Assembly: GCA_018668635.1 (NCBI GenBank)
Contig: JABJCN010000157.1
Span: forward strand, 170-64,169
Length of the DNA stretch: 64,000 bases
Origin: Opitutia bacterium
GTDB taxonomy: Bacteria > Verrucomicrobiota > Verrucomicrobiia > Opitutales > JABJCN01
Direction: 5' to 3'
In this document: positions 1 to 64,000 of the stretch, one piece after another
How the letters are laid out: every line of letters begins with the position of its first letter
How positions within the stretch are numbered: position 1 is the first letter of the stretch
The notes under the pieces: model-generated
Told to the model about the DNA's origin: nothing
Seen by the model: only the letters and a program-made list of their open reading frames with translations
The model's database searches: none
Translations under genes and position numbers: made by a program

Positions 1-989
1 TTGGAGGTTCCACTGTCAAGGCAGCCCTTGTAGATGAAAATGGACTTTCGACTGGAGCCTTGACCGAGGTCAAGAGTCGAGTGAAAGAGGGGTTTGACGC
101 GACCTTTGAGCAACTGGAAGAAGCCCTTCGCCAGTTGGTTGAAAAAGAAGGAGTCGATATTTCTGCAGTCTGCGGTGCGGGCATGGATGTACCTGCACCC
201 AACTGCGATGGCGTAGTCTGGACCCGTGCAAACCTAGGTGAAGACTGGGTTGGCACCAATGTGCGCGACAAACTATCCGAACGGATCGGCATCCCGGTCT
301 ATATGACCAACGATGGCAATGCTGCAGCTATCGGGGAATTTTCAGTTCGCCCGGATTATGACGGGAGCCTACTGCTTGTAGCACCTGGAACCGGGCTTGG
401 GGGAGGACTCGTGCTACCGAGTGGGAAAATCTATGAAGGCGCAAACGGTCTTTCCCTTGAGGTTGGGCATGTATCTGTTCCCCACCGGGAGGACGACGGA
501 AGCCTTCCTGACTGTTCCTGTGGATTGAAGGGATGCGTGGAGGCATGGGTCTCACTGATGGCATTACGCCGCCGGGTTGCCCTTGAAATCAAGAAGGGGA
601 AATGGGCGGATCATCCGCTTGCCTCCGACAACATCTCCATCATCGACAAGGCCTTCCAGTTGAGGGACTACGCTGAAAGAGACGACGAAATGGCTGTCAG
701 CATTTTTCAACAGCAGGGCCAGATCCTTGGCTACGCACTGGGTGACCTGGTCCGGGTGTTTGATCCCGGCCTGGTGGTTATCGGAGGCGGCCTTGCTGAC
801 ACCGGGGAGAATTTTCGCAACCGCTACATGGGTTGGGTCCAGGAAGGCTTCATTGAGCGTGCCTGGTCGGTTTATCGAAACAGTCCGATTGAACCCGAGA
901 AGGTCACCACCAGTTTTGAGTGGGCCTCCGGGGGAGACTTTTCCGCCGCCCTCGGCATGGGTTTTGTTGCCCGGGACCTTTTTGGTTGA
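1..989 (+). CDS. ROK family sugar kinase/regulator, 5'-partial (runs off left edge)
   Basis: Frame 3 is open from nt 3 and reads GGSTVKAALVDENG, the ROK/ASKHA N-terminal nucleotide-binding loop. CSCGLKGCVEAWVS matches the ROK CxCGxxGCxE zinc motif, and APGTGLGGG is a glycine loop. The track ORF 60..989 is only an internal TTG start. Confidence 0.8.
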   Translation, partial: GGSTVKAALVDENGLSTGALTEVKSRVKEGFDATFEQLEEALRQLVEKEGVDISAVCGAGMDVPAPNCDGVVWTRANLGEDWVGTNVRDKLSERIGIPVYMTNDGNAAAIGEFSVRPDYDGSLLLVAPGTGLGGGLVLPSGKIYEGANGLSLEVGHVSVPHREDDGSLPDCSCGLKGCVEAWVSLMALRRRVALEIKKGKWADHPLASDNISIIDKAFQLRDYAERDDEMAVSIFQQQGQILGYALGDLVRVFDPGLVVIGGGLADTGENFRNRYMGWVQEGFIERAWSVYRNSPIEPEKVTTSFEWASGGDFSAALGMGFVARDLFG

Positions 990-991
990 GA

Positions 992-2779
992 CTAGACGAT
1001 TGGTGGTTGTACTGGGGGGGGCATCCTTGGCGTGCGGGTTCGCTTTCCGTTGAGCAGGGTGCCGACCAAGTTGTACCGGACCACAAATTCATAGATCAAA
1101 AGCAAAGGGAGTGTTGTGGCTACACACGCAATCAAGAATTTCAGAATAGTTGGCATGCTCCAGGTACTGATCAAAGCCTGGATGAACATGATCACCGGTA
1201 GATGCATGATGTACAGCCAGTATGAGGAGTCGGAGATGTAACGGATGCGAGGATTTTCACCGGAAAAGAAGGCGCGAAAGAAACCAATGAACCCGAAGAT
1301 CATCAGCCAGGCGTAGGCAACAGAACAGGCAGCCAACAAAGCGCCGTTGTCCTGGTTCCTGACAAGGCACAAGCCTGCAAGCAATAGGGGCACTGCAAGA
1401 ACAAAGCTAATCGGCCATAGTTTTCCTGTTTGGGTTTCAAATGATTTGCGGCCGTAACAGAGTGCCCCGAAGAAAAAGAAGACGGCATAATAAATAAGAA
1501 TGGGCGGCCAGGGGAGAAAACCGGTCGCAGTGTCAGGGCCGAAACTGTCCTTCATGAGCAACTGCGCCAGAAAGGTAACCGGTAGCAACCAAATTAAGCG
1601 CAGGGGCGAAGTAACCAACCAGTCAGATAACGGCTTTAATTTCATTTTGCCCAGCAACCACGTGATTAAAATGAATCCTGCCATCAACCAGACCAGGTAA
1701 TAAAGGAACCAGAGATGGTGGAAGATGGGCGCGAAAAATATTAGCATCACCAATCCGACAATATCACCTTCGCCTTCTTTCGCTCCCTTTTCCTTGAGTA
1801 TTGCTGCGATTTTCGGACGGGTTTCCCGGATGCGTTTGTAATCCAGTTTATGTCCGGTAGGGCCCAGGATTCCACCCACGATATCGTAAATGAATTTAAT
1901 CTCTTTCCACGGGGTTTGTACCACATCCAAAGCGGTTGCTCCATCATTATTCCTGATGTCGGGGTTCGCTCCTGCATCCAATAGTGCCTCGACAATTTCA
2001 GGATGGGCAAAGAACGAGGCAATCAATAGAGTCGTTGAACCATCCTTGTTTTTCAAATCCAGGTCCGCACCGGCCTCAATCAATGCCTTGGCGACCTCCA
2101 CCCGACCGAATGTGATTGCGCTCATGAGTGGGGTGGATTTGTCGGTTCCACGCTGATTAAGGTCCTTGCCTGCCATGATGTGCCGCTCAATCGCCTTGAT
2201 GTCCCCGCGACCCGCGGCCTCACCAATATCACCTGTAACCTGGGGATCATTTCTTGCCTGGGGCTTCGCCTTTTGTTGAACTACCTTGGCGGATTGAGGG
2301 CGCAGTTTCCAAACCTCCTCCTTTTTGGCACCGCCATAAATGCCTGCCGGAATAATGAGTATCCAGATAATGGGCAGGAAGATTGCAAGAGGGAGAAGAA
2401 TCCGCCTGGCACGATGGATAGTCAGTTGTTTCAGTCCACGACTCCTCCAGAGCATGGCCGTGAAAAACCCGCTCACCATAAAAAACAAGGGAAGGCGAAA
2501 CCCGTGAATGGCATGCAACATAAATTCGTATGGACTGTAGGTCGTTGGTGCATCTATTCCGGCTTTTCCAAGGGTTGCTGTCAGCGAGGTGGGCACGTCA
2601 ATCACAGGTTGATACAAATCCTGCGCCGGCCAGATTGGCACGGGAAAAAACGAAAGCGCTCCATGCAATACAATGCCAAGCAGCATTGCGAAAGCCCGGA
2701 GGGCATCCATGTCATGGTAACGTTTCTTAGGGGAGGACAAGGCTTTTAAGGAACCGTTTGTTTTTCCATCTGACGCCAT
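992..2779 (-). CDS. Acyltransferase family 3 (OafA/OpgC-like) membrane protein with an inserted ankyrin-repeat module
   Basis: The N-terminus MDALRAFAMLLGIVLHGALSF and about 10 hydrophobic segments are typical of acyltransferase_3. The soluble insert at aa 151-340 carries ANK repeats (TPLMSAITFGRVEVAKALIEAGADLDLKNKDGSTTLLIASFFAHPEIVEALLDAGANPDIRNNDGATALD). The stop lies 2 nt from the convergent ROK stop. Confidence 0.75.
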   Translation of the reverse strand: MASDGKTNGSLKALSSPKKRYHDMDALRAFAMLLGIVLHGALSFFPVPIWPAQDLYQPVIDVPTSLTATLGKAGIDAPTTYSPYEFMLHAIHGFRLPLFFMVSGFFTAMLWRSRGLKQLTIHRARRILLPLAIFLPIIWILIIPAGIYGGAKKEEVWKLRPQSAKVVQQKAKPQARNDPQVTGDIGEAAGRGDIKAIERHIMAGKDLNQRGTDKSTPLMSAITFGRVEVAKALIEAGADLDLKNKDGSTTLLIASFFAHPEIVEALLDAGANPDIRNNDGATALDVVQTPWKEIKFIYDIVGGILGPTGHKLDYKRIRETRPKIAAILKEKGAKEGEGDIVGLVMLIFFAPIFHHLWFLYYLVWLMAGFILITWLLGKMKLKPLSDWLVTSPLRLIWLLPVTFLAQLLMKDSFGPDTATGFLPWPPILIYYAVFFFFGALCYGRKSFETQTGKLWPISFVLAVPLLLAGLCLVRNQDNGALLAACSVAYAWLMIFGFIGFFRAFFSGENPRIRYISDSSYWLYIMHLPVIMFIQALISTWSMPTILKFLIACVATTLPLLLIYEFVVRYNLVGTLLNGKRTRTPRMPPPVQPPIV

Positions 2780-2838
2780 TCAGGTTGGTTGACGTTTGCT
2801 CAATTGGATATGCGTCAAAAGGAGCCCATGGGTTACAG

Positions 2839-4236
2839 TCACTTTAGAAAAAACTTTCGTTTCTTTTCCTGTAACAGGGTTCGTAAATGCTCAAGCTGAT
2901 CCTTGTGTCTGGAAGACCTTGCAAGGTTCGTGAACTGTTGGGGATCTGCCTGCATGTCATAAAGTTCCTCGGACTTCCCGTTGTAGCGTGCGTAGTGCCA
3001 TCCGGGTGTGCGGATGGATAGGCCACGGCTCACGAAGGAGAGGGCTCCATCCTTGATGATTGATGTCGGGTCGTCAAACACAGGCATCAGGCTTTTGCCC
3101 TGTACATCCTCGGGGATTTCCAGGCCCGCGAGGGCGGCGAGAGTGGGGAATATGTCCATGAGCTCTACGATGGAGCGTGATTTCCCCGGCTTTTTGCCTG
3201 GTACTGAAAGAACAAGTGGCACCCGGGTGACTTCCTCATGAAGGTTCCCTTTCTGCCAGAAGGTGTGTTCACCGAGATGGTAGCCGTGGTCACTGGTAAA
3301 GATGACTGCAGTGCTCCTGCTGAGTCCCAATCGGTCCAGTTCATCCAGGATGCGTCCAACCTGTTTGTCCATGAACTCAACCGAGGCATAGTAACCGCTC
3401 CACATCCGTTTCTGGTTGTCGGGGTACATGCCGATGGGGTTCTTGGCGTTGCGGGTGCCGGCCAGCCCCTCCGCAGGGATGTCCTCAAGGTCATTGGAAG
3501 GCACATGTGGAAGCCGGATTTTTTCCCATGGGTAGTGTTCAAACAAGGGCTTGGGGGCGACCATCGGGTAGTGTGGGCGGACAAATCCTGCGGCGAGGAA
3601 GAAAGGCTTGTCCTTGTGCTCCTGCAGCAACGCAATGGTTTTTGTGGCCGTCTTGTAGTCGGGCTGTCCGGAACCGTCGCTGTCCGTCTCCACCGTAACG
3701 AACATTCTGTGCTTCATCTTTGTGGACTGCCGACCTGCCTGCGCACGTTTAAAGTCATTGAGGTTCAGACAGGCATAGTTGCCCGGCGTGTGGGCCTCCA
3801 TTCCCTGGGAATTGAATCTTTCCGTCCAGGATGGCGGGTGGTCAACACCATTCGTCCCGGCGATGATGTCCCCGGGGACGCGCATGTGATAAATTTTTCC
3901 GACGCGTGCTGTATACCAGCCGTTCTCCTTGAAATGCTGGGCCATGCTGGAGCCTTTCTGCCCCTTGTAGCGGCTGAACATGAACGATTGCCGGGAGGGA
4001 CCGCAGACTGTTCCCTGGCAATAGGCTCGGTCAAACAGCATCCCTTGCTTGGCAAGTTTGTCAATGTTGGGCGTCCGGCAGAACTTGTCACCGTAGCAAC
4101 TGAGCACGCTCGCCTTCAGGTCGTCAGAGACCAGGAACAATACATTGCGGATTGTCGTGGCATTGCAAAACCCGGTGACCAAAAGAAAAAACAGTGTAAT
4201 TCTCATGGTGGAAACCCTTAGCACCGGTGCAGGCAT
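2839..4236 (-). CDS. Sulfatase (Cys-type, iduronate/arylsulfatase-like)
   Basis: LFLVSDDL metal-binding start, CGPSR (CxPxR formylglycine motif), and FTSDHGYHLGEH. The signal peptide MRITLFFLLVTGFC suggests the true start is the ATG at 4206. Confidence 0.85.
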   Translation of the reverse strand: MPAPVLRVSTMRITLFFLLVTGFCNATTIRNVLFLVSDDLKASVLSCYGDKFCRTPNIDKLAKQGMLFDRAYCQGTVCGPSRQSFMFSRYKGQKGSSMAQHFKENGWYTARVGKIYHMRVPGDIIAGTNGVDHPPSWTERFNSQGMEAHTPGNYACLNLNDFKRAQAGRQSTKMKHRMFVTVETDSDGSGQPDYKTATKTIALLQEHKDKPFFLAAGFVRPHYPMVAPKPLFEHYPWEKIRLPHVPSNDLEDIPAEGLAGTRNAKNPIGMYPDNQKRMWSGYYASVEFMDKQVGRILDELDRLGLSRSTAVIFTSDHGYHLGEHTFWQKGNLHEEVTRVPLVLSVPGKKPGKSRSIVELMDIFPTLAALAGLEIPEDVQGKSLMPVFDDPTSIIKDGALSFVSRGLSIRTPGWHYARYNGKSEELYDMQADPQQFTNLARSSRHKDQLEHLRTLLQEKKRKFFLK

Positions 4237-4318
4237 AATGGCAATTGGAATTTACAGTACAGAATAACTGCTCAAAGATTTGGACAATCCTGACATTTTT
4301 CTCAAGTTTGATTGCCGT

Positions 4319-5755
4319 ATGAAAATCTTGGTTCTCGTTTCGACTCTGTTAATTTGTTTTAAAACGTTCGCATCAGCGAAGCCCAACTTTGTTTTCCTGC
4401 TGGGGGACGATATCAATCGCGACCACATTGGTTGCTACGGTAGCGTTGATGTTCCGACTCCCCATATTGACAAGCTGGCGGCTGACGGTGTGAAGTTTAA
4501 CAAGGCCTATACTTCGGTCGCCATGTGTGCCCCATTTCGACAGGAGCTCTACAGTGGACGTACTGCCTGGCGTACCAAGGCCTTCCTCAATCACACAAAC
4601 TCAATCCCTTCAACCCAGAGCCTGCCACAATATCTCAAGCCTCTTGGCTATCGGGTGGCTCTGGCCGGCAAGACGCATATTGGTCCGAGTACTTCCTATC
4701 CTTTTGAATATCTCGGCGGCAACCCGAACAGCCAACTCTTCGACAAGACCAAGGAATTCATTGAATCCTGCCGCAAACAAGACAAGCCGTTCTGCGTGTT
4801 TGTCGCCTCCCATGACGCTCATTCTCCATATACCACGGGGGATCGCTCTCTTTTCGATTCCAGAAAGCTCACCATTCCACCCTACTGGATTGATACTCCG
4901 GAACTACGCCAAGCCCTCGTGCCGTACTATGCAGAGGTAAACCACTTCGATGCCTTCGCCGGTCAAATACGAGCCTTCCTTGATGATTCCGGATTGGCGA
5001 AGAACACAATATTTTTCGTCTGCACCGAGCAGGGTTCCGCCTTCCCCTTCGCCAAGTGGACATGTTTCGACAACGGCCTCCACACAGGGTTGGTTGCCTA
5101 TGGTCCGGGCATCGTGCCAAAGGGACACGTCTCGGAGGAATTGTTTTGGCTCTGTGACTTGGCTCCCACCATGATCGAGGCCGCCGGGGGCAAAATAAAG
5201 AAAGGGTTCTTTGATGGCCGCAGTCAATACGCGAACCTTACCGGTAAGCCTACCAAGGTGCATGATTTTGTGATCGGACAATTCAGCAACAAGGGAATCA
5301 TCGACAATCGGGAACGAATCTATCCGGTTCGTTGTATTCGGGATGGTCGCTATTCCCTTGTCTGGTCGCCCAATTACAAGGAGATTACTTCAAATGTCAC
5401 TCTCACAAGGGCACTCGCCTTGCTGAAGTCCGAAACGCCAAGGGCAACCAGAACGGGCAGGGCAGACCCAATCTCTTCCTGGGTCCAGACCACTAAGGGG
5501 AAGCCGCTTGATAACCCTCTGGTCAAGAAACTTCACCATCGCCCTGAATACGCCTTGTACGACTTGGTGAAGGACCCGTATGAACTCAATAACCTTACCG
5601 ACGTCAAGGCCCACAAGGAAACCTTCAACAGGCTTCGCGGAAAACTTCATGAATGGCTCAAGGAACATGACGATGCTGATCCCATCGCGACCGAGAAGGT
5701 AATTACAACAAACAAGTCAAACTCGGGAAAGAAATCCAGAAAGCCCAAGAATTGA
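4319..5755 (+). CDS. Sulfatase (Cys-type)
   Basis: FVFLLGDD, MCAPFRQELYSGR (CxPxR), ASHDAHSPY. The ATG at 4319 gives the signal peptide MKILVLVSTLLICFKTFASA; the track ORF begins at a TTG at 4280. Confidence 0.85.
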   Translation: MKILVLVSTLLICFKTFASAKPNFVFLLGDDINRDHIGCYGSVDVPTPHIDKLAADGVKFNKAYTSVAMCAPFRQELYSGRTAWRTKAFLNHTNSIPSTQSLPQYLKPLGYRVALAGKTHIGPSTSYPFEYLGGNPNSQLFDKTKEFIESCRKQDKPFCVFVASHDAHSPYTTGDRSLFDSRKLTIPPYWIDTPELRQALVPYYAEVNHFDAFAGQIRAFLDDSGLAKNTIFFVCTEQGSAFPFAKWTCFDNGLHTGLVAYGPGIVPKGHVSEELFWLCDLAPTMIEAAGGKIKKGFFDGRSQYANLTGKPTKVHDFVIGQFSNKGIIDNRERIYPVRCIRDGRYSLVWSPNYKEITSNVTLTRALALLKSETPRATRTGRADPISSWVQTTKGKPLDNPLVKKLHHRPEYALYDLVKDPYELNNLTDVKAHKETFNRLRGKLHEWLKEHDDADPIATEKVITTNKSNSGKKSRKPKN

Positions 5756-5789
5756 TTCAGGTTTTGGTTTTCTACCATTGTTTAAAATG

Positions 5790-6673
5790 TCATCGCAACG
5801 TCTTTTGGAGCATATCTAGAATCAGTTTGCTACGTTCTTTGTCGCGATACTGGGGGCCACCGTGACCGGCTCCCTCAATAAGTTGGTAGGTGGCATCCAG
5901 ACCTGCCTTGTCGTAGCGGGCCTTGAGGCGTTCCCCGTGGAGGGGCTTGACGAGTGATTTGTCTGCCGTTCCGTAGAGCAAAATGACGGGAGGGTCGTCT
6001 TTCGTTACATGGGCCGTGGAGCTGGCCAGTTTGGCCATGTCGAGGCGTTCACTAGGTTTGCCCCCTAGCAGTTGATAAAGTGGGCAGTTGGGCTGGTCGC
6101 AACGTTCTTTCTCGACAGTGGCGTTGTAATAGAGATCGGTCGGGCAAAACATGCCGAGGACCGACTGCACGCGACTGGACTGGTCGAGGTTGCCTCCGAT
6201 TGTTCCTTCGAGGGCTTTGATTTCCCCACTGGTTCCCACGAGGGTGGAGAGCAGACCACCGGCGGAGGCGCCCGCGGCGCAGATGCGTTCCGCGTTGATT
6301 CCTAATTTGTCGGCATTGGCCCGCAACCAGCGGATGGCGCCTTTGCAGTCATGCGCGAGGGCGGGAAACTTGGCCTGCCCGCTGAGGCGGTAGTCCACAC
6401 TGGCCACCGCGTAGCCGTGGTGGGTCAGCCAACCGACATGGCAGGTCTTCTTTGATCCACTGCGCCAGGATCCCCCATGAAAAAACACCACTAATTCGGG
6501 TTTTCTGTCCGTTTTTTTGCTGGCATCAACAGGTCCAGTTTCAAGGAGATACCGTCAACCTTGGCGTATTCAAGGTCGAACCGGGAATTGGGATTCTTGG
6601 CCTTCTTCTTTTGAGCGAGTATAAGAATGGGAAGGCAAAGGAAAAGCCAAGGAATGAGCAGGCGTCTATTCAT
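5790..6673 (-). pseudogene. Secreted alpha/beta hydrolase (esterase/lipase type) split by a frameshift in an A7 tract
   Basis: ORF 6491..6673 encodes the signal peptide and ends ...KLDLLMPAKKRTENPN*. ORF 5790..6491 starts VVFFHGGSWRSGSK (HGG oxyanion motif) and carries GASAGG (GxSxG), GTADKS and GAGHGG. Adding one A to the A7 run (T7 on the plus strand, 6512..6518) gives a continuous ...LMPAKKTDRKPELVVFFHGGSW... Confidence 0.7.
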
Positions 6674-8127
6674 TTCATTTTATGGAGTTCGGATAGCATC
6701 TCAAGAAGATTGCGTTTAAGGATTTCGGACCCGTCCTTCTGGACCTTGCTTGTCCCCAGCCATGTCTCATAGCCGCCGAGTTTGTGGTGCTTGGGCGTCG
6801 GTAGGTAACCGTAGGAACCATTTGCCAATTCGATCACGAAGGTGCGCTTGAAGGGGCTCGCTTTCTTTATTTCGAGCCCTGTCTCTACAAAAGTCTCGAA
6901 AGGAAAGGAGACAATCACCTGTTCGCCTATACGAATGACCTGCACCAGACAGTTGGCTTTTCCTTCGCGCTTTGCCTGAGACAGGACGCGACGGGCGTAA
7001 CTGGTGGCCAGGCGTGGCAACTTGTATTGTTCATCAGGCGACATGGCCAGAATTTGCTTGGAGCGAAGTATTAGGGCATCCGATGGCCTGCGCCATTCGA
7101 GATGTACCTCGCGCTGCAACATGGCCACGGGAGCATCCGCCCGATATTCATTAATTCCCTTACTGGCCCGCCATGAGGCGTCGGCCACCTTGGCTGCCAC
7201 AATGCGGCATTGTTCGAAGGGTTGGCGGGGAGCGCGTGTGCCGTGAAAATCGATGTTGTTGATGTCTCCGGAAGTTCCATTGGAGAGCATGGCTACGAAA
7301 TTTTGCGAGGACATGGCCCTTAGGCGCCACGGCATGATGCGGGCGAATTCGCCGAAATAATCAGCCGACACTTGTCGTTCACCGATATTTATTGCTCCAA
7401 CATAATGAAGCGAGTAGTTGGCCAGCAGACCAAGAGGCTTCTTTGTTCGGGTTCGCAGGTCGACGATACATACCTCCGGATCGGTTGGCCCGGCTGGTTT
7501 GACGATGTGCTTTCGGTCGGGGTTCATTTTTACCTTGTCCAGTTCACCAAAAGGATTGAGAGGCATGGTGCCTTCCTTTAGGTGCCATCGTCGGTTGAAC
7601 ACTTCGTCCGGCACATTGTCGGACCCAAAACCAACAAGTGCGGGTTGGAGCGACGCAATGGCCTGCTCAATGGCTTCCACAATGCTGTCGATCAATCGTT
7701 TGCCGAAGGCGACCTGGGGAGCCGAACCCTCCGCACGACTGGATGGAGCCGAGTGGGTGTGGGTGGCTGCGATCAACATTTGGTCCGTTCGCCAACCGGT
7801 GACCTTGGCTGCACGCTTCTTGGCATCATCCAGCACATCGCGGGATATGCCAAGTAAGTCAACGATCACTATGACTGCCCGACCATTACCATTTTCGAAT
7901 GCGAGGGCTCTTACGTGAAGTGGATCGTGAGCGCTTTTTGCGGGTTTGGGAAAGAACGACCCACGTAGGGTAAGTGGCCACTCCTGAGGTGTAATGTCAA
8001 TTGCCGCGGTTCCTCCTCGCAAGCCTGGTTCAGCGGCAGATACGGCGGATAGGAGATGAAGTCCGAGGATATGGCAGCTCACACAATGGCATAATACCTT
8101 CATGGTCATCTTGAAGTTGCCGGTCAA
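6670..8127 (-). CDS. Neutral/alkaline ceramidase N-terminal-domain-like hydrolase (secreted)
   Basis: GTAAIDITPQEWPL near the N-terminus and IAATHTHSAPS resemble the ceramidase-like family. The start is ambiguous: TTG 8127, or ATG 8109/8103, which gives a signal peptide. The stop overlaps the esterase ATG (ATGA at 6670..6673). Confidence 0.5.
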   Translation of the reverse strand: MTGNFKMTMKVLCHCVSCHILGLHLLSAVSAAEPGLRGGTAAIDITPQEWPLTLRGSFFPKPAKSAHDPLHVRALAFENGNGRAVIVIVDLLGISRDVLDDAKKRAAKVTGWRTDQMLIAATHTHSAPSSRAEGSAPQVAFGKRLIDSIVEAIEQAIASLQPALVGFGSDNVPDEVFNRRWHLKEGTMPLNPFGELDKVKMNPDRKHIVKPAGPTDPEVCIVDLRTRTKKPLGLLANYSLHYVGAINIGERQVSADYFGEFARIMPWRLRAMSSQNFVAMLSNGTSGDINNIDFHGTRAPRQPFEQCRIVAAKVADASWRASKGINEYRADAPVAMLQREVHLEWRRPSDALILRSKQILAMSPDEQYKLPRLATSYARRVLSQAKREGKANCLVQVIRIGEQVIVSFPFETFVETGLEIKKASPFKRTFVIELANGSYGYLPTPKHHKLGGYETWLGTSKVQKDGSEILKRNLLEMLSELHKMK

Positions 8128-10034
8128 TCGGCTTCCAATATCTCGATTGAAGTAAAGGCGGAACTTGTGCCTTTTACGTAGGGCCCGAAGTAGCGGATTT
8201 GCTTGATGTCTTCCGGAAGGGGAAAGGCGAGAGTCCGTCCGTTGATGGTGGCGGATACGGAACCTTTGGCGAGATCGACAGCCAAGGTGAGTTCAAAGCT
8301 GGAATCCTTTTTAGCCAGCATGGAGTTTTTGGTTCCACCCGAAACATTTTCCCAAGACCCATGAAAGAGAACGTGGGCGTTCATTCCGATGGCCGTGCCT
8401 GCCTTGAGCAGCGAGTCATTATTGGGGGTGTCCCCAAAGGCGATGGCGGCATTCTTCGTATTTCCAGAGGCAAGCGACTTGTAAGATGTCTTGAGCACCA
8501 GCTTACGGGTGGCAGGTTCGGGCAATTCATGGAGGGCGATTGCCTCACCTGAACTAGTAAGGGCGTGGGAGAGGATGGTGTCCCTGTGCTTGGAGGCAGT
8601 TCCGCCCTTAACAATGGCGTAGATTCCGCCGGTTTCATCGTCGCCTTTGGGCAAAAGCCCGGATTTCTTCAGTTTTCTTGGTTTGCCGCGTGGCGCTTCG
8701 TTCTTCCACCACTTGCTGGGTCCCTCCTTTTCTATCTGGGTGTGCACTTCCAGCAGTTTCTGCTTCATTTGCGCAAGTTTCTCTGGATTGGATTCCGCGA
8801 GGTCGTGCTTTTCCTGCCAGTCGTTCTCAATGTGATAGAGTTGGAACTTCTCAAGGGTTTCGTTGCCGAGAATCTTCCATTCTCCGTCCCTCAAGGCGAC
8901 GTGAATATTGGAACGAGCCAAGTGATTGCGCCAGTAAAGCGGCACGGGACGCTTGAGCGGTTTTCCCGCGAAGACGGGTCGAATGTCGACCCCGTCAATG
9001 GTGCGATCATCGGGCAGGGGAATGCCGGCGACTGCCAGTATGGTGGAGAAAATATCGGACCCAATGATGGGTGTGGCGCTGGTGCTTCCTGCGGGGACAT
9101 TGCCGGGCCAGCGAACAATGCCCGGCACTCGGATGCCTCCCTCGTGCGATGAACGCTTCCGTTCGCGGAGACCGCCGGTGGAACCGCGGGTGCGTCCTTT
9201 CAGGCCATTTCCCTCGGGGCCGTTGTCGGAAGTGAAGATGACGAAGGTGTTTTCAGTTTCGCCGAGCTCGTCCAGGGCCTTCATCAGGTTGCCAAAGGCA
9301 TGGTCGATTTGCGTAACGTTCCCGTGATGCTGGCGAATGCCTTCGTCGTCGAACTTCCTGTACAATTCCATGAACTTGGGGTCGGACTCAATCGGGAGAT
9401 GAGGTTCGTGGGTCCAGACGTTAAGGAAGAATGGTTTCTTGGAGTCCCGCTTCTCTTTCAGCCAGCGTATGCCTTCCTCCACCACCAATGGTGCGGAATA
9501 GCCTTTCAATTCGCCCACCTCCTTGCCGTTACGGACAAAGTTGCGCGGATTGCGGTGGTTGGGGGCGGCGTTGTTCTGGGTGGCCATCCAGTGGTCGAAG
9601 CCGTGGGCGTCGGGTTGTGGTTGGTCCTTGCTGTTGAACTTGCCGTTGAGGTGCCATTTGCCGACGTGACAGGTCTCGTAACCCTTTTCCTTCAAGAGTT
9701 CGGCTGAAGTGATCTCGCTGGTTCGCAGGTGGACTTGATGTCCTCCTGGTATCCAACGCCAGACGCCGTTGCGGTATGGGGTTCTGCCCGTCAGGATGGA
9801 GGAACGGGAGGGAGAGCATACCCCGCAGGCGGAATAGCTCTGGGTGAAGCGCATCCCCTGTTTGGCGAACTTGTCGAGATTGGGAGTCTGTATCACCGGA
9901 TGCCCGTAGCAGGCGAGGTCTCCCCAACCCAGGTCGTCGGTCAGGAATACAACGAAATTGGAAGGTTTCTTCTTCGCCTGCATCAAGCAGGAGAAGGCGA
10001 TACAGAAAAGAAGAGGGATCCGATTTTTAATCAT
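8124..10034 (-). CDS. Sulfatase (Cys-type, arylsulfatase A-like) with a C-terminal extension of about 190 aa
   Basis: FVVFLTDDLGWGDL, CSPSRSSILTGR (CxPxR), FTSDNGPEG. aa ~440-636 form an extra domain with no motif I recognise. The ATG overlaps the upstream stop (ATGA at 10031..10034). Confidence 0.85.
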   Translation of the reverse strand: MIKNRIPLLFCIAFSCLMQAKKKPSNFVVFLTDDLGWGDLACYGHPVIQTPNLDKFAKQGMRFTQSYSACGVCSPSRSSILTGRTPYRNGVWRWIPGGHQVHLRTSEITSAELLKEKGYETCHVGKWHLNGKFNSKDQPQPDAHGFDHWMATQNNAAPNHRNPRNFVRNGKEVGELKGYSAPLVVEEGIRWLKEKRDSKKPFFLNVWTHEPHLPIESDPKFMELYRKFDDEGIRQHHGNVTQIDHAFGNLMKALDELGETENTFVIFTSDNGPEGNGLKGRTRGSTGGLRERKRSSHEGGIRVPGIVRWPGNVPAGSTSATPIIGSDIFSTILAVAGIPLPDDRTIDGVDIRPVFAGKPLKRPVPLYWRNHLARSNIHVALRDGEWKILGNETLEKFQLYHIENDWQEKHDLAESNPEKLAQMKQKLLEVHTQIEKEGPSKWWKNEAPRGKPRKLKKSGLLPKGDDETGGIYAIVKGGTASKHRDTILSHALTSSGEAIALHELPEPATRKLVLKTSYKSLASGNTKNAAIAFGDTPNNDSLLKAGTAIGMNAHVLFHGSWENVSGGTKNSMLAKKDSSFELTLAVDLAKGSVSATINGRTLAFPLPEDIKQIRYFGPYVKGTSSAFTSIEILEAD

Positions 10035-10978
10035 ATTCCAGTGACGGCTTTGAGCTTCTTGCGCACCATGGCGGCCTGCTTGCCCTCAATGACCTGCCAG
10101 CAGGCCAAGCCATTGCCCACGAGTTCGTACTCGTCGAATTCCCAGACGATCTTCTTGTCGCGGGTGATCTCAAAGATTTGCGGGTTGTCAGGACCGGCGT
10201 GGCAGTTGCCCACGATGAAGTTGCCGTTCTCGCGCTCCTGCAGGCAGGTCATCCACTTGAGGTTGACCTCGGTGCCGGGCACCTTGCCCTTGATTTCCCA
10301 GACCACTTCCTTCTTCGGGTTGACCTCGACCACGCTGTTGCCGCTGCCGGATGCTATCAATGTATTGCCGTTCTTCAGGCGCATGGCTCCGTAGACGCGG
10401 GTATTGATGAGGTAGTCCCAGACCACCTTGCCGTCCTTTACATCATATTCCGTGACCACACCGGGGCGCTCAGAGCAAATCAAATAGGTTCCCTTGTCTG
10501 TGCCCCGGGCCCAGCGGGACTCCTTTGTGCCACCTTCCTTCATTGCAAACTGGTGCTGGATATTACCTTTCTTGTCGACTTCGATGACTCGACCCACGCC
10601 GCTCTCCACGATGCGGGTGTTACCGTTGGGCAGACGAGCGAATGCATGGACATGGACCCGCTTCCCTTTGTTGCCGTTGCTGTTGGCGCAGTCGTATTTC
10701 CAGACAACCTTCTTGTCCAGGGTGATTTCCTTGAGGGTTGTCCATGTGTCATGAAAAAGGATGTTGCCGTTGGGTAGCAAGTGTATGTCATGGTGACCGG
10801 TGTGACCGCGTTGCGGTCCGGCCGTCTTATGGGACCAGAGGACATCGCCCTTGGCATCGGTAATGGCGATTATGTTCTTACCGTAGGAGGCGCCGACGAG
10901 GACAAGACGCTCCGCCTTGACGCTGAGGCAGACCAGGCTGAACAGGATGGACGTGAGAATGATGTGTGTTATTTTCAT
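10031..10978 (-). CDS. Secreted beta-propeller repeat protein (PQQ-like/NHL-like), function unknown
   Basis: Signal peptide MKITHIILTSILFSLVCLSVKA. Recurrent V(V)W(E/D/K)... and NGN(T/I)L blade-like motifs (DVLWSH, KVVWKY, KVVWDY, EVVWEI, KIVWEF). First gene of a four-gene overlapping operon. Confidence 0.5.
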   Translation of the reverse strand: MKITHIILTSILFSLVCLSVKAERLVLVGASYGKNIIAITDAKGDVLWSHKTAGPQRGHTGHHDIHLLPNGNILFHDTWTTLKEITLDKKVVWKYDCANSNGNKGKRVHVHAFARLPNGNTRIVESGVGRVIEVDKKGNIQHQFAMKEGGTKESRWARGTDKGTYLICSERPGVVTEYDVKDGKVVWDYLINTRVYGAMRLKNGNTLIASGSGNSVVEVNPKKEVVWEIKGKVPGTEVNLKWMTCLQERENGNFIVGNCHAGPDNPQIFEITRDKKIVWEFDEYELVGNGLACWQVIEGKQAAMVRKKLKAVTGI

Positions 10979-11104
10979 TGTGTGTCTGGTGATGATTAAA
11001 AAGCGGTTCTGAATAGTTTGTAAGTTGCGTGTTCGGGGTCATCCGGGTCAAGTCGATAATGGATTGGGTCGCAATCGTTCATTTGTAACTCAAGTCATTG
11101 CCGA

Positions 11105-14100
11105 CTACGGTTTGTCTCTTACAGGCCTGACAAACCTGTCATTCCAGACAGGCCCCCATCCTTGGGCTCCAGGCATGAAATAGATAGTGGCAGGGGAATT
11201 CCTGAAAACATCCACTGCCGCCGGGATGCCTTTACCAAGGACTTTCACGCTTTTGAGGTTGCTGCAGTCGCTGAACGCTGCAGTTCCAATACCGGTGACA
11301 CTTTCACCGATCGTTACCTCCTTCAGGCCTGTGCATTCACTGAACGTAGATACACCGATAGTGATGACCCCCTTGGGAATAGTGATACCGGTTAATTTAG
11401 TGCACTTGCGGAAGGCTTGGTTTCCAATGCTGGTAATACTGTCAGGTATAGTGATGGAGGTCAGGCTGGCGCATTCACTGAAGGCATTTGTCCCAATGCC
11501 TGTAACGCCATCGGGAATGGTGACAACCTCCAGTCCCTTGCAGCGATGGAAGGCATGATTCCCGATAGTTGTGACTCCGTCAGGGATGGAATAGGATTGG
11601 CTTTTCCCTTCCGGGCACCGGATCAGGTTTGTCCTGGCCTTGTTGAAAAGTATCCCGTCCTGGCTGGAGTAAGTGGGATTGTTTCCCTCAACATTAATAG
11701 CAACAAGTCTGAGGCAATCGTCAAAGGCATTGGCGGCGATACTGGTAGTCCCCATGGGGACGTTGACGTTTTTCAGTCCGTTACAACCATAAAAGGCCCG
11801 GGAACCAATTCTTTTGGCACTTACCGGTAAATGGACGGTTTGCAGTGAACTCTTGTTCTGGAATGAATGGTCCCCGATGTCAGTGACTCCCTCGGCAAAA
11901 ATGATTTCAATGACAGCATTTGTCCCCAGAAGATCGTTGTCGATCCATTCGGTGTAAGCCGTGTTAACGGCGGGAACCATGATTCTCACGCTTGTTAATC
12001 CGCTACAGCCAAAAAATTGTGACAAGGTTGATCCTGTCGAAGAAGTGTGTGCTGTGGAGATGGCATGGTTCAGACCTGCAGGGATTGTCACGCTTGTCAG
12101 GTTTCCGCATGAAGCGAAAGCTCCCGGACCCAGTGTGATCACAGTTTCCGGAATCGAAAATTCCTTTAGTCTTGTGCAACCGCTGAATGCGTAACTACCA
12201 ATGTTGGTTACTGCCTTGCCCAGAGTGACCCCGGTAAGGCCGTTGCATCCCCTGAAGGCATGATCCTGGATTGTTGTCACTGGATCGGGAATATTGAGAC
12301 TCGTCAGTCCGGAACATTCCCTGAAGGCCTCTTTGCCTATGGAAGTGAGCTTTTCGGGGAATGACAGGTTGGCGAGGGAGGTGCATCCGTAAAATGCACT
12401 GTTGCCAATGTGGGTGAGGCTTTCTGGGAATGTGAGGCTGACAAGGGTGGTGCAGTCCCTAAAGGTGCTGTCGCCAATGGCCGTCACACCTTCACTGAAA
12501 ATGATCTCCGTGATACTTGTTGTTTTCAGCTTCTCACTGCCAATCCAGTCCGTGTAGCTTGTGCTGACGCTGGGAACCTTGATCGTCACACTTCTTAATC
12601 CGCTGCATTCGAAAAATGGTGAAAGGATGGCTCCTCCTGAAGAGTTTTCCGACGTGGAGATGGCATGGTTCAGGCCTGCCGGGATTGTCACTCTTTCCAG
12701 ATTCCTGCAGGAAGCAAAGGCTCCCGGGCCAAGGGTCGTGAGCGTTTCCGGAATTGCCAACTCTTTAAGTTCGGTGCAACCACTGAATGCGTATCTGCCA
12801 ATGCTGGTGACTGTGTTCCCCAGTCTAACCTGGGTGAGACCGGCACATCCAGCAAATGCATGATCTGCAATTGCTGTCACCGGGTCGGGAATGTTCAGGC
12901 TCGTCAACCCGGCGCATTTCCTGAAGGCACCTTTGCCAATGGCAGCGAGTTTACCGGGAAATGTCAGGCCGGTTAAACGTGTGCAACCATGGAAGGCACT
13001 ATTGCCAATGGACGTCAATCTGGAGGGAAGCAACAAACTGGTCAGTGCTGAGCAATCTTGAAAAGCTCCATTACCAATGCTGGTTGCCTTGTCGTTAAGA
13101 TCCACGCTTTCAAGACTCTTGCAGTCATAAAATGTGTAACTACCAATGCCCAGTACGCCGGCGGGAATTCTAACGCCTACAAGCTTTTCACAGGAGGCAA
13201 ATGCAAATATCCCTATACTACTGACAGTCTGCGGGATGGTAACGGTATTCATCATGGAACATTCACGGAAGGCATAATTCCCGATGGTGGTGACCCCCTC
13301 CGGGATGTTGACAGAGGTAAGCTTGCTACATCGATAAAATGCGGAATCCGAGATGTGGGTGACTTTTGCTGGAACCTGATAGGCTCCATCCCTGCCCTGT
13401 GGGCATCTAAGCAACGACTGTCTGGCCTTGTTAATCAGCACCCCATTTTCACTCGAGAAGGTGCGGTTCTTTTCCGATACAGTGATGCTTGTCAGGCTCG
13501 GGCAATCATCAAAGGCTGAATTCGCAATGCTGTTGACGACAGGAGGAATGGTGATGCCTCTTAAGTTGGTGCAATATTGAAACGCTCTCTGCTGGATATA
13601 GACGAGGCTGTCTGGCAGCTCCAGGTTGGTCAGACTCCTGCAGCCGTAGAATGCTCCATCCCCGATCCCGGTGAGACCGGATCCAATCATCACGCTTTCC
13701 AGGTTTTCACACCCGTAAAAAGCATACTTGCCGATGCTTGTCACCTTGTCGGGGATCTTTAGGCGTACCAGGCTTTTGCAACCGTAAAATGCCCCATCCC
13801 CGATACTTGTGACACTCTCCGGGATCACGAGTGTCGTTACGCCATCGGGAATGGCATTTCCATCCTTTAATTGATCGGGGAGGGTGTTGCCATCAGAAAC
13901 CAGCGATCCAATTCTACCAACCGGAAACCCGGCAATTGTATCAGGCAGGACCACTATGCCGCTTGCCTTGCACTCAATGATAGAAACGAGGTTCCCGCTT
14001 ACCTCCCATTTGAAATCAGCAAACGGGTTTGGCTTTAATTGACTGAGGTCAATTTCATCGGGTTGCTTTACTTTACCGGTTTCCCCGGATTCATCAGGTT

Positions 14101-14245
14101 GCTTAGGCTTACCTGTTGGTTCCGCATTGTCGGGGTGTTCCACCTTGTCGGGTTGCTTCTTTTCCGCAGGACCGCATCCAATAAAAGGAAGTGAGATGCC
14201 AAGTGAAAGTCCTATGGCAAGTATGTGGGATTTGCCGTTTTGCAT
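11105..14245 (-). CDS. BspA-type leucine-rich-repeat (LRR_5) surface lipoprotein
   Basis: Lipobox LPFIGC. There are dozens of ~23-aa units such as IP..VTSIG..AF..C..L. An N-terminal low-complexity stretch repeats KPKQPDE/KVKQPDE. Confidence 0.8.
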   Translation of the reverse strand: MQNGKSHILAIGLSLGISLPFIGCGPAEKKQPDKVEHPDNAEPTGKPKQPDESGETGKVKQPDEIDLSQLKPNPFADFKWEVSGNLVSIIECKASGIVVLPDTIAGFPVGRIGSLVSDGNTLPDQLKDGNAIPDGVTTLVIPESVTSIGDGAFYGCKSLVRLKIPDKVTSIGKYAFYGCENLESVMIGSGLTGIGDGAFYGCRSLTNLELPDSLVYIQQRAFQYCTNLRGITIPPVVNSIANSAFDDCPSLTSITVSEKNRTFSSENGVLINKARQSLLRCPQGRDGAYQVPAKVTHISDSAFYRCSKLTSVNIPEGVTTIGNYAFRECSMMNTVTIPQTVSSIGIFAFASCEKLVGVRIPAGVLGIGSYTFYDCKSLESVDLNDKATSIGNGAFQDCSALTSLLLPSRLTSIGNSAFHGCTRLTGLTFPGKLAAIGKGAFRKCAGLTSLNIPDPVTAIADHAFAGCAGLTQVRLGNTVTSIGRYAFSGCTELKELAIPETLTTLGPGAFASCRNLERVTIPAGLNHAISTSENSSGGAILSPFFECSGLRSVTIKVPSVSTSYTDWIGSEKLKTTSITEIIFSEGVTAIGDSTFRDCTTLVSLTFPESLTHIGNSAFYGCTSLANLSFPEKLTSIGKEAFRECSGLTSLNIPDPVTTIQDHAFRGCNGLTGVTLGKAVTNIGSYAFSGCTRLKEFSIPETVITLGPGAFASCGNLTSVTIPAGLNHAISTAHTSSTGSTLSQFFGCSGLTSVRIMVPAVNTAYTEWIDNDLLGTNAVIEIIFAEGVTDIGDHSFQNKSSLQTVHLPVSAKRIGSRAFYGCNGLKNVNVPMGTTSIAANAFDDCLRLVAINVEGNNPTYSSQDGILFNKARTNLIRCPEGKSQSYSIPDGVTTIGNHAFHRCKGLEVVTIPDGVTGIGTNAFSECASLTSITIPDSITSIGNQAFRKCTKLTGITIPKGVITIGVSTFSECTGLKEVTIGESVTGIGTAAFSDCSNLKSVKVLGKGIPAAVDVFRNSPATIYFMPGAQGWGPVWNDRFVRPVRDKP
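11830..13030 (-). repeat. Tandem intragenic duplication, 2 x ~600 nt (about 200 aa, 8 LRR units each) in the LRR gene
   Basis: Protein blocks LTFPGKLAAIGKGAFRKCAGLTSLNIPDPVTAI... and LSFPEKLTSIGKEAFRECSGLTSLNIPDPVTTI... align end to end. Shadow ORFs 11961.. and 12561.. share MAWFRPAGIVTL at an offset of exactly 600 nt. Confidence 0.8.
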
Positions 14246-14257
14246 GATAGTAGCTCG

Positions 14258-16045
14258 TTATTTTGTCAGCATGTTTATGGGGGTAAAGTCTAGTTTCTGG
14301 AACTCAACCACGGCGCCTTCCGCCTGCAGGGCGATCCGGCCCTTTGTTGCTGTGCAGTTGTACCCGTGATTAACAAAGTCGCCGTTGATCCAGACCTTGA
14401 TCTCGTCGCCAACTGCCTCGACAACCATTCTGTTCCATTCCCCGGGAGGCTTTTCAGAGTCATCTGTCAAGTTCAGGATGCGCCGGGCCTTGCCCTCGGT
14501 GATACCCCATTTTTCCTTTGCGCCGCGTCGCTTGACCATGTCAGGTACTGTAATATTCTCCACGATGCACCAGAAGTCCCCTGCATGCCGGTGGTTCATC
14601 TGCACCTCGATGGACTTGGGGAACATCTTGTAGAGCGCACGGGGTTTGGAAGAGTGGATAAGAACACCGCAGTTCCCCGGTTTGCCGGTGAACCGATACT
14701 CAACCTCGATTCGATAGTTCTGGTTAATCTCATCATGAACCAGATGTCCGTTGGGGTTTCCAAGGCTGACGAGCATTCCATTGCGGGCGATAAATGGAAC
14801 CTTGCCATCCGGGTTCTTGTCCAGTTGTGGAACATCGATCTTCCAGTTATTCAGGTTCTTGCCATTAAAAATGCTTCGGGTGCGTGGGGAAGGTAGTCCA
14901 TGCTTGTCATAGAGTCGCTGCCAGAACCCCTTCCAGTAATTGTCATAGTAGTCGTAGGCGGCCGTCTGAATGTGCGGAAGTTCCTTGACCTTGGGAGACG
15001 TTTCCGGGTTGAAACCCTTAAGATGTCCCTTTCCGGCACGTTCCCTTGGAGAAACAAACCTCCACTCATGGTCACCGAGGACTTCTTCACAAAGCTTTGC
15101 CAAAGGGGGATCATACTTCTTTAACTGGGCCCGTGTATGAATGTGGTTATGGTCGTGGTCCATAGTGCGGTTGGTGTTGTACCAGCATTGCACGCCTTCC
15201 GCCCAATATTCTGAACGGTTCCTTGATGCATAACATCGTTTCGGGCCACCAAAATTGATAAGGACCTTGTCTTCTTTATTGACTTTGACATTTGCATTGG
15301 AGGGTTTCCCATTCACGAGGATATCCCCTTTGTTTAGGCATTTTTTCAGTAACGCCGTTGATTCTTCCGGGAACCATTTCTTGAGGGCATCCAACAGGAG
15401 GACTTTCTTGCCCCCCTTTACCCGGCGAAACCGTTGTGCGGCCCTGCCATCATTCCAGATGCCCACTTCCTTGACCTGTTTAAATGCAGCACTCAGTTGA
15501 TCCTGTTGTTCCTTGCTAAAGCCTGCCCCGTGGATGACATGGCCAAATTCATGGATCAGGATGCTTTCAATCTGCATTCCACCCTCGTACTCAAGCACGT
15601 CCTCCTCAGTGAAGACAACCAGTGGGCGTTGGCCCACCCATTTTAGGAATCCACGATTCCGCCAATTGTAATAATCCAGTTCCTTTCCGGTCTTGTCGGT
15701 CTTGAAGTGGGGCAGGTCAGAAGTGAGTTCGTTGTGACCTATCAGGATGCACAGGGGTTTACGTTTCCGGATGCGCCCGGCAACTTCAGGGTCGATGGTC
15801 TCCATCATTTTCTTAAACAGGTAGGCTGTTTCAGCATGGGCGAGATCGGATACCTTGTTTGATGTGGCTACCAGGATATCCTCGACCATCGTTCCCTTGG
15901 TGTAGAAACCGGTGTCTAGCTTATAGGTTGATGCCTGTTTCGCCGTGATGGGCCTGGTGTTATGGGTTTCTGCAACTGCCCAAGGATTAAAGATTATAAG
16001 GCCCAGGGCCAATACTGCCGTTGAATAGATTGATATAGAGTTCAT
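14258..16045 (-). CDS. Secreted fusion: HExxH zinc-metallopeptidase-like domain plus C-terminal DUF1080 (3-keto-disaccharide hydrolase family) domain
   Basis: Signal peptide; HEFGHVIH with a downstream SEYWAEG (possible third ligand). The C-terminal part, from LFNGKNLNNWKI... to GRIALQAEGAVVEFQKLDF, is the DUF1080 signature. Confidence 0.6.
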   Translation of the reverse strand: MNSISIYSTAVLALGLIIFNPWAVAETHNTRPITAKQASTYKLDTGFYTKGTMVEDILVATSNKVSDLAHAETAYLFKKMMETIDPEVAGRIRKRKPLCILIGHNELTSDLPHFKTDKTGKELDYYNWRNRGFLKWVGQRPLVVFTEEDVLEYEGGMQIESILIHEFGHVIHGAGFSKEQQDQLSAAFKQVKEVGIWNDGRAAQRFRRVKGGKKVLLLDALKKWFPEESTALLKKCLNKGDILVNGKPSNANVKVNKEDKVLINFGGPKRCYASRNRSEYWAEGVQCWYNTNRTMDHDHNHIHTRAQLKKYDPPLAKLCEEVLGDHEWRFVSPRERAGKGHLKGFNPETSPKVKELPHIQTAAYDYYDNYWKGFWQRLYDKHGLPSPRTRSIFNGKNLNNWKIDVPQLDKNPDGKVPFIARNGMLVSLGNPNGHLVHDEINQNYRIEVEYRFTGKPGNCGVLIHSSKPRALYKMFPKSIEVQMNHRHAGDFWCIVENITVPDMVKRRGAKEKWGITEGKARRILNLTDDSEKPPGEWNRMVVEAVGDEIKVWINGDFVNHGYNCTATKGRIALQAEGAVVEFQKLDFTPINMLTK

Positions 16046-16125
16046 TTATTTCTTATGAGATGAATCACCTTCGCATTCACTTTTGACCTTGTCCATGCAG
16101 GAATATTAAAGAATCCCCTTGAGCC

Positions 16126-16154
16126 TTGACCGTGCAGAGCCTTTCTTTTCAATA
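16126..16154 (+). promoter_or_regulatory. Candidate sigma-70-type promoter (TTGACC-N17-TCAATA) ending 5 nt before the ATG at 16160
   Basis: Hexamers and 17-nt spacing read directly from the sequence. The position implies a near-leaderless mRNA. There is no experimental support, and PVC promoter consensus is poorly known. Confidence 0.25.
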
Positions 16155-16159
16155 CATTC

Positions 16160-17107
16160 ATGCACAAGCGATTCCACCAGCGCCTCTTTTTTAACCTTTC
16201 CCTCATCGTTTTTGGGTATGTGGCATTTTTTCTGGCGGGTTGTTCCGATTCAGAAATGAGTATGGGTTATCCCGATTACCCTGCAGAGGAGATGCCTAAG
16301 GCAATTGCTCAGGAAAATTTTGACTCCGGAGATTCCCTTGGTGGAGAGGTCGGGCAAGACGGGGCATTAGGAATCGATTCTGAAGTATCTGGAACTGCAG
16401 ATCGAAAGATCATTTATGTCACTGAAATCCGGTTGGTCCTCAAGGAGACTTCCTTCGAGGATTTCGAGAAGGATATCGCCAAACTTATCAAGGACAACAG
16501 TGCCTACCAGTCGGAGGTTACATTCAACCGCAATCGTGGTGAACGTCGCACGGGACGTTGGGTTGTGCGGGTGCCCGTTAACCTTTATCAGGCATTCCTG
16601 GTCGGTGTAAAGGACCTTGGAGTGCCTGAAGAGGTTCAGGAATCCGCCAGTGATGTCACGGCGGAGTATGTGGACCTTGTGGCCCGTATGGCCAACCAAA
16701 AGCGATTGGAACAACGCATCCTTAGCGTGCTGGACGAGGTACAGGGAAAGATTTCGGATGTCCTGGAGGTCGAGAAGCAACTGGCGCGTGTCCGGGAAAC
16801 TATTGAGCGGTTGGAAGGCAAAATGCGCTACATCAAGGACCGGGTGTCTATGACAACGGTTACCGTGCACGTGAGAGAGGACGAGGATTACCAACCACCA
16901 CAGGCCCTGTCCTTTGGCGGTAGCATTGTTGACGTCTGGCAAAACTCAATCGATGCTATGATTGCCTTTTCCAAAGGGGTTGTTCTCGCCCTGGTGGCCA
17001 TTGCTCCATGGTTGGTTGTCGTCATGCTGGTTGGATATGTTTTGTATCGTTTATTGCGTCGCATTGGCGTCAGGCGCCGGGAGTCAATCCCGCCAAAAGT
17101 CTCCTGA
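16160..17107 (+). CDS. DUF4349 domain-containing lipoprotein/membrane protein
   Basis: N-terminal lipobox-like FLAGC; RKIIYVTEIRLVL...; coiled-coil YVDLVARMANQKRLEQRIL...LEVEKQLARVRETIERLEG; C-terminal TM helices. This is the typical DUF4349 layout. Confidence 0.65.
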   Translation: MHKRFHQRLFFNLSLIVFGYVAFFLAGCSDSEMSMGYPDYPAEEMPKAIAQENFDSGDSLGGEVGQDGALGIDSEVSGTADRKIIYVTEIRLVLKETSFEDFEKDIAKLIKDNSAYQSEVTFNRNRGERRTGRWVVRVPVNLYQAFLVGVKDLGVPEEVQESASDVTAEYVDLVARMANQKRLEQRILSVLDEVQGKISDVLEVEKQLARVRETIERLEGKMRYIKDRVSMTTVTVHVREDEDYQPPQALSFGGSIVDVWQNSIDAMIAFSKGVVLALVAIAPWLVVVMLVGYVLYRLLRRIGVRRRESIPPKVS

Positions 17108-17181
17108 TTCAATTAAATGAGAAACGGGATTGCCCCCATATGCTTGCGGGAATTATTCGCATCATTCAAATCTGTTAATAT

Positions 17182-18054
17182 ATGAAATTTCCAATATCGC
17201 TTTCACTTGTTCCTTGCTTGATGGGCACCGTCTTTGCCGGGCAGAACGCGGCACCGTCATCCCATCTTGGATTTGATGACGGATTCACTGGTGATATCAT
17301 CATCAATGATGTGCGGGTGCCTGCATCCGGAGAAGCAATGTATACATACTACGAGACTCTTGGCTGGAGTGGTAAAGCAGCAGGTTACGCCGGCATACAG
17401 GCGCATCCCAGGGCACATAATTTCATATTTTCCATCTGGGACAATAAAAGCCATACGGCTCCCATAAAGGCCATACACAAGGGACCCGGGACGGAGATCC
17501 AGAAATTCGGGGGAGAAGGTACCGGCCTGAAGTCATGGAACTTTGAACTGGGCTGGGATGTTGATACCTGGTACACACTGGTGGCGCGTTGTTGGCCGGT
17601 TGGTGACCATATGCACTATGCTTATTGGTCGCGTTCGGGTAAAACCGGCAAATGGACGCACCTTGTCACCATGGATGTCGCGGTCAAGGATGCCTACTTC
17701 CAGGGTGGCACCGGGGCCTTTATTGAGGATTGGCTCGAGACCGGTGTAAATGCCCGGACAAGTCACCATCGAAATGGCTGGAAACGAAAACTGGATGGCA
17801 AATGGCATCCTTTTGGCGTGGGGCGCTATTCGGTTAACCACTGGGATCTCGACCCAGGGAAAAGATCCTTCAATTTTCGAACCAATTGGAATGCGGGTAT
17901 TGCCAGGGACGAGACAGGTCCTTACTATTTCATGACTTCAGGAGGAAAGAAGACCCGATCCACAACGAGCAACCCTTCACGATTTACCATTAAGAGAACC
18001 GAAAAGGTTCCAAGCCTTCCCGGTTTTATAATAAACGCCCACAAGTCCAAATGA
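17182..18054 (+). CDS. Secreted protein, DUF3472-like
   Basis: Signal peptide; YYETLGWSGKAAGYAGIQ....NFIFSIWD resembles the DUF3472 core as I remember it. The assignment is tentative. Confidence 0.4.
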   Translation: MKFPISLSLVPCLMGTVFAGQNAAPSSHLGFDDGFTGDIIINDVRVPASGEAMYTYYETLGWSGKAAGYAGIQAHPRAHNFIFSIWDNKSHTAPIKAIHKGPGTEIQKFGGEGTGLKSWNFELGWDVDTWYTLVARCWPVGDHMHYAYWSRSGKTGKWTHLVTMDVAVKDAYFQGGTGAFIEDWLETGVNARTSHHRNGWKRKLDGKWHPFGVGRYSVNHWDLDPGKRSFNFRTNWNAGIARDETGPYYFMTSGGKKTRSTTSNPSRFTIKRTEKVPSLPGFIINAHKSK

Positions 18055-18076
18055 GACAGGTTTAAGGTTCAGGTTT

Positions 18077-19174
18077 CTACATTTTTGTAAGGCGATTACG
18101 GGCGGCGACACTCCATGTTTCACCAGTTGCCATTCCATCTCTCACCACATGAGCCTTGTCGTGGAGGGCCACGGTCGGGCAGATATGCCAAGGCACGGTA
18201 AGAAATGCTGTTCCTATTTTAATGGAATGCGCGTCAGGGACTTCCATGACCAGATGCTCCTCACTGTGCATGACCGGTACGGCATCGGGTAATCCTGGAA
18301 TCACAACCCTTTTCTTCAACGGGTTCTCGCCGGCCACGGCCTTATGTCCAAGGTCAAGGCAGATTCGGTTTCCACCGGGCTTGCTGACAACGCGGGATAG
18401 CAGCATTGCCGCGATTTCAAAATCAAGGTCCGGGTAGGCCGAGTCGTAGCCAGCATCCCAGAGCAGGGTTGTGCCCGGGCTGCATTGCCAGCCTAGCTTG
18501 GCGAAGTGACCGAAAGTCGGACTACCACCGGTTACGATAACTGGCGGCTCCAGTCCCTCCTTCCTGAGTTGCTCAAGGAAACCAATCCAGGAATCCAGGG
18601 CTTGTTTATGCGCGTTTGTACGTTCTGCAAGGCCGGCCTCATGAATATGTCCGTCGTAAATATGAAGCCCTGCGAATTCCAGATGGGCGCAGTCCCGGAT
18701 GGTACGGCAAAGTTCGAGAGCGGCATCTCCGGGTTCGATGCCGGTACGGTGCATTCCACAATCGATATCCACGAAGAGGCTCACGTGTTTGCCCGCGGCA
18801 CCAAATGCACGGACGATCTCCAGCGAATCCACCATCGTGCTGAAACGGATATTCGAATGGCGTTCCTGCAGACCGAGGAACCTCTCTACATTCGGTCCAA
18901 CGGGTTGATAGGCAAGAAGAATGTCACGTCCACCGGCATCGGCGGTCATCTCCACTTCGGCCAGGGTTGCGCATTTGAACTGGGTGATGCCCACCGCCAC
19001 CTGCATCCTCACCACCTCCGGCATCTTGTGCGTTTTCACGTGTGGGCGAAGGCGGGTTGAATCCCCGCCCACCATTGTCAGCATCTTGCGGATGTTCAGC
19101 TCGATACGCCCAGGAAACACCAGCAGGGACGGGGAGGGGACCGAGTCCAGATTGCGGATATCATTGATTTCCAT
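18077..19174 (-). CDS. D-TA family PLP-dependent enzyme (D-threonine aldolase / D-serine dehydratase-like, alanine racemase N-terminal fold)
   Basis: PSPSLLVF...LRPHVKTHKMPEV (PLP lysine motif) and a C-terminal ...HSEEHLVM...ICPTVALH typical of the family. Confidence 0.7.
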   Translation of the reverse strand: MEINDIRNLDSVPSPSLLVFPGRIELNIRKMLTMVGGDSTRLRPHVKTHKMPEVVRMQVAVGITQFKCATLAEVEMTADAGGRDILLAYQPVGPNVERFLGLQERHSNIRFSTMVDSLEIVRAFGAAGKHVSLFVDIDCGMHRTGIEPGDAALELCRTIRDCAHLEFAGLHIYDGHIHEAGLAERTNAHKQALDSWIGFLEQLRKEGLEPPVIVTGGSPTFGHFAKLGWQCSPGTTLLWDAGYDSAYPDLDFEIAAMLLSRVVSKPGGNRICLDLGHKAVAGENPLKKRVVIPGLPDAVPVMHSEEHLVMEVPDAHSIKIGTAFLTVPWHICPTVALHDKAHVVRDGMATGETWSVAARNRLTKM

Positions 19175-19197
19175 AATCTAATCAAGATTTTCAAGAC

Positions 19198-19231
19198 TGA
19201 ATGGTTTTCAAGACTGAATGGTTGATTCACT
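19198..19231. repeat. Perfect 17-bp tandem direct repeat (TTTTCAAGACTGAATGG x2) in a divergent intergenic region
   Basis: Read directly from the sequence: 19198..19214 equals 19215..19231. Confidence 0.9.
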
Positions 19232-19257
19232 CAATTTATATTCAGGTAATAAATGTA

Positions 19258-19283
19258 TATTAACGTATTTATTCTTCACCACC
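19258..19283. promoter_or_regulatory. AT-rich inverted repeat AATAAAT-N12-ATTTATT, possible operator
   Basis: Read directly from the sequence. It lies between the divergent D-TA gene and a sulfatase gene. Function is unknown. Confidence 0.2.
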
Positions 19284-19346
19284 AAGTGGCTAAAACTCTA
19301 GATCGGACTTGCACCATGCTGTTAAACCCAACAAATTCCTAGCCCA

Positions 19347-20801
19347 ATGAAGCTAATAATTCAAAACATCCTCCTTCTGCTCATTGTCACTTCCGGGTTC
19401 GCGCGTGAAAAGCCCAACATCCTCTGGATTGTCGGCGAGAATTTTTCGATGGACCTTGCGTGTTATGGTCAAAAGAACGTTCGCACACCAAACCTTGACC
19501 GCCTGGCCCGCGAGGGTGTGCGTTACACCAAGGTTTACTCGACCTCACCCGTTTGCGCGCCAAGTCGTTCAGCATTCATAACCGGCTGGTACGCGACCAC
19601 GACCGACATGCACCATATGCGTTCGCACCGTGATGATGAATTTCGTTTGCCTGCGGGAGTGCGCCCCATTACCCATCTTCTCAAGGATGCCGGATACCAT
19701 ACCGCCAACATTACGCATATCGGCAAGAAGGAGGTGGGAACCGGGAAACTCGACCTTAACTTTGTCAACGAGGGTCCCGTTTATGCCGGCAAGGACTGGA
19801 AGGCCCTGAAGAAGAAACAACCCTTCTTCGCCCAAATCAACATGCCCGAGGCTGAGTACGATATCTATGACCGCAAGTCCGTGGAAAAACCTCGCGTCAA
19901 ATGGGTGGGGGAGGAATGGCACCCCAAGGTAGCCACCCCAGAAAATGTAACTCCTCCGCCCTACTATCCGGATCACAGGATAACTCGTGAGGAATGGGCC
20001 CGCTACCTGAATTCTGTAACCGGGACTGATGTTAGGATTGGCTGGATCCTCGACCAATTGAAGAAGGACGGGCTTAGCGACAACACCATTGTTATTTTCT
20101 TCGCTGACAACGGGCGACTGGATGCCCGTGGCATTCATTGGTGCTGGGACAGCGGGTTGCACGTCCCCATGATCATTCGTTACCCAAAGGGGGTGCCCGC
20201 ACCCAGACAGGTCACCCCGGGACGCGTGGATGAAGAGGTTCATAGTCTTCTTGATATTTCCGCCACCACCCTCTGGATGGCCGGCATTAAAAAGCCCTTC
20301 GGTATGCAGAGTCGCGTGATCATGGGCCCCGATGCCGATCCCCCGCGCAGATACGCCTTCGCGGCACGGGACCGGATTGACGAGACCGCCGTTCGTCTGC
20401 GTTCCGTGCATGATGCACGATATCACTACGTCCGCAATTATACCCCCGGCGCGGGTTTTCAGACTCTAAACCGCTACAAGGAGAAATGTTTCCTCGTGAA
20501 GCCGCTCATGCGAAAGCTTCATGCGGCCGGGAAACTGACCGGCCCGCCCGCTGACCTCATGAAGCCTTTTCCCCGGGAAATGCTATACGACACGCAGGCA
20601 GACCCGCATGAGGTCCGTAACCTGGTGAGCTCCAGGGACGTCGCTCATCAGTCTGCACTCGGTCGTCTCCGTGCCGCACTCGACACATGGATGATTGCCA
20701 CCCATGATCGCGGACACATTCCTGAACCACCTGGGGTGGTGGCACCCTTTACCAAGGAAATGCACGACTGGTTCGGCACTCCCGATTGGGTGAAGGAGTA
20801 A
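19347..20801 (+). CDS. Sulfatase (Cys-type)
   Basis: Signal peptide; ILWIVGENFS; CAPSRSAFITGWY (CxPxR); FFADNGR. Confidence 0.85.
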   Translation: MKLIIQNILLLLIVTSGFAREKPNILWIVGENFSMDLACYGQKNVRTPNLDRLAREGVRYTKVYSTSPVCAPSRSAFITGWYATTTDMHHMRSHRDDEFRLPAGVRPITHLLKDAGYHTANITHIGKKEVGTGKLDLNFVNEGPVYAGKDWKALKKKQPFFAQINMPEAEYDIYDRKSVEKPRVKWVGEEWHPKVATPENVTPPPYYPDHRITREEWARYLNSVTGTDVRIGWILDQLKKDGLSDNTIVIFFADNGRLDARGIHWCWDSGLHVPMIIRYPKGVPAPRQVTPGRVDEEVHSLLDISATTLWMAGIKKPFGMQSRVIMGPDADPPRRYAFAARDRIDETAVRLRSVHDARYHYVRNYTPGAGFQTLNRYKEKCFLVKPLMRKLHAAGKLTGPPADLMKPFPREMLYDTQADPHEVRNLVSSRDVAHQSALGRLRAALDTWMIATHDRGHIPEPPGVVAPFTKEMHDWFGTPDWVKE

Positions 20802-20876
20802 TTTCTAATTCCATCCACCGTTTTCATTCCTTTCCATTTTTTTGTCCAAAGCGTTCACTTTGGGGGTGAATTGGAT

Positions 20877-22601
20877 ATGAATCATAAATACATCATGAAA
20901 ACCTGCTGTTTCTCGATTTACTTCATATTATCCTGCTTGATGGTACCCTTGCTCTTGTCTGCGAAGGCTCCAAGGCCCAACATCGTACTAATCATGTCCG
21001 ATGACATGGGCTTTTCCGATATCGGATGCTATGGAGGTGAGATCGAGACCCCGAATCTTGATGGTCTGGCTGCCAACGGGCTTCGTTTCTCACAGTTCTA
21101 CAATGCTGCACGCTGTTGCCCGACCAGGGCGGCCCTGCTCTCGGGACTGTATCAGCATCAGGCTGGAATCGGACTTATGACTGGCGACAAGAAACTTCCG
21201 GGGTACCGGGGTGAGTTCGGCCGGAATGTATTGACCATTGCGGAGGCGATGGGTACCGCAGGATACCTAAGCTACATGAGTGGCAAGTGGCATGTGACCC
21301 GTCATGTCGGCCCCAATGGCCCGAAGGACAACTGGCCGTTGCAGCGAGGGTTCGACCGGTTCTACGGTACCATCATTGGTGCGGGCAGTTTTTACGATCC
21401 CGCAACCCTTTGTCGTGGAAACACCTACATCACACCGGTCAATGACCCGGAGTACAAACCCAAGACATACTATTATACGGATGCAATTAACGACAATGCG
21501 GTGACCTTTCTCAAGGAGCACGCAGGAAAGACTGCGGACAAGCCGTTCTTCCTGTATGTTGCCCACACGGCGGCCCATTGGCCGATGCACGCCCTGCCCA
21601 AGGATATCGCCAAGTACAATGGACGTTACGACGACGGTTTTACCCCGATTCGTGAACGACGCCTGAAACGCCTCAAGGAAATCGGCCTCATTTCCCAAGA
21701 CACGAAGATGTCACCTGGTACTGATAACTGGGAAAAGACCCCGCATAAGGAGTGGGAAAGTCGCAATATGGAGGTCTACGCCGCCATGATAGACAACATG
21801 GACCAGGGCATCGGGCGCATCATCGAAGAGGTCAAGCGCCAGGGACAGTTTGATAACACCCTGTTCCTTTTTCTGCAGGATAATGGTGGTTGTGCGGAAG
21901 GATTTGGCCGCTACACCCCGAGGAATCCATATCGTGAATACAAGCCCATGGGGCCGGATGACCTTCAAAGAAAGATTTGGCCGCCAATGCAGTCACGTGA
22001 CGGCCGTCCATTAAGGGTTGGTCCAGGGGTAATGGCTGGCCCGGAGGATACCTTTATTGGCTATGGCAGAGGCTGGGCCAATGTCTCTGACACCCCTTTT
22101 CGGGAATTCAAGCACTATGCACATGAGGGGGGTATATCCACACCGTTGATTGCCCATTGGCCCAAGGGAATTGACAAAAAACTACGAGGCAAACTGGAGC
22201 ATCAACCGGGACACGTCATAGACATTATGGCCACTTGTATCGATGTGGCCGGCGTCCAGTATCCGAAAAAGTATGGTGAGCACCAACTTGACCCGGTGGA
22301 GGGAGTCAGCCTGGTGCCGGCTTTCGCTGCCAAGCCACTGAAGCGCAAAGATGCCATCTACTTTGAACATCATCTTAATTGCGCCATCCGGGACGGGGAA
22401 TGGAAACTGGTGAGATATGGACAGACCGGCAGGCCATCCACGCTTCGACCGTGGGAACTTTTCAATATGACTAAAGATCGCTCAGAATTGAACAACCTGG
22501 CAGCAGGCAACCCTCAAAAGGTCAAGCAACTCAGTGATAAGTGGGAGGCATGGGCTGTCCGGGCCAAGGTCAAGCCCTGGCCATGGAAATTTGAGGAATA
22601 G
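20877..22601 (+). CDS. Arylsulfatase (Cys-type)
   Basis: IVLIMSDDMGFSDIGCYGGE, CCPTRAALLSGLY (CxPxR), LQDNGG, HEGGISTPLIAHWP. Alternative starts are TTG 20871 and ATG 20895. Confidence 0.85.
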   Translation: MNHKYIMKTCCFSIYFILSCLMVPLLLSAKAPRPNIVLIMSDDMGFSDIGCYGGEIETPNLDGLAANGLRFSQFYNAARCCPTRAALLSGLYQHQAGIGLMTGDKKLPGYRGEFGRNVLTIAEAMGTAGYLSYMSGKWHVTRHVGPNGPKDNWPLQRGFDRFYGTIIGAGSFYDPATLCRGNTYITPVNDPEYKPKTYYYTDAINDNAVTFLKEHAGKTADKPFFLYVAHTAAHWPMHALPKDIAKYNGRYDDGFTPIRERRLKRLKEIGLISQDTKMSPGTDNWEKTPHKEWESRNMEVYAAMIDNMDQGIGRIIEEVKRQGQFDNTLFLFLQDNGGCAEGFGRYTPRNPYREYKPMGPDDLQRKIWPPMQSRDGRPLRVGPGVMAGPEDTFIGYGRGWANVSDTPFREFKHYAHEGGISTPLIAHWPKGIDKKLRGKLEHQPGHVIDIMATCIDVAGVQYPKKYGEHQLDPVEGVSLVPAFAAKPLKRKDAIYFEHHLNCAIRDGEWKLVRYGQTGRPSTLRPWELFNMTKDRSELNNLAAGNPQKVKQLSDKWEAWAVRAKVKPWPWKFEE

Positions 22602-22642
22602 GCCAGGCCAGCTTCCTTGTTTCCTGAGCAAATAGCACCATC

Positions 22643-23488
22643 ATGAAATCATTACCTGTCACACCCCTTGTTTTCTCGTTGCTTATGGGCGTTTCAGTTA
22701 CCCACGGGGTGGACCTTACATTCTTCGGTTGGTCGGACCAGCACGTGAAAACCGATGGAAGCACCCAGCACCTTCATCCGTTTATCGATGCGATGAATGC
22801 AATGCCCGGCACCCCATACCCTGAATCAATTGGCGGGGAGGTTGGTAACCCGGCCTTCATCATCGGGGCCGGTGATGTCACGGAATGGCCCACAAATGCA
22901 GCCATGCGCGGATACGATGTGGTGCTTGCAAAGCGATTAAAGTTCAAGGCCATGGATGTGCTGGGGAACCATGATGACGGCGGCCTGGCCTTTTCACCCA
23001 CAATGTTGAACTGGTGTAAGCGCCGGCATGGTAGCCTGAGCTATGTTTTCCAGGAGGGTGGGGTTCGCTTTATTGCGCTATGGTCCAAGTTTGACCCCAA
23101 GGGGAAGCCATTTCAAGCGATCACAGCAGAGTCTCTTGGGTACCTGAAGACCGAACTCACCAAGGCACCTGGAGGACAACCCATCGTCCTCTTCACTCAC
23201 CTTTGTTATGATGCCATGACAAATCGGGATGAACTGATAAAGGTCATTGGTGATGCCAATGTGGTCCTTATCCTTGGTGGCCATTACCACAAGGCCACTT
23301 TTCATAGTTACAAGGGACGCAACTGGGTCCAGTTGCCTTCACCGAAGTCGGACTTTAACCATTTCACGGTTCTTCGCATTACCGATGATCGACTACTTGC
23401 CCTGCCCTATGATTTCGTTAAGAAGGAATGGGTTTCCAATCCACGACAGGCGCTTGACCTTCGGATAGGAGAAGCAGTAAATAAATAG
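22643..23488 (+). CDS. Metallophosphoesterase (calcineurin-like), secreted
   Basis: Signal peptide; GAGDVTEW, VLGNHDDG, LFTHLC, GGHYH metal-binding motifs in the canonical order. Confidence 0.65.
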   Translation: MKSLPVTPLVFSLLMGVSVTHGVDLTFFGWSDQHVKTDGSTQHLHPFIDAMNAMPGTPYPESIGGEVGNPAFIIGAGDVTEWPTNAAMRGYDVVLAKRLKFKAMDVLGNHDDGGLAFSPTMLNWCKRRHGSLSYVFQEGGVRFIALWSKFDPKGKPFQAITAESLGYLKTELTKAPGGQPIVLFTHLCYDAMTNRDELIKVIGDANVVLILGGHYHKATFHSYKGRNWVQLPSPKSDFNHFTVLRITDDRLLALPYDFVKKEWVSNPRQALDLRIGEAVNK

Positions 23489-23724
23489 TTCACCCGTAAT
23501 GGCATGGGGTCTTCAAGGGAATATACTTGTTGAATAGAGAGAGTCTGGCTATTTCTTCATGTGGCGAACTTTTAATAAAGAATGACTAAGCCAATCTATT
23601 GTTGGCTAAAATTTAATGGTATATTGATGCTGAATTTAAAATTTCCTGTCCAAAATCTTCTTCCTTGGGAGTGAGATAGTGTGGAATTCATTTATCAGAG
23701 TCCCAATACCCGACATCGTTCACC

Positions 23725-26700
23725 ATGAAAATACAAATACCACTCCTCTGTGTTCTGCTTGCGAACATCCTGTTCACTGAGGCTCTTGCCAACCCAATAC
23801 GGGTCCTTTTCCTCGGCCATGAAAGCAAGCATCACAATTCCAACGACTATTACCCCATGCTGGCCAAGGCCCTTGGTCGTGATGCCATTTACTTCGACTA
23901 TGTGACCAGTGTGGAGGAGGCCCTTGACGATTCGGGGTACCTCGGCCGTTTCGACGCCCTCCTTCTCTATGCAAATCATCCCCGGTTGACGGCCGGGCAG
24001 TGGAAGAACCTGCAGGAATACGTGCAGGGCGGCGGCGGGTTTGTGCCCGTGCACTGCGCAAGCTGGTGCTTCTCCAATGTTCCCGGGTTTGACCAGTTGG
24101 TTGGCGGGCGCTTCAAGAGCCACCAGACCGGCACCTTTACGACCCCGATCGTCAAGGCCGACCATCCCGCAATGGAAGGCGTCAAGGAGTTTGAGGCCTG
24201 GGACGAGACCTACTTTCATCACAACCACAATGAAAAGAATCGCACCGTGCTCATGGTGCGGGAGCCCATGAAGGGGGACCCCCACACCAAGCCGGAGCCC
24301 TGGACCTGGGTGCGCACTGAGGGCAGGGGGCGTGTTTTCTACACGGCCTCCGGGCATGACCAGCGGGTCTGGGACAATCCCGGGTTCCACCAGCTCATGA
24401 AAAGCGGAATCCTCTGGGCGGTCGGAGACAAGGCTAAGGCCCGTTACAAGAAGTTCATTACAGGTCGGACACCGCTCAAGTATGAGAAGCGCGACAACAT
24501 CCCCAACTACGAACGCCGTCTGGAACCCTTGCCATATCAGCTTCCTCTCTCAGCCTCGGACAGTATGAAATACACACAGGTGCCTGTTGGATTCAAGTTG
24601 GAGCTCTTTGCCTCCGAACCGGACATCATCAATCCCATCTATTTTCAATGGGATGAACGTGGGCGGCTCTGGGTGGTGGAGTCAGTCGACTATCCCAATG
24701 AAATCAAGGCTGGGCGGAAGGGCAATGACCGTGTAAAGATTTGCGAGGACACCAATGGGGACGGGCGGGCCGACAAGTTTACCGTCTTTGCGGACGGCCT
24801 CAATATCCCGACCTCCATGACTTTTGCGCGTGGCGGTGTCATCCTGGCTCACGCCCCGGAGTTTCTTTTTCTGAAGGACACCAACGGGGATGACAGGGCC
24901 GACGTCCGGGAGGTGTTGTTCACCGGATTTGGGGTTGGCGACACCCATGCCGGTCCCAGTAACCTACGCTATGGCTTTGACAACTGGATTTATGGCACGG
25001 TCGGCTATTCCCGCTTCAACGGTGAGGTCAATGGTACACGTCACAATTTCGGATCCGGTATCTTTCGCTTCAAGTCGGATGGTTCAGAAATCGAGTTCCT
25101 GCACCAGTTCAACAACAACACGTGGGGCGTAGGTTTCAATGAGGTGGGCGACGTGTTCGGTTCCACCGCCAACAATAATCCAAGCTTCTTTGGCGGCATT
25201 CCCAACACCGTCTATGGTGGACAGCGGCGCATGAGCGCCAAGATGATTGCAAGTTCCCCCAGGTTTCACCCGATCACACCCAACATCCGCCAGGTCGATG
25301 CTTTCAATGCCTATACTGCCGGGTGTGGTCATTCCTTTGCAACATCATCCGGTTTTCCGGAGCCCTGGAGGGGCAACCGGGCCTTTGTCTGTGGCCCGAC
25401 CGGTAATCTCCTTGGCATGTATGACGTAGGGGCCAAGGGGTCTGGCTACGAGTCCGTCAATGCCTACAGTTTCGTCGCCAGTGCAGATGAATGGTTCTCG
25501 CCGATCGTGGCCGAGGTCGGTCCGGATGGAAACATGTGGATTGCTGACTGGTACAACTTCATCATTCAGCATAACCCGACCCCCAGTGCGGGTCGCGGAG
25601 GATATAATGCTCAGCGAGGTACCGGCAATGCCCACGTAAATCCAAACCGCGACCGAAAGCACGGCCGCATCTACCGCGTGGCCTATGAAAGAAATAAAAG
25701 TAAGGGGATGAGCCTGGCAAAGGCCGGGAGCGCTGCCCTCGTGTCCGCACTCGACTCCGACAACCAGTTCTGGCGGTTGACGGCCCAGCGCCTGCTGGTC
25801 GATGGCCAAAGGAAGGATGCCGCACCTGCCCTGCGCAAGCGCACCAAGGGTGGGGGAGTCGGTGCAATTCACGCCCTCTGGGCTTTGGAGGGGCTTGGTG
25901 AACTCGATGCCGACACGCACCGTGCCTGCCTGATTAGCGCGAATCCTTCCCTGCGCCGCAATGCGGTGCGTGCACTTGGCGCCGATGACGCATCGACGCA
26001 ATTACTCTACGACAGTGCAACACTTGCCGACAAGGACCTGCAGGTTCGACTCGTTGCCTTTACCAAGTTGGCCGCCCTGCCGGAAAGCGATTCCCACAAG
26101 AAAACGGCCTCCTTGTTAATGAAGCAGCCTGACAATGCAAAGGATGAATGGCTTCGTTTGGCTCTTCAGGCCATTGGTGTCGAGGAGATGAACGTCGTTG
26201 GCTACAAGCGCGGCCCAAATCTCCTGCCCAATCCGTCCTTTGAAGAGGTTGGCAAAAACAAACTGCCTGTTGGGTGGAAGGAACGTACCTACAGTCGGCG
26301 GAATCCTGATCTCAAGCACACACTTGAGACACGCAAGGAATATGTACGCAGTGGGAATACTTCATTGCTTATAAGCTCCAATACACGACACGATTCCAGC
26401 CTATATGCATCGGTTAAGCTAAAGGGGGGGCGAAAGTATTTGCTGAGCGCATGGATTCGCACTGAAAAACTATCCGGCACCGGTAATGGAGCCCTTATGG
26501 GGGTACACGAGTTGCAGCACGCAGCGAAAACCAAGGGTCTCAAGAATACAGCCAAGTGGCAGAAGGTGGAAACAGAGTTCCTTAATCAACAGGATCGTGC
26601 TGTTACGGTTAATTGTCTCTTCGGTGGTTGGGGCCAATCCAGTGGCAGTGCCTGGTGGGATGATGTTTCACTCACTGAGATTGTGCCGATTTACAAGGAA

Positions 26701-27006
26701 AAGATCAAGGAGTCTGCCGAAGGAAAATCGGTTGCCGGCGAGAAAATCGTCAAGACCCACGTCTTGGCCGGATGCATTCGCTGCCACTCCCTTGACGGCA
26801 AGGGTGGGAACATTGGCCCGGCACTGGATGGAATTGCCTCCCGCAAGGAGCGTGAATATATCTACCAAAGCCTGGTCAACCCGACCGCACAACTGGCGGA
26901 AGGCTTTGACAAACTGGGTGCCAGCCCCATGCCTCCCATGAACATTCTACTCAATGACCAGGAGATTGCCGATGTCATGGCCTACCTGATGACCCTTAAA
27001 AAATAA
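23725..27006 (+). CDS. PVC-type multidomain oxidoreductase: ThuA-like + membrane-bound-dehydrogenase (SGDH-like propeller) + HEAT repeats + CBM-like + C-terminal CxxCH cytochrome c domain
   Basis: ThuA-like region: RVLFLGHES...GGGFVPVHCAS...RVFYTASGHD. Dehydrogenase domain: FKLELFASEPDIINP...RLWVVES...DTNGDGRADK. HEAT-like region: LWALEGLGEL...LRRNAVRALG. Heme site: CIRCHSLDGKGGNIGPALDG. Confidence 0.75.
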   Translation: MKIQIPLLCVLLANILFTEALANPIRVLFLGHESKHHNSNDYYPMLAKALGRDAIYFDYVTSVEEALDDSGYLGRFDALLLYANHPRLTAGQWKNLQEYVQGGGGFVPVHCASWCFSNVPGFDQLVGGRFKSHQTGTFTTPIVKADHPAMEGVKEFEAWDETYFHHNHNEKNRTVLMVREPMKGDPHTKPEPWTWVRTEGRGRVFYTASGHDQRVWDNPGFHQLMKSGILWAVGDKAKARYKKFITGRTPLKYEKRDNIPNYERRLEPLPYQLPLSASDSMKYTQVPVGFKLELFASEPDIINPIYFQWDERGRLWVVESVDYPNEIKAGRKGNDRVKICEDTNGDGRADKFTVFADGLNIPTSMTFARGGVILAHAPEFLFLKDTNGDDRADVREVLFTGFGVGDTHAGPSNLRYGFDNWIYGTVGYSRFNGEVNGTRHNFGSGIFRFKSDGSEIEFLHQFNNNTWGVGFNEVGDVFGSTANNNPSFFGGIPNTVYGGQRRMSAKMIASSPRFHPITPNIRQVDAFNAYTAGCGHSFATSSGFPEPWRGNRAFVCGPTGNLLGMYDVGAKGSGYESVNAYSFVASADEWFSPIVAEVGPDGNMWIADWYNFIIQHNPTPSAGRGGYNAQRGTGNAHVNPNRDRKHGRIYRVAYERNKSKGMSLAKAGSAALVSALDSDNQFWRLTAQRLLVDGQRKDAAPALRKRTKGGGVGAIHALWALEGLGELDADTHRACLISANPSLRRNAVRALGADDASTQLLYDSATLADKDLQVRLVAFTKLAALPESDSHKKTASLLMKQPDNAKDEWLRLALQAIGVEEMNVVGYKRGPNLLPNPSFEEVGKNKLPVGWKERTYSRRNPDLKHTLETRKEYVRSGNTSLLISSNTRHDSSLYASVKLKGGRKYLLSAWIRTEKLSGTGNGALMGVHELQHAAKTKGLKNTAKWQKVETEFLNQQDRAVTVNCLFGGWGQSSGSAWWDDVSLTEIVPIYKEKIKESAEGKSVAGEKIVKTHVLAGCIRCHSLDGKGGNIGPALDGIASRKEREYIYQSLVNPTAQLAEGFDKLGASPMPPMNILLNDQEIADVMAYLMTLKK

Positions 27007-27026
27007 TTTTTCATTCCAATTCAATC

Positions 27027-28139
27027 ATGAGCAAGGACACCTACAACATCGCCATTGTTGGCCTCGGTTTCGGGGCTGAATTCATACCCATCCACCAGGC
27101 GCACCCGAATGCGAACCTCGTGGCCGTCTGCCGTCGCAACGAGGCGGAAATGAACCAGGTCGCCGACCAGTTCAATATTCCCAAGCGCTACACGGACTAC
27201 GATGAACTCCTCAAGGACCCCGAGATTGATGCTGTCCATATTAACAGCCCGATCCCGGACCATGCCCCCCAGTCCATCAAGGCTCTTCGCGCAGGCAAGC
27301 ATGTCATGTGTACCGTTCCCATGGCGACGACGATCGAGGAATGCGAGGAAATCTGCAAGGTTGTTGATGAAACGGGGCTCAAGTACATGATGGCGGAGAC
27401 TGTGGTCTACAGCCGGGAGTTCCTCTTTATAAAAGAACTTTACGACAAGGGTGAGCTTGGTAAGATTCAACACCTCGCCGCCAGTCACCCCCAGGACATG
27501 GATGGTTGGCCCGAGTACTGGGAAAGAATGATTCCCATGCATTACGCGACCCACGTTGTCAGTCCCTGCCTTGGGATGGTCAACGGTCTGGCGGAATATG
27601 TCAGTTGTTTTGGTTCCGGCACGGTCAGGGATGATATCGCCGAGAAAAGTGGTAACAAGTTCGCTGTGGAAACCTGCCACATAAAAATAAAGGATAGTGA
27701 TCTTTCCGCCCATGTCTGGAGGTTTCTTTATGATGTTGCCCGCCAGTACAGGGAAAGCATTGATGTCTATGGATCGAAGAAAAGTTTTGAGTGGACGCTG
27801 ATTGAGGGGGAACCAAGTGTACTACACGTTGCCAAGCGCCCCGAGGCTGAAATTCCGGAAAAGGTGGATATCCCTGACTATGCACACCTGCTTCCTGAGC
27901 CTATCCAGAAATTCACTCAGACTATTGAGGATGCCGACCATCTCTCTTTTGTTCAGGGGGGCGGTCACGGAGGTTCTCATCCCCATATGGTTAACGAGTT
28001 TTTCTCTGCCCTTGTCGAGGATCGTGAACCATGGCCCAACGCCAAGACATCAGCAAACTGGACCTGTGTCGGCATATGCGCCCACCAGTCTGCCGAGAAG
28101 GGGGGCGCCATCGTCAATCTTCCGGAATTTACTCTCTAG
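27027..28139 (+). CDS. Gfo/Idh/MocA family oxidoreductase (ThuB-like)
   Basis: IAIVGLGFGAEFIPIH Rossmann start, a conserved EKP-like region, and typical length. It starts 20 nt after the ThuA-fusion stop. Confidence 0.85.
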   Translation: MSKDTYNIAIVGLGFGAEFIPIHQAHPNANLVAVCRRNEAEMNQVADQFNIPKRYTDYDELLKDPEIDAVHINSPIPDHAPQSIKALRAGKHVMCTVPMATTIEECEEICKVVDETGLKYMMAETVVYSREFLFIKELYDKGELGKIQHLAASHPQDMDGWPEYWERMIPMHYATHVVSPCLGMVNGLAEYVSCFGSGTVRDDIAEKSGNKFAVETCHIKIKDSDLSAHVWRFLYDVARQYRESIDVYGSKKSFEWTLIEGEPSVLHVAKRPEAEIPEKVDIPDYAHLLPEPIQKFTQTIEDADHLSFVQGGGHGGSHPHMVNEFFSALVEDREPWPNAKTSANWTCVGICAHQSAEKGGAIVNLPEFTL

Positions 28140-28183
28140 ACAGGAATCGACCTAAATGCTGTAAACCTCAATAACTTTTCGGT

Positions 28184-29182
28184 TTATTCGGCTGTTTGGG
28201 AAATTATTTTCCCACTGCTCCAAGTCTTCTCTTTCCATATGTTTCCACTGGGGAAGTACTCGGTTTCTTTTCCCTCCTTCTTTCCATTCTTGTAGGGGAT
28301 AACTCGCTTCTTCGAACCGTCTTTATAGTACGAAATTGAGGTGCCATGCTCTTTTCCATAGAGATATTGAATCTCCTCATCTTTTGTCGCATCCTCGTTG
28401 TAGTGGATTTCTAATCCCTGCTTAAGGCCATCTTCGTAGAAAACTTCTTTCTCCTTGTTTCCATTGAGATGGTAAAAGGTCTGTTTGCCATGCTGGAGGT
28501 CTTTTACCCAGGGGCGCTCCGATTTAATCTGTCCATTTTTGTAGTATTCTCTATTCATACCTTGCCTTATACCATGCACATAAGGGACTTCATACATTTT
28601 CCCACCTTCCCTGAAGTAACTTGACGCCATACCATGGCGCTTGCCGCCGCTGTAGGTTGTGACAATCCTTTTATTTCCGTTCTCATAGTATTGAACTCGA
28701 TCCCCGTCCAATTTGTCCTCCTTGAAGGACATTTCATAGTTCTTGGATCCGTCCTCATTGTATCGAGTCGTGATCCCATACCTCTTTCCGTCCACATATT
28801 GGGTTTCTTTTTCAATTACTCCGTCTTCGTAGGATTTAATCGAGGAACCCGTGAACGGTTTTTTCGTACCCTTGCGGTAGAATAATAATCCAAGCCTTGC
28901 AATGTCCTCTTCCGCAACTGGTAGGGTCTGTTTTTTTTCTGAGGTATTTTGAGCATTTTTATCCTCAGTGACTTGTTCCCCTTTTTGTGAGAATTCCGTT
29001 TCTTTTAAGTTTCGGGGTTGAGCATCTTCTGCTTTTCCTGCAGTTAAAGACCCCTGCTTCGCTTTTGAGGACTGTGATAAATCATGACTCTCAGGTGTGT
29101 TATCATCCGTAGCAGTCCTTTCACCGCATCCAAATAGCAGGAAATACGAAAAGCCCAGCATTAGAGTGCTCAAGTAATTCAT
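28184..29182 (-). CDS. MORN-variant (YwqK-type) repeat lipoprotein
   Basis: Lipobox LLFGC; a low-complexity linker; then about 9 repeats of the Y(Y/F)xNGxxxxExx(Y/W)xxGKxxG type. Confidence 0.7.
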   Translation of the reverse strand: MNYLSTLMLGFSYFLLFGCGERTATDDNTPESHDLSQSSKAKQGSLTAGKAEDAQPRNLKETEFSQKGEQVTEDKNAQNTSEKKQTLPVAEEDIARLGLLFYRKGTKKPFTGSSIKSYEDGVIEKETQYVDGKRYGITTRYNEDGSKNYEMSFKEDKLDGDRVQYYENGNKRIVTTYSGGKRHGMASSYFREGGKMYEVPYVHGIRQGMNREYYKNGQIKSERPWVKDLQHGKQTFYHLNGNKEKEVFYEDGLKQGLEIHYNEDATKDEEIQYLYGKEHGTSISYYKDGSKKRVIPYKNGKKEGKETEYFPSGNIWKEKTWSSGKIISQTAE

Positions 29183-29252
29183 CTTATCGGATGTTACTAA
29201 CCCTCACTAGCTTATATGCTTAGTGTCAAGGCAGGCTCCTTAGGGTGTGCTC

Positions 29253-30002
29253 CTAATCGAGGACCTTAATACGAATATTACGATAGGAAACATGGGCACC
29301 ATGGTCCTGAAGCCCGATATGCCCCTTCTTTAACCCTGCAAATCCCTCATACTTTCGAAATTTGCTCTTGGTCACACGTGCATTCCAATCATCACTGCCA
29401 AAAGTGAATTCATAGACCTTCTTCCCATTAAACATAAAAACAGCGTGGTCGTCCTTCAAGTGGACATTGACACTGTTCCACCCATCAGCGTGGATAATTT
29501 TCTCAGGTCCCTGGATGTCGTACAACTGATATAGTCCACCGGCAGATGTGCTCCGGAGATTCCTCGGGTTGTTTTCGCGATTTACCTGCATCTCGGGGGC
29601 CTTGTTCCAGATGGCACCCTTGTGGCTTGGATCAACGCGAAAAAGTATGCCACTATTCCCCTTGCTCATCCATTCCATTTTTAGTTCGTAATTCTCAAAT
29701 GCCTCCTTGGTGTAAATGTCACCTGCACCCTTGCCGGTTATAGTAAGCGCACCGTCCTTTACCTTCCATTTGGAGGTTTTGTCCAGCGGTTTGTGCGACC
29801 CCCAACGAATCCATCCATCTGTACTTTTACCATCAAAAAGAAGTTTCCATCCCTCCTTGGCCTCGGCATCGGTGAGGGAATTGAGTTCAGCCGACTGAAG
29901 TTGATAAATGAGAAACAGGTTGATGGAGATGATAACCAGTAAATGTTTCATGGGAGCAATATTAATTGATTGTTTATTGGATGCTTGAAGTTGAATAGCC
30001 AT
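29253..30002 (-). CDS. DUF1080 (3-keto-disaccharide hydrolase family) secreted protein
   Basis: GWKLLFDGKSTDGW...GNSGILFRV...GHIGLQDHGAHVSYRNIRIK. The likely true start is the ATG at 29951 (MKHLLVIISINLFL signal peptide). Confidence 0.75.
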   Translation of the reverse strand: MAIQLQASNKQSINIAPMKHLLVIISINLFLIYQLQSAELNSLTDAEAKEGWKLLFDGKSTDGWIRWGSHKPLDKTSKWKVKDGALTITGKGAGDIYTKEAFENYELKMEWMSKGNSGILFRVDPSHKGAIWNKAPEMQVNRENNPRNLRSTSAGGLYQLYDIQGPEKIIHADGWNSVNVHLKDDHAVFMFNGKKVYEFTFGSDDWNARVTKSKFRKYEGFAGLKKGHIGLQDHGAHVSYRNIRIKVLD

Positions 30003-30040
30003 GGACGGATGGATTTAGCCTCCCTGAATGGCAGGTGACG

Positions 30041-32368
30041 TCAAAATGACTCCAGTTGCGATTCCTTTTCAAATACTAGAGCAATCCTGAACCCCGAATC
30101 ATCTCCCTGATATCCACTGCGCGGCTTAAATCTGGCATCGATGCGACAGTGTAATGCCGGCGATCTCCATGAACCTCCGCGAAGTATATGGTTGAGACCG
30201 CCTGAGTTGTTAAACCAATTCTTTTGTTTTCCCCCAGGATAAGGTCCGAAAACATCACGAACCCACTCCTTTACGTTTCCCTGCATGTCATAGATGCCCA
30301 GGCTGTTCGCTTTAAGGAGGCCAACTCTTCTTGTGATGCCTCCGCTGTTTGCGGAATACCAGGTCGTGCGCTTCAATTCTTGTTTTGTGAAATCCTGACA
30401 GGCATTTTGCCACTGTGCCTCGGTCGGTAGATTATATTTCCATTGATCCGGCAGTCTGCCCGAAGCTTGCTCCAGGCGAGTTAGCTCAAGGCAGAAATCT
30501 GATGCCTGAGTCCATGAGATCTTTTCGACGGGATGGTCATCCATATCCTTGAAGCGACTCGGGTTAACTCCACGAATTGTCCTGAATTGCTTCTGTGTGA
30601 TTTCGGATTGCCCGATCCAGTAACCCCTGGTGAGGGATACCCGTGTCTGGGGGGATTCCTCAGGGTTTTCCTTCATTGGGGTGTCACTTCCCAGTTTGAC
30701 GACGCCTTCAGGAACCCAACGCATGGGGATACCGGCAGAATGAACAACAAATGGGATGGCTTCTACTGGAACATATGTCTTTATCCAGTTGGCCACATAT
30801 TCTTTATCCTCTGCCCGGAGCGTTTCGTCATCAAGATATGTTATGGATCCATCTGTGTCCCTCAGAACAAGTTGACCATCCTTGACCTGATTTAAATTGG
30901 CACGAAAAGTGACTCCATCCATATCAGTCCATGTCCGGAATCCGGGATCAGGATCATTCGGAGGAAGAGGAAGTTCGAAGAGTTCGCCTTCCAGAACGGA
31001 TATGGGTGCGGGTTCTTTCATGTACTGGGTTTCTGCTGCCAGTATCTCCTCATTCATTAACTTTCGAGACTCCTCAAACGCCTTCAGGAGTTCCTGCTGT
31101 CCAAGGAATATGGAATCTGCATTACCGGGATTCGGTTCAATCGGTGGGTTGGTCGGTAAAGATGGTGGCGAAGTATTCGGTGGTGGGTCCGGTGTCGTTG
31201 TGGGCGGTGGAATTTGATGTACTGGTGGTCTCTGGTCAGGCGCAGGTTCTCGGGCAATATCTCCTGCCTTGTTTGTTCTCGTTAGGATCACGATTATCAA
31301 AACCAGAATCACCGCACCAAGAGATGCCGCTACCCCAATTAAGTAGGGTGTCCCATTAGAGTTTCTTGATGGTTCTACAGGATTCTTGTTTTTTAATGGA
31401 GGAGTTTTGGCAGTGGTTGCTTCGGCCTTGGTCTTTGGGAGCGCATGCTTCATCTCCTCGGCACTCTGGAAGCGCTCATCTGCATTTTTTGCCAAAGCCT
31501 TTTCCAGCCATGTATCCCATTCGGGATTTATTCCCTTTTGGATTTCCGTGGGTTTCTTGAATCCTGGTGTTTCCTCGCCTGTCAGGATTTGGAAGCAGAT
31601 TAGACCCACTGCAAACAGATCACTGCGGGCATCCACCTCCTCGCCTTTTTTCTGTTCGGGAGCCATGTACTCGTAGGTGCCTACAATCGCCCGGTCAGCC
31701 GTTCTTGGTCCACTTCGGGCTTTGATTACCCTGGCTCCATCCTCAATTTCAACATCACTGGAGATCGAGGAACGAAGTTGATCCTGATGCCAACTGGCAC
31801 CCGCCATCTTGACGAGGCCAAAATCAGCGATCTTCATCCCGGTCGAATTGAGAAGGATATTGGTAGGTTTAAGGTCACGATGAACAATGCCTCGACTGTG
31901 TGCAAAGCCAATGGCAGATAGAAACTGCCGCATACATTCGATGACCTCATCTTCGGTAAGTTTCCCTCCCATGTACCATACATAGTCTTCAAGGGTGATC
32001 AGGTTACCACCGGTCGCCTCCACTCCATCCATTAATTCCATGCGTAACCAGAAACGACCATCCGTCTCGCCAAACTCATCAACAACCACAATGCCCGGAT
32101 GGTGTAATTGAGCCATGACTCGTCCCTCGGTCTTGAAATAAGAGAGGGCAATCTTGTTTTCCATGATGCTCTCATTGATCAATTTCAAGGCATGTCGAGT
32201 TCCCAGAACACGGTGCTCAACCTCGTAGACTTCGCCCATGCCTCCAACACCAAGAAGCTTCACTATTCGATATTGGCCGAAATCAGATTCAGCCTTAAGT
32301 GAACTCTCCATGCTCTCGGGCTTGAACCCGTGACTGGAGGGCGGGGGGCCTGATGGGTGCTTATCCAT
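30041..32368 (-). CDS. Transmembrane Ser/Thr protein kinase with extracytoplasmic SHD1 and FGE-sulfatase-fold (SUMF1/PvdO-like) domains
   Basis: Kinase motifs: GVGGMGEVY, ALK, HRDLKPTN, DFG, APE. TM helix: LIGVAASLGAVILVLIIVILT. A Pro-rich linker follows. SHD1-like region: FRTWTDMDGVTFRANL..GQLVL...LRAEDKEYV. FGE-fold region: GYWIGQSEIT..., YNLPTEAQW, GIYDMQGNVKEWV, RGGSW. Confidence 0.85.
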   Translation of the reverse strand: MDKHPSGPPPSSHGFKPESMESSLKAESDFGQYRIVKLLGVGGMGEVYEVEHRVLGTRHALKLINESIMENKIALSYFKTEGRVMAQLHHPGIVVVDEFGETDGRFWLRMELMDGVEATGGNLITLEDYVWYMGGKLTEDEVIECMRQFLSAIGFAHSRGIVHRDLKPTNILLNSTGMKIADFGLVKMAGASWHQDQLRSSISSDVEIEDGARVIKARSGPRTADRAIVGTYEYMAPEQKKGEEVDARSDLFAVGLICFQILTGEETPGFKKPTEIQKGINPEWDTWLEKALAKNADERFQSAEEMKHALPKTKAEATTAKTPPLKNKNPVEPSRNSNGTPYLIGVAASLGAVILVLIIVILTRTNKAGDIAREPAPDQRPPVHQIPPPTTTPDPPPNTSPPSLPTNPPIEPNPGNADSIFLGQQELLKAFEESRKLMNEEILAAETQYMKEPAPISVLEGELFELPLPPNDPDPGFRTWTDMDGVTFRANLNQVKDGQLVLRDTDGSITYLDDETLRAEDKEYVANWIKTYVPVEAIPFVVHSAGIPMRWVPEGVVKLGSDTPMKENPEESPQTRVSLTRGYWIGQSEITQKQFRTIRGVNPSRFKDMDDHPVEKISWTQASDFCLELTRLEQASGRLPDQWKYNLPTEAQWQNACQDFTKQELKRTTWYSANSGGITRRVGLLKANSLGIYDMQGNVKEWVRDVFGPYPGGKQKNWFNNSGGLNHILRGGSWRSPALHCRIDARFKPRSGYQGDDSGFRIALVFEKESQLESF

Positions 32369-32376
32369 CCCTTTGA

Positions 32377-33189
32377 TTAGCTTGGAATACCGACCTTTAA
32401 CAGGATCACGGTAACATTGTCTTTGCCTCCAGCCAGAAGCGTGTTTGAGACAAGTTTCTCTGCCGCACTAATCAATGGTTGCTTCGTCTGGAGGGCATCC
32501 AGGAGAACCTCTGTAATCTCATGATCCCAGAGTTCCTCATTCAGTCCATCAGAACAAAGGAGATAAAGGTCACCATCAGCCATCTCAAAGGAAGCAATTT
32601 CAGGGTCCAGACCCTCCGGGTGAGACCCAACTGCCTGATCAATTACATTACGGTGTGGATGAGTGCGGGACTCTTCAATCGTTATCCTGCCTTCCCTTAA
32701 GAGACGGCCAACAGGAGACTGGTCTTTGCTCAATTGCTCCAGTGTATTGTTTCGCAATCTATAAACGCGACTATCTCCCACATTGGCGAGCGTTAACTCA
32801 TTCCCCTTAAGCCAGCACAAAGTGAGGGTTGTCCCCATTCCAGCAAGGCTGGGGTCAGCATCGGTTTTCCGAAGGATACGGAAGTTGGCTTCATCAACAA
32901 TATTACGCAGAGGCTCTTCTTCCGGGTTTGGGCAGGTAGATCCTCCTGCCAACTCAAGGATGCTTTCGCGAAGAATACTGCTCGCTAATTCACCGCCTTG
33001 CACACCACCCATGCCATCCGCCACAACGGCAATGTATCCTCGGGATGAAATCTCACTGGACCCCTTGTCAGGCAATTCATCAGCACCATCCTCCCCGACG
33101 CTTAACATGACCATCGAGTCCTCGTTGTTTTTGCGAATATTACCAACGTGTGAAACGCAGGCCCAAGTGCAGGTAGACAGGTGGTTCAA
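32377..33189 (-). CDS. PP2C-family Ser/Thr protein phosphatase
   Basis: GNIRKNNEDS, VADGMGG, LCSDGL, GGKDNVTVILL. It lies 8 nt upstream of the kinase gene and overlaps the TIM-barrel gene stop by 4 nt. Confidence 0.85.
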   Translation of the reverse strand: MNHLSTCTWACVSHVGNIRKNNEDSMVMLSVGEDGADELPDKGSSEISSRGYIAVVADGMGGVQGGELASSILRESILELAGGSTCPNPEEEPLRNIVDEANFRILRKTDADPSLAGMGTTLTLCWLKGNELTLANVGDSRVYRLRNNTLEQLSKDQSPVGRLLREGRITIEESRTHPHRNVIDQAVGSHPEGLDPEIASFEMADGDLYLLCSDGLNEELWDHEITEVLLDALQTKQPLISAAEKLVSNTLLAGGKDNVTVILLKVGIPS

Positions 33190-34082
33190 GGTCTCGATCC
33201 TTCTTCTGTTTTTGATTTTTCTCCAAATACGTCCTTTAGGTATTTGAGGCTCTTGATGGCTATGGTTTCCGGATCCGGCGAGTAGTCAAACACTTCAACA
33301 GACACATAGCCCTTGTAATCAATTACATTCAGTGCCTTGGCGATTGGTTCAAACTTCACCTCTCCGAAGCCAGGACCTCTAAGGTTTGGGTCATTTGCAT
33401 GAAAATGAGCAATGTGAGCCCGGCTGTCATGAATGATTTCGGGTATAGGTTTGTTTTCGTCACTCATCGCTTTTACGTCAAGGTGCAAGCGGAGTCCGGG
33501 GTTGTCGACTTTATCAATAAGGCGAATGGTTTCCTCTGCACTGGTCAGGAAATTTGTCTCCTTTCGGGCGAGGGGTTCCATGGCGATTGTAACCCCCAGT
33601 TTATTGGCGTGTGTGGCTGCCTGATGCAATACATCGGCGGCACGATCAAGCGCATCTTCGTATTTCCATTCCGAATCAATATTACGCTGCATTGGGCTGC
33701 CCCAGACCATGATGCTTCCACCCATGGCTGCACAAATCTCAGATAAATGACATGCAAATTCAACCGTGTCCTTGCGAAGTAGATTATCTGGTGTTGTCAG
33801 GTGCAACCAACTGGGCTTTACCAGGAGCCAGTGCAATCCAACAATCTCAAGGCCAGCCTCAGCAGCTATCTTCTGTGCATTTTGTGCATCAGCGATGGTT
33901 AAATCCCGCGGGTCATCCTTTAGGGTAAAAGGTGCGACTTCTATCCCATCATAGCCAGTAGCGGAAACATGTGCGCAAGTGCGTTCAAATTCCCAATCTT
34001 GGTAGGTCTCATTACAAATAGCAAATTTCATCAACTGAAACTTCCTATAACTTGGTATTGCAGGGGCAAGCCCATTATCCAA
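33186..34082 (-). CDS. Sugar phosphate isomerase/epimerase (xylose isomerase-like TIM barrel)
   Basis: MKFAICNETY...GYDGIEVAPF...LEIVGLH...IAMEPL...HFHAND motif pattern. The likely start is the ATG at 34031. Confidence 0.75.
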   Translation of the reverse strand: MDNGLAPAIPSYRKFQLMKFAICNETYQDWEFERTCAHVSATGYDGIEVAPFTLKDDPRDLTIADAQNAQKIAAEAGLEIVGLHWLLVKPSWLHLTTPDNLLRKDTVEFACHLSEICAAMGGSIMVWGSPMQRNIDSEWKYEDALDRAADVLHQAATHANKLGVTIAMEPLARKETNFLTSAEETIRLIDKVDNPGLRLHLDVKAMSDENKPIPEIIHDSRAHIAHFHANDPNLRGPGFGEVKFEPIAKALNVIDYKGYVSVEVFDYSPDPETIAIKSLKYLKDVFGEKSKTEEGSRP

Positions 34083-34237
34083 TATTCATAAATATTGGTA
34101 GAATGCTATTGTCTATTTCACATATTCTTGCGCTCTGGCATTCATCCGTGCGCGGAGCCAGAATATCCTAAATAGCCGGGGCATACGCTATAATATGAAT
34201 ATTCCACCCAAGCCTTTCACTGTGATCCAATAAAATA

Positions 34238-35584
34238 ATGAAACGACTGAAATCACTAGTTCTAATTCTGCATATTGCCTGCTTCATCAACGCCGCTCCA
34301 TTGCCCGGGAAAAAGATTGATGCAGGTCGGACGGTCGATAAAGACCAGAATAAAGCCACCCTGACCAAGGCTACCTTCTTGGGTAAACATTGGCCATCCT
34401 GGCGAGGAGCAGGGAATTCCGGCAGCACCGGGAAGGGGGATTCGAACTTTTTTAAATACCCAACAAAATTCAGCCACAAGGATAATGTCCTCTGGAAAGC
34501 TGAACTCCCCGGCAAGGGTTGCTCCACTCCAATTGTATTGGGTGAGAAGATCGTCCTGACCTCTTCTGCGCAAGGTTCAGATGCCATAATTGCGTTTGAC
34601 TGGGCAGGCAAAAAACTCTGGCAAACAAAAGTGGGGGAGGAGCGAAAGGGAAAGCACCGCAATGGTTCAGGCAGTAACCCGTCAGTCACCACGGACGGGG
34701 AGGGTCTGTTCGCCCTCTTTAAGAGTGGAAACTTTGTCGGCCTCGACCTCGACGGAGGGATAAAATGGAAGGCCAACCTCGCAGATTTTGGAAAGGATAG
34801 TCTTTTCTGGGATTTTGGCACATCGCCCGTTAAAACAAGGAAGAATGTAATCGTCGCCCTCATGCGAAATAATAATTCATGGCTTATCGCCTTCAACAAG
34901 GAGACAGGAAAGATCGATTGGCAGGTTGAGCGAAACTATGATACCCCCAACGAGGGCGACCATAGTTATGCAACCCCTATCGTACGCATGGAAAACGGTC
35001 GCGAGACCATTCTTGTCTGGGGTGCTGAAAGACTTACATCCCATTCATCCACAGATGGTTCCATTCTCTGGAGCTGTGCGGGATTCAATCCCAACGCCAA
35101 GAAAAACTGGGTTGTGGTTGGTTCCCATATTGTCGCGGGTGAGATGGCGATTGTTCCATATGGACGGGGTACTCATCTTGCCGGAATCAAGCTTGGGGGG
35201 GCGGGGGACGTCACAAAAACACATAGGGTGTGGACTCGATCGGACAGCGGTTCATTTGTCCCAACTCCGGCTCTTTCAGATGGAAAAGTATACATTCTTC
35301 GTGACCGTGGAGAAGTTCATTGCATCAATCCACTTAATGGGAAGAGTCACTGGGAGGACAAGTTTCCTCGCGCAAGCTCAAGCTATTACTCTTCCCCTGT
35401 AATTGCGGGGAATCATCTCTACGCCACTCGTGAAGACGGAAAAATCCTGACAGCTAAAATTGATGGCGCCTTTCAATTCCTCCATGAAAATGACATGGGG
35501 GAACGTTTGATTGCCTCACTGGTTCCTGTTGCCGGCAAACTTCTTGTTCGCGGAGAAAAGAATCTTTTTTGTATCGGAAAGTAG
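34238..35584 (+). CDS. Secreted PQQ-like (BamB-like) beta-propeller repeat protein
   Basis: Signal peptide; WPSWRGAGNSG entry motif; repeated ...LW(Q/S)... blades; GEVHCINPLNGKSHWE. Confidence 0.7.
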   Translation: MKRLKSLVLILHIACFINAAPLPGKKIDAGRTVDKDQNKATLTKATFLGKHWPSWRGAGNSGSTGKGDSNFFKYPTKFSHKDNVLWKAELPGKGCSTPIVLGEKIVLTSSAQGSDAIIAFDWAGKKLWQTKVGEERKGKHRNGSGSNPSVTTDGEGLFALFKSGNFVGLDLDGGIKWKANLADFGKDSLFWDFGTSPVKTRKNVIVALMRNNNSWLIAFNKETGKIDWQVERNYDTPNEGDHSYATPIVRMENGRETILVWGAERLTSHSSTDGSILWSCAGFNPNAKKNWVVVGSHIVAGEMAIVPYGRGTHLAGIKLGGAGDVTKTHRVWTRSDSGSFVPTPALSDGKVYILRDRGEVHCINPLNGKSHWEDKFPRASSSYYSSPVIAGNHLYATREDGKILTAKIDGAFQFLHENDMGERLIASLVPVAGKLLVRGEKNLFCIGK

Positions 35585-35798
35585 ATTTTTTACAGGTCGA
35601 CTCTTTTGTCGTTGGTCCTGGGTCAGGCCATCACTCAATTCTTCTGTAAGGTTGTGTAATAACTTCGTGTATCCACAACGGTTTGTTTGAGAATACCTCC
35701 TCGCCCCTCAAGAGTTTACCCGTTCACTTGTCCCAAAGTCCAGAACCCGCATCTATTTATTTACACTTGTGAATAATACTCGGACCAAAACGACATAA

Positions 35799-36461
35799 AT
35801 GGGCAAGGTTCTGCAGATTCTTCAACCCTATGAAGCAACTCTGAAAATTGCTTACGATGATTACTTTAAACTCCTTTACCGGGCAAAACTTTTGCCCAAG
35901 GCGCGCCTTGTCGGTAATCATTTCATTGCAAGGAAAGTATTTCGTGCATCAGGACGTAAAACTGCGGTGCAAAAGATTGTTCAGTGGTTCTGGAAAAACT
36001 TTAAGGGGGAAGTCGGCCTCGCCCACAAGGTGCTCACCATTAATGACCCATACAATGAAGTTGTTTATGGGGCTGGTTTTTTATGCAATGATCCCTTAAA
36101 TAAATATCTGGATAAGGAGACAACAGTCAGGGTTATCAAACTTTCCAATGGAAAATTGATGCAAGAGGAACGGAAGGGGTCGATCCATCATCCCCCTAAT
36201 TCTGTTAAGAGGGTAAAGCGGAGGCGTAAATACAACAGGAATATTGCTCCTCGTGTTTCAATCTCTTCCACTGGTACACTCTATTACAGGATTACACTCA
36301 TCCCCCAGATTTCACGAGAAGGAATGATTATCCAGAAGCGTAAAATACAGAATATCCGCCTGGATGCACGTGAAGTCGATGATGCCTTAAAGGAGATTAC
36401 TGAGAGAGGTCTTGATCAAATCAACGAGAAAAATACACTTCGTGCATTCAAGGTGATTTGA
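35799..36461 (+). CDS. Hypothetical basic protein (orphan) in an AT-rich segment
   Basis: 220-aa ORF with no signal peptide, TM helix or motif I recognise. It is lysine/arginine rich (KRVKRRRKYNR). Coding status rests only on ORF length in an otherwise stop-rich AT-rich region. Confidence 0.35.
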   Translation: MGKVLQILQPYEATLKIAYDDYFKLLYRAKLLPKARLVGNHFIARKVFRASGRKTAVQKIVQWFWKNFKGEVGLAHKVLTINDPYNEVVYGAGFLCNDPLNKYLDKETTVRVIKLSNGKLMQEERKGSIHHPPNSVKRVKRRRKYNRNIAPRVSISSTGTLYYRITLIPQISREGMIIQKRKIQNIRLDAREVDDALKEITERGLDQINEKNTLRAFKVI

Positions 36462-36617
36462 TGAGAAATTTAAAACTCTTGTGATAAAGTTCGTGACTTA
36501 TGCTATTTAGAGTATAGATGGCACGTGTTTAAAAGCCTACAATACCAAAAAAACCTCTATATCATAACAAAAACCCAGAAATAAACATCTCAAATAAACG
36601 AACCCCCACCCGAAGAC

Positions 36618-37223
36618 GTGGCAAAGTCCCAAAAGAACACAAAACAATCCTCCAAGCGAAAAAATGCCAAGCCGGTGATTCACCCTCAGCACGGCGTCAT
36701 TCCTCCGGAACGCAACAAGGAACTTGTAGGGTTATTGATGAAGCATCAGCGACGAATTTTCTCATATATATATACTATGGTTCCCAATCGCGAGGACTCA
36801 GAGGATTTGCTTCAGGAAACTTGCCTAACAATTTGTGAGAAATTTACTGACTTTGTTGAAGGTACCAACTTCCTTGCATGGGCATGCCAAATCGCATTCT
36901 GGAAGGTTCGTGCAGCGCGCAAGAAATTTGCCACAGCCAAGGTTGTTTTCAATCAAGAGCTTATGGATACGGTCTCAGACACCATGTTCGAGATGGCAAA
37001 GGAACTCGATGTGCGGCACGAGTCCCTCAATGCCTGCCTACAAAAGCTTAATGAGCGGGATAGAACCATGATCATGACCCGATATGAACCTGGATGTAAT
37101 GCACAAACTGCATCTGATGTCTGTGGTCGTTCTATACAAGCAACATACAAGGCCTTGTCCAGGATTAGGAAATTGCTCTTCGACTGCGTTACATTTGAGC
37201 AGGCCGTTCGTGACAACATATGA
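36618..37223 (+). CDS. ECF-type RNA polymerase sigma-70 factor (Rhodopirellula/Verrucomicrobium family-like)
   Basis: Region 2: IFSYIYTMVPNREDSEDLLQETCLTICEKF...FLAWACQIAFWKV. Region 4: ERDRTMIMTRY...TASDVCGRSIQATYKALSRIRKLL. GTG start at 36618. Confidence 0.85.
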   Translation: MAKSQKNTKQSSKRKNAKPVIHPQHGVIPPERNKELVGLLMKHQRRIFSYIYTMVPNREDSEDLLQETCLTICEKFTDFVEGTNFLAWACQIAFWKVRAARKKFATAKVVFNQELMDTVSDTMFEMAKELDVRHESLNACLQKLNERDRTMIMTRYEPGCNAQTASDVCGRSIQATYKALSRIRKLLFDCVTFEQAVRDNI

Positions 37224-38956
37224 AACTTTCAGATAATGAAATCCTTGAGTTTGATGAATTGCTGAATTCAGTCTCAGAGGAAAGTGTAACCGAAGCTGAC
37301 AAGAAACGGCTTCAGGAATGGCTCCAGAACAGTAAGTCTGCCCGGCGGCGCTACATAAAGTTCATGGACATGAATGCCAGCCTGCATCATTATGCAGCGG
37401 AATTTCAGGGAGCCATACCCGAAGATGACCCTGAAGGATTTCGTTCCCCGACGCAAAGTGGCTCCAATATTCCTGATCACTTCCTCAAGACGGCACTCGC
37501 CGTAGCAGCAGCAATAGTCCTTGGCTTTGTCGCGCTAAACTTCCTGCCAAAAAAAGCGTCTCCTATTGATGATGAACAGGTAAACGCCGACAATCAACCT
37601 TTCGAGGGCAGCAAACCCGAAGCTTTTGCGCCCGTTGCAAACAGTGTTGCAGTGCTGACCCAGGCATGGGGTCTTGAATGGGACAACCCGGATGCCACCG
37701 TCAAAGTAGGGGATGAACTCTCTGTCAGCTCTCTGGAGTTCTCAGCAGGTCTGGCACAACTGGAATTCAAGGATGGGGCTATCGTTATTGTTGAAGGGCC
37801 TGCCAAGTTGCAACTGAAGGGGGCCAATGAAGTTTTCTGTTACTTCGGTAAAATCCGGGCCATGGTTCCGGAGCAGGCTTCCGGATTTCAGGTCGGTACA
37901 CCCAGTCTGGATGTTGTGGATCTGGGCACTGAGTTTGGCATGAGCGTTGGCGAGAACGGCGAAATTGAAGTTGTCGTTTATGAGGGGAAGGTCGAATTGC
38001 ATATTGATGAGGCCATGCCTGGCGCTGAGCCTGAAATTGAGGTTTCAGAGCTCAATGCGGGGGAAAGTGTTTTTCTGGACCCCAAGGGGTTGCTCAAGAA
38101 GATGGATATGCCCAAGAGTCAGTTCATCGGAACTGCAGGACTCGCGGAACGCTCCATCGAGGAACTTCAGGCCCGCTACTCACGATGGGTCGAGGCCAGT
38201 CAGGAATTGAGGGAGGATGAGCGTTTGTTGCTTTATTACACATTTGACAACGAGCAGGCATGGTCCCGTACCGTTACCGATCAGGCGCTCAACAAATCCC
38301 GCAGCTCCAATGGGGCACTCATCGGATGCATGTGGGTGCAGGGACGCTGGCCCGGGAAGGGCGCCCTGCAGTTCAAACGCAGTAGTGACCGTGTGAGGAT
38401 TGATATTCCGGGGGAACAGGACTCAATTACTTTTACCGCCTGGGTCCGACTCGACCGCCTGAATACGACCACCTCATCCCTGTTTCTTTGCAGTAATGAA
38501 AACCCCGGGAGTCCCCATTGGCAGATTGACAACGAAGGTCGACTCATGCTTGCAGTAAGGAAGCCTGCACGCCGCAAACCAATCAACCCCCGCACCAGGA
38601 TAACCAAGACAGAACCCTGGGTTTATCAAACCGACAAGGTACTCAATAACCGACTGGGAGAATGGGCGCATCTTGTTACCGTATATGATCGCCAGAAGGG
38701 GAGTGTAAGCCACTACATTGATGGGCGAAAGGTTGCTGACCAAAAGATTCAGAATCGGGACCGCTTGAGCATTGAAAAGGCTGAGCTTGGCAACTGGCCC
38801 CGCCCGGACAAGGGTCATCCCGCAACTAATTTCAGGGGAAGCATGGATGAACTGGCCATTTTTAAGTCAGCTCTCTCCAAGGACGAAATCCTAGGCCTTT
38901 ACGAGGTTGGTCGCCCCAATGCTCTCCACGGCTGGGCCTCCCTTCGCAAGGACTAG
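37220..38956 (+). CDS. Anti-sigma factor: N-terminal anti-sigma domain, TM helix, FecR domain, C-terminal LamG (Laminin_G_3) domain
   Basis: The ATG overlaps the sigma gene stop (ATGA). TM helix: ALAVAAAIVLGFVALNFL. FecR-like region: LEFKDGAIVIVEGPAKLQL...DLGTEFGM...VVVYEGKVEL. LamG tail: WAHLVTVYD...GSMDELAIFKSALSKDEILGLYEVG. Confidence 0.75.
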   Translation: MKLSDNEILEFDELLNSVSEESVTEADKKRLQEWLQNSKSARRRYIKFMDMNASLHHYAAEFQGAIPEDDPEGFRSPTQSGSNIPDHFLKTALAVAAAIVLGFVALNFLPKKASPIDDEQVNADNQPFEGSKPEAFAPVANSVAVLTQAWGLEWDNPDATVKVGDELSVSSLEFSAGLAQLEFKDGAIVIVEGPAKLQLKGANEVFCYFGKIRAMVPEQASGFQVGTPSLDVVDLGTEFGMSVGENGEIEVVVYEGKVELHIDEAMPGAEPEIEVSELNAGESVFLDPKGLLKKMDMPKSQFIGTAGLAERSIEELQARYSRWVEASQELREDERLLLYYTFDNEQAWSRTVTDQALNKSRSSNGALIGCMWVQGRWPGKGALQFKRSSDRVRIDIPGEQDSITFTAWVRLDRLNTTTSSLFLCSNENPGSPHWQIDNEGRLMLAVRKPARRKPINPRTRITKTEPWVYQTDKVLNNRLGEWAHLVTVYDRQKGSVSHYIDGRKVADQKIQNRDRLSIEKAELGNWPRPDKGHPATNFRGSMDELAIFKSALSKDEILGLYEVGRPNALHGWASLRKD

Positions 38957-39162
38957 ATAAGTGGTACTACGTCAAGCCTTCGGTTTGGTTTTACAGTAGT
39001 TTTTTGTTTCCGTTCATCATTATGGTGAACCATGTCCATTTGGGGGACGGGAAACTTTGTGCCGAAATTCGTTGAATTCACTTGCGTATGTGCGGGTTTT
39101 AAGGTAAAGATATTTTATTCTTACCTATAATCATTTTCTGCCCACCCAAAATTCAATGACCC

Positions 39163-42100
39163 TTGGACGCGTTCTCTGGGTCATTCAGCCTTTTTTGCGT
39201 TAAAATGATTGAAAGCAGATGGCTCAACGTCTTGAATTACCGACATCATCTTTTGAGCATTCTCGCAATGCCTGCCTTTAAAAACAAAATCACAACTTCT
39301 TTCCAAAAGTTGTTGCCAATTGCATTGGCTATGATGCTAGGCACTACGCCTGCTTATTCGGATCTGACTGCTTACTACCAATTAGTCCTTGAGGAAGTAT
39401 CCTGGGCCGATGCGGTTGAAACCTCTCAGGAACGCGGAGGCAACCTTGCCACTGTTACAAGTCAGGCTGAATGGGATCAAATCAATGAGCAATTGGGAAC
39501 TAGCATCGATGGCCTAGACCTCTGGCTTGGTGGAAGAGCAGATCCTGAAGATACTGAGCAGGACCCCGGTAAGCGCAGGTGGATCTGGGTCACGGGTGAA
39601 GAATGGGATTATTCACGCTGGCGGAGACTGGAACCGGATGGCAACTTCGGTGTTCAGGACCGTCTTTTCATTAACGGTAGTCACCCAAGTGAAGGTGCTG
39701 ACCACAAGTGGAACGATCACCCAAACAAAGCGGTCGACCTGGCTTTTTCAAAATATGAGATCAAGGGCTACATCATAGAATTAGGTTGGGCATCCATTGA
39801 TGGCAATCTCAGATATGTGGGCTCCAAGTCCGGAAACTTATACATTTCAGTTACCGGTGGTCCTGCTGATCACCCTGGTGGCAGTCGCATGATGCGTCAA
39901 CCCGGGGACTTCAGTTTTACAAACCTGGTGAAGGGGTTCGAGTATACAATCATTGCCTACCTCGACACAAATTCGAATCAAAACCAGGACGAAGGTGAAC
40001 CCGAGGGACGATACGTTTACACACCGCACCTGCTAACCGAAGACCTAAAGGACATCACAGTCACGGTATATGACGAGAACAGTCCGCCCAATCCGTTGGT
40101 GCTCAATGGTCAGTCCATTCACGACAATGACGAGGTCGGCAAGGAAATCGGCATAGTCATTCCATCAGATCCCGACGAGGGACAGGAATTGATGGTATAT
40201 GTTATTGATCCCACCCACAAGTTTCGTGTCGACGGCAACAAGCTACTTATCACGACAACCTTCAATTCAGAAGAAATCCAATCACAACCGCTTGTCCTTC
40301 GCACCGTGGACGACGGTGGACTCTTTACCGACACACAATTTAACCTTTCCGTCCTTCCTCCCAACCGAAGCCCGACGATCAACACCCGTGAATCTGTCAC
40401 TATAGATGAGGACTCCTTCTTCCGCATGGCAACATCCGGAGAGAACATCCTCCAATTTGATGATGATGCGACAGGGAATGAGCAGGTGGAAGTTACATTC
40501 ACGGTTACAGAGGGAGGCATCTATTTCTTCAAAAACAACAATATCACCTTTACGGATGGCGAACCAGGCACTGGATACGTGAAATTCAGAGGCACTCTGG
40601 ATAATGTGAATGCCAGGATGGATCGTCTCACATACAACCCTCCTGAAGACTTCAACGGTCAGGTTACATGGACCATCGAAATCAGTGATCTCGGCAACCA
40701 CGAGGGAAGTGTTCCACTTACTGCGTCACACACAATCGATATCACCATTAATGCCGTCAATGACGCCCCGGAAGTCACCGTCCCCGAGGCCATTCAGAAC
40801 CTGCTGGAGGACAGCACCCTCACGTTTAATATAATCAAAGGGAACCCCATTACGGTCAACGACGACCCGGAGAATGACCAACCCATCACCTTTGAGATGA
40901 GTGTGGATCATGGCACCCTGACCCTTGGCAAGATCCGCAACCTTACATTCCTCACAGGGGCTGACGAATCTTCTCATATGGAGATAAGTGCCACCACCAC
41001 CGCGCTCAACTCCGCGCTGAACGGCCTGACCTACACCGCCCCCAGGGATTTCGACGGCACTGCCACCATTTCATTCCTCACCGCTGATAACGGCAATATT
41101 GGAAAGGGCGGGCCCAAGACTGCACAAAACTCTCTCGATGTCTCAATCCTGGCAGTCAATGATGCTCCCATCATCACCGGTCCCTCGCTGGTTACACCCG
41201 TTGAGGATATTCCTTTCAGCTTTGACGGTGAGGCAGATGCCCTGATCACGATCATCGACGACGCTGCCAACGAGGGTGACGACAACCAGGTTGGCAACGT
41301 CACCACCCAGCTCACCATCAATGTCGACCACGGCACTGTCCGCATGGGGCGTCTCAACGGCCTTACATTTCTTGAGGGCGACTCTGCAGGGGATAGCAAA
41401 CTGGTCATGACCGGCCCCTACAATCTCATGGTTCTGTCCCTTGATGGCATGACCTATACATCGGACAAGGATTACAATGGTGGTGATAGCCTCAAGGTCG
41501 AGTTCAACGACTTGGGGCACTTTGGCGAAGGGGGTGCCAAGACTGCCGCACATACTGTCCTCTTGGTCGTTGGACCCGCCAACGACCCGCCGACCGATGT
41601 CCTTATCGACTCCTCCTCTGTCGCGGAAAACAAGAAGGCCGGTACCTCTGTTGGCAAACTCAGCGCCGTGGACCCCGATGCAAATGACACACATACTTTC
41701 AAACTGGTGGTGCCTGCAGACGCCGGAGCACCACCATTCACCATCTCCGGCAACACCCTCAAGACCACCCGCGAACTGGATGCCGAGGATGAACCCCTCA
41801 TCTTGGTCCACATCGCCGCCACCGACAAGGCCGGTGCCACCTTTACCAAGACCCTCTGGATTCACGTCACAAATCTCAACGATGCACCCACCGGCATCAA
41901 TATCGACAACTCCGTCATCCCTGAGGAGGAACCCGCCGGCACGTTTGTCGGGACCCTTACCACTATTGACTCCGACGGCACCCTCGGTCGGGGACTCATC
42001 GGCTACTGGCCCTTTGATGACGGGCAAGGCATCTCCGTAGCGGACTACTCGGGGAACGGCAACGGTGGCACCATCAACAACGAGACACCCACCATGTGGA

Positions 42101-45100
42101 AACCCGGTAAAATCGGTACCGCCCTGGAACTCAATGGTTCCACCCGTCTTGTCGAGATCCCCCACATCCACAAGTATCTCATTGATTCCGGCACATTTTC
42201 CATCTGGTACAAGCACACCAATGACCAGGGGGCTCTTTTCTCCAAGGATTCATCCGGCTTCGATAACGGCGGGCATTTCTACCTGACCATGAATGCAAAG
42301 AAGCTCGCCGTTCGACTGCAGGGTATCAATACCCACAACAATCTCTCCATGAATGCCGCCTCATCGGTCCTGAACACCCGTAGCCAGTGGCACCACGCAG
42401 CATTCACCTTTGGCACATCCGGAATGACCCTTTATCTCGACGGTGAGATCATGTCCACCAATACCCATTACACCGGCGGCCTCGGTCAGTCCTCCGGCGG
42501 CAGCGGCAACGCTGAACCCATCGCAATCGGTGCCAATACTCTACAGAGCGGGGACAACACCCTCTTCCCGGCAAAGGAATACTTCAAGGGCAGTGTTGAT
42601 GAGTTCCGCATCTACGACCGCGCACTCAGCGACATCGAGGTCCTCGAGCTCATGGAGACCACCACCACCACCAATGACTTCCATGTCTACACGCTCGTTC
42701 CCGGGGTGGGGGCCGGGGACAACTCCTCATTCTCAATCGATGACAACCAACTTTTTACCAAGGTTCCACTCGACCATGAGGGTCGCGATGGTTACCACAT
42801 TCGCATTCGCACACAGGATTCCGCCGGTGAAACCTTTGAGCAATCCCTTCACATCACCACCACCAATGTCAACGACCCGCCGTCTGACATCATACTGACC
42901 CCCGATGCCTTTACCGAGAACCAGGTTGTCGGGGCCACGGTTGGACTTCTGAGTGCAATGGATGATGGCGGGATCGAGGAAGGCGTCGGTTCCTACCAGA
43001 TCGTAAACACAGCCATGGATTGGGAACAGGCAAACGCCAACGCGGAAGCCTTGGGCGGTCACCTTGCCATCATCACCAGTGAAGCGGAATGGCAAAAGGT
43101 TATGGAACTCCCCGGTCTAAAGCAGGGCCTATTTATTGGTGCCACCGATGAGGAGGAGGAGGGGACCTGGAGATGGGTCAACGGACAACCACTCGCCGGC
43201 GAGAACCGCCAACCCGATACATTTCATGCCTGGCTTGGCAGCGAACCCAATAACACTGGCGATGCCGAGCACTATGCCGTTATTTGGGAATGGGATCAGG
43301 CTTATGCCTGGAATGACACCGGCAATTCTTCAACCGGGCACATAGTCGAGTTCCCCGGCATCAGCTATCAACTGGTTGAGGGTGAGGGCGATACCGACAA
43401 CTCCCTCTTCACCATTGAGGGCAACGAGCTCAAGGCGGCCTCCGGGTTTAATTTCGAGACCAGGTCCGCACACAGCATCCGGGTCAAGGCCACGGATTCC
43501 GGGGGGCTCTCCCTCGAGAAAGCCATTTCAGTAACCATCACCGATGCCAACGATACACCGGTTGGCATCACCATTGACAACAACACCATCGATGAAGGGC
43601 TGGCCAAGGGGGCAACAGTCGGCAACCTCTCCGCCATCGACGAGGATGCCGGGGATACCCACACCTTCAGCCTGGTGGTGCCTGCAGATGGCGGAGCTCC
43701 ACCTTTCACCATTTCCGGCAAAACGCTCAAGACCACTGCCGTCCTCGATTTCGAGAGCCAGCCCACGCACGAGCTCATGGTCATGGTGACCGATGAGGCC
43801 CAGGCTTCGTTTTCCCAGGTCATCACCATCAATGTCAATGACACCAATGATCCGCCCACCGGAATCACCCTCGCACCGGCGGAGGTCGCCGAGGGGTTGC
43901 CAAGGGACACTGTTATCGGTACATTGACCGCAATCGACACCGATCCCGGGGACACCCACACCTTCCGCATCACCGGTGGCGCCGACAAGTCCCTCTTCAA
44001 CATCTCCGGCAACCAGCTTTTCACAAGGGAGGTGCTCGATTACGAGACCAAGGCCCAGCTCGAGGTCACCATCGAGGCCAGGGATGAAAGCAACCTCACC
44101 TTCGAGCAGACCCTGACCGTCAATGTGATCAACGCAAATGACCCGCCCACCGATATCACCCTGGAACCAACCACCTTTGCTGAGAACCTGGCCATCGGGA
44201 CCGATGTAAGCAAGTTGGCGCTGGTGGATCCGGATGGAAATGACGCGGGTAATGAGAATCCCACGACTTCTGCAAAATACGTCTTGGTCAATAAAACACT
44301 GACATGGAAAGAGGCCAAGGCTGAGGCCGAGAGCATGGGCGGTCATCTTGCCACTTTCAACTCCGAGCAGGAATGGGATGCCATGGTTGCAGAAGTTGGT
44401 CTCACGAACATTTCCAATGACAACATTTGGCTTGGTGCCACCGACGAGGTGGAGGAGGGCGTATGGAAATGGGTGACAGGGGAACCTGTTACCTACAATC
44501 GGTGGGACGAGGGCCAACCGGACGGGAAAACCAACCAGCACTATATGTTGATCTGGGCAGCTACGGGTGCCAGGTGGGATGATATGGAGTTGAATGGCTA
44601 TGGTAATGTGGCCCTCAGATACTTTCTTTTGGAACTGCCATCGACACCATCTTTCACCCTCACCTCCGGTTCCGGCGACACCGACAACTCCCTCTTCACC
44701 ATAGAAGGGGACCAGCTCAAGACGGCGGCGGACTTCAATTACGAGGCCCGGGACGAATACACCATCCGGGTCAAGGGCACCGATTCCGGTGGCCTGAGCA
44801 TTGAGAAAACCTTCACCCTCGACCTCACCAATGCCCCGGATGCGCCCACGGACATCCTGCTCAGCGAAAGTACCGTCGACGAGAACCTCAAGAAGGGGAC
44901 CCTGGTCGGGAACCTGGTCGCCACCGATGAGGATGCCGGCGAGAAGCACACCTTCAAGATGTTCAATGCCACCCTGGTTGCCAACCCGGACAACGCCCTG
45001 TTCACCATCTCCGGCAACCAGCTAAAGACCAACGACATCTTCGACTTCGAGACCAAGTCCAGCTACACCATCAACGTAGAGGTCACCGACGATGATGACC

Positions 45101-48100
45101 TCGTCTTCATGAAGGAGCTGACCATCGGCGTCAACGACATCAACGACGCACCGACCGGACTCACCCTTGCCCCCGCCGAGGTCGCCGAGGACCTACCCCG
45201 GGACACCGTCGTCGGCACACTCACCGCCGATGACCCCGATGCCGAGGCCACCCACACCTTCCGCCTCATCGGCGGTGACGACAAAGCCCTCTTCAACATC
45301 TCCGGCAACCAGTTGACCACCAAGGCCGTCCTCGACTACGAGGCCAAGCCCCGGCTCGAGGTCATCATTGAGGCCAAGGACAACGGAAACCTCACCTTTG
45401 AACAGACCCTGGTCATCAACGTCATCAACGTGAATGACCCGCCCACAGATATCATCCTGGACAATGACACCTTTGCCGAGAACCAGGTTGTCGGGACCAC
45501 GGTTGGACTTCTAAGTGCAATGGATGATGGCGGGATCGAGGAAGGCGTCGGTTCCTACCAGATCGTAAATACACCCATGAATTGGGAACAGGCAAACGCC
45601 AACGCGGAAGCCCTGGGCGGTCACCTTGCCATCATCACCAGCGAAGCCGAATGGGAGAAGATCAAGGAACTGCCCGGTCTGAAGCAGGGCCTTTTTATTG
45701 GAGCCACCGATGAGGAGGAGGAGGGGACCTGGAAATGGGTGGATGGACAACCACTCGCCGGCATGAACCGCCAACCCGATACATTTCATGCGTGGCGTAG
45801 CACCGACCCCAATAACTCGGACGATATCGAGCACTATGCTGTTATTTGGTACGATGACAGGGATCAGGTTTATTCCTGGGTCGATTTCCCCAATTCAACC
45901 GGGCACATAGTCGAGTTCCCCGGCATCACTTATCAACTGGTTGCCGGCAACGGCGACACCGACAACGCCCTTTTTATAATACAAGGGGACCAGCTCAACA
46001 CGGCCGCGGCCTTCAACTACGAGGCCCGGGATGAATACACCATCCGGGTCAAGGGCACGGATTCCGGTGGCCTGAGTATCGAGAAGGTATTCACGCTCGA
46101 CCTCACCGATGCACCGGATGTTCCCACGGAGATCCTGCTCAGCAACAACACCGTTGACGAGAACGAGAAGAAGGGGGCCATCGTGGGCAACCTCGGCGCC
46201 ACCGATGAGGATGCGGACGAGAAACACACCTTCAGGTTGCTGGACATCCCGGTTGATCCCGATCCCAACCAACCCGCCCCGGCACCGTCCGACAATTCAT
46301 TCTTTGCCATTTCCGGTACCACGTTGAAGACCAATGCCGTCCTCGATTTTGAGGCCAAGTCCGCCTACACCATCACCATCGAGGTCACAGACAAGGACAA
46401 GAGAACCTACCAGCAGGAGATCGTGGTGGGCGTCAACGACGCCAATGATGCCCCGACCGGGTTGACCATCGACCGGGACGCGGTCGCCGAGGGCCTGCCA
46501 AAGGGGACCGAGGTGGGCACCCTTCTGGCACAGGATCCTGATGCCGGGGACTCCCACACCTTCCGCATCACCGGGGGCAAGGACTACAAGCTCTTTTCCA
46601 TTGTCGACAACAAGCTCCTCACCAAGGAGGTGTTCGACCGGGAGGTGAAGGCTGCCTTCGAAGTAGAGGTCACTGCGACCGACAGCGGCAGGCTGATTGC
46701 CGAGACCCTGTTCAACATCACCGTGATCGACGTCAACGACGCCCCGACCGATGTCACCCTCGACAACGACACCATCGCCGAGAACCAGCCCGCCGACTCC
46801 ATCGTCGGCAACTTCACCCTCGTTGACCAGGACGGCGGTGGCGATCCCACCACCGGCGGATTGAGTGAAACGGGTGGCGTCAACCCCGGTACCGGTGGCA
46901 GTACATCCTTCACCCTTGCCGAGGGAGCAGGGGACACCGACAACGCCTCCTTCACCATCGACGGGGAGCGGTTGAAGATTGTTGCGCCATTGAATTTTGA
47001 GGCCAAGCCCCAGCACACCATACGCGTTAAGGCAACGGATGCCGGCGGGCTCAGCGTGGAGCGCAATTTCCTGGTCAAGGTCACCAACGTGCCGGAGGCC
47101 CCGGTTGCCATTGCCATCAGCAATGACAGCATCGCCGAGAACCTCAAGAAGGGGGCCACCATCGGCAAGCTGAGTGCCACCGATGAGGATGCCGGCGAGA
47201 AGCACACCTTCAAGTTGATCGATTCACCCGCCGGGGTGGGCAACGACAACGCCCTCTTCTCCATCTCCGGGTACAACCTGCGAACCAACGCGGTGCTGGA
47301 CTTCGATGCCACCCCGCAGCTTTCCGTCCTTGTCGAGGTCACCGACCGGGCCAAACTGACCTACACACAGGTGCTGACCATCAACGTCACGGACGCCAAC
47401 GACGCACCGACCGGGCTCACCATCGACCCAGTCACCATCGCCGAGAACCAGGCCAAGGGAACGGAGATCGGCACCCTGACCGCCATCGACCCTGACACGG
47501 GGGACACCCACACCTACTCCGTGGTCGGTGGCAAGGACAAGAAACTCTTTGCCGTCAACGGCGACAAGCTTATCACCAACGCCATCCTCGACTACGAGCT
47601 TAAGTCGGAACTGGACCTCGTCATCCGCGTGACCGACTCCGGCAAGGCCTCGGTTGACATCCCGCTTCCCATCACCGTCACCGACGTCAATGATGGCCCC
47701 ACCGACATCACCCTCGACAACGATACAATCGCGGAGAACCAACCCGCCGACACCGTGGTGGGCAAGCTCGCACTCGAGGACCCGGACGGGGCAGGTGGAG
47801 GTTCCGCCCCCGTCATCATCACCGAGGGGGTGGGGGAGAAGCTATGGGAATTTGAAACAGGGGATTATGTTTACTCCTCGCCCGCGATCGGAATCGATGG
47901 TTTAGTCTACTTCGGATCTTTTGACCGAAAGATCTATGCACTTGTTGGCCAGACAGGTATCAAAAAATGGGAATACGAAACGGGGGGGCAGGTTGAGTCC
48001 TCCATTGCGATCGGCTCGGATGGGACGGTCTATGTCGGGTCTAACGGCGGCTCTGTATATGCTCTAGACGGCCAGACAGGTTCGAAAAAGTGGGAGTTTG

Positions 48101-51100
48101 TAACGGGAGGTCTGGTACGCTCTTCTCCTGCCATTGGGCCTGATGGTACCGTCTACATCGGTTCATTTGACAACAAGGTGTACGCTTTGAACGGTAAAAC
48201 TGGTTCTAAGAAATGGGAGTTTGTCACGGGAGGTTCTGTGAAGTCATCACCTGTGATCGGATCAGATGGGATGGTCTACATCGGGTCTTATGACAAAAGG
48301 ATATATGCTCTGGATGGCGAGACTGGAGAGAAACAATGGGAGTTCATTACGGGAGGGCGGGTGCAGCGGTCGCCGTCCATCGGATCAGATGGAACCGTCT
48401 ACGTAGGTTCATTTGACAACATAATATACGCGCTTAACGGGAAAACCGGTGTCAAGAAGTGGGCTTTTGAGGCTGGGGACATGCTGGAATCCTCTCCCGC
48501 GATCGGCTCGGATGGAATCGTCTATGTAGGGTCTGCTGACAAAAATGTCTATGCTCTGGATGGTCATACTGGGGTTAAGCTATGGGAATTCATGAGCGGA
48601 GGAAAGGTAATCTCCTCTCCCGCGGTCGGCTCGGATGGTACCGTCTATGTCGGGTCTGTTGATAAAAAGGTCTACGCCCTTGATGGCAAGACTGGCGCTA
48701 AACAGTGGGAATTTGTAACTGGAAACAGCATTAAATTGTCTTCCCCCACTATCGGTTCGGATGGCACCGTCTATATCGGGTCGCATGATAATAAGGTCTA
48801 TGCCATCCAAGGATCCTCCGGTCCTGCAAATTCCACCTGGCCAATGTTCGGTCAGAACCCGCAGCATACTAGTCGGATCGACGATAGTAGCTCAGGTTTC
48901 TCCTCCTTCACCCTCACAGCCGGTTCAGGCGACACCGACAATTCCTCATTCACCATCGACGGGGACGACCTGAAGCTGGCCGCACCGCTGAACTACGAGG
49001 CCAAGAGTAAGTACAGCATCCGGGTCAAGGGCACGGACAGCGGGGGACTCTCCATCGAGAAGGAATTCCTGATCGATGCCACCAATGTCCCCGAGGCGCC
49101 AACCGCCGTTGTTCTGGACAACGACACCGTGGAGGAGAACCTCAAGAAGGGGTCCACCGTGGGACGCCTGTCAACCACTGACGAGGACAGCGGCGAGAAG
49201 CACACCTACAAACTGGTCGATGCACCGGAAGGGGAGACCAACCAGAACGCCCGCTTCACCATTTCAGGAACCACACTGCGTACCAACGACGTATTTGACT
49301 TTGATGTCGTGCAGGAGCAGACGGTCCATGTCGAGGTGACCGACCGGGGCAAGCTGACCTTTGTGCAGGCCTTGACCATCCGGATCATCGACGCCAATGA
49401 CCCGCCGACCGGCCTGACCATCGCATCGGACAGCGTGGACGAGAATCAACCCAAGGGCACCGTGATCGGGGCCCTGACCGCGGTGGACCCCGATGCCGTG
49501 GATTCGCACACCTACTCCATTGTCGGTGGCCGGGACAAGAAGCTCTTCGCCGTGGCGGATGGCAACCTGGTATCCACGATGCCCTATGATTTCGAGACCC
49601 AACCCACGCTGGAGGTTGTGGTCCGTGTCTATGACAAGCGGAAGGCCCAGGGGGAATTCCCGCTGAGCATCACGGTGAACGATGTCAATGATGTGCCGAC
49701 CGACATCACCCTCAGCAACGACACCATCGCGGAGAATGAACCCACCGACACCATCATCGGGAAGCTGGTCCTTCTCGATTCAGATGGGGCAGGTGGCCCA
49801 ACGGTCGATCCCGTCAGTGGAAATACCCAGTTTGATTTCACCAACGGCCTCGTGGCCTACTATCCATTCAACGGAGATGCCAAGGATGAAACCGGCAACG
49901 GGCATGATGGCGTCGTCCACGGGGCAAGCCTGGGCCCTGACAGGCAGGGGACAGATACAAGTTCCTATTACTTTGATGGGGTGGATGACTACATCGATGT
50001 TGGGAGCCATCAACTGGACGGTGCTTTTACGATTGCCTCGTGGGTTTATCACGACGGGGTGAACACCCTACCATGGTTTGAGGCTGTTTATGCTACGGCC
50101 AATGTAGATATCGGTCTCTTCGCCCACCTACTTGAAGGGTCCATGTTCTCCAGACTCCATGTGGGAGGCAATAACGATGCCTATATCGACACAGATAAAA
50201 TGACAGTTCCCACCGGCAACTGGTATCACCTTGTTGGTTCATGGGACGGCCAGAACGCCAGTTTATACATCGATGGTACCGCAAAGGCTACGGCATTGAC
50301 CGGGTCAATGAATGCTCCGGTCCCCTCAAATTCATACTTGGGAAAGAATGGTTGGCGGGAAAACGAGGAGGAACTGGGTGAACACCTTAAAGGCCGTCTG
50401 GACGATGTGCGCGTCTACGGCCGTGCACTTTCAGTCGAGGAAGTTACCGCCCTCTACAATCTCGAAAGTGGGACATCTACTGGCACCACCTCCTTCGCCC
50501 TCACTGCCGGCGATGGCGATACCGACAACTCCTTCTTTACCATCGACGGGGACGACCTGAAGCTCGTTCCCTCAGCAGACTTTGAAACCAAAAACGAGTA
50601 CAGTGTGCGGATCAAGGGGACCGACTCTGGCGGTCTCTCCATCGAGAATATCTTCCAGGTCGGCGTGACCGATGTGAACGAGGCCCCCTTCAATGCAACC
50701 CTGGATATCACCCTTGTAGAGGAGAATGCACCGGCCGGGTTCCGCCTTGGCAAACTGGTGGCCCTGGACCCCGACCGCGGGGACAAGGTGGTGGTGACCC
50801 TTGCTGAGGATACCGACGAGATTGACAACGAGCATTTTCAGTTCAAGGGAACAAGCCTGGTTACGAAGACAGCCTTTGACTATGATACACAGCCGACCCG
50901 CACCCTTCGTGTGATTGCGACCGATTCCGGTGGTCTGAACACGGTGACGGACATCCTGATCAACATTGGCAACAAGAGTGAACCACCCACGGGCATTACC
51001 CTGGACGGCACCTCGGGCGAGGTGGTTTCCGTGGAGGAGAATGCCGCTACGGATACATTGGTCGGCAGCTTTACCACGGAAGACCCGGATGGAGCCGAGG

Positions 51101-54100
51101 CCTTTGTCTACAGCCTTGTCAGTGGGGATGGAGATATAGGGAACAAGAACTTCACCATCGATGCGGAGGGCAACATAAAGGTCAAGGCTTCCGCCAACCT
51201 GGACTTTGAAACATCCCCCGCCACTTCTGTACGGGTCCGCACGACGGATACAGGAGGGAACTCCCTGGAGATATCCTTTGCAATTGCCATAACCAATGTA
51301 AATGAACTTCCCCTGGGGGTCACGCTCGACAACGAATCCGTAATGGAGGGCCTGCCGAATGATACACTCGTCGGCACACTATCCGCGACCGACACGGACA
51401 GCGGGGATTCCCACACCTTCACCCTGGTGGACGGGGCTGGAGGCACCCACAATGACCTGTTCAAGATTGTTGGTGATGAGCTCCAGGTTGCACAGTTGAT
51501 TTCCGGCAAGACAACCCCGGTGGCCAGCATACTGGTCCGGGTGACGGATGCCGGTGGCCTTACATTCAATCAGGCATTATCCATAACCATAACCGATGCC
51601 CCGGATGCGCCAACCGGTATCAACCTGGATGGCAACTCAATCAAGAAGTATGAGCGCACCGGTACATTGATCGGCACACTGACCGCTGTCGATGGTGATG
51701 AGGATGACAGCCACACCTTTGCACTGGTCAGTGGTGCAGCCGGGACCAACAACGAGCTTTTCTTTATCGATGGGGATCAACTGGTCTCCAACCACATGTT
51801 CGATGACACTGCTGCAGCCTCCTACAAGATCAATGTGGAGGTGACGGACAGCGCGGACCTCACTTTTGTAAAGACCTTCACCATCACCATCATTAACGCT
51901 GCCAACCCCGGTGGACACCTGGTCGATGTGACCAAGATTCCCGTGGATGGCGGACTGGTGGCCGGTGCCGGGTACTACACCGATGGTGAAGCCGTGAGCC
52001 TTGTCGTGAAAAACAGCCCGGGCTACACCTTCTCCGGTCACAGCGGTGACGTGGCGGGAGGTTTCTCCGCTGAAAACCCGCTGGAGTTTGATGCGGATGG
52101 GAACAAGGACATCATCACCAGCTTCACTCAGGGGTATCACAAGGTTGTGGTTGGCGTGACTCCGGAGCGTCATGGTTATGCCTGGGGCGGAGGCAGTATC
52201 CAGCATGGTACCGAGATCACTGTCCAGGCCAAGGAACTTGACCCGAAATACGGCTGTGTCTTCACCCACTGGAGTATCAACGGGGTTGACCAACCCGTGG
52301 ATGAATCGAGCCCGCTTGTCCTGAAGGTGACCGTGGATCGCACCCTTCGTGTTCTTGCCCACTTTGACTACGGCCTGCCGGATTCCATGAAACTGGTTCC
52401 CTCTGGCAACTTTTCACAGGGCGATGCCCGCTACCATGGGGAGAAACCGGTCATCACCCCGCTGGTCAGTGCATTCTATATGGATGAGCATGAGACCTCC
52501 AAGAAGGATTTCTATGATGTCTTCAACTGGTCAATCCAGCAGGAGACCCCGTACAGCTTCATGTTTGATCCTACCGTTGTCAACGGGCGCAACCGGGCCC
52601 ACATCGATGGTGGATACAAGGATGATTTCCCCATCACGGCCATTACCTGGCTGGATGCCATTGCATTTGCCAATGCCCTTTCTGAAATGGAGGAGTTGAC
52701 CCCCGTATACTACGAGGATGCTGCAAGGACCACGGTCTTCCGTGGCCGCAAGCGTGACAAGAATGCGGATGCCGGGAATGAGGAGAGCCACCTCGGGCAA
52801 AAAATTTATGAATCCAATGTGGACTGGCGGGCCAAGGGGTATCGCCTTCCCACAGAATCGGAATGGGAGAAGGCGGCTCGCGGCGGTGTTGCAGGACTCA
52901 CCTATGCCAACAGCAACACGCTGGACTCCAAGTTTACCCATTATGACCAGGATACCATAATCCGCAGTCTGCGATCGGTGGGCAGCCTGGAACCCAATGG
53001 CTTTGGCCTTTATGACATGAACGGCAATGCATGGGAGATGTGCTGGGACTGGCACTGGAAGAACTGGTATTTTGAAGCGGATGCATCCGCCAAGGACCCC
53101 AAGGGTCCAGATATGTCTGACAAGACCATCTTCGATAAGGTCAATGCGGAAAACTGGCTGGTCCGTACGGTTCGGGGGGGTAGTGGCAATACCGACAAGT
53201 CCCGGATGCGTATTTCCTACCGCAAGGATTTCAACAAGACATGGTACCAATACGCCATAACCGTACGCCCGCTGGTTCCAGCACCAAGTGATCCGCGTGC
53301 CGAGGTGATCGTGGCGCTTGTCCCTGCACACCTTGGGTCTGTGACAGGTGGCGGTGTCTATGAAATTGGGGCGACTGCAACCCTCATTGCCACACCCGCC
53401 TCAGCCAATGCAAATTTCCTTCGGTGGGAGGATGCTGCCGGGAATAACCTGGGTACCGGCACCACACTTTTACTTAGCCTGAATTCAACCGGTGCAGATG
53501 ACGACCTGGACAAGGAGATCACCGCAATCTTTGAGGATACATCCAATCCCGATGACCAGCTCTATAGCCTCGAGGTTGTTGCTGATCCATTTGGCTCAGG
53601 TACAGTCCTTGGTGGAGGTGCCTACAAGCTCGGCGCAGAAGTCACCCTGACCGCCGTCCCTTCCAATGGTAATGATTTCGCCGGATGGTCCGGGGATGCC
53701 TCCGGCACTGAAACGGAGACCAAGATAACGATGGACGGACACAAGAAGGTCCTGGCGTACTTTGGGGATACATCCGAGGATTCCGATGAGGATGGTCTTT
53801 CTGACCTTTATGAAAAGAGCCTGGGTACCAATCCGGAAGACAAGGACACGGATGATGACGGTTTGACCGATGGCGAGGAGATGAACACCCATTCCTCCAA
53901 TCCGCTTCTGGTTGATTCTGATGGGGATGGTCATGATGACAAGACCGAGGCCTTCCATGGCACTACCCTGAATGATTCATCTGACTTTCCATTCCTCGAG
54001 CAGGACAGGATTGGACTCTGGTATGTATTCAAGGGTAAGGCATACGACATGTCTCCAGCCCGTAATCACGGAAAACTCAAGAGCGTCAGTTTTACCAAGG

Positions 54101-56655
54101 ATCGCTTCAATGCCGGAAAGAACGCCATGCGGTTCAGTGGCGACAAGAGCACCGTGGAGGCAGGAAGCTACAAGGGTGTGGGTGGAGCCGGTCAACGTGC
54201 GGTTTCCATGTGGGTCCTGGGTGAGGCCGGTCAATCCGGTGGAGTCCTGTATTGGGGTTCCTCCGGCAAGGAGTTTGCATTGGGTATTGGTTCCAGTGGT
54301 GAGATTGTCGTGACCGCCGAGGGTGGGACGCTTGCTGGCACCACCGACCTCATGGACGGGCTATGGCACCATGTCGTTGTCAGTGTTCCACAGGATGGAT
54401 CACTGGATGACACAGCTGTTTATGTCGATAATTCTGTTGAGACAATCACAGGGTCAGGGTCAACGGGGACTGCCCTCAATACGTCGTCAGGAACCACCCT
54501 CACCATCGGGAGAGATGAGGCCGGCACATACCTTAAGGGGCTTATTGATGATGTGCGTGTCTGGGAAAGGTCACTTGCAGCCAGCGAGGTGGACAAACTT
54601 TATGAACTGGAGAAACCAACCGCACCTCCGGAACCGGATGTAATTTCACCCAAGATTACGGTGCACCCGACTCATCAGGGTGCGGCAACCAGCGGGAGTG
54701 CAAGCTTTACAGTCGAGGCTACGGGCAAGCCTGACCCGACCTATGCATGGCAGAAGCAGGAAAATCGAAAGTGGAAAAACATTCCCGGGGGCACCCTGGC
54801 AACCTTCACCATTGACAGCACCGCCCTGGGTGATGCAACCAACTACCGTGTTGTTGTCAGCAACAGCGCCGGATCAGTAAACAGCAAAACGGCTCGCTTG
54901 TCGGTGCTGGATCCACCTGCTTTCGTCATCCAACCGCAGGACATGCTCTTTGCAACCGGCAGTAATGCGACCTTGGAAGTGGATGTCACAGGAAGCAAGA
55001 CCCTTCGTTACAAGTGGTACAAGGATGGTTCAGAGATTCCCAAGGCCACAAAGAGCAGGCTGACCATAAAGAAGGTGTCGGCAGCAAGGGACAATGGTAC
55101 CTATCAGGTCGAGGTCGAGAATGGAGCCGGCAAGATGACCAGTGATGAGTTTAATGTATCTATTATCAGTGCTGTCGAGGTGACAGACGATCCGGTTGAC
55201 GCCTCTTTCGTGATGGGTACCGGGGGCACACTTTCAGTTACCGCAACCGGTGGGGGAACGATTACCTACCAGTGGGAGAAGTTCGACCCGAAATCCAGGA
55301 AGTGGGCTGCTGTTGAGGGTGCGACATCCGCAACCTTGACGGTTGCAGATGTACAGTCCGGAACTGTTGGAGAGTACCGATGTGTTGTTGATAACGTTGC
55401 CAGTAGTGATTACAGCAAGGGAGGCGACCTTGGTATGTATATTGTACCTACTTTCAAGACCCATCCACGCAGCTACAGCCTGAATGAGGCTCGGAAGGTT
55501 ACCCTGAAGGCATTAGCCAATGGTGACCCTGATCCAAGCTACCAATGGGAGAAAAGCACCAACGACGGAGCATCCTGGCAGGAAGTGTCCAAGGCCACGA
55601 AGTCGGAACTGGCATTCAGCAAGGTATCCACCAACAATGCCGGTCGCTATCGTGTCAAGGCCATCAACGGAGGCGGTATAACCACCAGTGATGAAGCCAC
55701 ACTCATTGTCTATTTTGCACCAAGAATCACCACCCAGCCAGTTGCCAGTTCCGTCAACGAGGGGGATGCAGTCAACTTAAGTGTCGTTGCCACCAGCCTC
55801 GACAGCAAGGGAACCACTTCCACGTACGTATGGTACAAGGATAAGAAGGCGGTCAAGGATGGTGACGGAGTGAGCGGAGCCAAGACGGCAGATCTTTCCA
55901 TTGCGACCGCAGGAGTAGTCAATGCCGGCAGTTACTACTGTGTCATCAAGAACAGTGTCGGCTCTGTGCAGACATCCTCAGCAAAGGTAACGGTAATGCT
56001 GAAGCCGTACTCAACCAAGACCCTCAAGTCCTTGAGCCTGGCTGACGGTAAGACAGCCACTTTTTCAGCAAGTATATCGGGTGGCAAACCGGTGACCTAT
56101 CAATGGCAGAAAGATGGGGCAGATATATCTGGTCAGGTGGCAAACAAACTGTCCCTTAGGGGAGTCAAAGCCTCCGACTCCGGAATCTACAGCATTATTG
56201 CAACCAATGCGGCTGGAAGTTTCACGCTCAGTGCGGATTTGACTGTTGCCGCAGCTGCATCTGTTGCCGAAGCTGACGATACGATCACTGAACTGGATGA
56301 GGAAAGCCTGCTTTCTGCTGTGGAGGATGCGGATGGTGACGGCATGAGTAATCTTCTTGAGTACGCCTTGGGTAGCGACCCCGCCAATAATGAATCCACT
56401 TTTGAACCGCTGGTCGATACCGTTGAGGATGGAAGTGGCGCCACCTATGTGAGTTTCAGTTATACCGAGAACAAGTCGGTAACGGATGTAAACTATATCG
56501 TAGAAAGATCTGTTGATCTCAAGAACTGGGAGCCGGTTGACTTGGCTAATGCCTCAGTGAACCGCGTTGACAGGGGAGGCTTTACGGAAGTTACCGCCTT
56601 TATCCCAACGACGGATGGAAGTGGTTTCCTTCGGGTTAGTGTTGCCAACCAGTAA
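39163..56655 (+). CDS. Giant secreted multidomain adhesin-like protein, 5,830 aa as the maximal ORF: 4 C-type lectin domains, ~23 cadherin repeats, 3 LamG, an 8-blade propeller, an FGE-fold domain, InlB-B-like repeats, TSP3-like repeats, 6 Ig-like domains
   Basis: A single uninterrupted ORF. The maximal start is TTG 39163. ATG 39205 or ATG 39268 is more likely; the latter gives the Sec-type signal peptide MPAFKNKITTSFQKLLPIALAMMLGTTPAYS. Domain motifs are listed in the sub-features. Confidence 0.9.
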   Translation: MDAFSGSFSLFCVKMIESRWLNVLNYRHHLLSILAMPAFKNKITTSFQKLLPIALAMMLGTTPAYSDLTAYYQLVLEEVSWADAVETSQERGGNLATVTSQAEWDQINEQLGTSIDGLDLWLGGRADPEDTEQDPGKRRWIWVTGEEWDYSRWRRLEPDGNFGVQDRLFINGSHPSEGADHKWNDHPNKAVDLAFSKYEIKGYIIELGWASIDGNLRYVGSKSGNLYISVTGGPADHPGGSRMMRQPGDFSFTNLVKGFEYTIIAYLDTNSNQNQDEGEPEGRYVYTPHLLTEDLKDITVTVYDENSPPNPLVLNGQSIHDNDEVGKEIGIVIPSDPDEGQELMVYVIDPTHKFRVDGNKLLITTTFNSEEIQSQPLVLRTVDDGGLFTDTQFNLSVLPPNRSPTINTRESVTIDEDSFFRMATSGENILQFDDDATGNEQVEVTFTVTEGGIYFFKNNNITFTDGEPGTGYVKFRGTLDNVNARMDRLTYNPPEDFNGQVTWTIEISDLGNHEGSVPLTASHTIDITINAVNDAPEVTVPEAIQNLLEDSTLTFNIIKGNPITVNDDPENDQPITFEMSVDHGTLTLGKIRNLTFLTGADESSHMEISATTTALNSALNGLTYTAPRDFDGTATISFLTADNGNIGKGGPKTAQNSLDVSILAVNDAPIITGPSLVTPVEDIPFSFDGEADALITIIDDAANEGDDNQVGNVTTQLTINVDHGTVRMGRLNGLTFLEGDSAGDSKLVMTGPYNLMVLSLDGMTYTSDKDYNGGDSLKVEFNDLGHFGEGGAKTAAHTVLLVVGPANDPPTDVLIDSSSVAENKKAGTSVGKLSAVDPDANDTHTFKLVVPADAGAPPFTISGNTLKTTRELDAEDEPLILVHIAATDKAGATFTKTLWIHVTNLNDAPTGINIDNSVIPEEEPAGTFVGTLTTIDSDGTLGRGLIGYWPFDDGQGISVADYSGNGNGGTINNETPTMWKPGKIGTALELNGSTRLVEIPHIHKYLIDSGTFSIWYKHTNDQGALFSKDSSGFDNGGHFYLTMNAKKLAVRLQGINTHNNLSMNAASSVLNTRSQWHHAAFTFGTSGMTLYLDGEIMSTNTHYTGGLGQSSGGSGNAEPIAIGANTLQSGDNTLFPAKEYFKGSVDEFRIYDRALSDIEVLELMETTTTTNDFHVYTLVPGVGAGDNSSFSIDDNQLFTKVPLDHEGRDGYHIRIRTQDSAGETFEQSLHITTTNVNDPPSDIILTPDAFTENQVVGATVGLLSAMDDGGIEEGVGSYQIVNTAMDWEQANANAEALGGHLAIITSEAEWQKVMELPGLKQGLFIGATDEEEEGTWRWVNGQPLAGENRQPDTFHAWLGSEPNNTGDAEHYAVIWEWDQAYAWNDTGNSSTGHIVEFPGISYQLVEGEGDTDNSLFTIEGNELKAASGFNFETRSAHSIRVKATDSGGLSLEKAISVTITDANDTPVGITIDNNTIDEGLAKGATVGNLSAIDEDAGDTHTFSLVVPADGGAPPFTISGKTLKTTAVLDFESQPTHELMVMVTDEAQASFSQVITINVNDTNDPPTGITLAPAEVAEGLPRDTVIGTLTAIDTDPGDTHTFRITGGADKSLFNISGNQLFTREVLDYETKAQLEVTIEARDESNLTFEQTLTVNVINANDPPTDITLEPTTFAENLAIGTDVSKLALVDPDGNDAGNENPTTSAKYVLVNKTLTWKEAKAEAESMGGHLATFNSEQEWDAMVAEVGLTNISNDNIWLGATDEVEEGVWKWVTGEPVTYNRWDEGQPDGKTNQHYMLIWAATGARWDDMELNGYGNVALRYFLLELPSTPSFTLTSGSGDTDNSLFTIEGDQLKTAADFNYEARDEYTIRVKGTDSGGLSIEKTFTLDLTNAPDAPTDILLSESTVDENLKKGTLVGNLVATDEDAGEKHTFKMFNATLVANPDNALFTISGNQLKTNDIFDFETKSSYTINVEVTDDDDLVFMKELTIGVNDINDAPTGLTLAPAEVAEDLPRDTVVGTLTADDPDAEATHTFRLIGGDDKALFNISGNQLTTKAVLDYEAKPRLEVIIEAKDNGNLTFEQTLVINVINVNDPPTDIILDNDTFAENQVVGTTVGLLSAMDDGGIEEGVGSYQIVNTPMNWEQANANAEALGGHLAIITSEAEWEKIKELPGLKQGLFIGATDEEEEGTWKWVDGQPLAGMNRQPDTFHAWRSTDPNNSDDIEHYAVIWYDDRDQVYSWVDFPNSTGHIVEFPGITYQLVAGNGDTDNALFIIQGDQLNTAAAFNYEARDEYTIRVKGTDSGGLSIEKVFTLDLTDAPDVPTEILLSNNTVDENEKKGAIVGNLGATDEDADEKHTFRLLDIPVDPDPNQPAPAPSDNSFFAISGTTLKTNAVLDFEAKSAYTITIEVTDKDKRTYQQEIVVGVNDANDAPTGLTIDRDAVAEGLPKGTEVGTLLAQDPDAGDSHTFRITGGKDYKLFSIVDNKLLTKEVFDREVKAAFEVEVTATDSGRLIAETLFNITVIDVNDAPTDVTLDNDTIAENQPADSIVGNFTLVDQDGGGDPTTGGLSETGGVNPGTGGSTSFTLAEGAGDTDNASFTIDGERLKIVAPLNFEAKPQHTIRVKATDAGGLSVERNFLVKVTNVPEAPVAIAISNDSIAENLKKGATIGKLSATDEDAGEKHTFKLIDSPAGVGNDNALFSISGYNLRTNAVLDFDATPQLSVLVEVTDRAKLTYTQVLTINVTDANDAPTGLTIDPVTIAENQAKGTEIGTLTAIDPDTGDTHTYSVVGGKDKKLFAVNGDKLITNAILDYELKSELDLVIRVTDSGKASVDIPLPITVTDVNDGPTDITLDNDTIAENQPADTVVGKLALEDPDGAGGGSAPVIITEGVGEKLWEFETGDYVYSSPAIGIDGLVYFGSFDRKIYALVGQTGIKKWEYETGGQVESSIAIGSDGTVYVGSNGGSVYALDGQTGSKKWEFVTGGLVRSSPAIGPDGTVYIGSFDNKVYALNGKTGSKKWEFVTGGSVKSSPVIGSDGMVYIGSYDKRIYALDGETGEKQWEFITGGRVQRSPSIGSDGTVYVGSFDNIIYALNGKTGVKKWAFEAGDMLESSPAIGSDGIVYVGSADKNVYALDGHTGVKLWEFMSGGKVISSPAVGSDGTVYVGSVDKKVYALDGKTGAKQWEFVTGNSIKLSSPTIGSDGTVYIGSHDNKVYAIQGSSGPANSTWPMFGQNPQHTSRIDDSSSGFSSFTLTAGSGDTDNSSFTIDGDDLKLAAPLNYEAKSKYSIRVKGTDSGGLSIEKEFLIDATNVPEAPTAVVLDNDTVEENLKKGSTVGRLSTTDEDSGEKHTYKLVDAPEGETNQNARFTISGTTLRTNDVFDFDVVQEQTVHVEVTDRGKLTFVQALTIRIIDANDPPTGLTIASDSVDENQPKGTVIGALTAVDPDAVDSHTYSIVGGRDKKLFAVADGNLVSTMPYDFETQPTLEVVVRVYDKRKAQGEFPLSITVNDVNDVPTDITLSNDTIAENEPTDTIIGKLVLLDSDGAGGPTVDPVSGNTQFDFTNGLVAYYPFNGDAKDETGNGHDGVVHGASLGPDRQGTDTSSYYFDGVDDYIDVGSHQLDGAFTIASWVYHDGVNTLPWFEAVYATANVDIGLFAHLLEGSMFSRLHVGGNNDAYIDTDKMTVPTGNWYHLVGSWDGQNASLYIDGTAKATALTGSMNAPVPSNSYLGKNGWRENEEELGEHLKGRLDDVRVYGRALSVEEVTALYNLESGTSTGTTSFALTAGDGDTDNSFFTIDGDDLKLVPSADFETKNEYSVRIKGTDSGGLSIENIFQVGVTDVNEAPFNATLDITLVEENAPAGFRLGKLVALDPDRGDKVVVTLAEDTDEIDNEHFQFKGTSLVTKTAFDYDTQPTRTLRVIATDSGGLNTVTDILINIGNKSEPPTGITLDGTSGEVVSVEENAATDTLVGSFTTEDPDGAEAFVYSLVSGDGDIGNKNFTIDAEGNIKVKASANLDFETSPATSVRVRTTDTGGNSLEISFAIAITNVNELPLGVTLDNESVMEGLPNDTLVGTLSATDTDSGDSHTFTLVDGAGGTHNDLFKIVGDELQVAQLISGKTTPVASILVRVTDAGGLTFNQALSITITDAPDAPTGINLDGNSIKKYERTGTLIGTLTAVDGDEDDSHTFALVSGAAGTNNELFFIDGDQLVSNHMFDDTAAASYKINVEVTDSADLTFVKTFTITIINAANPGGHLVDVTKIPVDGGLVAGAGYYTDGEAVSLVVKNSPGYTFSGHSGDVAGGFSAENPLEFDADGNKDIITSFTQGYHKVVVGVTPERHGYAWGGGSIQHGTEITVQAKELDPKYGCVFTHWSINGVDQPVDESSPLVLKVTVDRTLRVLAHFDYGLPDSMKLVPSGNFSQGDARYHGEKPVITPLVSAFYMDEHETSKKDFYDVFNWSIQQETPYSFMFDPTVVNGRNRAHIDGGYKDDFPITAITWLDAIAFANALSEMEELTPVYYEDAARTTVFRGRKRDKNADAGNEESHLGQKIYESNVDWRAKGYRLPTESEWEKAARGGVAGLTYANSNTLDSKFTHYDQDTIIRSLRSVGSLEPNGFGLYDMNGNAWEMCWDWHWKNWYFEADASAKDPKGPDMSDKTIFDKVNAENWLVRTVRGGSGNTDKSRMRISYRKDFNKTWYQYAITVRPLVPAPSDPRAEVIVALVPAHLGSVTGGGVYEIGATATLIATPASANANFLRWEDAAGNNLGTGTTLLLSLNSTGADDDLDKEITAIFEDTSNPDDQLYSLEVVADPFGSGTVLGGGAYKLGAEVTLTAVPSNGNDFAGWSGDASGTETETKITMDGHKKVLAYFGDTSEDSDEDGLSDLYEKSLGTNPEDKDTDDDGLTDGEEMNTHSSNPLLVDSDGDGHDDKTEAFHGTTLNDSSDFPFLEQDRIGLWYVFKGKAYDMSPARNHGKLKSVSFTKDRFNAGKNAMRFSGDKSTVEAGSYKGVGGAGQRAVSMWVLGEAGQSGGVLYWGSSGKEFALGIGSSGEIVVTAEGGTLAGTTDLMDGLWHHVVVSVPQDGSLDDTAVYVDNSVETITGSGSTGTALNTSSGTTLTIGRDEAGTYLKGLIDDVRVWERSLAASEVDKLYELEKPTAPPEPDVISPKITVHPTHQGAATSGSASFTVEATGKPDPTYAWQKQENRKWKNIPGGTLATFTIDSTALGDATNYRVVVSNSAGSVNSKTARLSVLDPPAFVIQPQDMLFATGSNATLEVDVTGSKTLRYKWYKDGSEIPKATKSRLTIKKVSAARDNGTYQVEVENGAGKMTSDEFNVSIISAVEVTDDPVDASFVMGTGGTLSVTATGGGTITYQWEKFDPKSRKWAAVEGATSATLTVADVQSGTVGEYRCVVDNVASSDYSKGGDLGMYIVPTFKTHPRSYSLNEARKVTLKALANGDPDPSYQWEKSTNDGASWQEVSKATKSELAFSKVSTNNAGRYRVKAINGGGITTSDEATLIVYFAPRITTQPVASSVNEGDAVNLSVVATSLDSKGTTSTYVWYKDKKAVKDGDGVSGAKTADLSIATAGVVNAGSYYCVIKNSVGSVQTSSAKVTVMLKPYSTKTLKSLSLADGKTATFSASISGGKPVTYQWQKDGADISGQVANKLSLRGVKASDSGIYSIIATNAAGSFTLSADLTVAAAASVAEADDTITELDEESLLSAVEDADGDGMSNLLEYALGSDPANNESTFEPLVDTVEDGSGATYVSFSYTENKSVTDVNYIVERSVDLKNWEPVDLANASVNRVDRGGFTEVTAFIPTTDGSGFLRVSVANQ
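39373..39789 (+). other. C-type lectin-like domain 1 of the giant protein (EPD...WND)
   Basis: WADAVETSQERGGNLATVTSQAEWDQI...LWLGG...RWIWVTGEEWDYSRW..LEPDG...KWNDH. Confidence 0.7.
40380..41590 (+). repeat. Three ~135-aa bacterial cadherin-like/VCBS-type repeats, each ending in (V)NDAP/NDPP
   Basis: The pattern recurs: ...LTYNPPEDFNGQVTWTIE...INAVNDAPEVT; ...LTYTAPRDFDGTATISF...ILAVNDAPIIT; ...MTYTSDKDYNGGDSLKVE...GPANDPPTDV. Confidence 0.6.
41995..42657 (+). other. LamG (Laminin_G_3) domain 1, nested in a cadherin repeat
   Basis: LIGYWPFDDGQG..DYSGNGNGGT...WHHAAFTF...LYLDGE...VDEFRIYDRALSDIEVLELM. Confidence 0.75.
42991..43359 (+). other. C-type lectin-like domain 2 (EPN...WND), nested in a cadherin repeat
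   Basis: MDWEQANANAEALGGHLAIITSEAEW...FIGATDEEEEGTWRWVNGQPL...SEPNN...AWNDTG. Confidence 0.8.
44275..44640 (+). other. C-type lectin-like domain 3 (QPD...WDD), nested in a cadherin repeat
   Basis: LTWKEAKAEAESMGGHLATFNSEQEW...IWLGATDEVEEGVWKWVTGEPVTYNRWDEGQPDG...RWDDME. Confidence 0.8.
45553..45924 (+). other. C-type lectin-like domain 4 (DPN...WVD), nested in a cadherin repeat
   Basis: MNWEQANANAEALGGHLAIITSEAEW...FIGATDEEEEGTWKWVDGQPL...TDPNN...SWVDF. Confidence 0.8.
47839..48822 (+). repeat. Eight tandem ~41-aa (123-nt) PQQ-like beta-propeller blades, nested in a cadherin repeat
   Basis: Eight consecutive units of the type K(K/Q)WEFxTGGxVxSSPAIGSDGTVY(V/I)GSxDxKVYALDGxTGx, followed by WPMFGQNPQHTSR. 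Confidence 0.85.
49846..50466 (+). other. LamG (Laminin_G_3) domain 2, nested in a cadherin repeat
   Basis: GLVAYYPFNGDAKDETGNGHDGVVHGA...YYFDGVDDYIDVG...WYHLVGSWDG...LYIDG...LDDVRVYGRALSVEEVTALYNLE. Confidence 0.8.
52387..53275 (+). other. FGE-sulfatase-fold (SUMF1/PvdO-like) domain without the FGE cysteine pair
   Basis: MKLVPSGNFSQGD...FYMDEHETSKKDF...PITAITWLDAIAFANALSE...GYRLPTESEWEKAARGG...GLYDMNGNAWEMCWDW...VRGGSG. Confidence 0.75.
54016..54612 (+). other. LamG (Laminin_G_3) domain 3
   Basis: LWYVFKGKAYDMSPARNHGKL...MRFSGDKS...WHHVVVSV...VYVDN...LIDDVRVWERSLAASEVDKLYELE. Confidence 0.75.
54649..56250 (+). repeat. Six tandem Ig-like (I-set-like) domains
   Basis: Six ~90-aa units with the Y(Q/K/V)W(Q/Y/E)K...G(T/E/R/S/I)Y...N..G pattern, e.g. 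TYAWQKQ...NYRVVVSNSAGS, RYKWYKDG...GTYQVEVENGAG, TYQWQKDG...GIYSIIATNAAGS. Confidence 0.75.
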
Positions 56656-56737
56656 TACCGCAACCCTGACAGACTATTCCTGAGTCTGGACGCCCACGCT
56701 GTTGAGAAACAAGATATCTCTCAGTAAGGAAGGTATT

Positions 56738-58129
56738 CTACGCAATTATCTCATGCTGGACGTTGCCATGAACATCCGTGAGCCTGAAGTTACGACCCTG
56801 AAACTTGAAGGTAAGACGCTCGTGATTGATGCCCAGCAGGTGAAGGATGGTGGCATTGAAATCATGGACATGCACAGGATTTAACACCGGCTTGTATCCC
56901 AGTTCATCGGTTTGACCATGAACGTGACCTCCCTTGACTCCGCCCCCGGCCATCCAGACTGTAAATGCCTCCTTGTGATGATCCCTACCATTGCCTTGTG
57001 CCATGGGAGTACGACCAAACTCAGAACTCCACACGACCAGTGTTTCATCAAGCAGTCCTCGTTGCTTCAGGTCGTTAATCAGGGCGGCTATGGGTTGGTC
57101 AACCAGTTTTGCCTTGCCGGGAAGGCTCTTGAATACCCCGCCATGGTGATCCCAACCCTGGTCAAAAAGCTGCACAAATCGAACGCCTCGTTCAACCATA
57201 CGCCTCGCGAGAAGGCAGTTGTTTGCAAAACTGGCTCCTCCCGACTTGGCTCCATACTGTTCAAGGGTTGTCTTTGATTCAGTATTTAAATCCATCAATT
57301 CCGGTACCGATGACTGCATTCGGTAAGCCATCTCGTATTGGCTGATGCGTGTGGCAATTTCCGGGTCACCGACATCCGCCAGGTTTTCACGGTTCAGCTT
57401 GTTGATGGCATCGATTGTACGCCTTCTATCCTTGTTGCCCATGCCCTTGGGGTTTGAGAGGTATAATACCGGGTCTCCCTTTGAACGAAACTCGACTCCC
57501 TGATAGACGGATGGAAGAAACCCACTGCCAAAGATGCTGTTGCCTGCACCGGGGTACTGACCGGTAACCAATGTGACAAAACCGGGTAAATCCTGATTTG
57601 CTGTCCCGAGGCCGTAATTGACCCAGGACCCCATGCTTGGTCGTCCGAATTGACCAAATCCTGTGGACATGAACATCTGCGCCGGTGCATGGTTGAAATG
57701 ATCCGTGTGAAGGGTTCGGATGAAGCACATTTCATCCGCACACTGCTGTAGCTTGGGGAGCAGGTTGGATATGGTATTGCCCGATTGGCCACATGGTTGA
57801 AACCTGAATTTATCGCCCTTGTCGGTGCCAAGTAACTTCGGTTGCTTTCGAATGAAAGCCAGTCTCTTGCCCTTGAAGAATTCATCCGGACAAAGTTCAC
57901 CATCATGTTTCTGCAGTTCGGGCTTCCAGTCAAACAGGTCAAGGTGTGAGGGGCCCCCGACAAAGTGAAAATAGATGATATTTTTTGCCCGTGCAGGATG
58001 ATGCATGCCTGTGCTTCGACCAAGAAGGTCCTGCTGGAGCATGCTGGCCAGGGCAATGCCGCCAATTCCATTTCCGGTATGCTGGAAAAGGGAACGCCTT
58101 GAAAGGGTCTGTATATCAACCGGGTTCAT
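56738..58129 (-). CDS. DUF1501 domain-containing protein (sulfatase-fold, Tat signal)
   Basis: Twin-arginine leader [23 protein letters not shown]; [17 protein letters not shown]; GRDHH near the C-terminus. This is the typical DUF1501 partner of DUF1553 proteins. Confidence 0.85.
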
Positions 58130-58140
58130 TTTGAATTATA

Positions 58141-61100
58141 TCAAGACTTGGTTACCGTTTCATCGAGGTTGAGAAGTGTGTTGGCAATGGCAAACCATGC
58201 AGCCAATTCCTGGGGGTCCAGTCCAGGCGATGCCTTGTAACCCTTTATTGAACCAATCAGCTCAGTTGCTCTCAGGGGATTGCTTTTAAGGTCTATGATT
58301 TCAGACTTATAAAGTTCATGGAGTGCTGCAATTTCCTGCTGGGTAGGGGCCCGTGCCACTGTACGGCGAAATGCAAGTCGTATTTTCTTTTCGAGGGATA
58401 GTGTGGGATTCCCGGACAAAATACTGTCTGCAAATGCCAATGCCATCTCAATGTAGGCTTCGTCATTAAGGAGTGTAAGTGCCTGCAATGGGGTGTTTGT
58501 GCGACTGCGGCGTGGATGACAAGCGGATCGATCCGGGCCATCAAAATTGACGAAACTGGGGTAGGGGGCTGCACGTCGCCATATGATGTAGATGCCACGG
58601 CGAAAACGATCCTCATCCGTGGCGGCGGCATATTTGGGTTCATTACGGCCCACCTGCTTCCATAGGCCGTCAGGTTGCGGTGGGTAAATGGGTGGACCAT
58701 GCATCTTGTCCGAAAGGATTCCGCTTACCTGAAGCGCATTATCCCGTATCATTTCAGCTGTCATCCTGAAGCGAGGGCCTCGGGCATACATCCTGTTGAG
58801 TGGATCCTGCTTGAGGAGTTCGGGAGTGATGCGGGAACTTTGACGGTAGGTGTCGGACAGGACAATCGTTCGATGAATGTGCTTCATGGACCATTTGTTT
58901 TCCATGAATTCAATGGCCAACCAATCAAGAAGCTTGGGATGGGTGGGTGGTTCAGACTGGGAACCAAAGTCTTCCTCCGTGGAAACAATTCCCCTGCCCA
59001 TGAATTGTCCCCACCATCGATTGACCGTAACACGAGCCATCAATGGGTTCTCCTTGGAAACCAACCATTTGGCGAAACCAAGCCTGTTTCCCGAGAAATT
59101 CTCATCCCATGCATGGAGAGAGTCCGGGGTGCCCGGGGAGACAGCCTTTCCCTTTTCCATGAATTGTCCGCGAATCATGACGTTTGTCTTTCGTGCTGTC
59201 TCCATCTCGACCATGACAAGTGTGGAGGACTTTTTGATTCCATCACCAGCCTTCTTTGCATTGGCCACATCCTTTTCCAACGACTTGACCTTGGGATGCT
59301 CCTTCATGCACTGCTCACGGAGTTTCTCCATTTCCTTTTTTGTGGGTTTGTTTTTCTTTAGAAGGGCAATGATATCCTTCGGAATTGATGAGCTTTTGCC
59401 ACCGGCAGTAACTGTTGGTGATACGGACAGAAGGGTGCGGCCAACATTACGACCCCCACCATAAACATGGTTCAGCTTGAACACCAGGGATGAACCGGGT
59501 TCTGGTGTAACGGGCGTTGTTAGGTTGAAGGTTGCCCAGTGCGGTTTGCCAAACTCTGGAGCGATGGCCCAGCCATTGCGGGGTTCATGCTTTCCGTCGA
59601 TGAGGTGGGCGACTGAAAAACTGCCCTGTGAGAAACTGGCCTGCGCTCCGTTTAGCGCAATGGGGATCTCCTTACCGTCGGGACCCCGAAGAAAGACAGA
59701 CAATTCGGAGAGGACAAAATTAGGGTTTTTGTTGGTGGTATTTCGTCCGGGGCCTGATTTCTTAAGAGACTTATGGGTCAGCGCATCCAGCTTGATCGAT
59801 GCAATGCGTGTGGATGGTGCCTTTGCCTCGAAAGTGTAAAGAGTCTTGTCGGCGGAGATTCCCATGGCAAGGAGTGAACCATCCTTCAGTAACTCGAACG
59901 GTTCCTTGCCGGAAGATTTCCAGCTGGTGAAATCAAGGACCTTCCAATCGGGGACTTTTTTTACATCCAGGGTCAGTTCTTTCCTTCTTTCACTAAGCCA
60001 TTGATTGAAACCTGCATTCGCTTTCTTTTTTGCAAGGGCAAGGGCGGTCTCTGCGTCACTCAATCGAGCGACGACTTGTGCCATTTTTTCTGATTGCTCA
60101 CCGGAAAGGGGGAGATCCAGTTTGGGACCGTAGAAATTGTAACTGACCCCGCCTTTTCCCTCAACTTCAAGTGGCGTATTATTAAAGAATGAAAATATTC
60201 TATAATAATCCTCCTGCGAGAAAGGATCATACTTGTGACTGTGACATTGAGCGCATTCAAGTGTTGTCCCCAACCATACTGTACCGGTTGTATTGACTCG
60301 ATCAACAACCTGGTTGGTGCGGTTTTCCTCCGGGTCAACTCCTGCCTCAACATTACAGGTGGGAGTGCGGTGAAAACCGGTTGCGATTTTCTGGGCCAGA
60401 GTGGGCGAGGGGAGCAGGTCACCGGCAATCTGTTCAACAGTAAACTGGTCGAAAGGCATGTCGGCATTCATAGCATCGATAACCCAGTCTCTATATGCCC
60501 AACTGTCGCGCAATTGGTCGGCTTGGAATCCATTGGAGTCTGCGTAACGTGCCAGGTCGAGCCACTGGCGTGCCCAGTGCTCACCGTATCGCTTGGACTT
60601 AAGCAGGCGATCAACAACCATCGTGTATGCGTCAGGTGAATCCTCCTCAAGGAATGCATCCAGTTGCTTTAAGGTCGGCGGCAAACCTGTCAGGTCAAGG
60701 TGAACACGTCGGAGGAGTCTCGCCTTTTCTGCAGTCGGGGAGAGCTGAAGCGAAAGCTTTTCAAGCTCTGCCACTATGAATTGATCAATTGGATTACCGG
60801 TATCTGCATTTACATCAGGTGGGACGGGCTTGATTGGTTTTTGGTAAGCCCAATGTTTCTGGTATTTGCCTCCCTCTGTTATCCATTGTTGAAGAACAGC
60901 AATCTGTTTCACGTTGAGTGGCTGGACTGCATTTTTTTTTGGAGGCATTCGGTCATCTCCGGGATGAGTGACCCGAGCCAAGAGTTCACTATCATTTGGT
61001 TTTCCCGGGGTGATTGCCGCTTTCCCTGATTTTCCACCCTTCAAAGCACCGGTCTCAAGATCAAGCCGGAGTCCACCTTTTTGCTGGTCCAGCCCATGGC

Positions 61101-61215
61101 AACTAAAGCACTTTTCCGAGAGAATGGGGCGGATATCCCTATTGAATTCAACACCTGAGGCATCCAGGCAGGAAATGACTACCAGCGAACTTAGAACTAT
61201 GTGCAGACGATTCAT
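58141..61215 (-). CDS. PSCyt (planctomycete cytochrome c) / DUF1549 / DUF1553 protein (PSD1-type)
   Basis: Signal peptide; FNRDIRPILSEKCFSCHG (CxxCH); DUF1549-like RRVHLDLTGLPPT...YGEHWARQWLD.ARYADSNG; CAQCHSHKYDP; DUF1553 C-terminal region. Confidence 0.85.
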   Translation of the reverse strand: MNRLHIVLSSLVVISCLDASGVEFNRDIRPILSEKCFSCHGLDQQKGGLRLDLETGALKGGKSGKAAITPGKPNDSELLARVTHPGDDRMPPKKNAVQPLNVKQIAVLQQWITEGGKYQKHWAYQKPIKPVPPDVNADTGNPIDQFIVAELEKLSLQLSPTAEKARLLRRVHLDLTGLPPTLKQLDAFLEEDSPDAYTMVVDRLLKSKRYGEHWARQWLDLARYADSNGFQADQLRDSWAYRDWVIDAMNADMPFDQFTVEQIAGDLLPSPTLAQKIATGFHRTPTCNVEAGVDPEENRTNQVVDRVNTTGTVWLGTTLECAQCHSHKYDPFSQEDYYRIFSFFNNTPLEVEGKGGVSYNFYGPKLDLPLSGEQSEKMAQVVARLSDAETALALAKKKANAGFNQWLSERRKELTLDVKKVPDWKVLDFTSWKSSGKEPFELLKDGSLLAMGISADKTLYTFEAKAPSTRIASIKLDALTHKSLKKSGPGRNTTNKNPNFVLSELSVFLRGPDGKEIPIALNGAQASFSQGSFSVAHLIDGKHEPRNGWAIAPEFGKPHWATFNLTTPVTPEPGSSLVFKLNHVYGGGRNVGRTLLSVSPTVTAGGKSSSIPKDIIALLKKNKPTKKEMEKLREQCMKEHPKVKSLEKDVANAKKAGDGIKKSSTLVMVEMETARKTNVMIRGQFMEKGKAVSPGTPDSLHAWDENFSGNRLGFAKWLVSKENPLMARVTVNRWWGQFMGRGIVSTEEDFGSQSEPPTHPKLLDWLAIEFMENKWSMKHIHRTIVLSDTYRQSSRITPELLKQDPLNRMYARGPRFRMTAEMIRDNALQVSGILSDKMHGPPIYPPQPDGLWKQVGRNEPKYAAATDEDRFRRGIYIIWRRAAPYPSFVNFDGPDRSACHPRRSRTNTPLQALTLLNDEAYIEMALAFADSILSGNPTLSLEKKIRLAFRRTVARAPTQQEIAALHELYKSEIIDLKSNPLRATELIGSIKGYKASPGLDPQELAAWFAIANTLLNLDETVTKS

Positions 61216-61242
61216 GTAAAATCGTCAATGTGCCTACCATAT

Positions 61243-62469
61243 CTAGGGATTGGCGTCTACGCAAATAAGGTCTCCTCGGGCATTTCTTGCGTAGATAAAT
61301 CCATTTGCAAGAACGGGAACTGTCCAGCACTTCCCACGAAGGGCATGAATCTCAGCGGTTGGCTCGAAGCTTTTCGTAGAAACTGGAGCCTCAACCAGTT
61401 GACCGCGTTCACCAAGGGCCAGTATTTGACCGGACGCAACCATGAGTGACCCACAGCGAAGTTCCGCTCCACCACGCCATTTGCTCTTACCGGTGCTCAA
61501 TTCCAGACATACCAGTTCCTTGGGGCCGGCCATATGTGAGTTTCCATCAAAACCATAGATATGACCATCAAGGATTACGGAATTGTTCATGTGGTTCGAG
61601 AGATTTTTGTTTTCCCAAAGCGTATTCAGTTGATTGCCCTGCAACTCAAAGAGGGCACATCCCCTGTGATATCCTGTGGACACGAATATTTTTCCGTCGG
61701 GTAAGACAATGGGGGAGGTGGAGTTGGTGCGAAATGAGGTTTCCCATTTCCTGAATGCAACAGAGGACCCATCTGTTGCATCAAGAATGACAAGTCCATC
61801 AGTCTTCAAGGTTGCAATCAGCGTTCTGCCATTATGCGTGAAAGTGGCAGGAGTTCCGTATGCATGGCGGTATCTCTTGCTTCGCCAAATATCCTTTCCA
61901 CTCTCTTTATCCAGTGCGAAGGTGTATCCTCCCTCAATCAGGAGCTTGTCTCCAAGGACAACAGGGGAGCCAGCAAAACCCCATTCCGGAGGTTTTTTCA
62001 TGGCAGCAGCTTTCATCATATTACGTTCCCAGAAAACCTTGCCAGTTGCTGCAGCGTAACACTTGAGACGCCCGTCCTTACTGATTGTGTAAACTCGATC
62101 CCCATGTACGGTCGGGGTGGAGCATGGACCTCCTTCATGTAGATAATCAACAAGGACAGCCGGGTAGGTGTCGGCCCAGACCGGTTTGCCGGTCAAGGCA
62201 TCCAGGCAATGGACTGTTTCCATGCCATCTTTTTTTAATCCGTTGTGACCCATTGTATAAATTCTACCCTTGGACACCGAGATGGAGGAGAAGCCAACAC
62301 CAATGCTCTCTTTCCATATAATATTGGCATTTGAAAGACTCCATTGGGATTCACTGGATATACCATTCAGTGCGGGTCCTCGCCAGTTTGGCCAGTCGAC
62401 TGCAACAAGATTAGTGCAGACTAGAATCAAGGTAATTAGAGATGCATTCCTTATGTTCATGGGATGCAA
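61243..62469 (-). CDS. Secreted PQQ-like (BamB-like) beta-propeller repeat protein
   Basis: Signal peptide; DWPNWRGPALNGIS entry motif; repeated blades (GKPVWAD, GKVFWER, GKDIWRS, LNTLWEN, GKSKWRG). Confidence 0.7.
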   Translation of the reverse strand: MHPMNIRNASLITLILVCTNLVAVDWPNWRGPALNGISSESQWSLSNANIIWKESIGVGFSSISVSKGRIYTMGHNGLKKDGMETVHCLDALTGKPVWADTYPAVLVDYLHEGGPCSTPTVHGDRVYTISKDGRLKCYAAATGKVFWERNMMKAAAMKKPPEWGFAGSPVVLGDKLLIEGGYTFALDKESGKDIWRSKRYRHAYGTPATFTHNGRTLIATLKTDGLVILDATDGSSVAFRKWETSFRTNSTSPIVLPDGKIFVSTGYHRGCALFELQGNQLNTLWENKNLSNHMNNSVILDGHIYGFDGNSHMAGPKELVCLELSTGKSKWRGGAELRCGSLMVASGQILALGERGQLVEAPVSTKSFEPTAEIHALRGKCWTVPVLANGFIYARNARGDLICVDANP

Positions 62470-62553
62470 CTATCATCACATGCATCAGATATTGTCAATT
62501 TGGGGTTTGCCAAGGGTTGTCTGTTTCGTTTCCTAACCGCCTTTACATTGGTG

Positions 62554-64000
62554 ATGGACGACCTTCAAAAGATACGAAACTTCTGTATCATAGCTCACGT
62601 GGACCACGGAAAGACAACTCTTTCCGATCGTCTGCTTGAGACCACGCGTACTGTGGAGCAACGGCAGATGAAGGAACAGCTGCTGGATTCCATGGACCTG
62701 GAACGAGAGCGTGGAATCACAATCAAGAGCCATCCTGTCTCCATGGTTTATACAGACCCGGAAAAAGGGGAGTTTCTTTTTAACCTGATCGATACACCGG
62801 GGCATGTTGACTTTACATATGAAGTGTCCCGAAGTTTGGCCGCATGTGAGGGAGCAATTCTTCTCATTGATGCATCCCAGGGAGTCGAAGCGCAGACAGT
62901 TGCCAATACAGTACTGGCGCATGAACAGGGGCTGCAAATCATTCCTGTGTTCAACAAGGTGGACCTTCCCAGTTCAAACCTGCCAATGGTAAAACGACAA
63001 CTGGAGGACATACTTGCCGTTCCGGCGGACGAGGGAATTCAAGCCAGCGGAAAGACCGGGGAGGGGACCTCGGATATCCTGAAGGCCATTGTGGAACGTT
63101 TACCTTCCCCTCGACTTCATGAATACAATGGGACCAGAATCCTTATCTTTGACAGCGTCTACGATGCTTTCAGGGGAGTGATCTGTTATGTGCGTGTCTT
63201 TTCCGGAACGGTCAAGGTTGGGGACACGGTCTTGAGCATGAGCGACGGACGAAAGACGGTAATCAAGGACCTCGGGCGTTTTTCGCCCCAGATGGTCTCT
63301 GAACAGGAACTTACCCCAGGAAGAGTTGGTTACATGGTGACAGACATTCGTGATGTTTCTGACATTAAGATTGGAGATACCCTGACTCATGTCGACAACC
63401 CCGCAAAAGATATGCTTCCCGGTTACAAGGAAGTACGCCCCATGGTCTTTAGCGGCGTCTACCCAATAGATTCTTCAGACTACGAGAAACTGAAAGCCAG
63501 TGTCGGGAAATTGCGCCTGAACGATGCGGCATTCACATATCAGGCTGAAAACTCTGTGGCATTAGGTTTTGGGTTTCGCTGTGGATTTCTTGGACTGCTT
63601 CACATGGAGATTATACAGGAACGTCTTCGGCGTGAATACGACCTGGATATTATCTCAACCTACCCGAGTGTTGTCTACCGGGTGCACAAGACGGGGGGCG
63701 AGGTAATTGATGTCGATAACCCGGTCCTCCTCCCGGATCCGTCAGAAATTGAGGAAATCCATGAACCTTTCATTAAGGCAACAATCCATATACCCAATGA
63801 CAGTATAGGTGACATACTTGCCCTGGTTACGAATAAGCGAGGATCATGCACCCATACCGAGATGATTGATGATACTCGTATCATGCTGACATGCAGTCTG
63901 CCATTGAATGAGATATTGGTTGATTTTTATGATCGCCTAAAATCCATTACGCATGGATACGGTTCCATGGATTATGAGATTGCCGACTACCAACCGGGAG
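62554..64000 (+). CDS. lepA: Elongation factor 4 (LepA), 3'-partial (runs off right edge)
   Basis: MDDLQKIRNFCIIAHVDHGKTTLSDRLL (G1), LIDTPGHVDFTYEVSRSL (G3), NKVDL (G4), GFRCGFLGLLHMEIIQERL. It is absent from the ORF track because there is no stop codon in the window. Confidence 0.95.
   Translation, partial: MDDLQKIRNFCIIAHVDHGKTTLSDRLLETTRTVEQRQMKEQLLDSMDLERERGITIKSHPVSMVYTDPEKGEFLFNLIDTPGHVDFTYEVSRSLAACEGAILLIDASQGVEAQTVANTVLAHEQGLQIIPVFNKVDLPSSNLPMVKRQLEDILAVPADEGIQASGKTGEGTSDILKAIVERLPSPRLHEYNGTRILIFDSVYDAFRGVICYVRVFSGTVKVGDTVLSMSDGRKTVIKDLGRFSPQMVSEQELTPGRVGYMVTDIRDVSDIKIGDTLTHVDNPAKDMLPGYKEVRPMVFSGVYPIDSSDYEKLKASVGKLRLNDAAFTYQAENSVALGFGFRCGFLGLLHMEIIQERLRREYDLDIISTYPSVVYRVHKTGGEVIDVDNPVLLPDPSEIEEIHEPFIKATIHIPNDSIGDILALVTNKRGSCTHTEMIDDTRIMLTCSLPLNEILVDFYDRLKSITHGYGSMDYEIADYQPG

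Follow-up and report, generated by a model that had tools for sequence, protein, structure and literature searches.

The 64,000-nucleotide stretch of marine Opitutae (Verrucomicrobiota) DNA analysed here, referred to below as the window, carries a block of three genes on the forward strand in which an ECF sigma factor gene is followed by the gene of an anti-sigma factor with FecR and LamG domains and then by a giant gene (Table 1). The sigma/anti-sigma pair is an ordinary member of a common, already catalogued family, and the three genes together represent one cargo variant within a design widespread in Planctomycetes and Verrucomicrobia (PVC); what is new here is the conserved giant-gene cargo behind the pair. 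Regulation of the giant gene by the pair is a plausible though unproven reading of the sequence comparisons, to which we assign a probability of roughly 0.55. The module calls rest on domain matches above curated cutoffs in open reading frames conserved at the protein level, and a chance statistic is not applicable to them. The gene calls, domain architecture and coupling-type overlap given in the preliminary description were all correct, and the coordinates agree with its placement of the pair on the same strand, 206–311 bp upstream of the giant reading frame.

Table 1. Features of the sigma/anti-sigma/giant-gene module and its upstream neighbour (window coordinates).
Feature	Position	Strand	Basis or remark
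220-aa conserved gene directly 5' of the sigma gene	35799..36461	+	Without Pfam/NCBIfam match
Sigma upstream region and leader	36462..36617	+	-10-like elements, C-rich stretch
ECF (group 4) sigma-70 gene	36618..37223	+	GTG start, 201 aa
ATGA, sigma stop/anti-sigma start overlap	37220..37223	+	Read from sequence
Anti-sigma gene	37220..38956	+	ATG start, 578 aa
N-terminal helical domain of anti-sigma, residues 1-65	37220..37414	+	AF2
Single transmembrane helix of anti-sigma, residues 87-107	37478..37540	+	Kyte-Doolittle, AF2
Beta-rich FecR domain of anti-sigma, residues 142-295	37643..38104	+	Pfam, AF2
LamG/concanavalin-A-like jelly roll of anti-sigma, residues 336-565	38225..38914	+	Pfam, AF2, Foldseek
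Intergenic region	38957..39267	+	Conserved blocks CACTTGCG, CCTATAAT, CTGCCCACCC
Giant secreted multidomain protein gene	39163..56655	+	Pfam; orthologous N-termini

Conservation of gene order in relatives, proposed earlier as a check, was found in all nine related loci that extend past the anti-sigma gene (L002, L003, L004/L005, L006, L007, L009, L010, L012 and L014), with at least three different upstream contexts flanking the constant block. Across these loci the anti-sigma proteins share 50–71% identity and the giant N-termini 43–75%, and the giant gene encodes about 5.4–5.8 thousand amino acids here and in all nine. The conserved three-gene order suggests that the pair may switch on the giant gene; because every orthologous locus is from a single marine lineage, part of the synteny is due to vertical inheritance. 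The 4-nt overlap described earlier is present in the sequence (context ...aacATGAaac..., with the anti-sigma ATG at 37220–37222 and the sigma TGA at 37221–37223), is also called in the orthologous loci, and probably couples translation of the two proteins.

The sigma factor is a member of the TIGR02989 "Rhodopirellula/Verrucomicrobium" family (159.5 bits, cutoff 124.55), and this PVC-specific model is its best match, the remaining sigma-factor models matching weakly. TIGR02937 (53.1, cutoff 42.9) and Pfam Sigma70_r2 (41.8 bits, cutoff 24) are exceeded as well, while Sigma70_r4_2 lies slightly below its threshold (25.4 bits, cutoff 25.7). The GTG start lines up with the (A/G)TGGC starts of the orthologues. 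TIGR02989 sigma factors paired with FecR–LamG anti-sigmas are catalogued in databases and, to our knowledge, have no experimental characterisation.

The AF2 model of the anti-sigma protein (overall pLDDT 84.6) runs from a helical N-terminal domain and a transmembrane helix through a beta-domain and a long helix to a jelly roll. The N-terminal domain (helices 5–19, 25–37 and 39–65, pLDDT 85–95) is matched by no Pfam anti-sigma-domain model and is presumed to bind sigma in the cytoplasm; it is conserved better than any other part of the protein, with 69–77% identity retained even in the clade whose anti-sigma proteins are 50% identical. A hydrophobic segment at about 87–109, the sole Kyte-Doolittle peak above 1.9, coincides with the AF2 helix and bears out the single membrane helix claimed earlier. 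The FecR and C-terminal Laminin_G_3 domains reported with it likewise stand, at residues 178–259 (30.5 bits, cutoff 24) and 400–557 (59.8 bits, cutoff 27.6); the former lies in an all-beta region modelled with pLDDT mostly around 90, the latter in the jelly roll preceded by the long helix (residues 305–331), and the peptide originally quoted for the protein was located at residue 540. Foldseek relates the jelly roll to carbohydrate-binding domains with a lectin-like fold, namely the lectin domain of trans-sialidase, the Hc domain of botulinum neurotoxin and the arabinan-binding domain 4 of AbnA (5hon, TMt 0.74), and the LamG domain is the presumed sensor. The FecR and LamG domains would face the periplasm, with the N-terminal domain in the cytoplasm. 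Across loci the sensor domains share 42–57% identity, against 81–89% for sigma and 69–77% for the N-terminal domain, a pattern that fits a fixed sigma/anti-sigma interface and an evolving sensor.

The giant protein has an ambiguous start codon, giving 5830 aa from TTG 39163, the first in-frame start, or 5795 aa from ATG 39268, and leaving a gap of 206 or 311 bp, respectively, to the anti-sigma gene. Behind a signal-peptide-like N-terminal segment, Pfam identifies Lectin_C, 12 matched Cadherin stretches, three Laminin_G_3 stretches, PQQ-type beta-propellers, FGE-sulfatase, Ig/I-set and TSP3_bac. The threefold occurrence of LamG noted previously is recovered, and the three motifs quoted for it lie at residues 1110, 3711 and 5093 when numbering starts at ATG 39268.

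Taken as a presumed cargo and target of the pair, the giant gene could be controlled as follows. Sigma and the single-pass anti-sigma would be made together through the ATGA overlap, and the N-terminal helical domain would sequester sigma in the cytoplasm. A cue from outside the cytoplasm, for which a glycan or other surface ligand of the LamG domain is the most plausible candidate, would inactivate the anti-sigma, possibly through regulated proteolysis by analogy with other single-pass anti-sigmas. The freed sigma would then raise transcription of the 17-kb gene, and with it production of the secreted lectin/cadherin/LamG/propeller/Ig protein; the two routes considered are read-through of the sigma operon and a promoter within the 206–311-bp spacer.

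Among the candidates scored, the anti-sigma has 561 homologous matches (E<=1e-5) in Planctomycetes and Verrucomicrobia, with the same length, overlap and FecR plus Laminin_G_3 architecture. The 4-nt overlap recurs in the paralogous loci L008, L017 and L019; L018 is the exception, its genes abutting without overlap. The module described here shares with TIGR02989 pairs of PVC bacteria a same-strand cargo after the pair, but in place of the giant gene PSCyt2/PSD1 is the usual occupant of that slot (five of the six paralogous modules examined, DUF1501 following in four). The spacer also differs: it measures 136–340 bp here and in the orthologues. Of the five cargo-bearing paralogous modules, four have pair and cargo overlapping by up to 47 bp or separated by no more than about 100 bp, an arrangement suggestive of an operon, and the first module of L019 has a gap of about 1 kb. 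The longer spacer suggests a separate transcription unit for the giant gene.

Three conserved blocks mark this spacer, CACTTGCG (39079–39086), CCTATAAT (39124–39131) with a perfect TATAAT inside it (39126–39131), and CTGCCCACCC (39138–39147). Five loci have a constant 39 nt between the first two, compared with 43 nt in this module, and CTTGC occurs in 10 of 11 intergenic regions, compared with a mean of 2.4 and a maximum of 7 in shuffles. These blocks, putative functional elements, look like a housekeeping -10 element with CACTTGCG upstream of it, unlike the classical ECF AAC...CGT. An Rfam search of the spacer gave no match, and a terminator scan between the anti-sigma and giant genes returned none that was convincing (hairpin z-scores -1.95 to +1.2). 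Upstream of sigma, the region with the putative promoter and leader contains the -10-like elements CTATTTA (36503–36509), common to L001–L003, L010 and L015, and TATAGA (36513–36518), as well as a C-rich CCCACCC (36605–36611). In L004, L006, L009 and L014 a conserved GTATAGCTTGCCAA block lines up with TATAG(A/C), and its counterpart in L007 is CATAGGCTTGCCAA; no canonical ECF AAC...CGT motif was recognised by eye in this region or its alignments. The comparison suggested at the outset, of the regions upstream of the sigma and giant genes for a common ECF -35/-10 motif, brought none to light: exact counting of bipartite motifs common to the two sets found none above shuffled controls, the best observed value equalling the shuffle maximum. 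With no shared motif and no convincing terminator, read-through and an unrecognised promoter are both possible.

These features bear directly on an alternative that we consider rather unlikely, namely that the genes are neighbours without a regulatory link. The pair would then control only itself or distant genes, the giant gene would be served by its own housekeeping-type promoter, and the order would reflect shared Opitutae ancestry. The TATAAT within a conserved block, flanked by further conserved blocks as is typical where a gene has a promoter and leader independent of its neighbours, agrees with this, as do the lack of a common upstream motif, a spacer much longer than in most cargo-bearing paralogous modules, and a paralogous pair (P0021) without same-strand cargo. 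Against such independence speak an order that survives in all nine loci down to 50% anti-sigma identity and through three upstream contexts, the recurrent same-strand PSCyt2/PSD1 cargo after paralogous pairs, and the outcome of the terminator scan. Improbable, in turn, is the sensing model of the preliminary description, in which the anti-sigma LamG domain would sense the ligand class of the giant protein or the giant protein itself, which would close a feedback loop. Laminin_G_3 does occur in both proteins and in the PSCyt/PSD1 cargo of L018, and across loci the giant N-terminus has diverged about as much as the sensor domains of the anti-sigma. The argument from the shared domain nevertheless fails, as essentially every homologous anti-sigma carries LamG irrespective of the downstream cargo; since more distant paralogues usually have PSCyt2/PSD1 and DUF1501 cargo, the domain characterises the family instead of matching the giant protein, and the cargo proteins of L008, L017 and L019 give no LamG match. 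Similarity between the anti-sigma and giant-protein LamG domains is generic, at superfamily level only (25–29% identity, E 3e-6 to 1e-4), and Laminin_G_3 is very common in secreted PVC proteins.

Classical signalling of the FecI/FecR/FecA type, in which a TonB-dependent outer-membrane transducer signals to the FecR-like protein and an uptake system is controlled, is hardly tenable here, although a FecR domain is present in the anti-sigma and names such as "ferric-dicitrate binding protein FerR" or "iron dicitrate transport regulator FecR" are given to its homologues in several sources. That system, known from Escherichia coli and Pseudomonas and classified as the ECF239-243 clade (PMC7826278), shares with the module adjacent, overlapping genes for an ECF sigma and a single-pass anti-sigma with a periplasmic FecR domain. 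It differs in its sigma family model, in an uptake system as cargo, and in the anti-sigma C-terminus, a transducer-contacting domain there and a LamG lectin fold here. Scans of about 40 ORFs of the window and the gene tables for related loci showed no TonB-dependent receptor, Plug or STN match, so the "surface-signalling circuit" proposed earlier does not hold in this sense. Bacteroides ECF-sigma/anti-sigma pairs linked to polysaccharide utilisation loci (PMC2709373, PMC4659458) likewise combine FecR-like anti-sigmas, glycan-responsive control and adjoining regulated genes, but their signal arrives via a SusC-like TonB-dependent transducer, a gene that the module lacks.

For the proposed regulation of the giant gene by the pair there are parallels in systems where the anti-sigma itself receives the signal. 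In SigV/RsiV of Firmicutes, the anti-sigma is the receptor of its ligand, lysozyme (PMC4183432, PMC5014341), a precedent for an anti-sigma that binds its signal with no partner in the outer membrane and then undergoes regulated intramembrane proteolysis, although the extracellular domain of RsiV is unrelated to the anti-sigma described here. SigI/RsgI of Clostridium thermocellum (PMC10328401, PMC6582324) senses polysaccharides through a membrane anti-sigma with an extracellular carbohydrate-sensing module, and its sigma regulates genes for a very large extracellular protein system, activation including anti-sigma proteolysis (PMC10328401). The logic is the same, but the likeness is one of design only: SigI is not an ECF sigma factor, RsgI has domains of other families than FecR and LamG, and the host is Gram-positive.

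The 220-aa gene directly upstream of sigma, whose membership is uncertain, may be an accessory to the module; Pfam and NCBIfam scans of it gave no match, and its single-sequence AF2 model is unusable (pLDDT 34). It is absent from that position in L004 and L007, and copies with 58–65% identity occupy it in L001, L002, L003, L006, L009, L010, L014 and L015.

The pair formed by the ECF sigma gene and the FecR-LamG anti-sigma gene probably serves as a dedicated regulator for the giant gene next to it, with a probability that we put at about 0.55. The anti-sigma factor has many homologues: 561 of the candidates scored reach E<=1e-5, and Laminin_G_3 is present in almost all of the best 120. Gene-context look-ups together with one metagenome scan provided an orthologue set of 15 loci with 50-87% anti-sigma identity, and tblastn was run with four queries, the sigma factor, the anti-sigma factor, residues 1-500 of the giant protein and the 220-aa protein encoded upstream; a scan of a species-level genome collection returned a single relative, an uncultured Opitutae MAG whose contig is truncated. 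Members of the 90%-identity cluster of the anti-sigma factor come from marine MAGs and are entered as "hypothetical protein [Opitutae bacterium]". The order sigma, anti-sigma, giant gene, all on the same strand, recurs in 9/9 loci extending past the anti-sigma gene (L002, L003, L004, which equals L005, L006, L007, L009, L010, L012 and L014, all from related marine Verrucomicrobia), so that the synteny which the preliminary description proposed to look for is present. The giant-gene orthologue is called as a single gene in L004 (5449 aa) and L006 (5466 aa), and its adjacency to the regulator across divergent genomes is the pattern of a regulon member. Sigma identity across loci reaches 81-89% where anti-sigma identity is 50-71% (tblastn).

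Three different contexts lie upstream of this constant order: an AP_endonuc_2 gene (with PP2C in the window and L006) followed by the 220-aa gene in the window, L006 and L009; a sulfatase, a 3-keto-disaccharide hydrolase-domain gene and a PQQ_2 propeller in L002 and L003; and a lactonase with a DUF7133 protein, the 220-aa gene being absent, in L004 and L007. The three-gene block has therefore survived rearrangements on one side. The 220-aa gene itself (35799-36461, + strand), directly upstream of the sigma gene, encodes a basic protein with no hydrophobic segment and no family match, and its single-sequence AlphaFold2 model (pLDDT 34) was unusable. It occupies the same position, at 58-65% identity, in eight of the ten other loci reaching that far (L004 and L007 being the exceptions), and could be a third module component or merely a linked gene.

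Paralogous modules, defined by 35-40% anti-sigma identity, carry other genes in the slot behind the pair, here called cargo. A same-strand PSCyt2/PSD1 gene follows the pair in five modules, namely those of L008, L017 (Gimesia algae), L018 (a Verrucomicrobiota MAG) and both modules of L019 (a Planctomycetes MAG); a DUF1501 gene comes next in four of them, and the fifth reaches the end of L019. The gap between pair and cargo ranges from a 47-bp overlap to about 100 bp in four of the five and is ~1 kb in the first L019 module, and another paralogous pair lacks any neighbour on its strand. We read this as a modular design in which a sigma/anti-sigma pair would be combined with a cargo slot, the giant gene being the cargo of one orthologous group. 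The two tandem modules of L019 (7435-17686) illustrate whole-module duplication.

In the sigma factor, Sigma70_r2 matches residues 39-93 (41.8 bits, cutoff 24) and Sigma70_r4_2 residues 135-187 (25.4 bits, slightly below the 25.7 cutoff) in Pfam, and the combination of regions 2 and 4 with no further domain matches in 201 aa is that of an ECF (group 4) factor. The profile TIGR02937 scores 53.1 (cutoff 42.9), and TIGR02989 (Sig-70_gvs1, [quoted passage not shown]) scores 159.5 bits (cutoff 124.55) over profile positions 2-158 of 158; the protein belongs to the ECF sigma family and to TIGR02989. A lysine- and arginine-rich N-terminal extension (residues 1-34, 36618-36720) provides ~35 residues before region 2. 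When the orthologues are divided by anti-sigma identity into a 70% and a 50% clade, this extension is alignable from residue 1 in the former and only from residues 20-23 in the latter.

The two genes of the pair overlap by 4 nt on the same strand (ATGA at 37220-37223), as had been described, and a stop/start overlap recurs in the orthologues and in paralogues L008, L017 and L019, the L018 genes abutting. This is the arrangement of a translationally coupled operon, the coupling itself being putative. The earlier account of the anti-sigma factor as one TM helix, a FecR domain and a C-terminal Laminin_G_3 domain also holds: FecR (PF04773) matches residues 178-259 (30.5 bits, cutoff 24), Laminin_G_3 matches residues 400-557 (59.8 bits, cutoff 27.6), and a single hydrophobic segment spans approximately residues 87-109. 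With FecR predicted on the extracytoplasmic side of one TM helix, the protein fits the FecR-like single-pass class. An AlphaFold2 (AF2) model from an 85-sequence alignment (mean pLDDT 84.6, pTM 0.67) resolves the parts listed in the table. The N-terminal three-helix domain, which matched no Pfam anti-sigma-domain model, is the best conserved part (69-77% vs 42-57% for FecR and LamG); this gradient would fit a conserved sigma-binding interface joined to a faster-evolving sensor and does not indicate the sensed ligand.

Features of the sigma/anti-sigma/giant-gene locus (window positions) and of the anti-sigma factor (residues)
Feature	Position	Strand	Description
-10-like boxes upstream of sigma gene	CTATTTA 36503-36509; TATAGA 36513-36518	+	conserved
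ECF sigma gene	36618-37223	+	GTG start, 201 aa (ORF list and sequence)
Anti-sigma gene	37220-38956	+	578 aa (ORF list and sequence)
Spacer block 1	39079-39086	+	CACTTGCG
Spacer block 2	39124-39131	+	CCTATWW, CCTATAAT in the window; resembles housekeeping -10 hexamer
Spacer block 3	39138-39147	+	C-rich, CTGCCCACCC in the window
Giant gene	39163-56655	+	C-type lectin, cadherin, three Laminin_G_3, PQQ-type propeller, FGE-sulfatase and Ig domains
N-terminal helices	residues 5-19, 25-37, 39-65		AF2, high confidence
Disordered linker	between N-terminal helices and membrane helix		AF2
Membrane helix	residues 87-107		AF2
Second disordered linker	residues 112-139		AF2
All-beta domain including FecR match	residues 142-295		AF2
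Long helix	residues 305-331		AF2
Jelly roll / beta-sandwich (LamG)	residues 336-565		AF2

Foldseek searches against the PDB match the jelly roll of the anti-sigma factor to lectin-fold domains with E down to 1e-11, including the helix-plus-lectin domain of trans-sialidases, the Hc domain of botulinum neurotoxins and the arabinan-binding domain 4 of the arabinanase AbnA (5hon, TM 0.74 on target), so that the C-terminal domain is folded like modules that bind carbohydrates or other ligands. A PDB search by sequence yielded nothing beyond sigma region 2 matches and weak matches at the LamG level, to sialidase lectin domains (E 0.018). The modelled lectin fold is consistent with a sensor and does not identify its ligand.

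The route by which the pair would act, which we infer in every step beyond the architecture, runs from the membrane to the giant gene. The anti-sigma factor would tether the sigma factor at the membrane through its modelled N-terminal helical domain; an extracytoplasmic cue acting on the FecR-LamG ectodomain would inactivate it, possibly with proteolytic release of the sigma factor by analogy with RsiV (PMC4183432) and RsgI (PMC10328401); and the freed sigma factor would increase giant-gene transcription. Anti-sigma factors of the RsgI/RsiV type, which have their own extracellular sensing module, are the closest design to the one in the window: RsiV binds lysozyme directly (PMC4183432, PMC5014341), and RsgI factors of Clostridium thermocellum relay polysaccharide-sensing signals in the regulation of the cellulosome (PMC10328401). 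Classical FecIRA signalling, to which the annotation of the FecR-LamG family as an iron-dicitrate regulator misleadingly points, is defined by a TonB-dependent transducer, whereas the pair here stands without one. No TonB_dep_Rec, Plug or STN match was found in roughly 40 ORFs scanned across the 64-kb window, and the gene tables of the related loci contain no TonB-dependent transducer; with its defining part absent, this mechanism is excluded in practice, and the "surface-signalling" of the preliminary description does not hold in the FecIRA sense.

The more specific proposal that the anti-sigma factor senses the same ligand class as the adhesin, or the adhesin itself, is improbable. It drew on the Laminin_G_3 domains present in both proteins, and the three motif peptides quoted for the giant protein are indeed located there, at residues 1110, 3711 and 5093. 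The argument from these shared domains is weak: LamG is a constant of the anti-sigma family, also where the cargo has no LamG match (L008, L017, L019), and the anti-sigma LamG shares only 25-29% identity (E 3e-6 to 1e-4) with those of the giant protein, the anti-sigma factor being far closer to its paralogues (about 35-40% over the full length). That the pair and the giant gene are simply neighbours with no regulatory linkage is less remote and still unlikely; the failure to recover a common promoter motif, discussed below, speaks for it, and the conserved adjacency across divergent genomes argues for a dedicated regulator. A broader scenario is possible but less likely than not, and we offer it tentatively: PVC bacteria would use a TonB-independent modular surface sensor, in which a FecR-LamG anti-sigma factor binds an extracellular glycan or monitors the state of the surface protein under its control and releases a TIGR02989 sigma factor, and in a marine Opitutae lineage the cargo would have been swapped from PSCyt2/PSD1-DUF1501 to a 5.8k-aa lectin/cadherin adhesin. 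If this is true, a costly giant surface protein would be made only with its substrate present, e.g., an algal sulfated polysaccharide or a host surface.

The spacer between the anti-sigma gene and the giant gene is 136-340 bp long in 11 loci. It is largely unalignable between the 70% and 50% clades, yet contains three ordered blocks (table). The word CTTGC occurs in 10 of 11 spacers (shuffle mean 2.4, maximum 7), and blocks 1 and 2 lie 39 nt apart in five loci, against 43 nt in the window. A site resembling CACTTGCG precedes the 220-aa gene (35764), and another, with two mismatches, precedes the sigma gene; as a regulon motif the word was rejected, since it is neither enriched in the window nor conserved upstream of the 220-aa orthologues, and a combined block 1-N-block 2 pattern matches the known site only. 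In L006 a perfect 10-bp inverted repeat, CTTCCAGCAA-N15-TTGCTGGAAG (11813-11847, approximately), spans the CTTGC block, with weaker counterparts in L009 and L012, and might serve a dimeric regulator as its operator instead of acting as a promoter element.

Sigma-upstream and giant-upstream regions were aligned for up to 12 loci, and bipartite motifs (exact 5-mer, 14-19 nt gap, 4-mer) present in both sets were counted in 11 + 11 upstream regions. The shared ECF -35/-10 motif anticipated by the preliminary description was not recovered, the best bipartite value being 2 loci per set, equal to the shuffle maximum; the test, made independently of any promoter consensus for this sigma family, is insensitive, and the result lowers confidence in direct control only moderately. 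Manual alignment found only housekeeping-like -10 boxes common to both regions, and no conserved AAC...CGT-type ECF motif was recognised in either set of aligned loci. The TATAGA box upstream of the sigma gene aligns with GTATAGCTTGCCAA in L004, L006, L009 and L014 and with CATAGGCTTGCCAA in L007. Three patterns read by eye (GGAAAC-N16-TTGAAT in the window, CAGC-N16-CTTGC and TTGCGA-N17-TAnnnn) were dropped as inconsistent across loci. L004 carries a near-perfect sigma-54-like site, TGGCACAACTTTTGCC (11892-11907), upstream of its giant-gene orthologue, which aligns with GGGAAACTTTGTGCC in the window (about 39052-39066) with the GG-N10-GC spacing kept; as a promoter (TGGCAC-N5-TTGC, one mismatch) it was set aside as lineage-specific or due to chance, no other locus coming within 3 mismatches. 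Downstream of the anti-sigma gene a scan found no intrinsic terminator, folding of the first 60-70 nt after its stop in 8 loci gave no significantly stable hairpin (z -1.95 to +1.2), and the spacers have no Rfam match at E<=1. Read-through from the sigma operon, an ECF-dependent promoter with an unrecognised consensus and an independent housekeeping promoter are three candidate routes to giant-gene transcription, and the sequence does not decide among them.

The giant gene lies 206 bp behind the pair if TTG 39163 is its start and 311 bp behind it if ATG 39268 is, in agreement with the preliminary description, and ATG 39205 is another start candidate. In orthologous giant proteins 30-40 residues precede the hydrophobic signal-peptide core, which makes the earlier TTG 39163 a possible start. 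In most loci 18-31 nt separate the conserved C-rich block from the start codon, a distance that would fit TTG 39163 in the window. CCCACCC, with only four plus-strand copies in 64 kb, occurs at 36605-36611 and 39141-39147 (+), 6 nt ahead of the GTG of the sigma gene and 15 nt ahead of TTG 39163; C-rich leaders (CCCAC, AATCCC) are also found in orthologous loci and before the window genes at 19347, 23725, 34238 and 61243, and may reflect a general property of leaders or of translation initiation in the lineage. At the other end of the giant protein (56300-56655), a TSP3-like DADGDGMSNLLEYALGSDP motif precedes a beta-rich tail of ~90 residues, and inspection by eye found no evident C-terminal hydrophobic anchor.

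PVC-focused studies (Jogler in 2012, Wiegand in 2020) reportedly describe planctomycetal ECF groups with FecR-like anti-sigma factors, and for this reason the FecR-LamG architecture is not regarded as new. Our literature search found no description of FecR-LamG anti-sigma factors or of the TIGR02989 sigma family in PVC bacteria, and the 2021 ECF re-classification discusses FecR-like anti-sigma factors only for the FecI-like clade ECF239-243 and ECF267 (PMC7826278). The family to which the pair belongs as an ordinary member is large, catalogued and, to our knowledge, experimentally untouched; the locus is unexceptional, and the pair is not expected to surprise specialists. What is new is modest, namely the conserved tie of one orthologous group to a giant lectin/cadherin gene and the interchangeable cargo slot. 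The FecR-LamG anti-sigma family of PVC bacteria is very abundant and, in the loci compared, comes with various cargo and no TonB-dependent transducer, and it is usefully framed in these terms. Marine Verrucomicrobia and Planctomycetes commonly have giant adhesin-like genes, and a conserved pair before such a gene offers a concrete, practical handle on the regulation of giant PVC surface proteins.

The surroundings are those of a typical PVC segment, with five sulfatase genes, DUF1501 and PSCyt1/PSCyt2/PSD1 genes, 3-keto-disaccharide hydrolase-domain proteins and a BspA-type LRR protein. The DUF1501 gene (56738-58129, - strand) and the PSCyt1/PSCyt2/PSD1 gene (58141-61215, -), of the kind that forms the usual same-strand cargo of the paralogous modules in L008, L017, L018 and L019, converge here on the 3' end of the giant gene. 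A Ser/Thr kinase gene (30041-32368, -), followed by a PP2C phosphatase gene (32377-33189, -), encodes a C-terminal FGE-sulfatase domain, which the kinase has in common with the giant protein.

Follow-up and report, generated by a model that had tools for sequence, protein, structure and literature searches.

What does a marine Opitutae bacterium do with a single reading frame of 17.5 kb, and how would a product of that size be kept at the cell surface? Marine Verrucomicrobiota specialise in breaking down algal polysaccharides that are sulfated and rich in fucose. The locus, which lies in the 64,000-nt stretch of DNA analysed here (the window), bears on two poorly understood points, namely how algal substrates are found and held, and how the giant proteins of PVC bacteria are transported to the surface.

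Giant cadherin proteins are already known and are common, indeed routine, in PVC bacteria. Stieleria spp. have 12–14 genes of more than 15 kb per genome, encoding proteins of more than 5,000 aa with cadherin, tandem-95, Ig and carbohydrate-binding domains (PMC7717043), and PVC phyla, Verrucomicrobiota among them, frequently encode proteins of at least 5,000 aa (bioRxiv 10.1101/2023.11.21.568195). In contrast to the protein described here, these giants were published as InterPro lists, without a conserved insertion site or a shared tail (PMC7717043; bioRxiv 10.1101/2023.11.21.568195). Three features that go beyond the initial annotation of this DNA stand out: cadherin repeats split at one conserved site, a tail that recurs on other proteins, and an ECF regulatory cassette.

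Integrity of the reading frame and its start

The frame is open over its whole length without an internal stop, and its first possible start in the ORF listing is TTG (Table 1). Chance is excluded as its source, since the longest ORF in the other five frames across the same 17.5 kb is 473 aa. The intra-ORF DNA repeats are diverged (60–86% identity; the best long pair has 86% over 300 nt), and the same ORF was recovered from other samples in independent SPAdes and MEGAHIT assemblies with no indel and with 12 nucleotide differences in 17,325 nt, which makes repeat collapse or chimerism very unlikely. The uninterrupted frame of the initial annotation was thus borne out, and neither the misassembly nor the internal stop or frameshift that it named as grounds for refutation was seen. 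The giant ORF is a genuine single gene. An assembly artefact, a pseudogene or several fused genes, in favour of which one could cite that many short-read MAGs have the gene fragmented where contigs end and that frameshifts break it in polished long-read-type assemblies of relatives, is effectively refuted by the indel-free full-length ORFs from different samples and assemblers, by the divergence of the internal repeats and by the intact ORFs of relatives at 39–48% identity.

The start codon is probably ATG 39268, giving a very acidic product of 5795 aa (~617 kDa, pI 4.3), since this start yields the signal-peptide-like leader MPAFKNKITTSFQKLLPIALAMMLGTTPAYS. In the orthologue P0116, a hydrophobic leader immediately precedes the conserved YYQLVLE start of CTLD1. 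The GenBank entry, MBT6462824.1 from a marine Opitutae MAG, starts at 39331 (5774 aa), which removes the leader, and its automatic name, 'PQQ-binding-like beta-propeller repeat protein', fits 6% of the protein and is misleading; both the name and the annotated start merit correction.

Domain architecture

Pfam and self-built HMMs matched nearly every domain that had been called by eye, in the same order. This holds for the isolated cadherin repeat and the array that had been put at about 22 repeats, for the FGE-fold domain between two pairs of InlB-B domains, and for the TSP3 motifs, LamG-3, six Ig domains and distinct C-terminal module. The totals are 23 cadherin repeats, 4 CTLDs, 3 LamG domains, an 8-blade propeller, 4 InlB-B domains and 6 Ig domains. 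Residues 176–283, previously described as a small beta-sandwich, gave no family match at E≤1.

Table 1. Features of the giant gene and its upstream region. Coordinates are window positions; residue numbers count from the Met at ATG 39268.
Feature	Coordinates	Strand	Basis
ECF sigma-70 factor, Sigma70_r2/r4_2; 88% identical in orthologous locus L011	36618..37223	+	
Single-pass anti-sigma factor, FecR + LamG; 50% identical in L011	37220..38956	+	
311-nt leader/promoter region	38957..39267	+	
Open reading frame at full extent (5830 codons and stop)	39163..56655	+	
Probable start and Sec-type signal peptide, residues 1–31	39268..39360	+	Read from sequence
CTLD1, EPD...WND motif	39373..39792	+	Pfam Lectin_C, self-HMM, motifs
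Beta-rich region, residues 176–283	39793..40116	+	No family at E≤1
Isolated cadherin repeat	40117..40344	+	Self-HMM
Three ~135-aa Big_9/Cadherin_5/Cadherin_4 (tandem-95) repeats	40345..41619	+	Profile matches
22-repeat cadherin array, six repeats split	41620..51885	+	Pfam, self-HMM, motifs
Guest 1: LamG within cadherin repeat	41980..42627	+	Pfam, self-HMM, motifs
Guest 2: CTLD2, EPN...WND	42982..43362	+	Self-HMM, motifs, Mincle/CLEC4D alignment
Guest 3: CTLD3, QPD...WDD	44248..44643	+	Self-HMM, motifs, alignment to solved lectin
Guest 4: CTLD4, degenerate motif DPN...WVD	45541..45924	+	Self-HMM, motifs
Guest 5: 8-blade PQQ/BamB-type beta-propeller; 41-aa blades, 123-nt tandem repeat	47800..48873	+	
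Guest 6: second nested LamG	49837..50472	+	Pfam, self-HMM, motifs
Two InlB B-repeat (Flg_new_2) domains	51940..52383	+	Pfam, self-HMM
FGE-sulfatase-fold (C-type-lectin-like) domain, single Cys	52384..53244	+	Pfam
Two more InlB B-repeat domains	53323..53757	+	Pfam, self-HMM
Three TSP3-type DxDxDG Ca2+ motifs	53779..53967	+	Profile matches
LamG-3 (Laminin_G_3)	54115..54591	+	Pfam, self-HMM
Six I-set Ig domains	54664..56196	+	Pfam, self-HMM
C-terminal module: DADGDG-MSNLLEYALGSDP loop-helix, then ~85-aa beta-sandwich ending GFLRVSV	56320..56652	+	

The protein has 4 Cys in 5795 aa and none in the leader, which therefore lacks a lipobox. No hydrophobic segment follows the signal peptide, and the TM segment and catenin-binding tail of classical cadherins are absent. 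Searches of the giant protein for known signatures of passage across the outer membrane or of anchoring there (RTX repeats, LPXTG, PEP-CTERM, a lipobox, a beta-barrel family or a TM segment) were likewise negative.

Guest domains in split cadherin repeats

The cadherin profile PF00028 scores 201–299 bits per 2000-aa segment against a gathering cutoff of 28.8. The motifs of inter-repeat Ca2+ sites (xEN, DxD, LDxE, DxNDxPT) occur in nearly all repeats and linkers, and such sites are predicted to be present in the cadherin repeats. Six of the repeats are interrupted in the same loop (B-C, profile position ~21–26) by one complete guest domain each, in the order LamG, three CTLDs, an 8-blade propeller and LamG. 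The N- and C-fragments of all six were detected at the sequence level, and the N-fragments sit exactly one linker past the preceding repeat. In an AF2 model of a complete nested unit, built on an alignment of three sequences, the cadherin parts were confident, and the pLDDT of the inserted CTLD stayed under 50.

This site recurs (profile position 20–27) in ~24 split repeats across four diverged proteins. The guests there are CTLD and LamG domains, propellers of the PQQ, RCC1 and FG-GAP kinds, DUF1080 jelly rolls and a surface Ig-like domain. The number of guests per protein is 6 here and up to about 10 in a relative. Split repeats are present in only 9 of the 149 cadherin-rich representatives examined. 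Guests are interchangeable at this one site across relatives. The conserved loop would act like a natural domain-display scaffold, and the lectin modules with recognisable sugar-site motifs could be expressed inside a split cadherin carrier.

A close parallel in form is provided by RTX adhesins of the LapA/MpIBP/FrhA/AhLap type, whose split domains project ligand-binding domains and whose targets include fucosylated glycans and diatoms (PMC12077191, PMC10865825). Both kinds of protein have thousands of residues, and the Ca2+-rigidified extender of Ig-like repeats and the lectin-type domains budding from split stalk domains would have their counterparts in the giant protein. In contrast to RTX adhesins, the giant protein has a Sec leader, and it contains neither a GGxGxD motif nor RTX nonapeptides, nor does it end in a T1SS signal. 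Its split domains are cadherin repeats (PF00028) and not BIg extenders, its guests are found along the whole stalk whereas those of RTX adhesins are clustered at the distal end, and its conserved end is the C-terminal one.

Lectin-type and FGE-fold domains

Two matches to PF00059 exceed the gathering cutoff of 22.6 bits, with scores of 86 and 49 bits, and a self-built HMM detects four CTLD copies. The EPN...WND motif of CTLD2 aligns with EPN...WND of Mincle and EPD...WND of CLEC4D, and the QPD of CTLD3, followed by WDD, occupies the equivalent position in an alignment to a solved lectin; CTLD1 carries EPD...WND, and the CTLD4 motif is degenerate. A glycan-binding adhesion role of the giant protein is plausible given the register of the EPN/QPD...WND motifs with Mincle and CLEC4D. 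No CTLD contains a Cys, hence none has the animal-type disulfide pairs, and given just the 4 Cys mentioned above, neither the CTLDs nor the Ig domains have the disulfides usual in their animal counterparts. The initial annotation had described a metazoan extracellular-matrix toolkit in one polypeptide. The domain families are indeed those named, but they are bacterial versions, and the label is too strong.

The FGE-sulfatase-fold domain (PF03781, 120 bits) has TvpA (2y3c), a binding protein, as its closest solved sequence. Its single Cys, residue 4592 in the strand GNAWEMCWDW, aligns with EWCWDW of TvpA. Catalytic FGE needs a pair of Cys residues that form its copper site. A catalytic FGE was rejected, since the domain has a single Cys. 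A TvpA-like variable protein of a DGR was rejected as well, since the FGE region has no repeat elsewhere in the window, there is no reverse transcriptase among the annotated ORFs of the window, and the domain shows no amino-acid variation between assemblies.

Relatives and size variation

The initial annotation had suggested a survey of related genomes for orthologues and their size variation. An exhaustive search of representative proteins, from which the sizes are taken, revealed four diverged full-length relatives at 39–48% identity with intact ORFs of 4,618–7,398 aa; a further family member has 2,897 aa. These relatives of 2.9–7.4 thousand residues share a C-terminal chassis (InlB-B, FGE-fold, InlB-B, TSP3, LamG, six Ig domains, terminal module), and their stalks carry different guests. 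The N-terminal head varies, being a CTLD here and an LRR domain in paralogues. At E≤1e-3 the count of bacterial cadherin-rich relatives among representative proteins is 14,656. Searches with the N-terminal 759 aa and with single modules returned only short or fragmentary proteins, and a scan of genome contigs with the cadherin/propeller unit returned only propeller relatives and no orthologue.

The C-terminal module

The last ~110 aa of the giant protein form a strictly C-terminal domain that no curated family in Pfam or NCBIfam covers and that has no specific structural match. It begins with a single TSP3-type, dockerin-like Ca2+ loop-helix and has the features of an Ig-like beta-sandwich. 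Many secreted proteins of unrelated kinds carry the module (peptidases, adhesins and glycoside hydrolases), among them GH5 enzymes and a beta-helix/chondroitinase-B-like protein; at locus L014 a GH29 fucosidase protein bears it, and so does the product of a second, adjacent gene.

As a small, strictly C-terminal domain on unrelated Sec-dependent secreted proteins, the module resembles the T9SS C-terminal domain of Bacteroidota and the dockerins, and its opening loop-helix is like one dockerin segment. It differs from both by its phylum and by giving no profile match: the T9SS Por_Secre_tail/CTD models of NCBIfam and Pfam do not match, nor does Pfam Dockerin_1, and the duplicated F-hand loop-helix of dockerins is absent. 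Neither a cohesin-like partner nor other partner machinery was identified for the module.

We tentatively propose that the tail could be an undescribed Verrucomicrobiota sorting or anchoring domain, consisting of the Ca2+ loop-helix and a beta-sandwich with [RG]F[FL]R[LV]x[VI] at its end. In function it would parallel the T9SS C-terminal domain or a dockerin, and it might mark peptidases, adhesins and glycoside hydrolases that leave by Sec for export to the cell surface or retention there. The giant protein would then be the largest cargo, an ECF-switched display stalk whose B-C loops evolution reuses to dock interchangeable ligand-binding domains. Taken together, this proposal seems to us possible rather than probable. 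A family-less tag on dozens of unrelated secreted enzymes may nevertheless offer a route to the surface-localisation machinery.

Genomic context and regulation

Directly beside the giant gene lie the genes for the ECF sigma and anti-sigma factors and a DUF1501/PSD1 pair. The sigma and anti-sigma genes share 4 nt, and the anti-sigma factor has one TM segment. At L011 the sigma/anti-sigma pair is kept upstream while the downstream genes differ. The link is seen in two lineages only: two paralogue-type members have no such pair, and no further linked locus was found among the other family loci, since these stop short of the gene's 5' end. Two components of a FecIRA-type system are present, the ECF sigma factor and the single-pass anti-sigma factor with a FecR domain. 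The third gene does not encode a TonB-dependent transducer; it encodes the giant protein, which matches neither a TonB receptor nor a signalling domain.

The 12-mer TATGGTGAACCA at 39020–39031 is common to the leader of the giant gene and the region upstream of the L011 sigma gene. Its 9-mer core occurs at chance frequency and the motif is statistically weak; as a candidate promoter element it is a weak lead. Neither an Rfam family nor a sigma-70-like promoter was recognised in the leader, and no intrinsic terminator was found around the giant gene.

Sulfatase-rich surroundings had been noted for the gene. Five sulfatases do occur in the window, but they lie 17–36 kb away and are not adjacent to it; sulfatases adjoin the family member at L015. 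BspA-type LRR and ankyrin proteins are also encoded in the window.

Proposed role

We favour, as the probable one, the reading that the giant protein is a Ca2+-rigidified, multivalent glycan-binding surface fibre. Sec export would render the protein extracellular, and seawater Ca2+ would stiffen the cadherin stalk to a length of ~100 nm or more, by our own estimate of ~4.5 nm per cadherin repeat. The guest domains would project sideways from the split repeats, as in RTX adhesins, and together could lend avidity to the binding of fucose/mannose- and galactose-type sugars, whether these sit on polysaccharides of algae, on particles or on cell surfaces. The conserved tail (Ig array and terminal module) may be the cell-proximal end that serves surface retention or export, with the variable N-terminus (CTLD or LRR head) as the distal tip. 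The adjacent ECF sigma/FecR-LamG anti-sigma pair would control expression upon an extracytoplasmic signal.

A cellulosome-like, substrate-harvesting scaffold, whose fibre would capture sulfated and fucosylated polysaccharides, be they dissolved or in the gel phase, and keep them near the cell surface for sulfatases and glycosidases displayed through the tail, is in our view rather unlikely. It would account for the same tail on the GH29 fucosidase, the GH5 enzymes, the beta-helix/chondroitinase-B-like protein and peptidases, for the dockerin-like start of the module, for the sulfatases in the window and beside L015, and for the DUF1080/3-keto-disaccharide-hydrolase-like guests of a relative. 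However, the giant protein has no catalytic domain, and the module has neither a cohesin-like partner nor a Pfam Dockerin match. The scaffold reading has much in common with the adhesin reading, and in silico the two cannot be told apart.

According to Fraiberg 2010/2011 (cited in PMC12153261 and PMC3124978), bacterial cadherin domains bind carbohydrate as well as Ca2+, and Ca2+-dependent homo- and heterophilic interactions of bacterial cadherin proteins are reported via PMC12153261. CabC and CabD of the marine polysaccharide degrader Saccharophagus degradans, as described in these sources, are large and secreted, and they show tandem cadherins, Ca2+ dependence and carbohydrate binding (PMC12153261, PMC3124978). 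By these descriptions, with which the comparison was made, they differ in having no reported nested guests, and in phylum, tail and regulators. A protein that, like them, served cell-cell aggregation or a biofilm matrix through homo- or heterophilic cadherin contacts would be in keeping with the long array and its intact Ca2+ motifs; we think this improbable, as it leaves ten or more lectin-type and propeller modules and their fast turnover between relatives unexplained, and planktonic marine Opitutae MAGs give no sign of aggregation.

It is still more doubtful that the fibre is a 'eukaryote-like protein' for binding an animal or algal host in symbiosis or predation, possibly acquired from eukaryotes. 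Its domain families are best known in metazoan matrix proteins, the PDB sequence neighbours of its CTLDs are animal lectins, and the BspA-type LRR and ankyrin proteins share its window. Against this reading, Cys is nearly absent, the many cadherin-rich representative proteins counted above are bacterial, and the context is typical of PVC bacteria. The elevated GC of the gene follows its Gly/Asp/Thr/Ala-rich composition and need not mean transfer.

A single intact gene encodes the giant protein

The giant reading frame, 39163..56655 on the forward strand, comprises 5830 codons with no internal stop (ORF listing and translation), and the five remaining frames across its 17.5 kb hold ORFs of at most 473 aa. 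The first in-frame ATG with a signal-peptide-like leader (MPAFKNKITTSFQKLLPIALAMMLGTTPAYS) is at 39268; the protein starting there has 5795 aa, a mature mass of ~617 kDa, a pI of 4.3, 15% Asp+Glu and only four cysteines. An exact-sequence look-up matches the gene to GenBank entry MBT6462824.1, which belongs to a marine 'Opitutae bacterium' MAG. The GenBank/PGAP version (5774 aa) starts at 39331, which cuts off the signal peptide, and its name, 'PQQ-binding-like beta-propeller repeat protein', covers ~6% of the protein.

Two further full-length genes were found in ENA assemblies from other samples and assemblers (a SPAdes NODE_67 contig and a MEGAHIT k141 contig). Over 17,325 nt they show 12 nucleotide differences from the window (5 amino acids) and no indels, and the surrounding synteny is the same in both. 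The DNA repeats within the gene are only 60-86% identical. Misassembly, repeat collapse and chimerism are very unlikely, because the ENA assemblies agree without an indel and the internal repeats have diverged. The uninterrupted 17.5-kb ORF claimed in the initial annotation is thus upheld by independent assemblies; contig ends interrupt the gene in numerous other MAGs built from short reads. GC content inside the gene (window 40001-56000) is 0.54-0.60 against 0.45-0.51 in the flanks, which probably reflects a Gly/Asp/Thr/Ala-rich composition, not foreign origin.

Domain architecture

The domain map, built with Pfam, NCBIfam and iterative HMMs made from the protein's own sequence, agrees almost item for item with the order previously read by eye. 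The one exception is the small beta-sandwich region, at residues 176-283, which matched no family.

Domains of the giant protein (residues counted from the Met at ATG 39268) and other genes of the window (nucleotide positions)
Feature	Location	Strand	Remarks
Signal peptide	residues 1-31
CTLD1	residues 36-175		Pfam/NCBIfam/self-HMM map
Region without family assignment	residues 176-283
Single cadherin repeat	residues 284-359
Three Big_9/Cadherin_5/Cadherin_4 ('tandem-95') repeats	residues 360-784
Cadherin array	residues 785-4206		22 repeats
Two InlB-B repeats			between cadherin array and FGE-sulfatase-fold domain
FGE-sulfatase-fold domain	residues 4373-4659
Two further InlB-B repeats			after FGE-sulfatase-fold domain
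Three TSP3 DxDxDG motifs			after second InlB-B pair, before LamG
LamG	residues 4950-5108
Six I-set Ig domains	residues 5133-5643
C-terminal module	residues 5685-5795; window 56320-56652	+
Ankyrin-repeat/acyltransferase_3 fusion	992-2779	-
Five S1 sulfatase genes	2839-4236, 4280-5755, 8124-10034, 19347-20801, 20871-22601		Sulfatase + SGSH_C
PQQ_2/BamB-type propeller	10031-10978	-	stand-alone
BspA-type leucine-rich-repeat protein	11105-14245	-	1046 aa
Two 3-keto-disaccharide-hydrolase/DUF1080 genes	14258-16045, 29253-30002
Ser/Thr protein kinase fused to FGE-sulfatase-fold domain	30041-33189	-	775 aa; adjoins PP2C phosphatase
PQQ_2/BamB-type propeller	34238-35584	+	stand-alone
ECF sigma factor	36618-37223	+	upstream of giant gene
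Anti-sigma factor	37220-38956	+	upstream of giant gene; single-pass; FecR + LamG domains
DUF1501 and PSCyt1/PSCyt2/PSD1 (DUF1549/DUF1553) genes	56738-61215	-	directly 3' of giant gene
PQQ_2/BamB-type propeller	61243-62469	-	stand-alone

Split cadherin repeats carry nested guest domains

In 6 of the 22 repeats of the cadherin array, as delimited by the self-HMM, an N-terminal part (profile positions 1-24, strands A and B to the DxD motif), placed exactly one linker past the previous repeat, is followed by a complete foreign domain and then by profile positions ~20-82, with which the repeat is complete. The six guests are a LamG, CTLD2, CTLD3, CTLD4, an 8-blade PQQ/BamB-type propeller and a second LamG. 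The three CTLD units are explained by a ~1290-nt super-repeat, which comprises one split CTLD unit and two plain cadherins. The nesting is evident at the sequence level and only partly in three dimensions, because the AF2 model of one split unit is confident for the cadherin parts and not for the inserted CTLD (pLDDT <50, three-sequence alignment). The stand-alone propeller genes flanking the locus are of the same type as the nested propeller.

About 24 split repeats, in the giant protein and its relatives P0116, P0090 and P0126, share a common insertion point at profile position 20-27. Among the guests of the relatives are RCC1 and FG-GAP propellers, DUF1080/3-keto-disaccharide-hydrolase-like domains in tandem, a surface Ig-like domain and two domains without assignment. 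Split repeats are present in 9 of 149 cadherin-rich representatives, some of them outside the family, so the principle, though uncommon, is not unique. Two non-family cadherin giants, P0134 (5221 aa) and P0091 (4178 aa), carry seven and three ~340-aa guests, respectively, in split repeats; the nested-cadherin architecture thus reaches beyond the family.

A constant chassis with a variable stalk

When 1.84 billion representative proteins were searched exhaustively with one complete split unit, 14,656 matched at E<=1e-3, most of them owing to the cadherin fragment. The whole unit was matched in a single stretch by three giants: the orthologue P0116 (5449 aa), P0090 (7398 aa) and P0126 (4618 aa). 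All three have InlB-B, FGE, two InlB-B, LamG, six Ig domains and the terminal module; stalk length, guests and the N-terminal head vary. The head is CTLD/tandem-95 in P0116, as in the giant protein, and LRR in P0090 and P0126. Identity between the giant protein and P0116 is 39-48% in every region. A member of 2,897 aa was also found, and the relatives that share the chassis span 2,897-7398 aa.

In the pilon-polished loci L003, L014 and L015 (ERZ28548097, ERZ28548057), family members are split into many short ORFs, with frame changes across which the domain matches run on. These breaks look like residual sequencing or polishing error; such errors would conceal giant genes from protein catalogues.

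Predicted binding sites

The cadherin repeats and linkers contain xEN, DxD, LDxE and DxNDxPT motifs. In the alignment, EPN...WND of CTLD2 is in register with EPN...WND of Mincle and EPD...WND of CLEC4D. CTLD3 has QPD...WDD at the equivalent position, CTLD1 has EPD...WND, and the sugar-site motif of CTLD4 is degenerate. None of the four CTLDs has the animal-type disulfides.

The FGE-fold domain is nearest by sequence to Treponema TvpA (2y3c), a binding protein of the C-type-lectin fold. Active FGEs need a two-Cys site, which is impossible in a domain with a single cysteine, and an active FGE is ruled out. TvpA is diversified by a retroelement, which prompted a search for the marks of such a system. 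No template repeat of the FGE region was present in the window, no reverse transcriptase among its annotated ORFs and no hypervariability between assemblies, and we reject a DGR target. The kinase-fused domain is the window's second use of the FGE fold and also looks non-catalytic.

A strictly C-terminal module

The last ~110 aa form a module without a curated family; of its length, Pfam and NCBIfam models cover just the initial TSP3-like motif. By motif the start is a Ca2+ loop-helix, with a beta-sandwich after it, and the AF2 model has a helix and then, with confidence, a beta-sandwich of ~85 residues, whose Foldseek neighbours are generic Ig/FN3-like only. In eight of nine members, part of DUF3999 is matched consistently but below threshold (best E 0.0035); a profile search of PDB sequences gave no match, and a full-text literature search for the terminal motif returned no paper.

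Metagenomes scanned with a profile of the module yielded 65 loci. Module loci include L014, L033, L038, L046, L050, L052, L054, L058, L061, L063, L064, L066, L068, L070 and L076; named matches are labelled Opitutae, Verrucomicrobiae and Verrucomicrobiales. L014 has two adjacent large genes, each ending in five or six Ig domains and the module, one with a GH29 fucosidase. Carriers outside the family are unrelated secreted proteins, among them an M4 peptidase, an S8 subtilase, GH5 enzymes, a beta-helix/chondroitinase-B-like protein and CotH/LTD, PA14+GSDH, PATR-repeat, FN3/Ig and Calx-beta proteins. Carriers with the N-terminus present start with hydrophobic leaders, as read by eye. The last strand is conserved ([RG]F[FL]R[LV]x[VI]), and 32 of 34 full-length matches reach to within 10 residues of the stop codon (23 to within 3). 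A C-terminal tag for sorting, anchoring or assembly would be expected to show this distribution, and we suggest the module as a candidate sorting/anchoring tag of Verrucomicrobiota; that it is a new surface-sorting tag is a tentative and rather doubtful proposal.

Proposed function and comparison with known systems

Domain content, motifs, split architecture, family pattern and reuse of the tail are shown by the analysis; beyond them, we hold a Ca2+-stiffened, multivalent glycan-binding stalk to be the probable reading. The protein would be exported by Sec, and Ca2+ at each cadherin junction would stiffen a stalk of perhaps ~100 nm or more (our estimate, at ~4.5 nm per repeat). Lectin and propeller guests may project sideways, in the manner of RTX-adhesin split domains (PMC12077191), and could bind fucose/mannose-type and galactose-type glycans multivalently. 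The conserved tail would lie toward the cell and the variable head outward, with transcription presumably controlled by the ECF sigma/anti-sigma pair. The main rival, a substrate-harvesting scaffold cooperating with tail-tagged enzymes, differs from the glycan-binding stalk mainly in purpose and not in structure; we consider it unlikely.

PVC bacteria routinely encode giant cadherin/tandem-95 proteins (PMC7717043; bioRxiv 10.1101/2023.11.21.568195), and Saccharophagus cadherin domains bind Ca2+ and carbohydrate, according to the passages of PMC12153261 and PMC3124978 that cite this work. Split-domain display of ligand binders is established for RTX adhesins (PMC12077191); the giant protein likewise splits its stalk repeats, but these are true cadherin. 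It is not an RTX adhesin, since RTX repeats and a T1SS signal are absent and the protein begins with a Sec leader. Identity as a classical cadherin was likewise rejected. What appears to be new is the reuse of one cadherin-repeat loop as a docking site for interchangeable guests along the entire stalk, and no paper in the library searched joined cadherin, split domain and bacterial adhesin. The strictly C-terminal module without a curated family and the conserved sigma/anti-sigma/giant-gene cassette also appear new.

Regulatory genes and neighbourhood

The anti-sigma gene overlaps the ECF sigma gene by 4 nt and is separated from the giant gene by a 311-nt leader. The orthologous locus L011 retains the pair (88% identity for the sigma factor and 50% for the anti-sigma factor), with unrelated genes downstream; the two LRR-headed relatives are without it. 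The 12-mer TATGGTGAACCA, with an ECF-like GAAC core, occurs at 39020-39031 and, upstream of the sigma gene, at 5123-5134 of L011; its 9-mer core is found once per locus, which equals the chance frequency. Two 9-mers are likewise present in both the giant-gene leader and the sequence that precedes the sigma gene of L011.

The giant gene is followed, on the opposite strand, by genes for DUF1501, PSCyt1/PSCyt2/PSD1 and a PQQ propeller. Similar PSCyt/PSD genes occur near family members in L003, L013 and L015. The BspA-type LRR and ankyrin proteins are further 'eukaryote-like' repeat proteins within the window.

Follow-up and report, generated by a model that had tools for sequence, protein, structure and literature searches.

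Canonical long-form C-type lectin-like domains (CTLDs) possess four conserved cysteines that form two disulfides, and the Asn residue of their WND motif binds both Ca2+ and the sugar. Giant adhesins of the RTX/T1SS type are marked by C-terminal RTX repeats and a T1SS signal. The five ligands of Ca site II in CTLDs were taken here to be the first and third residues of the triplet (EPN or its equivalent), a Glu residue in the following loop, and the Asn and Asp residues of WND, which in Mincle correspond to E168, N170, E176, N192, and D193 (PMC7618208). Lectins of the galactose type need a Trp residue that stacks on galactose (PMC8092209), and a 1.5-MDa adhesin of Marinomonas primoryensis contains the Ca2+-dependent lectin MpPA14 (PMC8092209).

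The window, i.e. the whole 64,000-nt stretch of DNA that was analysed, contains a giant gene for a multidomain protein (Table 1). The mechanical open reading frame of this gene starts at TTG 39163; the start is at window position 39268 in the NCBI records L007, L009, and L010 and at 39331 in the ENA records L006 and L008. Pfam identified four Lectin_C domains, many cadherin domains, three Laminin_G_3 domains, a PQQ-type β-propeller, an FGE-sulfatase domain, InlB B-repeats, TSP3 repeats, and six Ig domains in the protein, in which the CTLDs are separated from one another by three to four cadherin-like domains. The N-terminus, with a basic n-region, a hydrophobic core, and the end A-Y-S, looks like a Sec signal, suggesting that the protein may be exported. 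No RTX repeats were found in the C-terminal part by the Pfam and NCBIfam scans, Ig domains and TSP3 repeats being present instead; on this ground, and because of the Sec-like N-terminus, an RTX/T1SS giant adhesin of the MpIBP or LapA type was rejected. The FecR-like and sigma-factor genes share 4 nt, and ~310 nt separate the end of the former from the giant gene. The related contig L016 has this gene order as well, and the synteny of the FecR-like gene is kept in L006-L010 and L016. The pair may be tied to the giant gene in regulation. Five sulfatase genes are also present in the window.

Table 1. Positions, in the window, of the giant gene, its upstream genes, and the CTLD motifs
Feature	Position	Strand	Basis and remarks
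ECF sigma-70 factor gene, directly upstream	36618..37223	+	Pfam Sigma70_r2 and r4_2
Gene for FecR-like anti-sigma protein with C-terminal Laminin_G_3	37220..38956	+	Pfam FecR and Laminin_G_3
Giant gene for putative multidomain surface protein	39268..56655	+	~5,795 aa from ATG 39268 (ORF listing, translation)
Predicted Sec signal peptide, MPAFKNKITTSFQKLLPIALAMMLGTTPAYS	39268..39360	+	Translation read by eye
CTLD1, aa69-209	39367..39789	+	Pfam, alignment, AF2 pLDDT 90.8; Ca site II E,D,Q,N,D
EPD of CTLD1, GAACCGGAT	39631-39639		aa157
KWNDH of CTLD1	39706-39720		
Duplicated block, copy 1 (cadherin-domain end, linker, and CTLD)	42865..43359	+	Partner 45427-45930; protein/codon alignments
CTLD2, aa1275-1399	42985..43359	+	HMMER, MAFFT, AF2 pLDDT 93.3, pTM 0.88; Ca site II E,N,E,N,D
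EPN of CTLD2, GAACCCAAT	43243-43251		aa1361
Loop Glu of CTLD2	43267-43269		
AWNDTG of CTLD2	43306-43323		WND proper, 43309-43317
CTLD3, aa1703-1826	44269..44640	+	Alignment; Ca site II Q,D,Q,D,D (charge-swapped)
QPD of CTLD3, CAACCGGAC	44515-44523		aa1785; followed by Q-H-Y
RWDDME of CTLD3	44572-44589		Contains WDD, after Q-H-Y
CTLD4, aa2129-2256	45547..45930	+	Alignment; Ca site II D,N,E,V,D (derived)
DPN of CTLD4, GACCCCAAT	45805-45813		aa2215
SWVDF of CTLD4	45874-45888		
FGE-sulfatase (SUMF1-like) domain	52384..53244	+	Pfam PF03781, 121 bits

The four CTLDs matched Lectin_C (PF00059) in four separate stretches with a score of 110.9 bits (cut-off, 22.6), and a profile built from them matched 179 CTLD sequences in PDB. 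All four triplets are in frame within the giant open reading frame, exactly where the preliminary description had placed them, and the downstream motifs KWNDH, RWDDME, and SWVDF were also found; AWNDTG is equally real, but the range previously given for it (43308-43316) fits neither this motif nor a codon boundary. The proposal that the triplets occupy the Ca-site-II position was borne out when the domains were aligned to bovine Mincle and human CLEC4D with MAFFT, all four triplets falling in the EPN/EPD column and the four WxD motifs in the WND column. HMMER agreed with this placement and aligned the EPD of CTLD1 with the QPD of the herring antifreeze protein. In CTLD2, the register of EPN, of the Glu located eight residues further on, and of WND is identical to that of the Mincle site. 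The same column was inspected in 157 homologous domains with no or one cysteine (hereafter, cysteine-poor domains), which contained EPN (74), QPD (18), QPN (15), EPS (11), and EPD (8); the 115 domains with EPN, QPD, QPN, or EPD indicate homology rather than chance. It is very probable that all four are genuine long-form CTLDs carrying these triplets at Ca site II.

Two of the domains, CTLD1 and CTLD2, were modelled by AF2 (Table 1). The best Foldseek matches of CTLD2 were Mincle, CL-K1, Dectin-2, DC-SIGNR, and MBP-A (TM 0.78-0.83), those of CTLD1 were CRD4 of the mannose receptor, CL-11, and herring AFP II, and comparison of both models with sugar-bound animal CRDs yielded TM values of 0.75-0.83. 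None of the four CTLDs contains a cysteine, and the two canonical disulfides are thus absent, as they are from the 157 cysteine-poor domains. The positions of the inner cysteine pair are occupied by Tyr and Asn/Pro in the MAFFT alignment, and a conserved His-Tyr follows the loop Glu or Gln where animal CTLDs have Asp-Cys. The domains would represent long-form CTLDs of a prokaryotic lineage that lacks disulfides.

With regard to the remaining Ca ligands, a full set is present in CTLD2 only, and CTLD1, CTLD3, and CTLD4 are non-canonical. In CTLD1 and CTLD3, the loop Glu is replaced by Gln, and CTLD3 also contains WDD in place of WND; both domains have oxygen ligands at all five positions, albeit in a non-canonical order (three carboxylates and two amides). 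In CTLD4, the Asn of WND is replaced by Val, resulting in the loss of one Ca ligand. Specificities had been proposed from the EPN/QPD rule, which suits CTLD2 with its canonical EPN set but not CTLD3, because, in the loop of the latter (QPDGKTNQHY), none of the residues that separate QPD from the conserved His-Tyr is aromatic, and the Trp that would stack on galactose is therefore lacking. CTLD3 was accordingly rejected as a galactose-type lectin (ASGPR or MGL) despite the presence of QPD. To our knowledge, no specificity rule has been established for EPD or DPN. Judging from the sequences, CTLD2 most likely functions as a Ca2+-dependent lectin of the mannose/fucose/glucose/GlcNAc type, whereas CTLD1 (EPD...Q...WND) and CTLD3 (QPD...Q...WDD) probably keep Ca2+ and ligand binding with specificities that cannot be read by the EPN/QPD rule.

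The reading that we favour, and consider reasonably probable as a whole, is that of a surface giant with four true CTLDs whose Ca sites differ. The CTLD region would constitute the N-terminal 40% of a Sec-exported cell-surface protein of a marine Opitutae bacterium, with the cadherin-like runs serving as a stalk and the four CTLDs, three LamG domains, the β-propeller, the FGE-sulfatase-type domain, and six Ig domains as the displayed modules. Of this, the identity and fold of the domains, the placement and conservation of the motifs, and the history of the duplication are shown by the data, while export, the binding of Ca2+ and sugars, and the ecological role are inferred.

CTLD3 is 39% identical to CTLD2, whereas CTLD4 and CTLD2, which had rightly been described as near-duplicates, are 82% identical overall, and the blocks containing them (repeat family D7) share 86% DNA identity. 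Before the ligand loops, 90% of the residues are identical (75/83), compared with 58% (19/33) inside the loops. The dS values are uniform (0.295 in the N-terminal part and 0.24 in the ligand loop), but dN is approximately six times higher in the loop (0.27 versus 0.047; Fisher p = 0.005), and ω is 1.12 in the ligand loops versus 0.16 elsewhere in the domain. The changes in the loops of CTLD4 (replacement of Glu by Asp and of Asn by Val, and an insertion of two residues) are derived relative to both CTLD2 and the L016 orthologue. CTLD4 is a recent, lineage-specific copy of the CTLD2 block, and the excess of dN in the loop fits relaxed or diversifying selection. Because only its ligand loops have diverged from CTLD2, CTLD4 is a head that has been either retuned or weakened. 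The change at its triplet does stand out, as was pointed out in the preliminary description, but an ω of ~1.1 is the value expected under neutral decay and suits lost constraint equally with a new specificity.

It may be that a single lectin head of the protein is functional, or three at the most, with CTLD4 (and perhaps CTLD1 and CTLD3) serving as non-lectin spacers or protein-binding modules; the differences between the triplets would then represent decay instead of tuning. The Val of CTLD4, located where an Asn should coordinate Ca2+ and form a hydrogen bond with the sugar, is consistent with such decay, as are the ω of the CTLD4 loops, the missing loop Glu of CTLD1 and CTLD3, and the fact that no CTLD4 orthologue was seen at the related locus L016. 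Many CTLDs of animals are also non-lectin (PMC6468738). However, the CTLD1 signature EPD/Q/WND is conserved in P0003 and in L016, a locus of a related species, and QPD/QHY/WDD of CTLD3 is conserved in the L016 orthologue, as is EPN/E/WND of CTLD2 in the P0001/L016 orthologue. The unusual signatures of CTLD1 and CTLD3 have thus been kept residue for residue in another species, although the orthologue loops as a whole are only ~58% identical. The closest relatives of CTLD3 are 'QPN...Q...WDD' domains of Verrucomicrobia (45-50% identity). In the 157 cysteine-poor domains, the loop-Glu and WND-Asn columns covary (E+N, 69; Q+D, 23; Q+N, 2; E+D, 0; these counts include tandem domains of the same proteins and do not represent independent events), and Q...WDD constitutes a recurrent, tightly coupled class. 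WVD also recurs, with the E+V combination in six of these domains and several WVD/WID domains found in P0121 using a cruder regex. This coupling and recurrence argue for constraint rather than decay, and we regard the decay of these heads as possible but not probable.

A different explanation retains all four domains as ligand binders but supposes that the EPN/QPD rule fails in this disulfide-free prokaryotic lineage, either because the surrounding loops set the specificity or because the ligands are something other than neutral sugars, such as polysaccharides with sulfate or anionic groups, mineral surfaces, or ice. An extended site can modify the rule, e.g. in langerin, an EPN lectin that binds 6-sulfo-galactose (PMC7618208). 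Furthermore, CTLD1 has the herring antifreeze protein, which is a CTLD of the QPD type, among its best matches, the neighbourhood is rich in sulfatase genes, and the charge-swapped sites are without a characterised counterpart. On the other hand, the canonical ENEND is the most frequent five-residue signature (45/157 cysteine-poor domains), and EPN CRDs with bound sugar can be superposed on the CTLD2 model. Canonical behaviour is therefore the simplest expectation for CTLD2. We regard failure of the rule, too, as possible but not probable.

A further, more speculative reading, which we consider unlikely, is that there exists a large prokaryotic lineage of disulfide-free CTLDs in which Ca site II occurs in discrete charge-swapped chemistries, a single stalk of the giant protein carrying four Ca2+ sites of different chemistry for ligands beyond the animal EPN/QPD rule, such as sulfated or anionic algal glycans. 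The classes may comprise the canonical E..E..ND, the coupled Q...DD (CTLD3), and the rarer EPD...Q...ND (CTLD1) and ...VD (CTLD4). Finally, the clustering of the CTLD2/CTLD4 differences in the ligand loops and the FGE-sulfatase-type domain in the same protein might recall the hypervariable targets of a diversity-generating retroelement (C-lectin-fold variable proteins of the Mtd/TvpA type), but this origin of the loops is effectively refuted, since no reverse transcriptase was found among the scanned ORFs of at least 150 aa in the window and no template-like repeat was found, so that the FGE-sulfatase domain is not such a target here either, and all four CTLDs are identical in three independent assemblies.

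Under the favoured reading of a surface giant with four CTLDs, the protein may mediate multivalent adhesion to algal or particle glycans; its genomic surroundings are sulfatase-rich. If the four heads indeed bind different glycans in a Ca2+-dependent manner, they would provide an example of the natural use of the 'animal' C-type lectin mechanism by a bacterium, namely for multivalent attachment in the sea to algal or particle glycans, and the Q...WDD and EPD...Q sites would widen the known chemistry of Ca site II. CTLDs free of disulfides would also lend themselves to lectin engineering as scaffolds that are convenient and simple to express.

Compared with known systems, the CTLDs share PF00059 and the long-form fold with animal CRDs (Mincle/CLEC4E, CL-K1/CL-11, Dectin-2, DC-SIGN(R), MBP-A, and CRD4 of the mannose receptor), and CTLD2 resembles them with a TM of ~0.8 and an rmsd of ~2.2 Å, its EPN/Glu/WND register being the same as in Mincle. 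Unlike animal CRDs, they lack cysteines, contain His-Tyr in place of Asp-Cys, occur in a prokaryotic host, and are embedded in a cadherin-rich giant, and only one of the four has the canonical ligand set. The mannose receptor/DEC-205/PLA2R family and multi-CRD lectins of invertebrates (e.g. CfLec-3) similarly contain several CTLDs with differing site-II motifs per polypeptide, only some of which are sugar-competent; these are disulfide-bonded immune or endocytic receptors of metazoans, whereas the protein described here is a putative bacterial surface protein with CTLDs spaced by cadherin domains. With the Marinomonas adhesin, the proposed principle is shared, i.e. a long repetitive stalk with Ca2+-dependent sugar-binding modules by which a marine bacterium attaches to the glycans of another organism. 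This is an analogy only, because the lectin of that adhesin has a PA14 fold rather than a CTLD fold, and no RTX/T1SS features of the Marinomonas type were seen in the Opitutae protein, whose N-terminus is Sec-like and which is not a member of that group.

Counterparts also exist in prokaryotes. The proteins P0109 and P0189, together with P0112 (Verrucomicrobia), P0148 (Winogradskyella), and P0094/P0267 (Nitrosopumilus), contain CTLDs of the same cysteine-poor lineage in which EPN, QPD, QPN, and xPN heads are mixed and Q...WDD and WVD variants occur, although their domain number and order are unlike those of the Opitutae protein. Neither an experimental characterisation of these proteins nor binding data for any prokaryotic PF00059 domain were found in the literature. 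Two of them, P0109 and P0189, are homologous giants that share ~40% identity with the Opitutae protein over ~2,000 aa of the C-terminal half and combine EPN, QPD, PPN, NPD, and NPN heads. The triplets of the four CTLDs do differ, as initially noted, but the presence of several divergent heads on one protein is not unusual, such mixing being common in prokaryotic multi-CTLD proteins. Because cysteine-poor (0-1 Cys), mixed-triplet multi-CTLD proteins are frequent in Verrucomicrobia and Bacteroidota and also occur in an archaeal Nitrosopumilus MAG, the giant Opitutae protein belongs to an already known type of protein.

The triplets EPD, EPN, QPD and DPN of the four C-type lectin domains (CTLD1 to CTLD4) lie in frame in one ORF at exactly the coordinates first assigned to them, and the downstream motifs KWNDH, AWNDTG, RWDDME and SWVDF were all found in the translation. 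The range assigned to the CTLD2 motif in the preliminary description (43308-43316) does not coincide with AWNDTG (43306-43323) or with codon boundaries, and the WND proper occupies 43309-43317. Lectin_C (PF00059) matched four stretches of the giant protein in the Pfam search (110.9 bits vs. a gathering score of 22.6), and the difference in triplets among the four domains is confirmed. None of the domains contains a cysteine; thus, both canonical disulfides are absent.

Features of the giant gene and its neighbourhood (ligand sets list triplet residues 1 and 3, the loop Glu, and the Asn and Asp of WND; amino acid limits of the CTLDs were set in this analysis)
Feature	Position (nt)	Strand	Details
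Five sulfatase genes and others	2839-10034 and 19347-22601		
BspA-type leucine-rich-repeat protein	11105-14245	-	1,046 aa; PF13306, 722 bits
Ser/Thr protein kinase fused to C-terminal FGE-sulfatase (C-lectin-fold) domain	30041-33189	-	
ECF sigma-70 gene and FecR-like anti-sigma gene with C-terminal Laminin_G_3	36618-38956		4-nt overlap
Giant ORF	39163-56655	+	mechanical ORF call
Giant gene start, mechanical ORF	39163	+	TTG
Giant gene start, NCBI records	39268	+	ATG
Giant gene start, ENA gene calls	39331	+	ATG
CTLD1 EPD (ORF translation)	39631-39639	+	aa69-209; E,D,Q,N,D; loop Glu to Gln
CTLD2 EPN (ORF translation)	43243-43251	+	aa1275-1399; E,N,E,N,D; fully canonical
CTLD3 QPD (ORF translation)	44515-44523	+	aa1703-1826; Q,D,Q,D,D; loop Glu to Gln, WND to WDD
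CTLD4 DPN (ORF translation)	45805-45813	+	aa2129-2256; D,N,E,V,D; Asn to Val
Duplicated block, copy 1 (with CTLD2)	42865-43359	+	repeat and protein/codon alignments
Duplicated block, copy 2 (with CTLD4)	45427-45930	+	repeat and protein/codon alignments
PQQ-type beta-propeller blades	47933-48715		six tandem 123-nt (41-aa) units, 64-73% identity; repeat family D3
FGE-sulfatase/SUMF1-type domain	52384-53244	+	InlB B-repeat domains on both sides

The proposed placement of the triplets at Ca-site II was borne out by three independent routes (HMMER, MAFFT, and AlphaFold models with a PDB search). In the HMMER alignment with bovine Mincle, the EPN and WND of CTLD2 fall on those of Mincle and the Glu eight residues after EPN falls on the Mincle Glu; the register is the same with CLEC4D, on its EPD and WND. 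The site-II residues of Mincle are E168, N170, E176, N192 and D193 (PMC7618208). HMMER also matched the EPD of CTLD1 to the QPD found in herring antifreeze protein, which is Ca2+-dependent. When CTLD1-4, Mincle and CLEC4D were aligned by MAFFT, the four triplets shared one column and the four WxD motifs another. The AlphaFold models of CTLD2 (pLDDT 93.3, pTM 0.88) and of CTLD1, the most divergent of the four domains (pLDDT 90.8), retrieved sugar-bound CRDs as top PDB matches, namely Mincle, CL-K1/CL-11, Dectin-2, DC-SIGNR, MBP-A and mannose-receptor CRD4 (TM 0.75-0.83, rmsd about 2.2-2.8 Å). PDB entry 9b4h_X matched the CTLDs of the giant protein weakly.

The preliminary description had made a lectin function depend on the other calcium ligands, and the five site-II residues read from the MAFFT columns are cleanly complete in CTLD2 alone, whereas CTLD1, CTLD3 and CTLD4 depart from the canonical set. 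In CTLD1 and CTLD3, an oxygen ligand is present at all five positions, with three carboxylates and two amides retained. CTLD4 lacks the WND Asn, a residue that contacts Ca2+ as well as a sugar hydroxyl in the lectins of animals. The galactose-type specificity attributed to the QPD of CTLD3 is not secure, because the residues from QPD up to the conserved His-Tyr (QPDGKTNQHY) include no aromatic one and galactose-type lectins require a stacking Trp after QPD (PMC8092209). The interpretation of several Ca-dependent heads with divergent glycan specificities is partly supported; the four CTLDs would probably recognise glycans in a Ca2+-dependent manner and in more than one way.

The unusual signatures are conserved in a related but distinct genome, in which the orthologous locus lies on an error-prone long-read contig (L016). 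Orthologues of CTLD1, CTLD2 and CTLD3 carry EPD...Q...WND, EPN...E...WND and QPD...QHY...WDD intact, respectively, in agreement with the orthologous protein records P0001 and P0003, and the signature of CTLD2 is kept even though its ligand loops as a whole are just 58% identical to those of the orthologue. Covariation was analysed in 157 cysteine-poor (0-1 Cys) homologous domains from proteins P0084-P0233, using MAFFT column extraction instead of hmmalign with a 4-sequence profile, which misaligned the WND in roughly 50% of homologues. The most frequent triplet was EPN (74 domains), and QPD, QPN, EPS and EPD were found in 18, 15, 11 and 8 domains, respectively. At the loop-Glu and WND-Asn positions, the pairs E+N, Q+D, Q+N and E+D numbered 69, 23, 2 and 0, a coupling (Fisher 6e-20) that is overstated by this value because tandem domains are non-independent. 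Cysteine-rich, animal-like domains show far weaker coupling (173, 14, 11 and 10 for the same pairs). Possible explanations for the covariation in the cysteine-poor domains are a compensatory exchange of charges within Ca-site II and the presence of one distinct subfamily. Given the tight Q+D coupling across homologues, CTLD3 can be assigned to a recurrent 'Q...WDD' class; its nearest relatives are QPN...Q...WDD domains of Verrucomicrobia (45-50% identity). This recurrence and the retention of the signatures in L016 speak, in our view, for functional constraint on CTLD1 and CTLD3, with a site chemistry that appears to have no characterised counterpart. On our reading of the sequences, these charge-swapped Ca-site classes, not the differing triplets as such, would be the most novel surviving point.

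CTLD2 and CTLD4 belong to a duplicated block that starts at the tail of the cadherin domain before the CTLD and reaches the CTLD end. Nei-Gojobori estimates for the two copies are dS 0.295, dN 0.047 and ω 0.16 in the N-terminal 83 CTLD codons, and dS 0.24, dN 0.27 and ω 1.12 in the ligand loops. The loop codons show 14 non-synonymous and 2 synonymous differences, compared with 14 and 18 in the block before the loops (Fisher p = 0.005); the excess of amino acid changes is confined to the binding loops. The loop state of CTLD4 is derived, as polarised with the L016 orthologue; no CTLD4 orthologue was seen at the L016 locus. Relaxed constraint or diversifying selection may account for the CTLD4 loops, and an ω near 1 fits both and cannot separate them. 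The E+V pair of CTLD4 (WVD-like) recurs in 6 of the 157 cysteine-poor domains, and P0121, another prokaryotic protein, contains several WVD/WID domains according to a cruder regex motif table, which is suitable for qualitative use only. A gene-conversion boundary behind the identity drop is excluded because dS is alike on both sides and only dN is raised. Loop hypervariation by a DGR was also ruled out, as no reverse transcriptase was present among the window ORFs scanned, no template repeat was detected in the window repeat search, and all four CTLDs are identical in three independent assemblies. Exact sequence matches to the window fall in marine metagenome-assembled genomes labelled 'Opitutae bacterium' (phylum Verrucomicrobiota). 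Assembly GCA_018673815.1 (L007) is almost identical to the window except for two tight substitution clusters (9 substitutions/61 nt at ~42138-42198 and 4/29 nt at 43365-43393), which resemble short tracts of recombination or gene conversion between internal repeats.

The giant gene likely starts at the ATG used in the NCBI records, from which the translation begins with a plausible predicted Sec signal peptide ending just before CTLD1; the ENA start would remove this peptide. CTLD1 is followed by bacterial cadherin-like domains, three LamG domains and CTLD2-4, which are spaced by three to four cadherin domains each; beyond these, Pfam identified a PQQ-type beta-propeller, InlB B-repeats, an FGE-sulfatase domain, TSP3 repeats and six Ig domains. 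No match over the cut-off was obtained when pieces of the protein were scanned against NCBIfam, and no DGR components for its FGE-sulfatase domain were found in the window. This architecture is best read as that of a giant surface adhesin with several binding heads that would be displayed on its stalk.

Directly upstream lie an ECF sigma-factor gene and a gene for a FecR/LamG anti-sigma protein (Pfam), in an order conserved in the related species, which suggests a surface-signalling pair controlling the adhesin. Glycan-related genes in the window include the five sulfatases, alongside which are encoded 3-keto-disaccharide-hydrolase-domain proteins, a ThuA/DUF7133/cytochrome c protein and DUF1501/PSCyt/PSD1 pairs; such gene content is typical of marine PVC bacteria degrading sulfated polysaccharides. 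The kinase/FGE-sulfatase fusion gene adjoins a PP2C phosphatase gene, and the two may form a ligand-sensing kinase/phosphatase pair. The BspA-type protein is a probable further surface or adhesion protein of the neighbourhood.

A word-indexed search with CTLD2 alone yielded two matches, and profile and exhaustive searches were needed; the exhaustive search of representative proteins gave 42,068 matches at E ≤ 0.001. The orthologue scan of the genome-contig collection returned one distant Prolixibacteraceae match and no more. Bacterial CTLDs in reviews are still mainly of the compact intimin/invasin type (PMC6468738), and the literature searched contained no experiments on a PF00059 domain from a prokaryote, which does not prove that none exist. 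In animal multi-CRD proteins, e.g. CfLec-3, mixed site-II motifs in one polypeptide are normal, and they are also common among cysteine-poor multi-CTLD proteins of prokaryotes: P0109 and P0189, two homologous giants, carry EPN, QPD, PPN and EPN heads and EPN, NPD and NPN heads, respectively, and mixed motifs likewise occur in proteins labelled Verrucomicrobia and Winogradskyella. A Nitrosopumilus-labelled protein (P0094/P0267) from a thaumarchaeal MAG contains seven Cys-free QPD/QPN-type CTLDs, which would place canonical-looking C-type lectin domains in Archaea too, unless this is a binning artefact. The giant protein thus joins an already known kind, the prokaryotic multi-CTLD proteins with mixed motifs.
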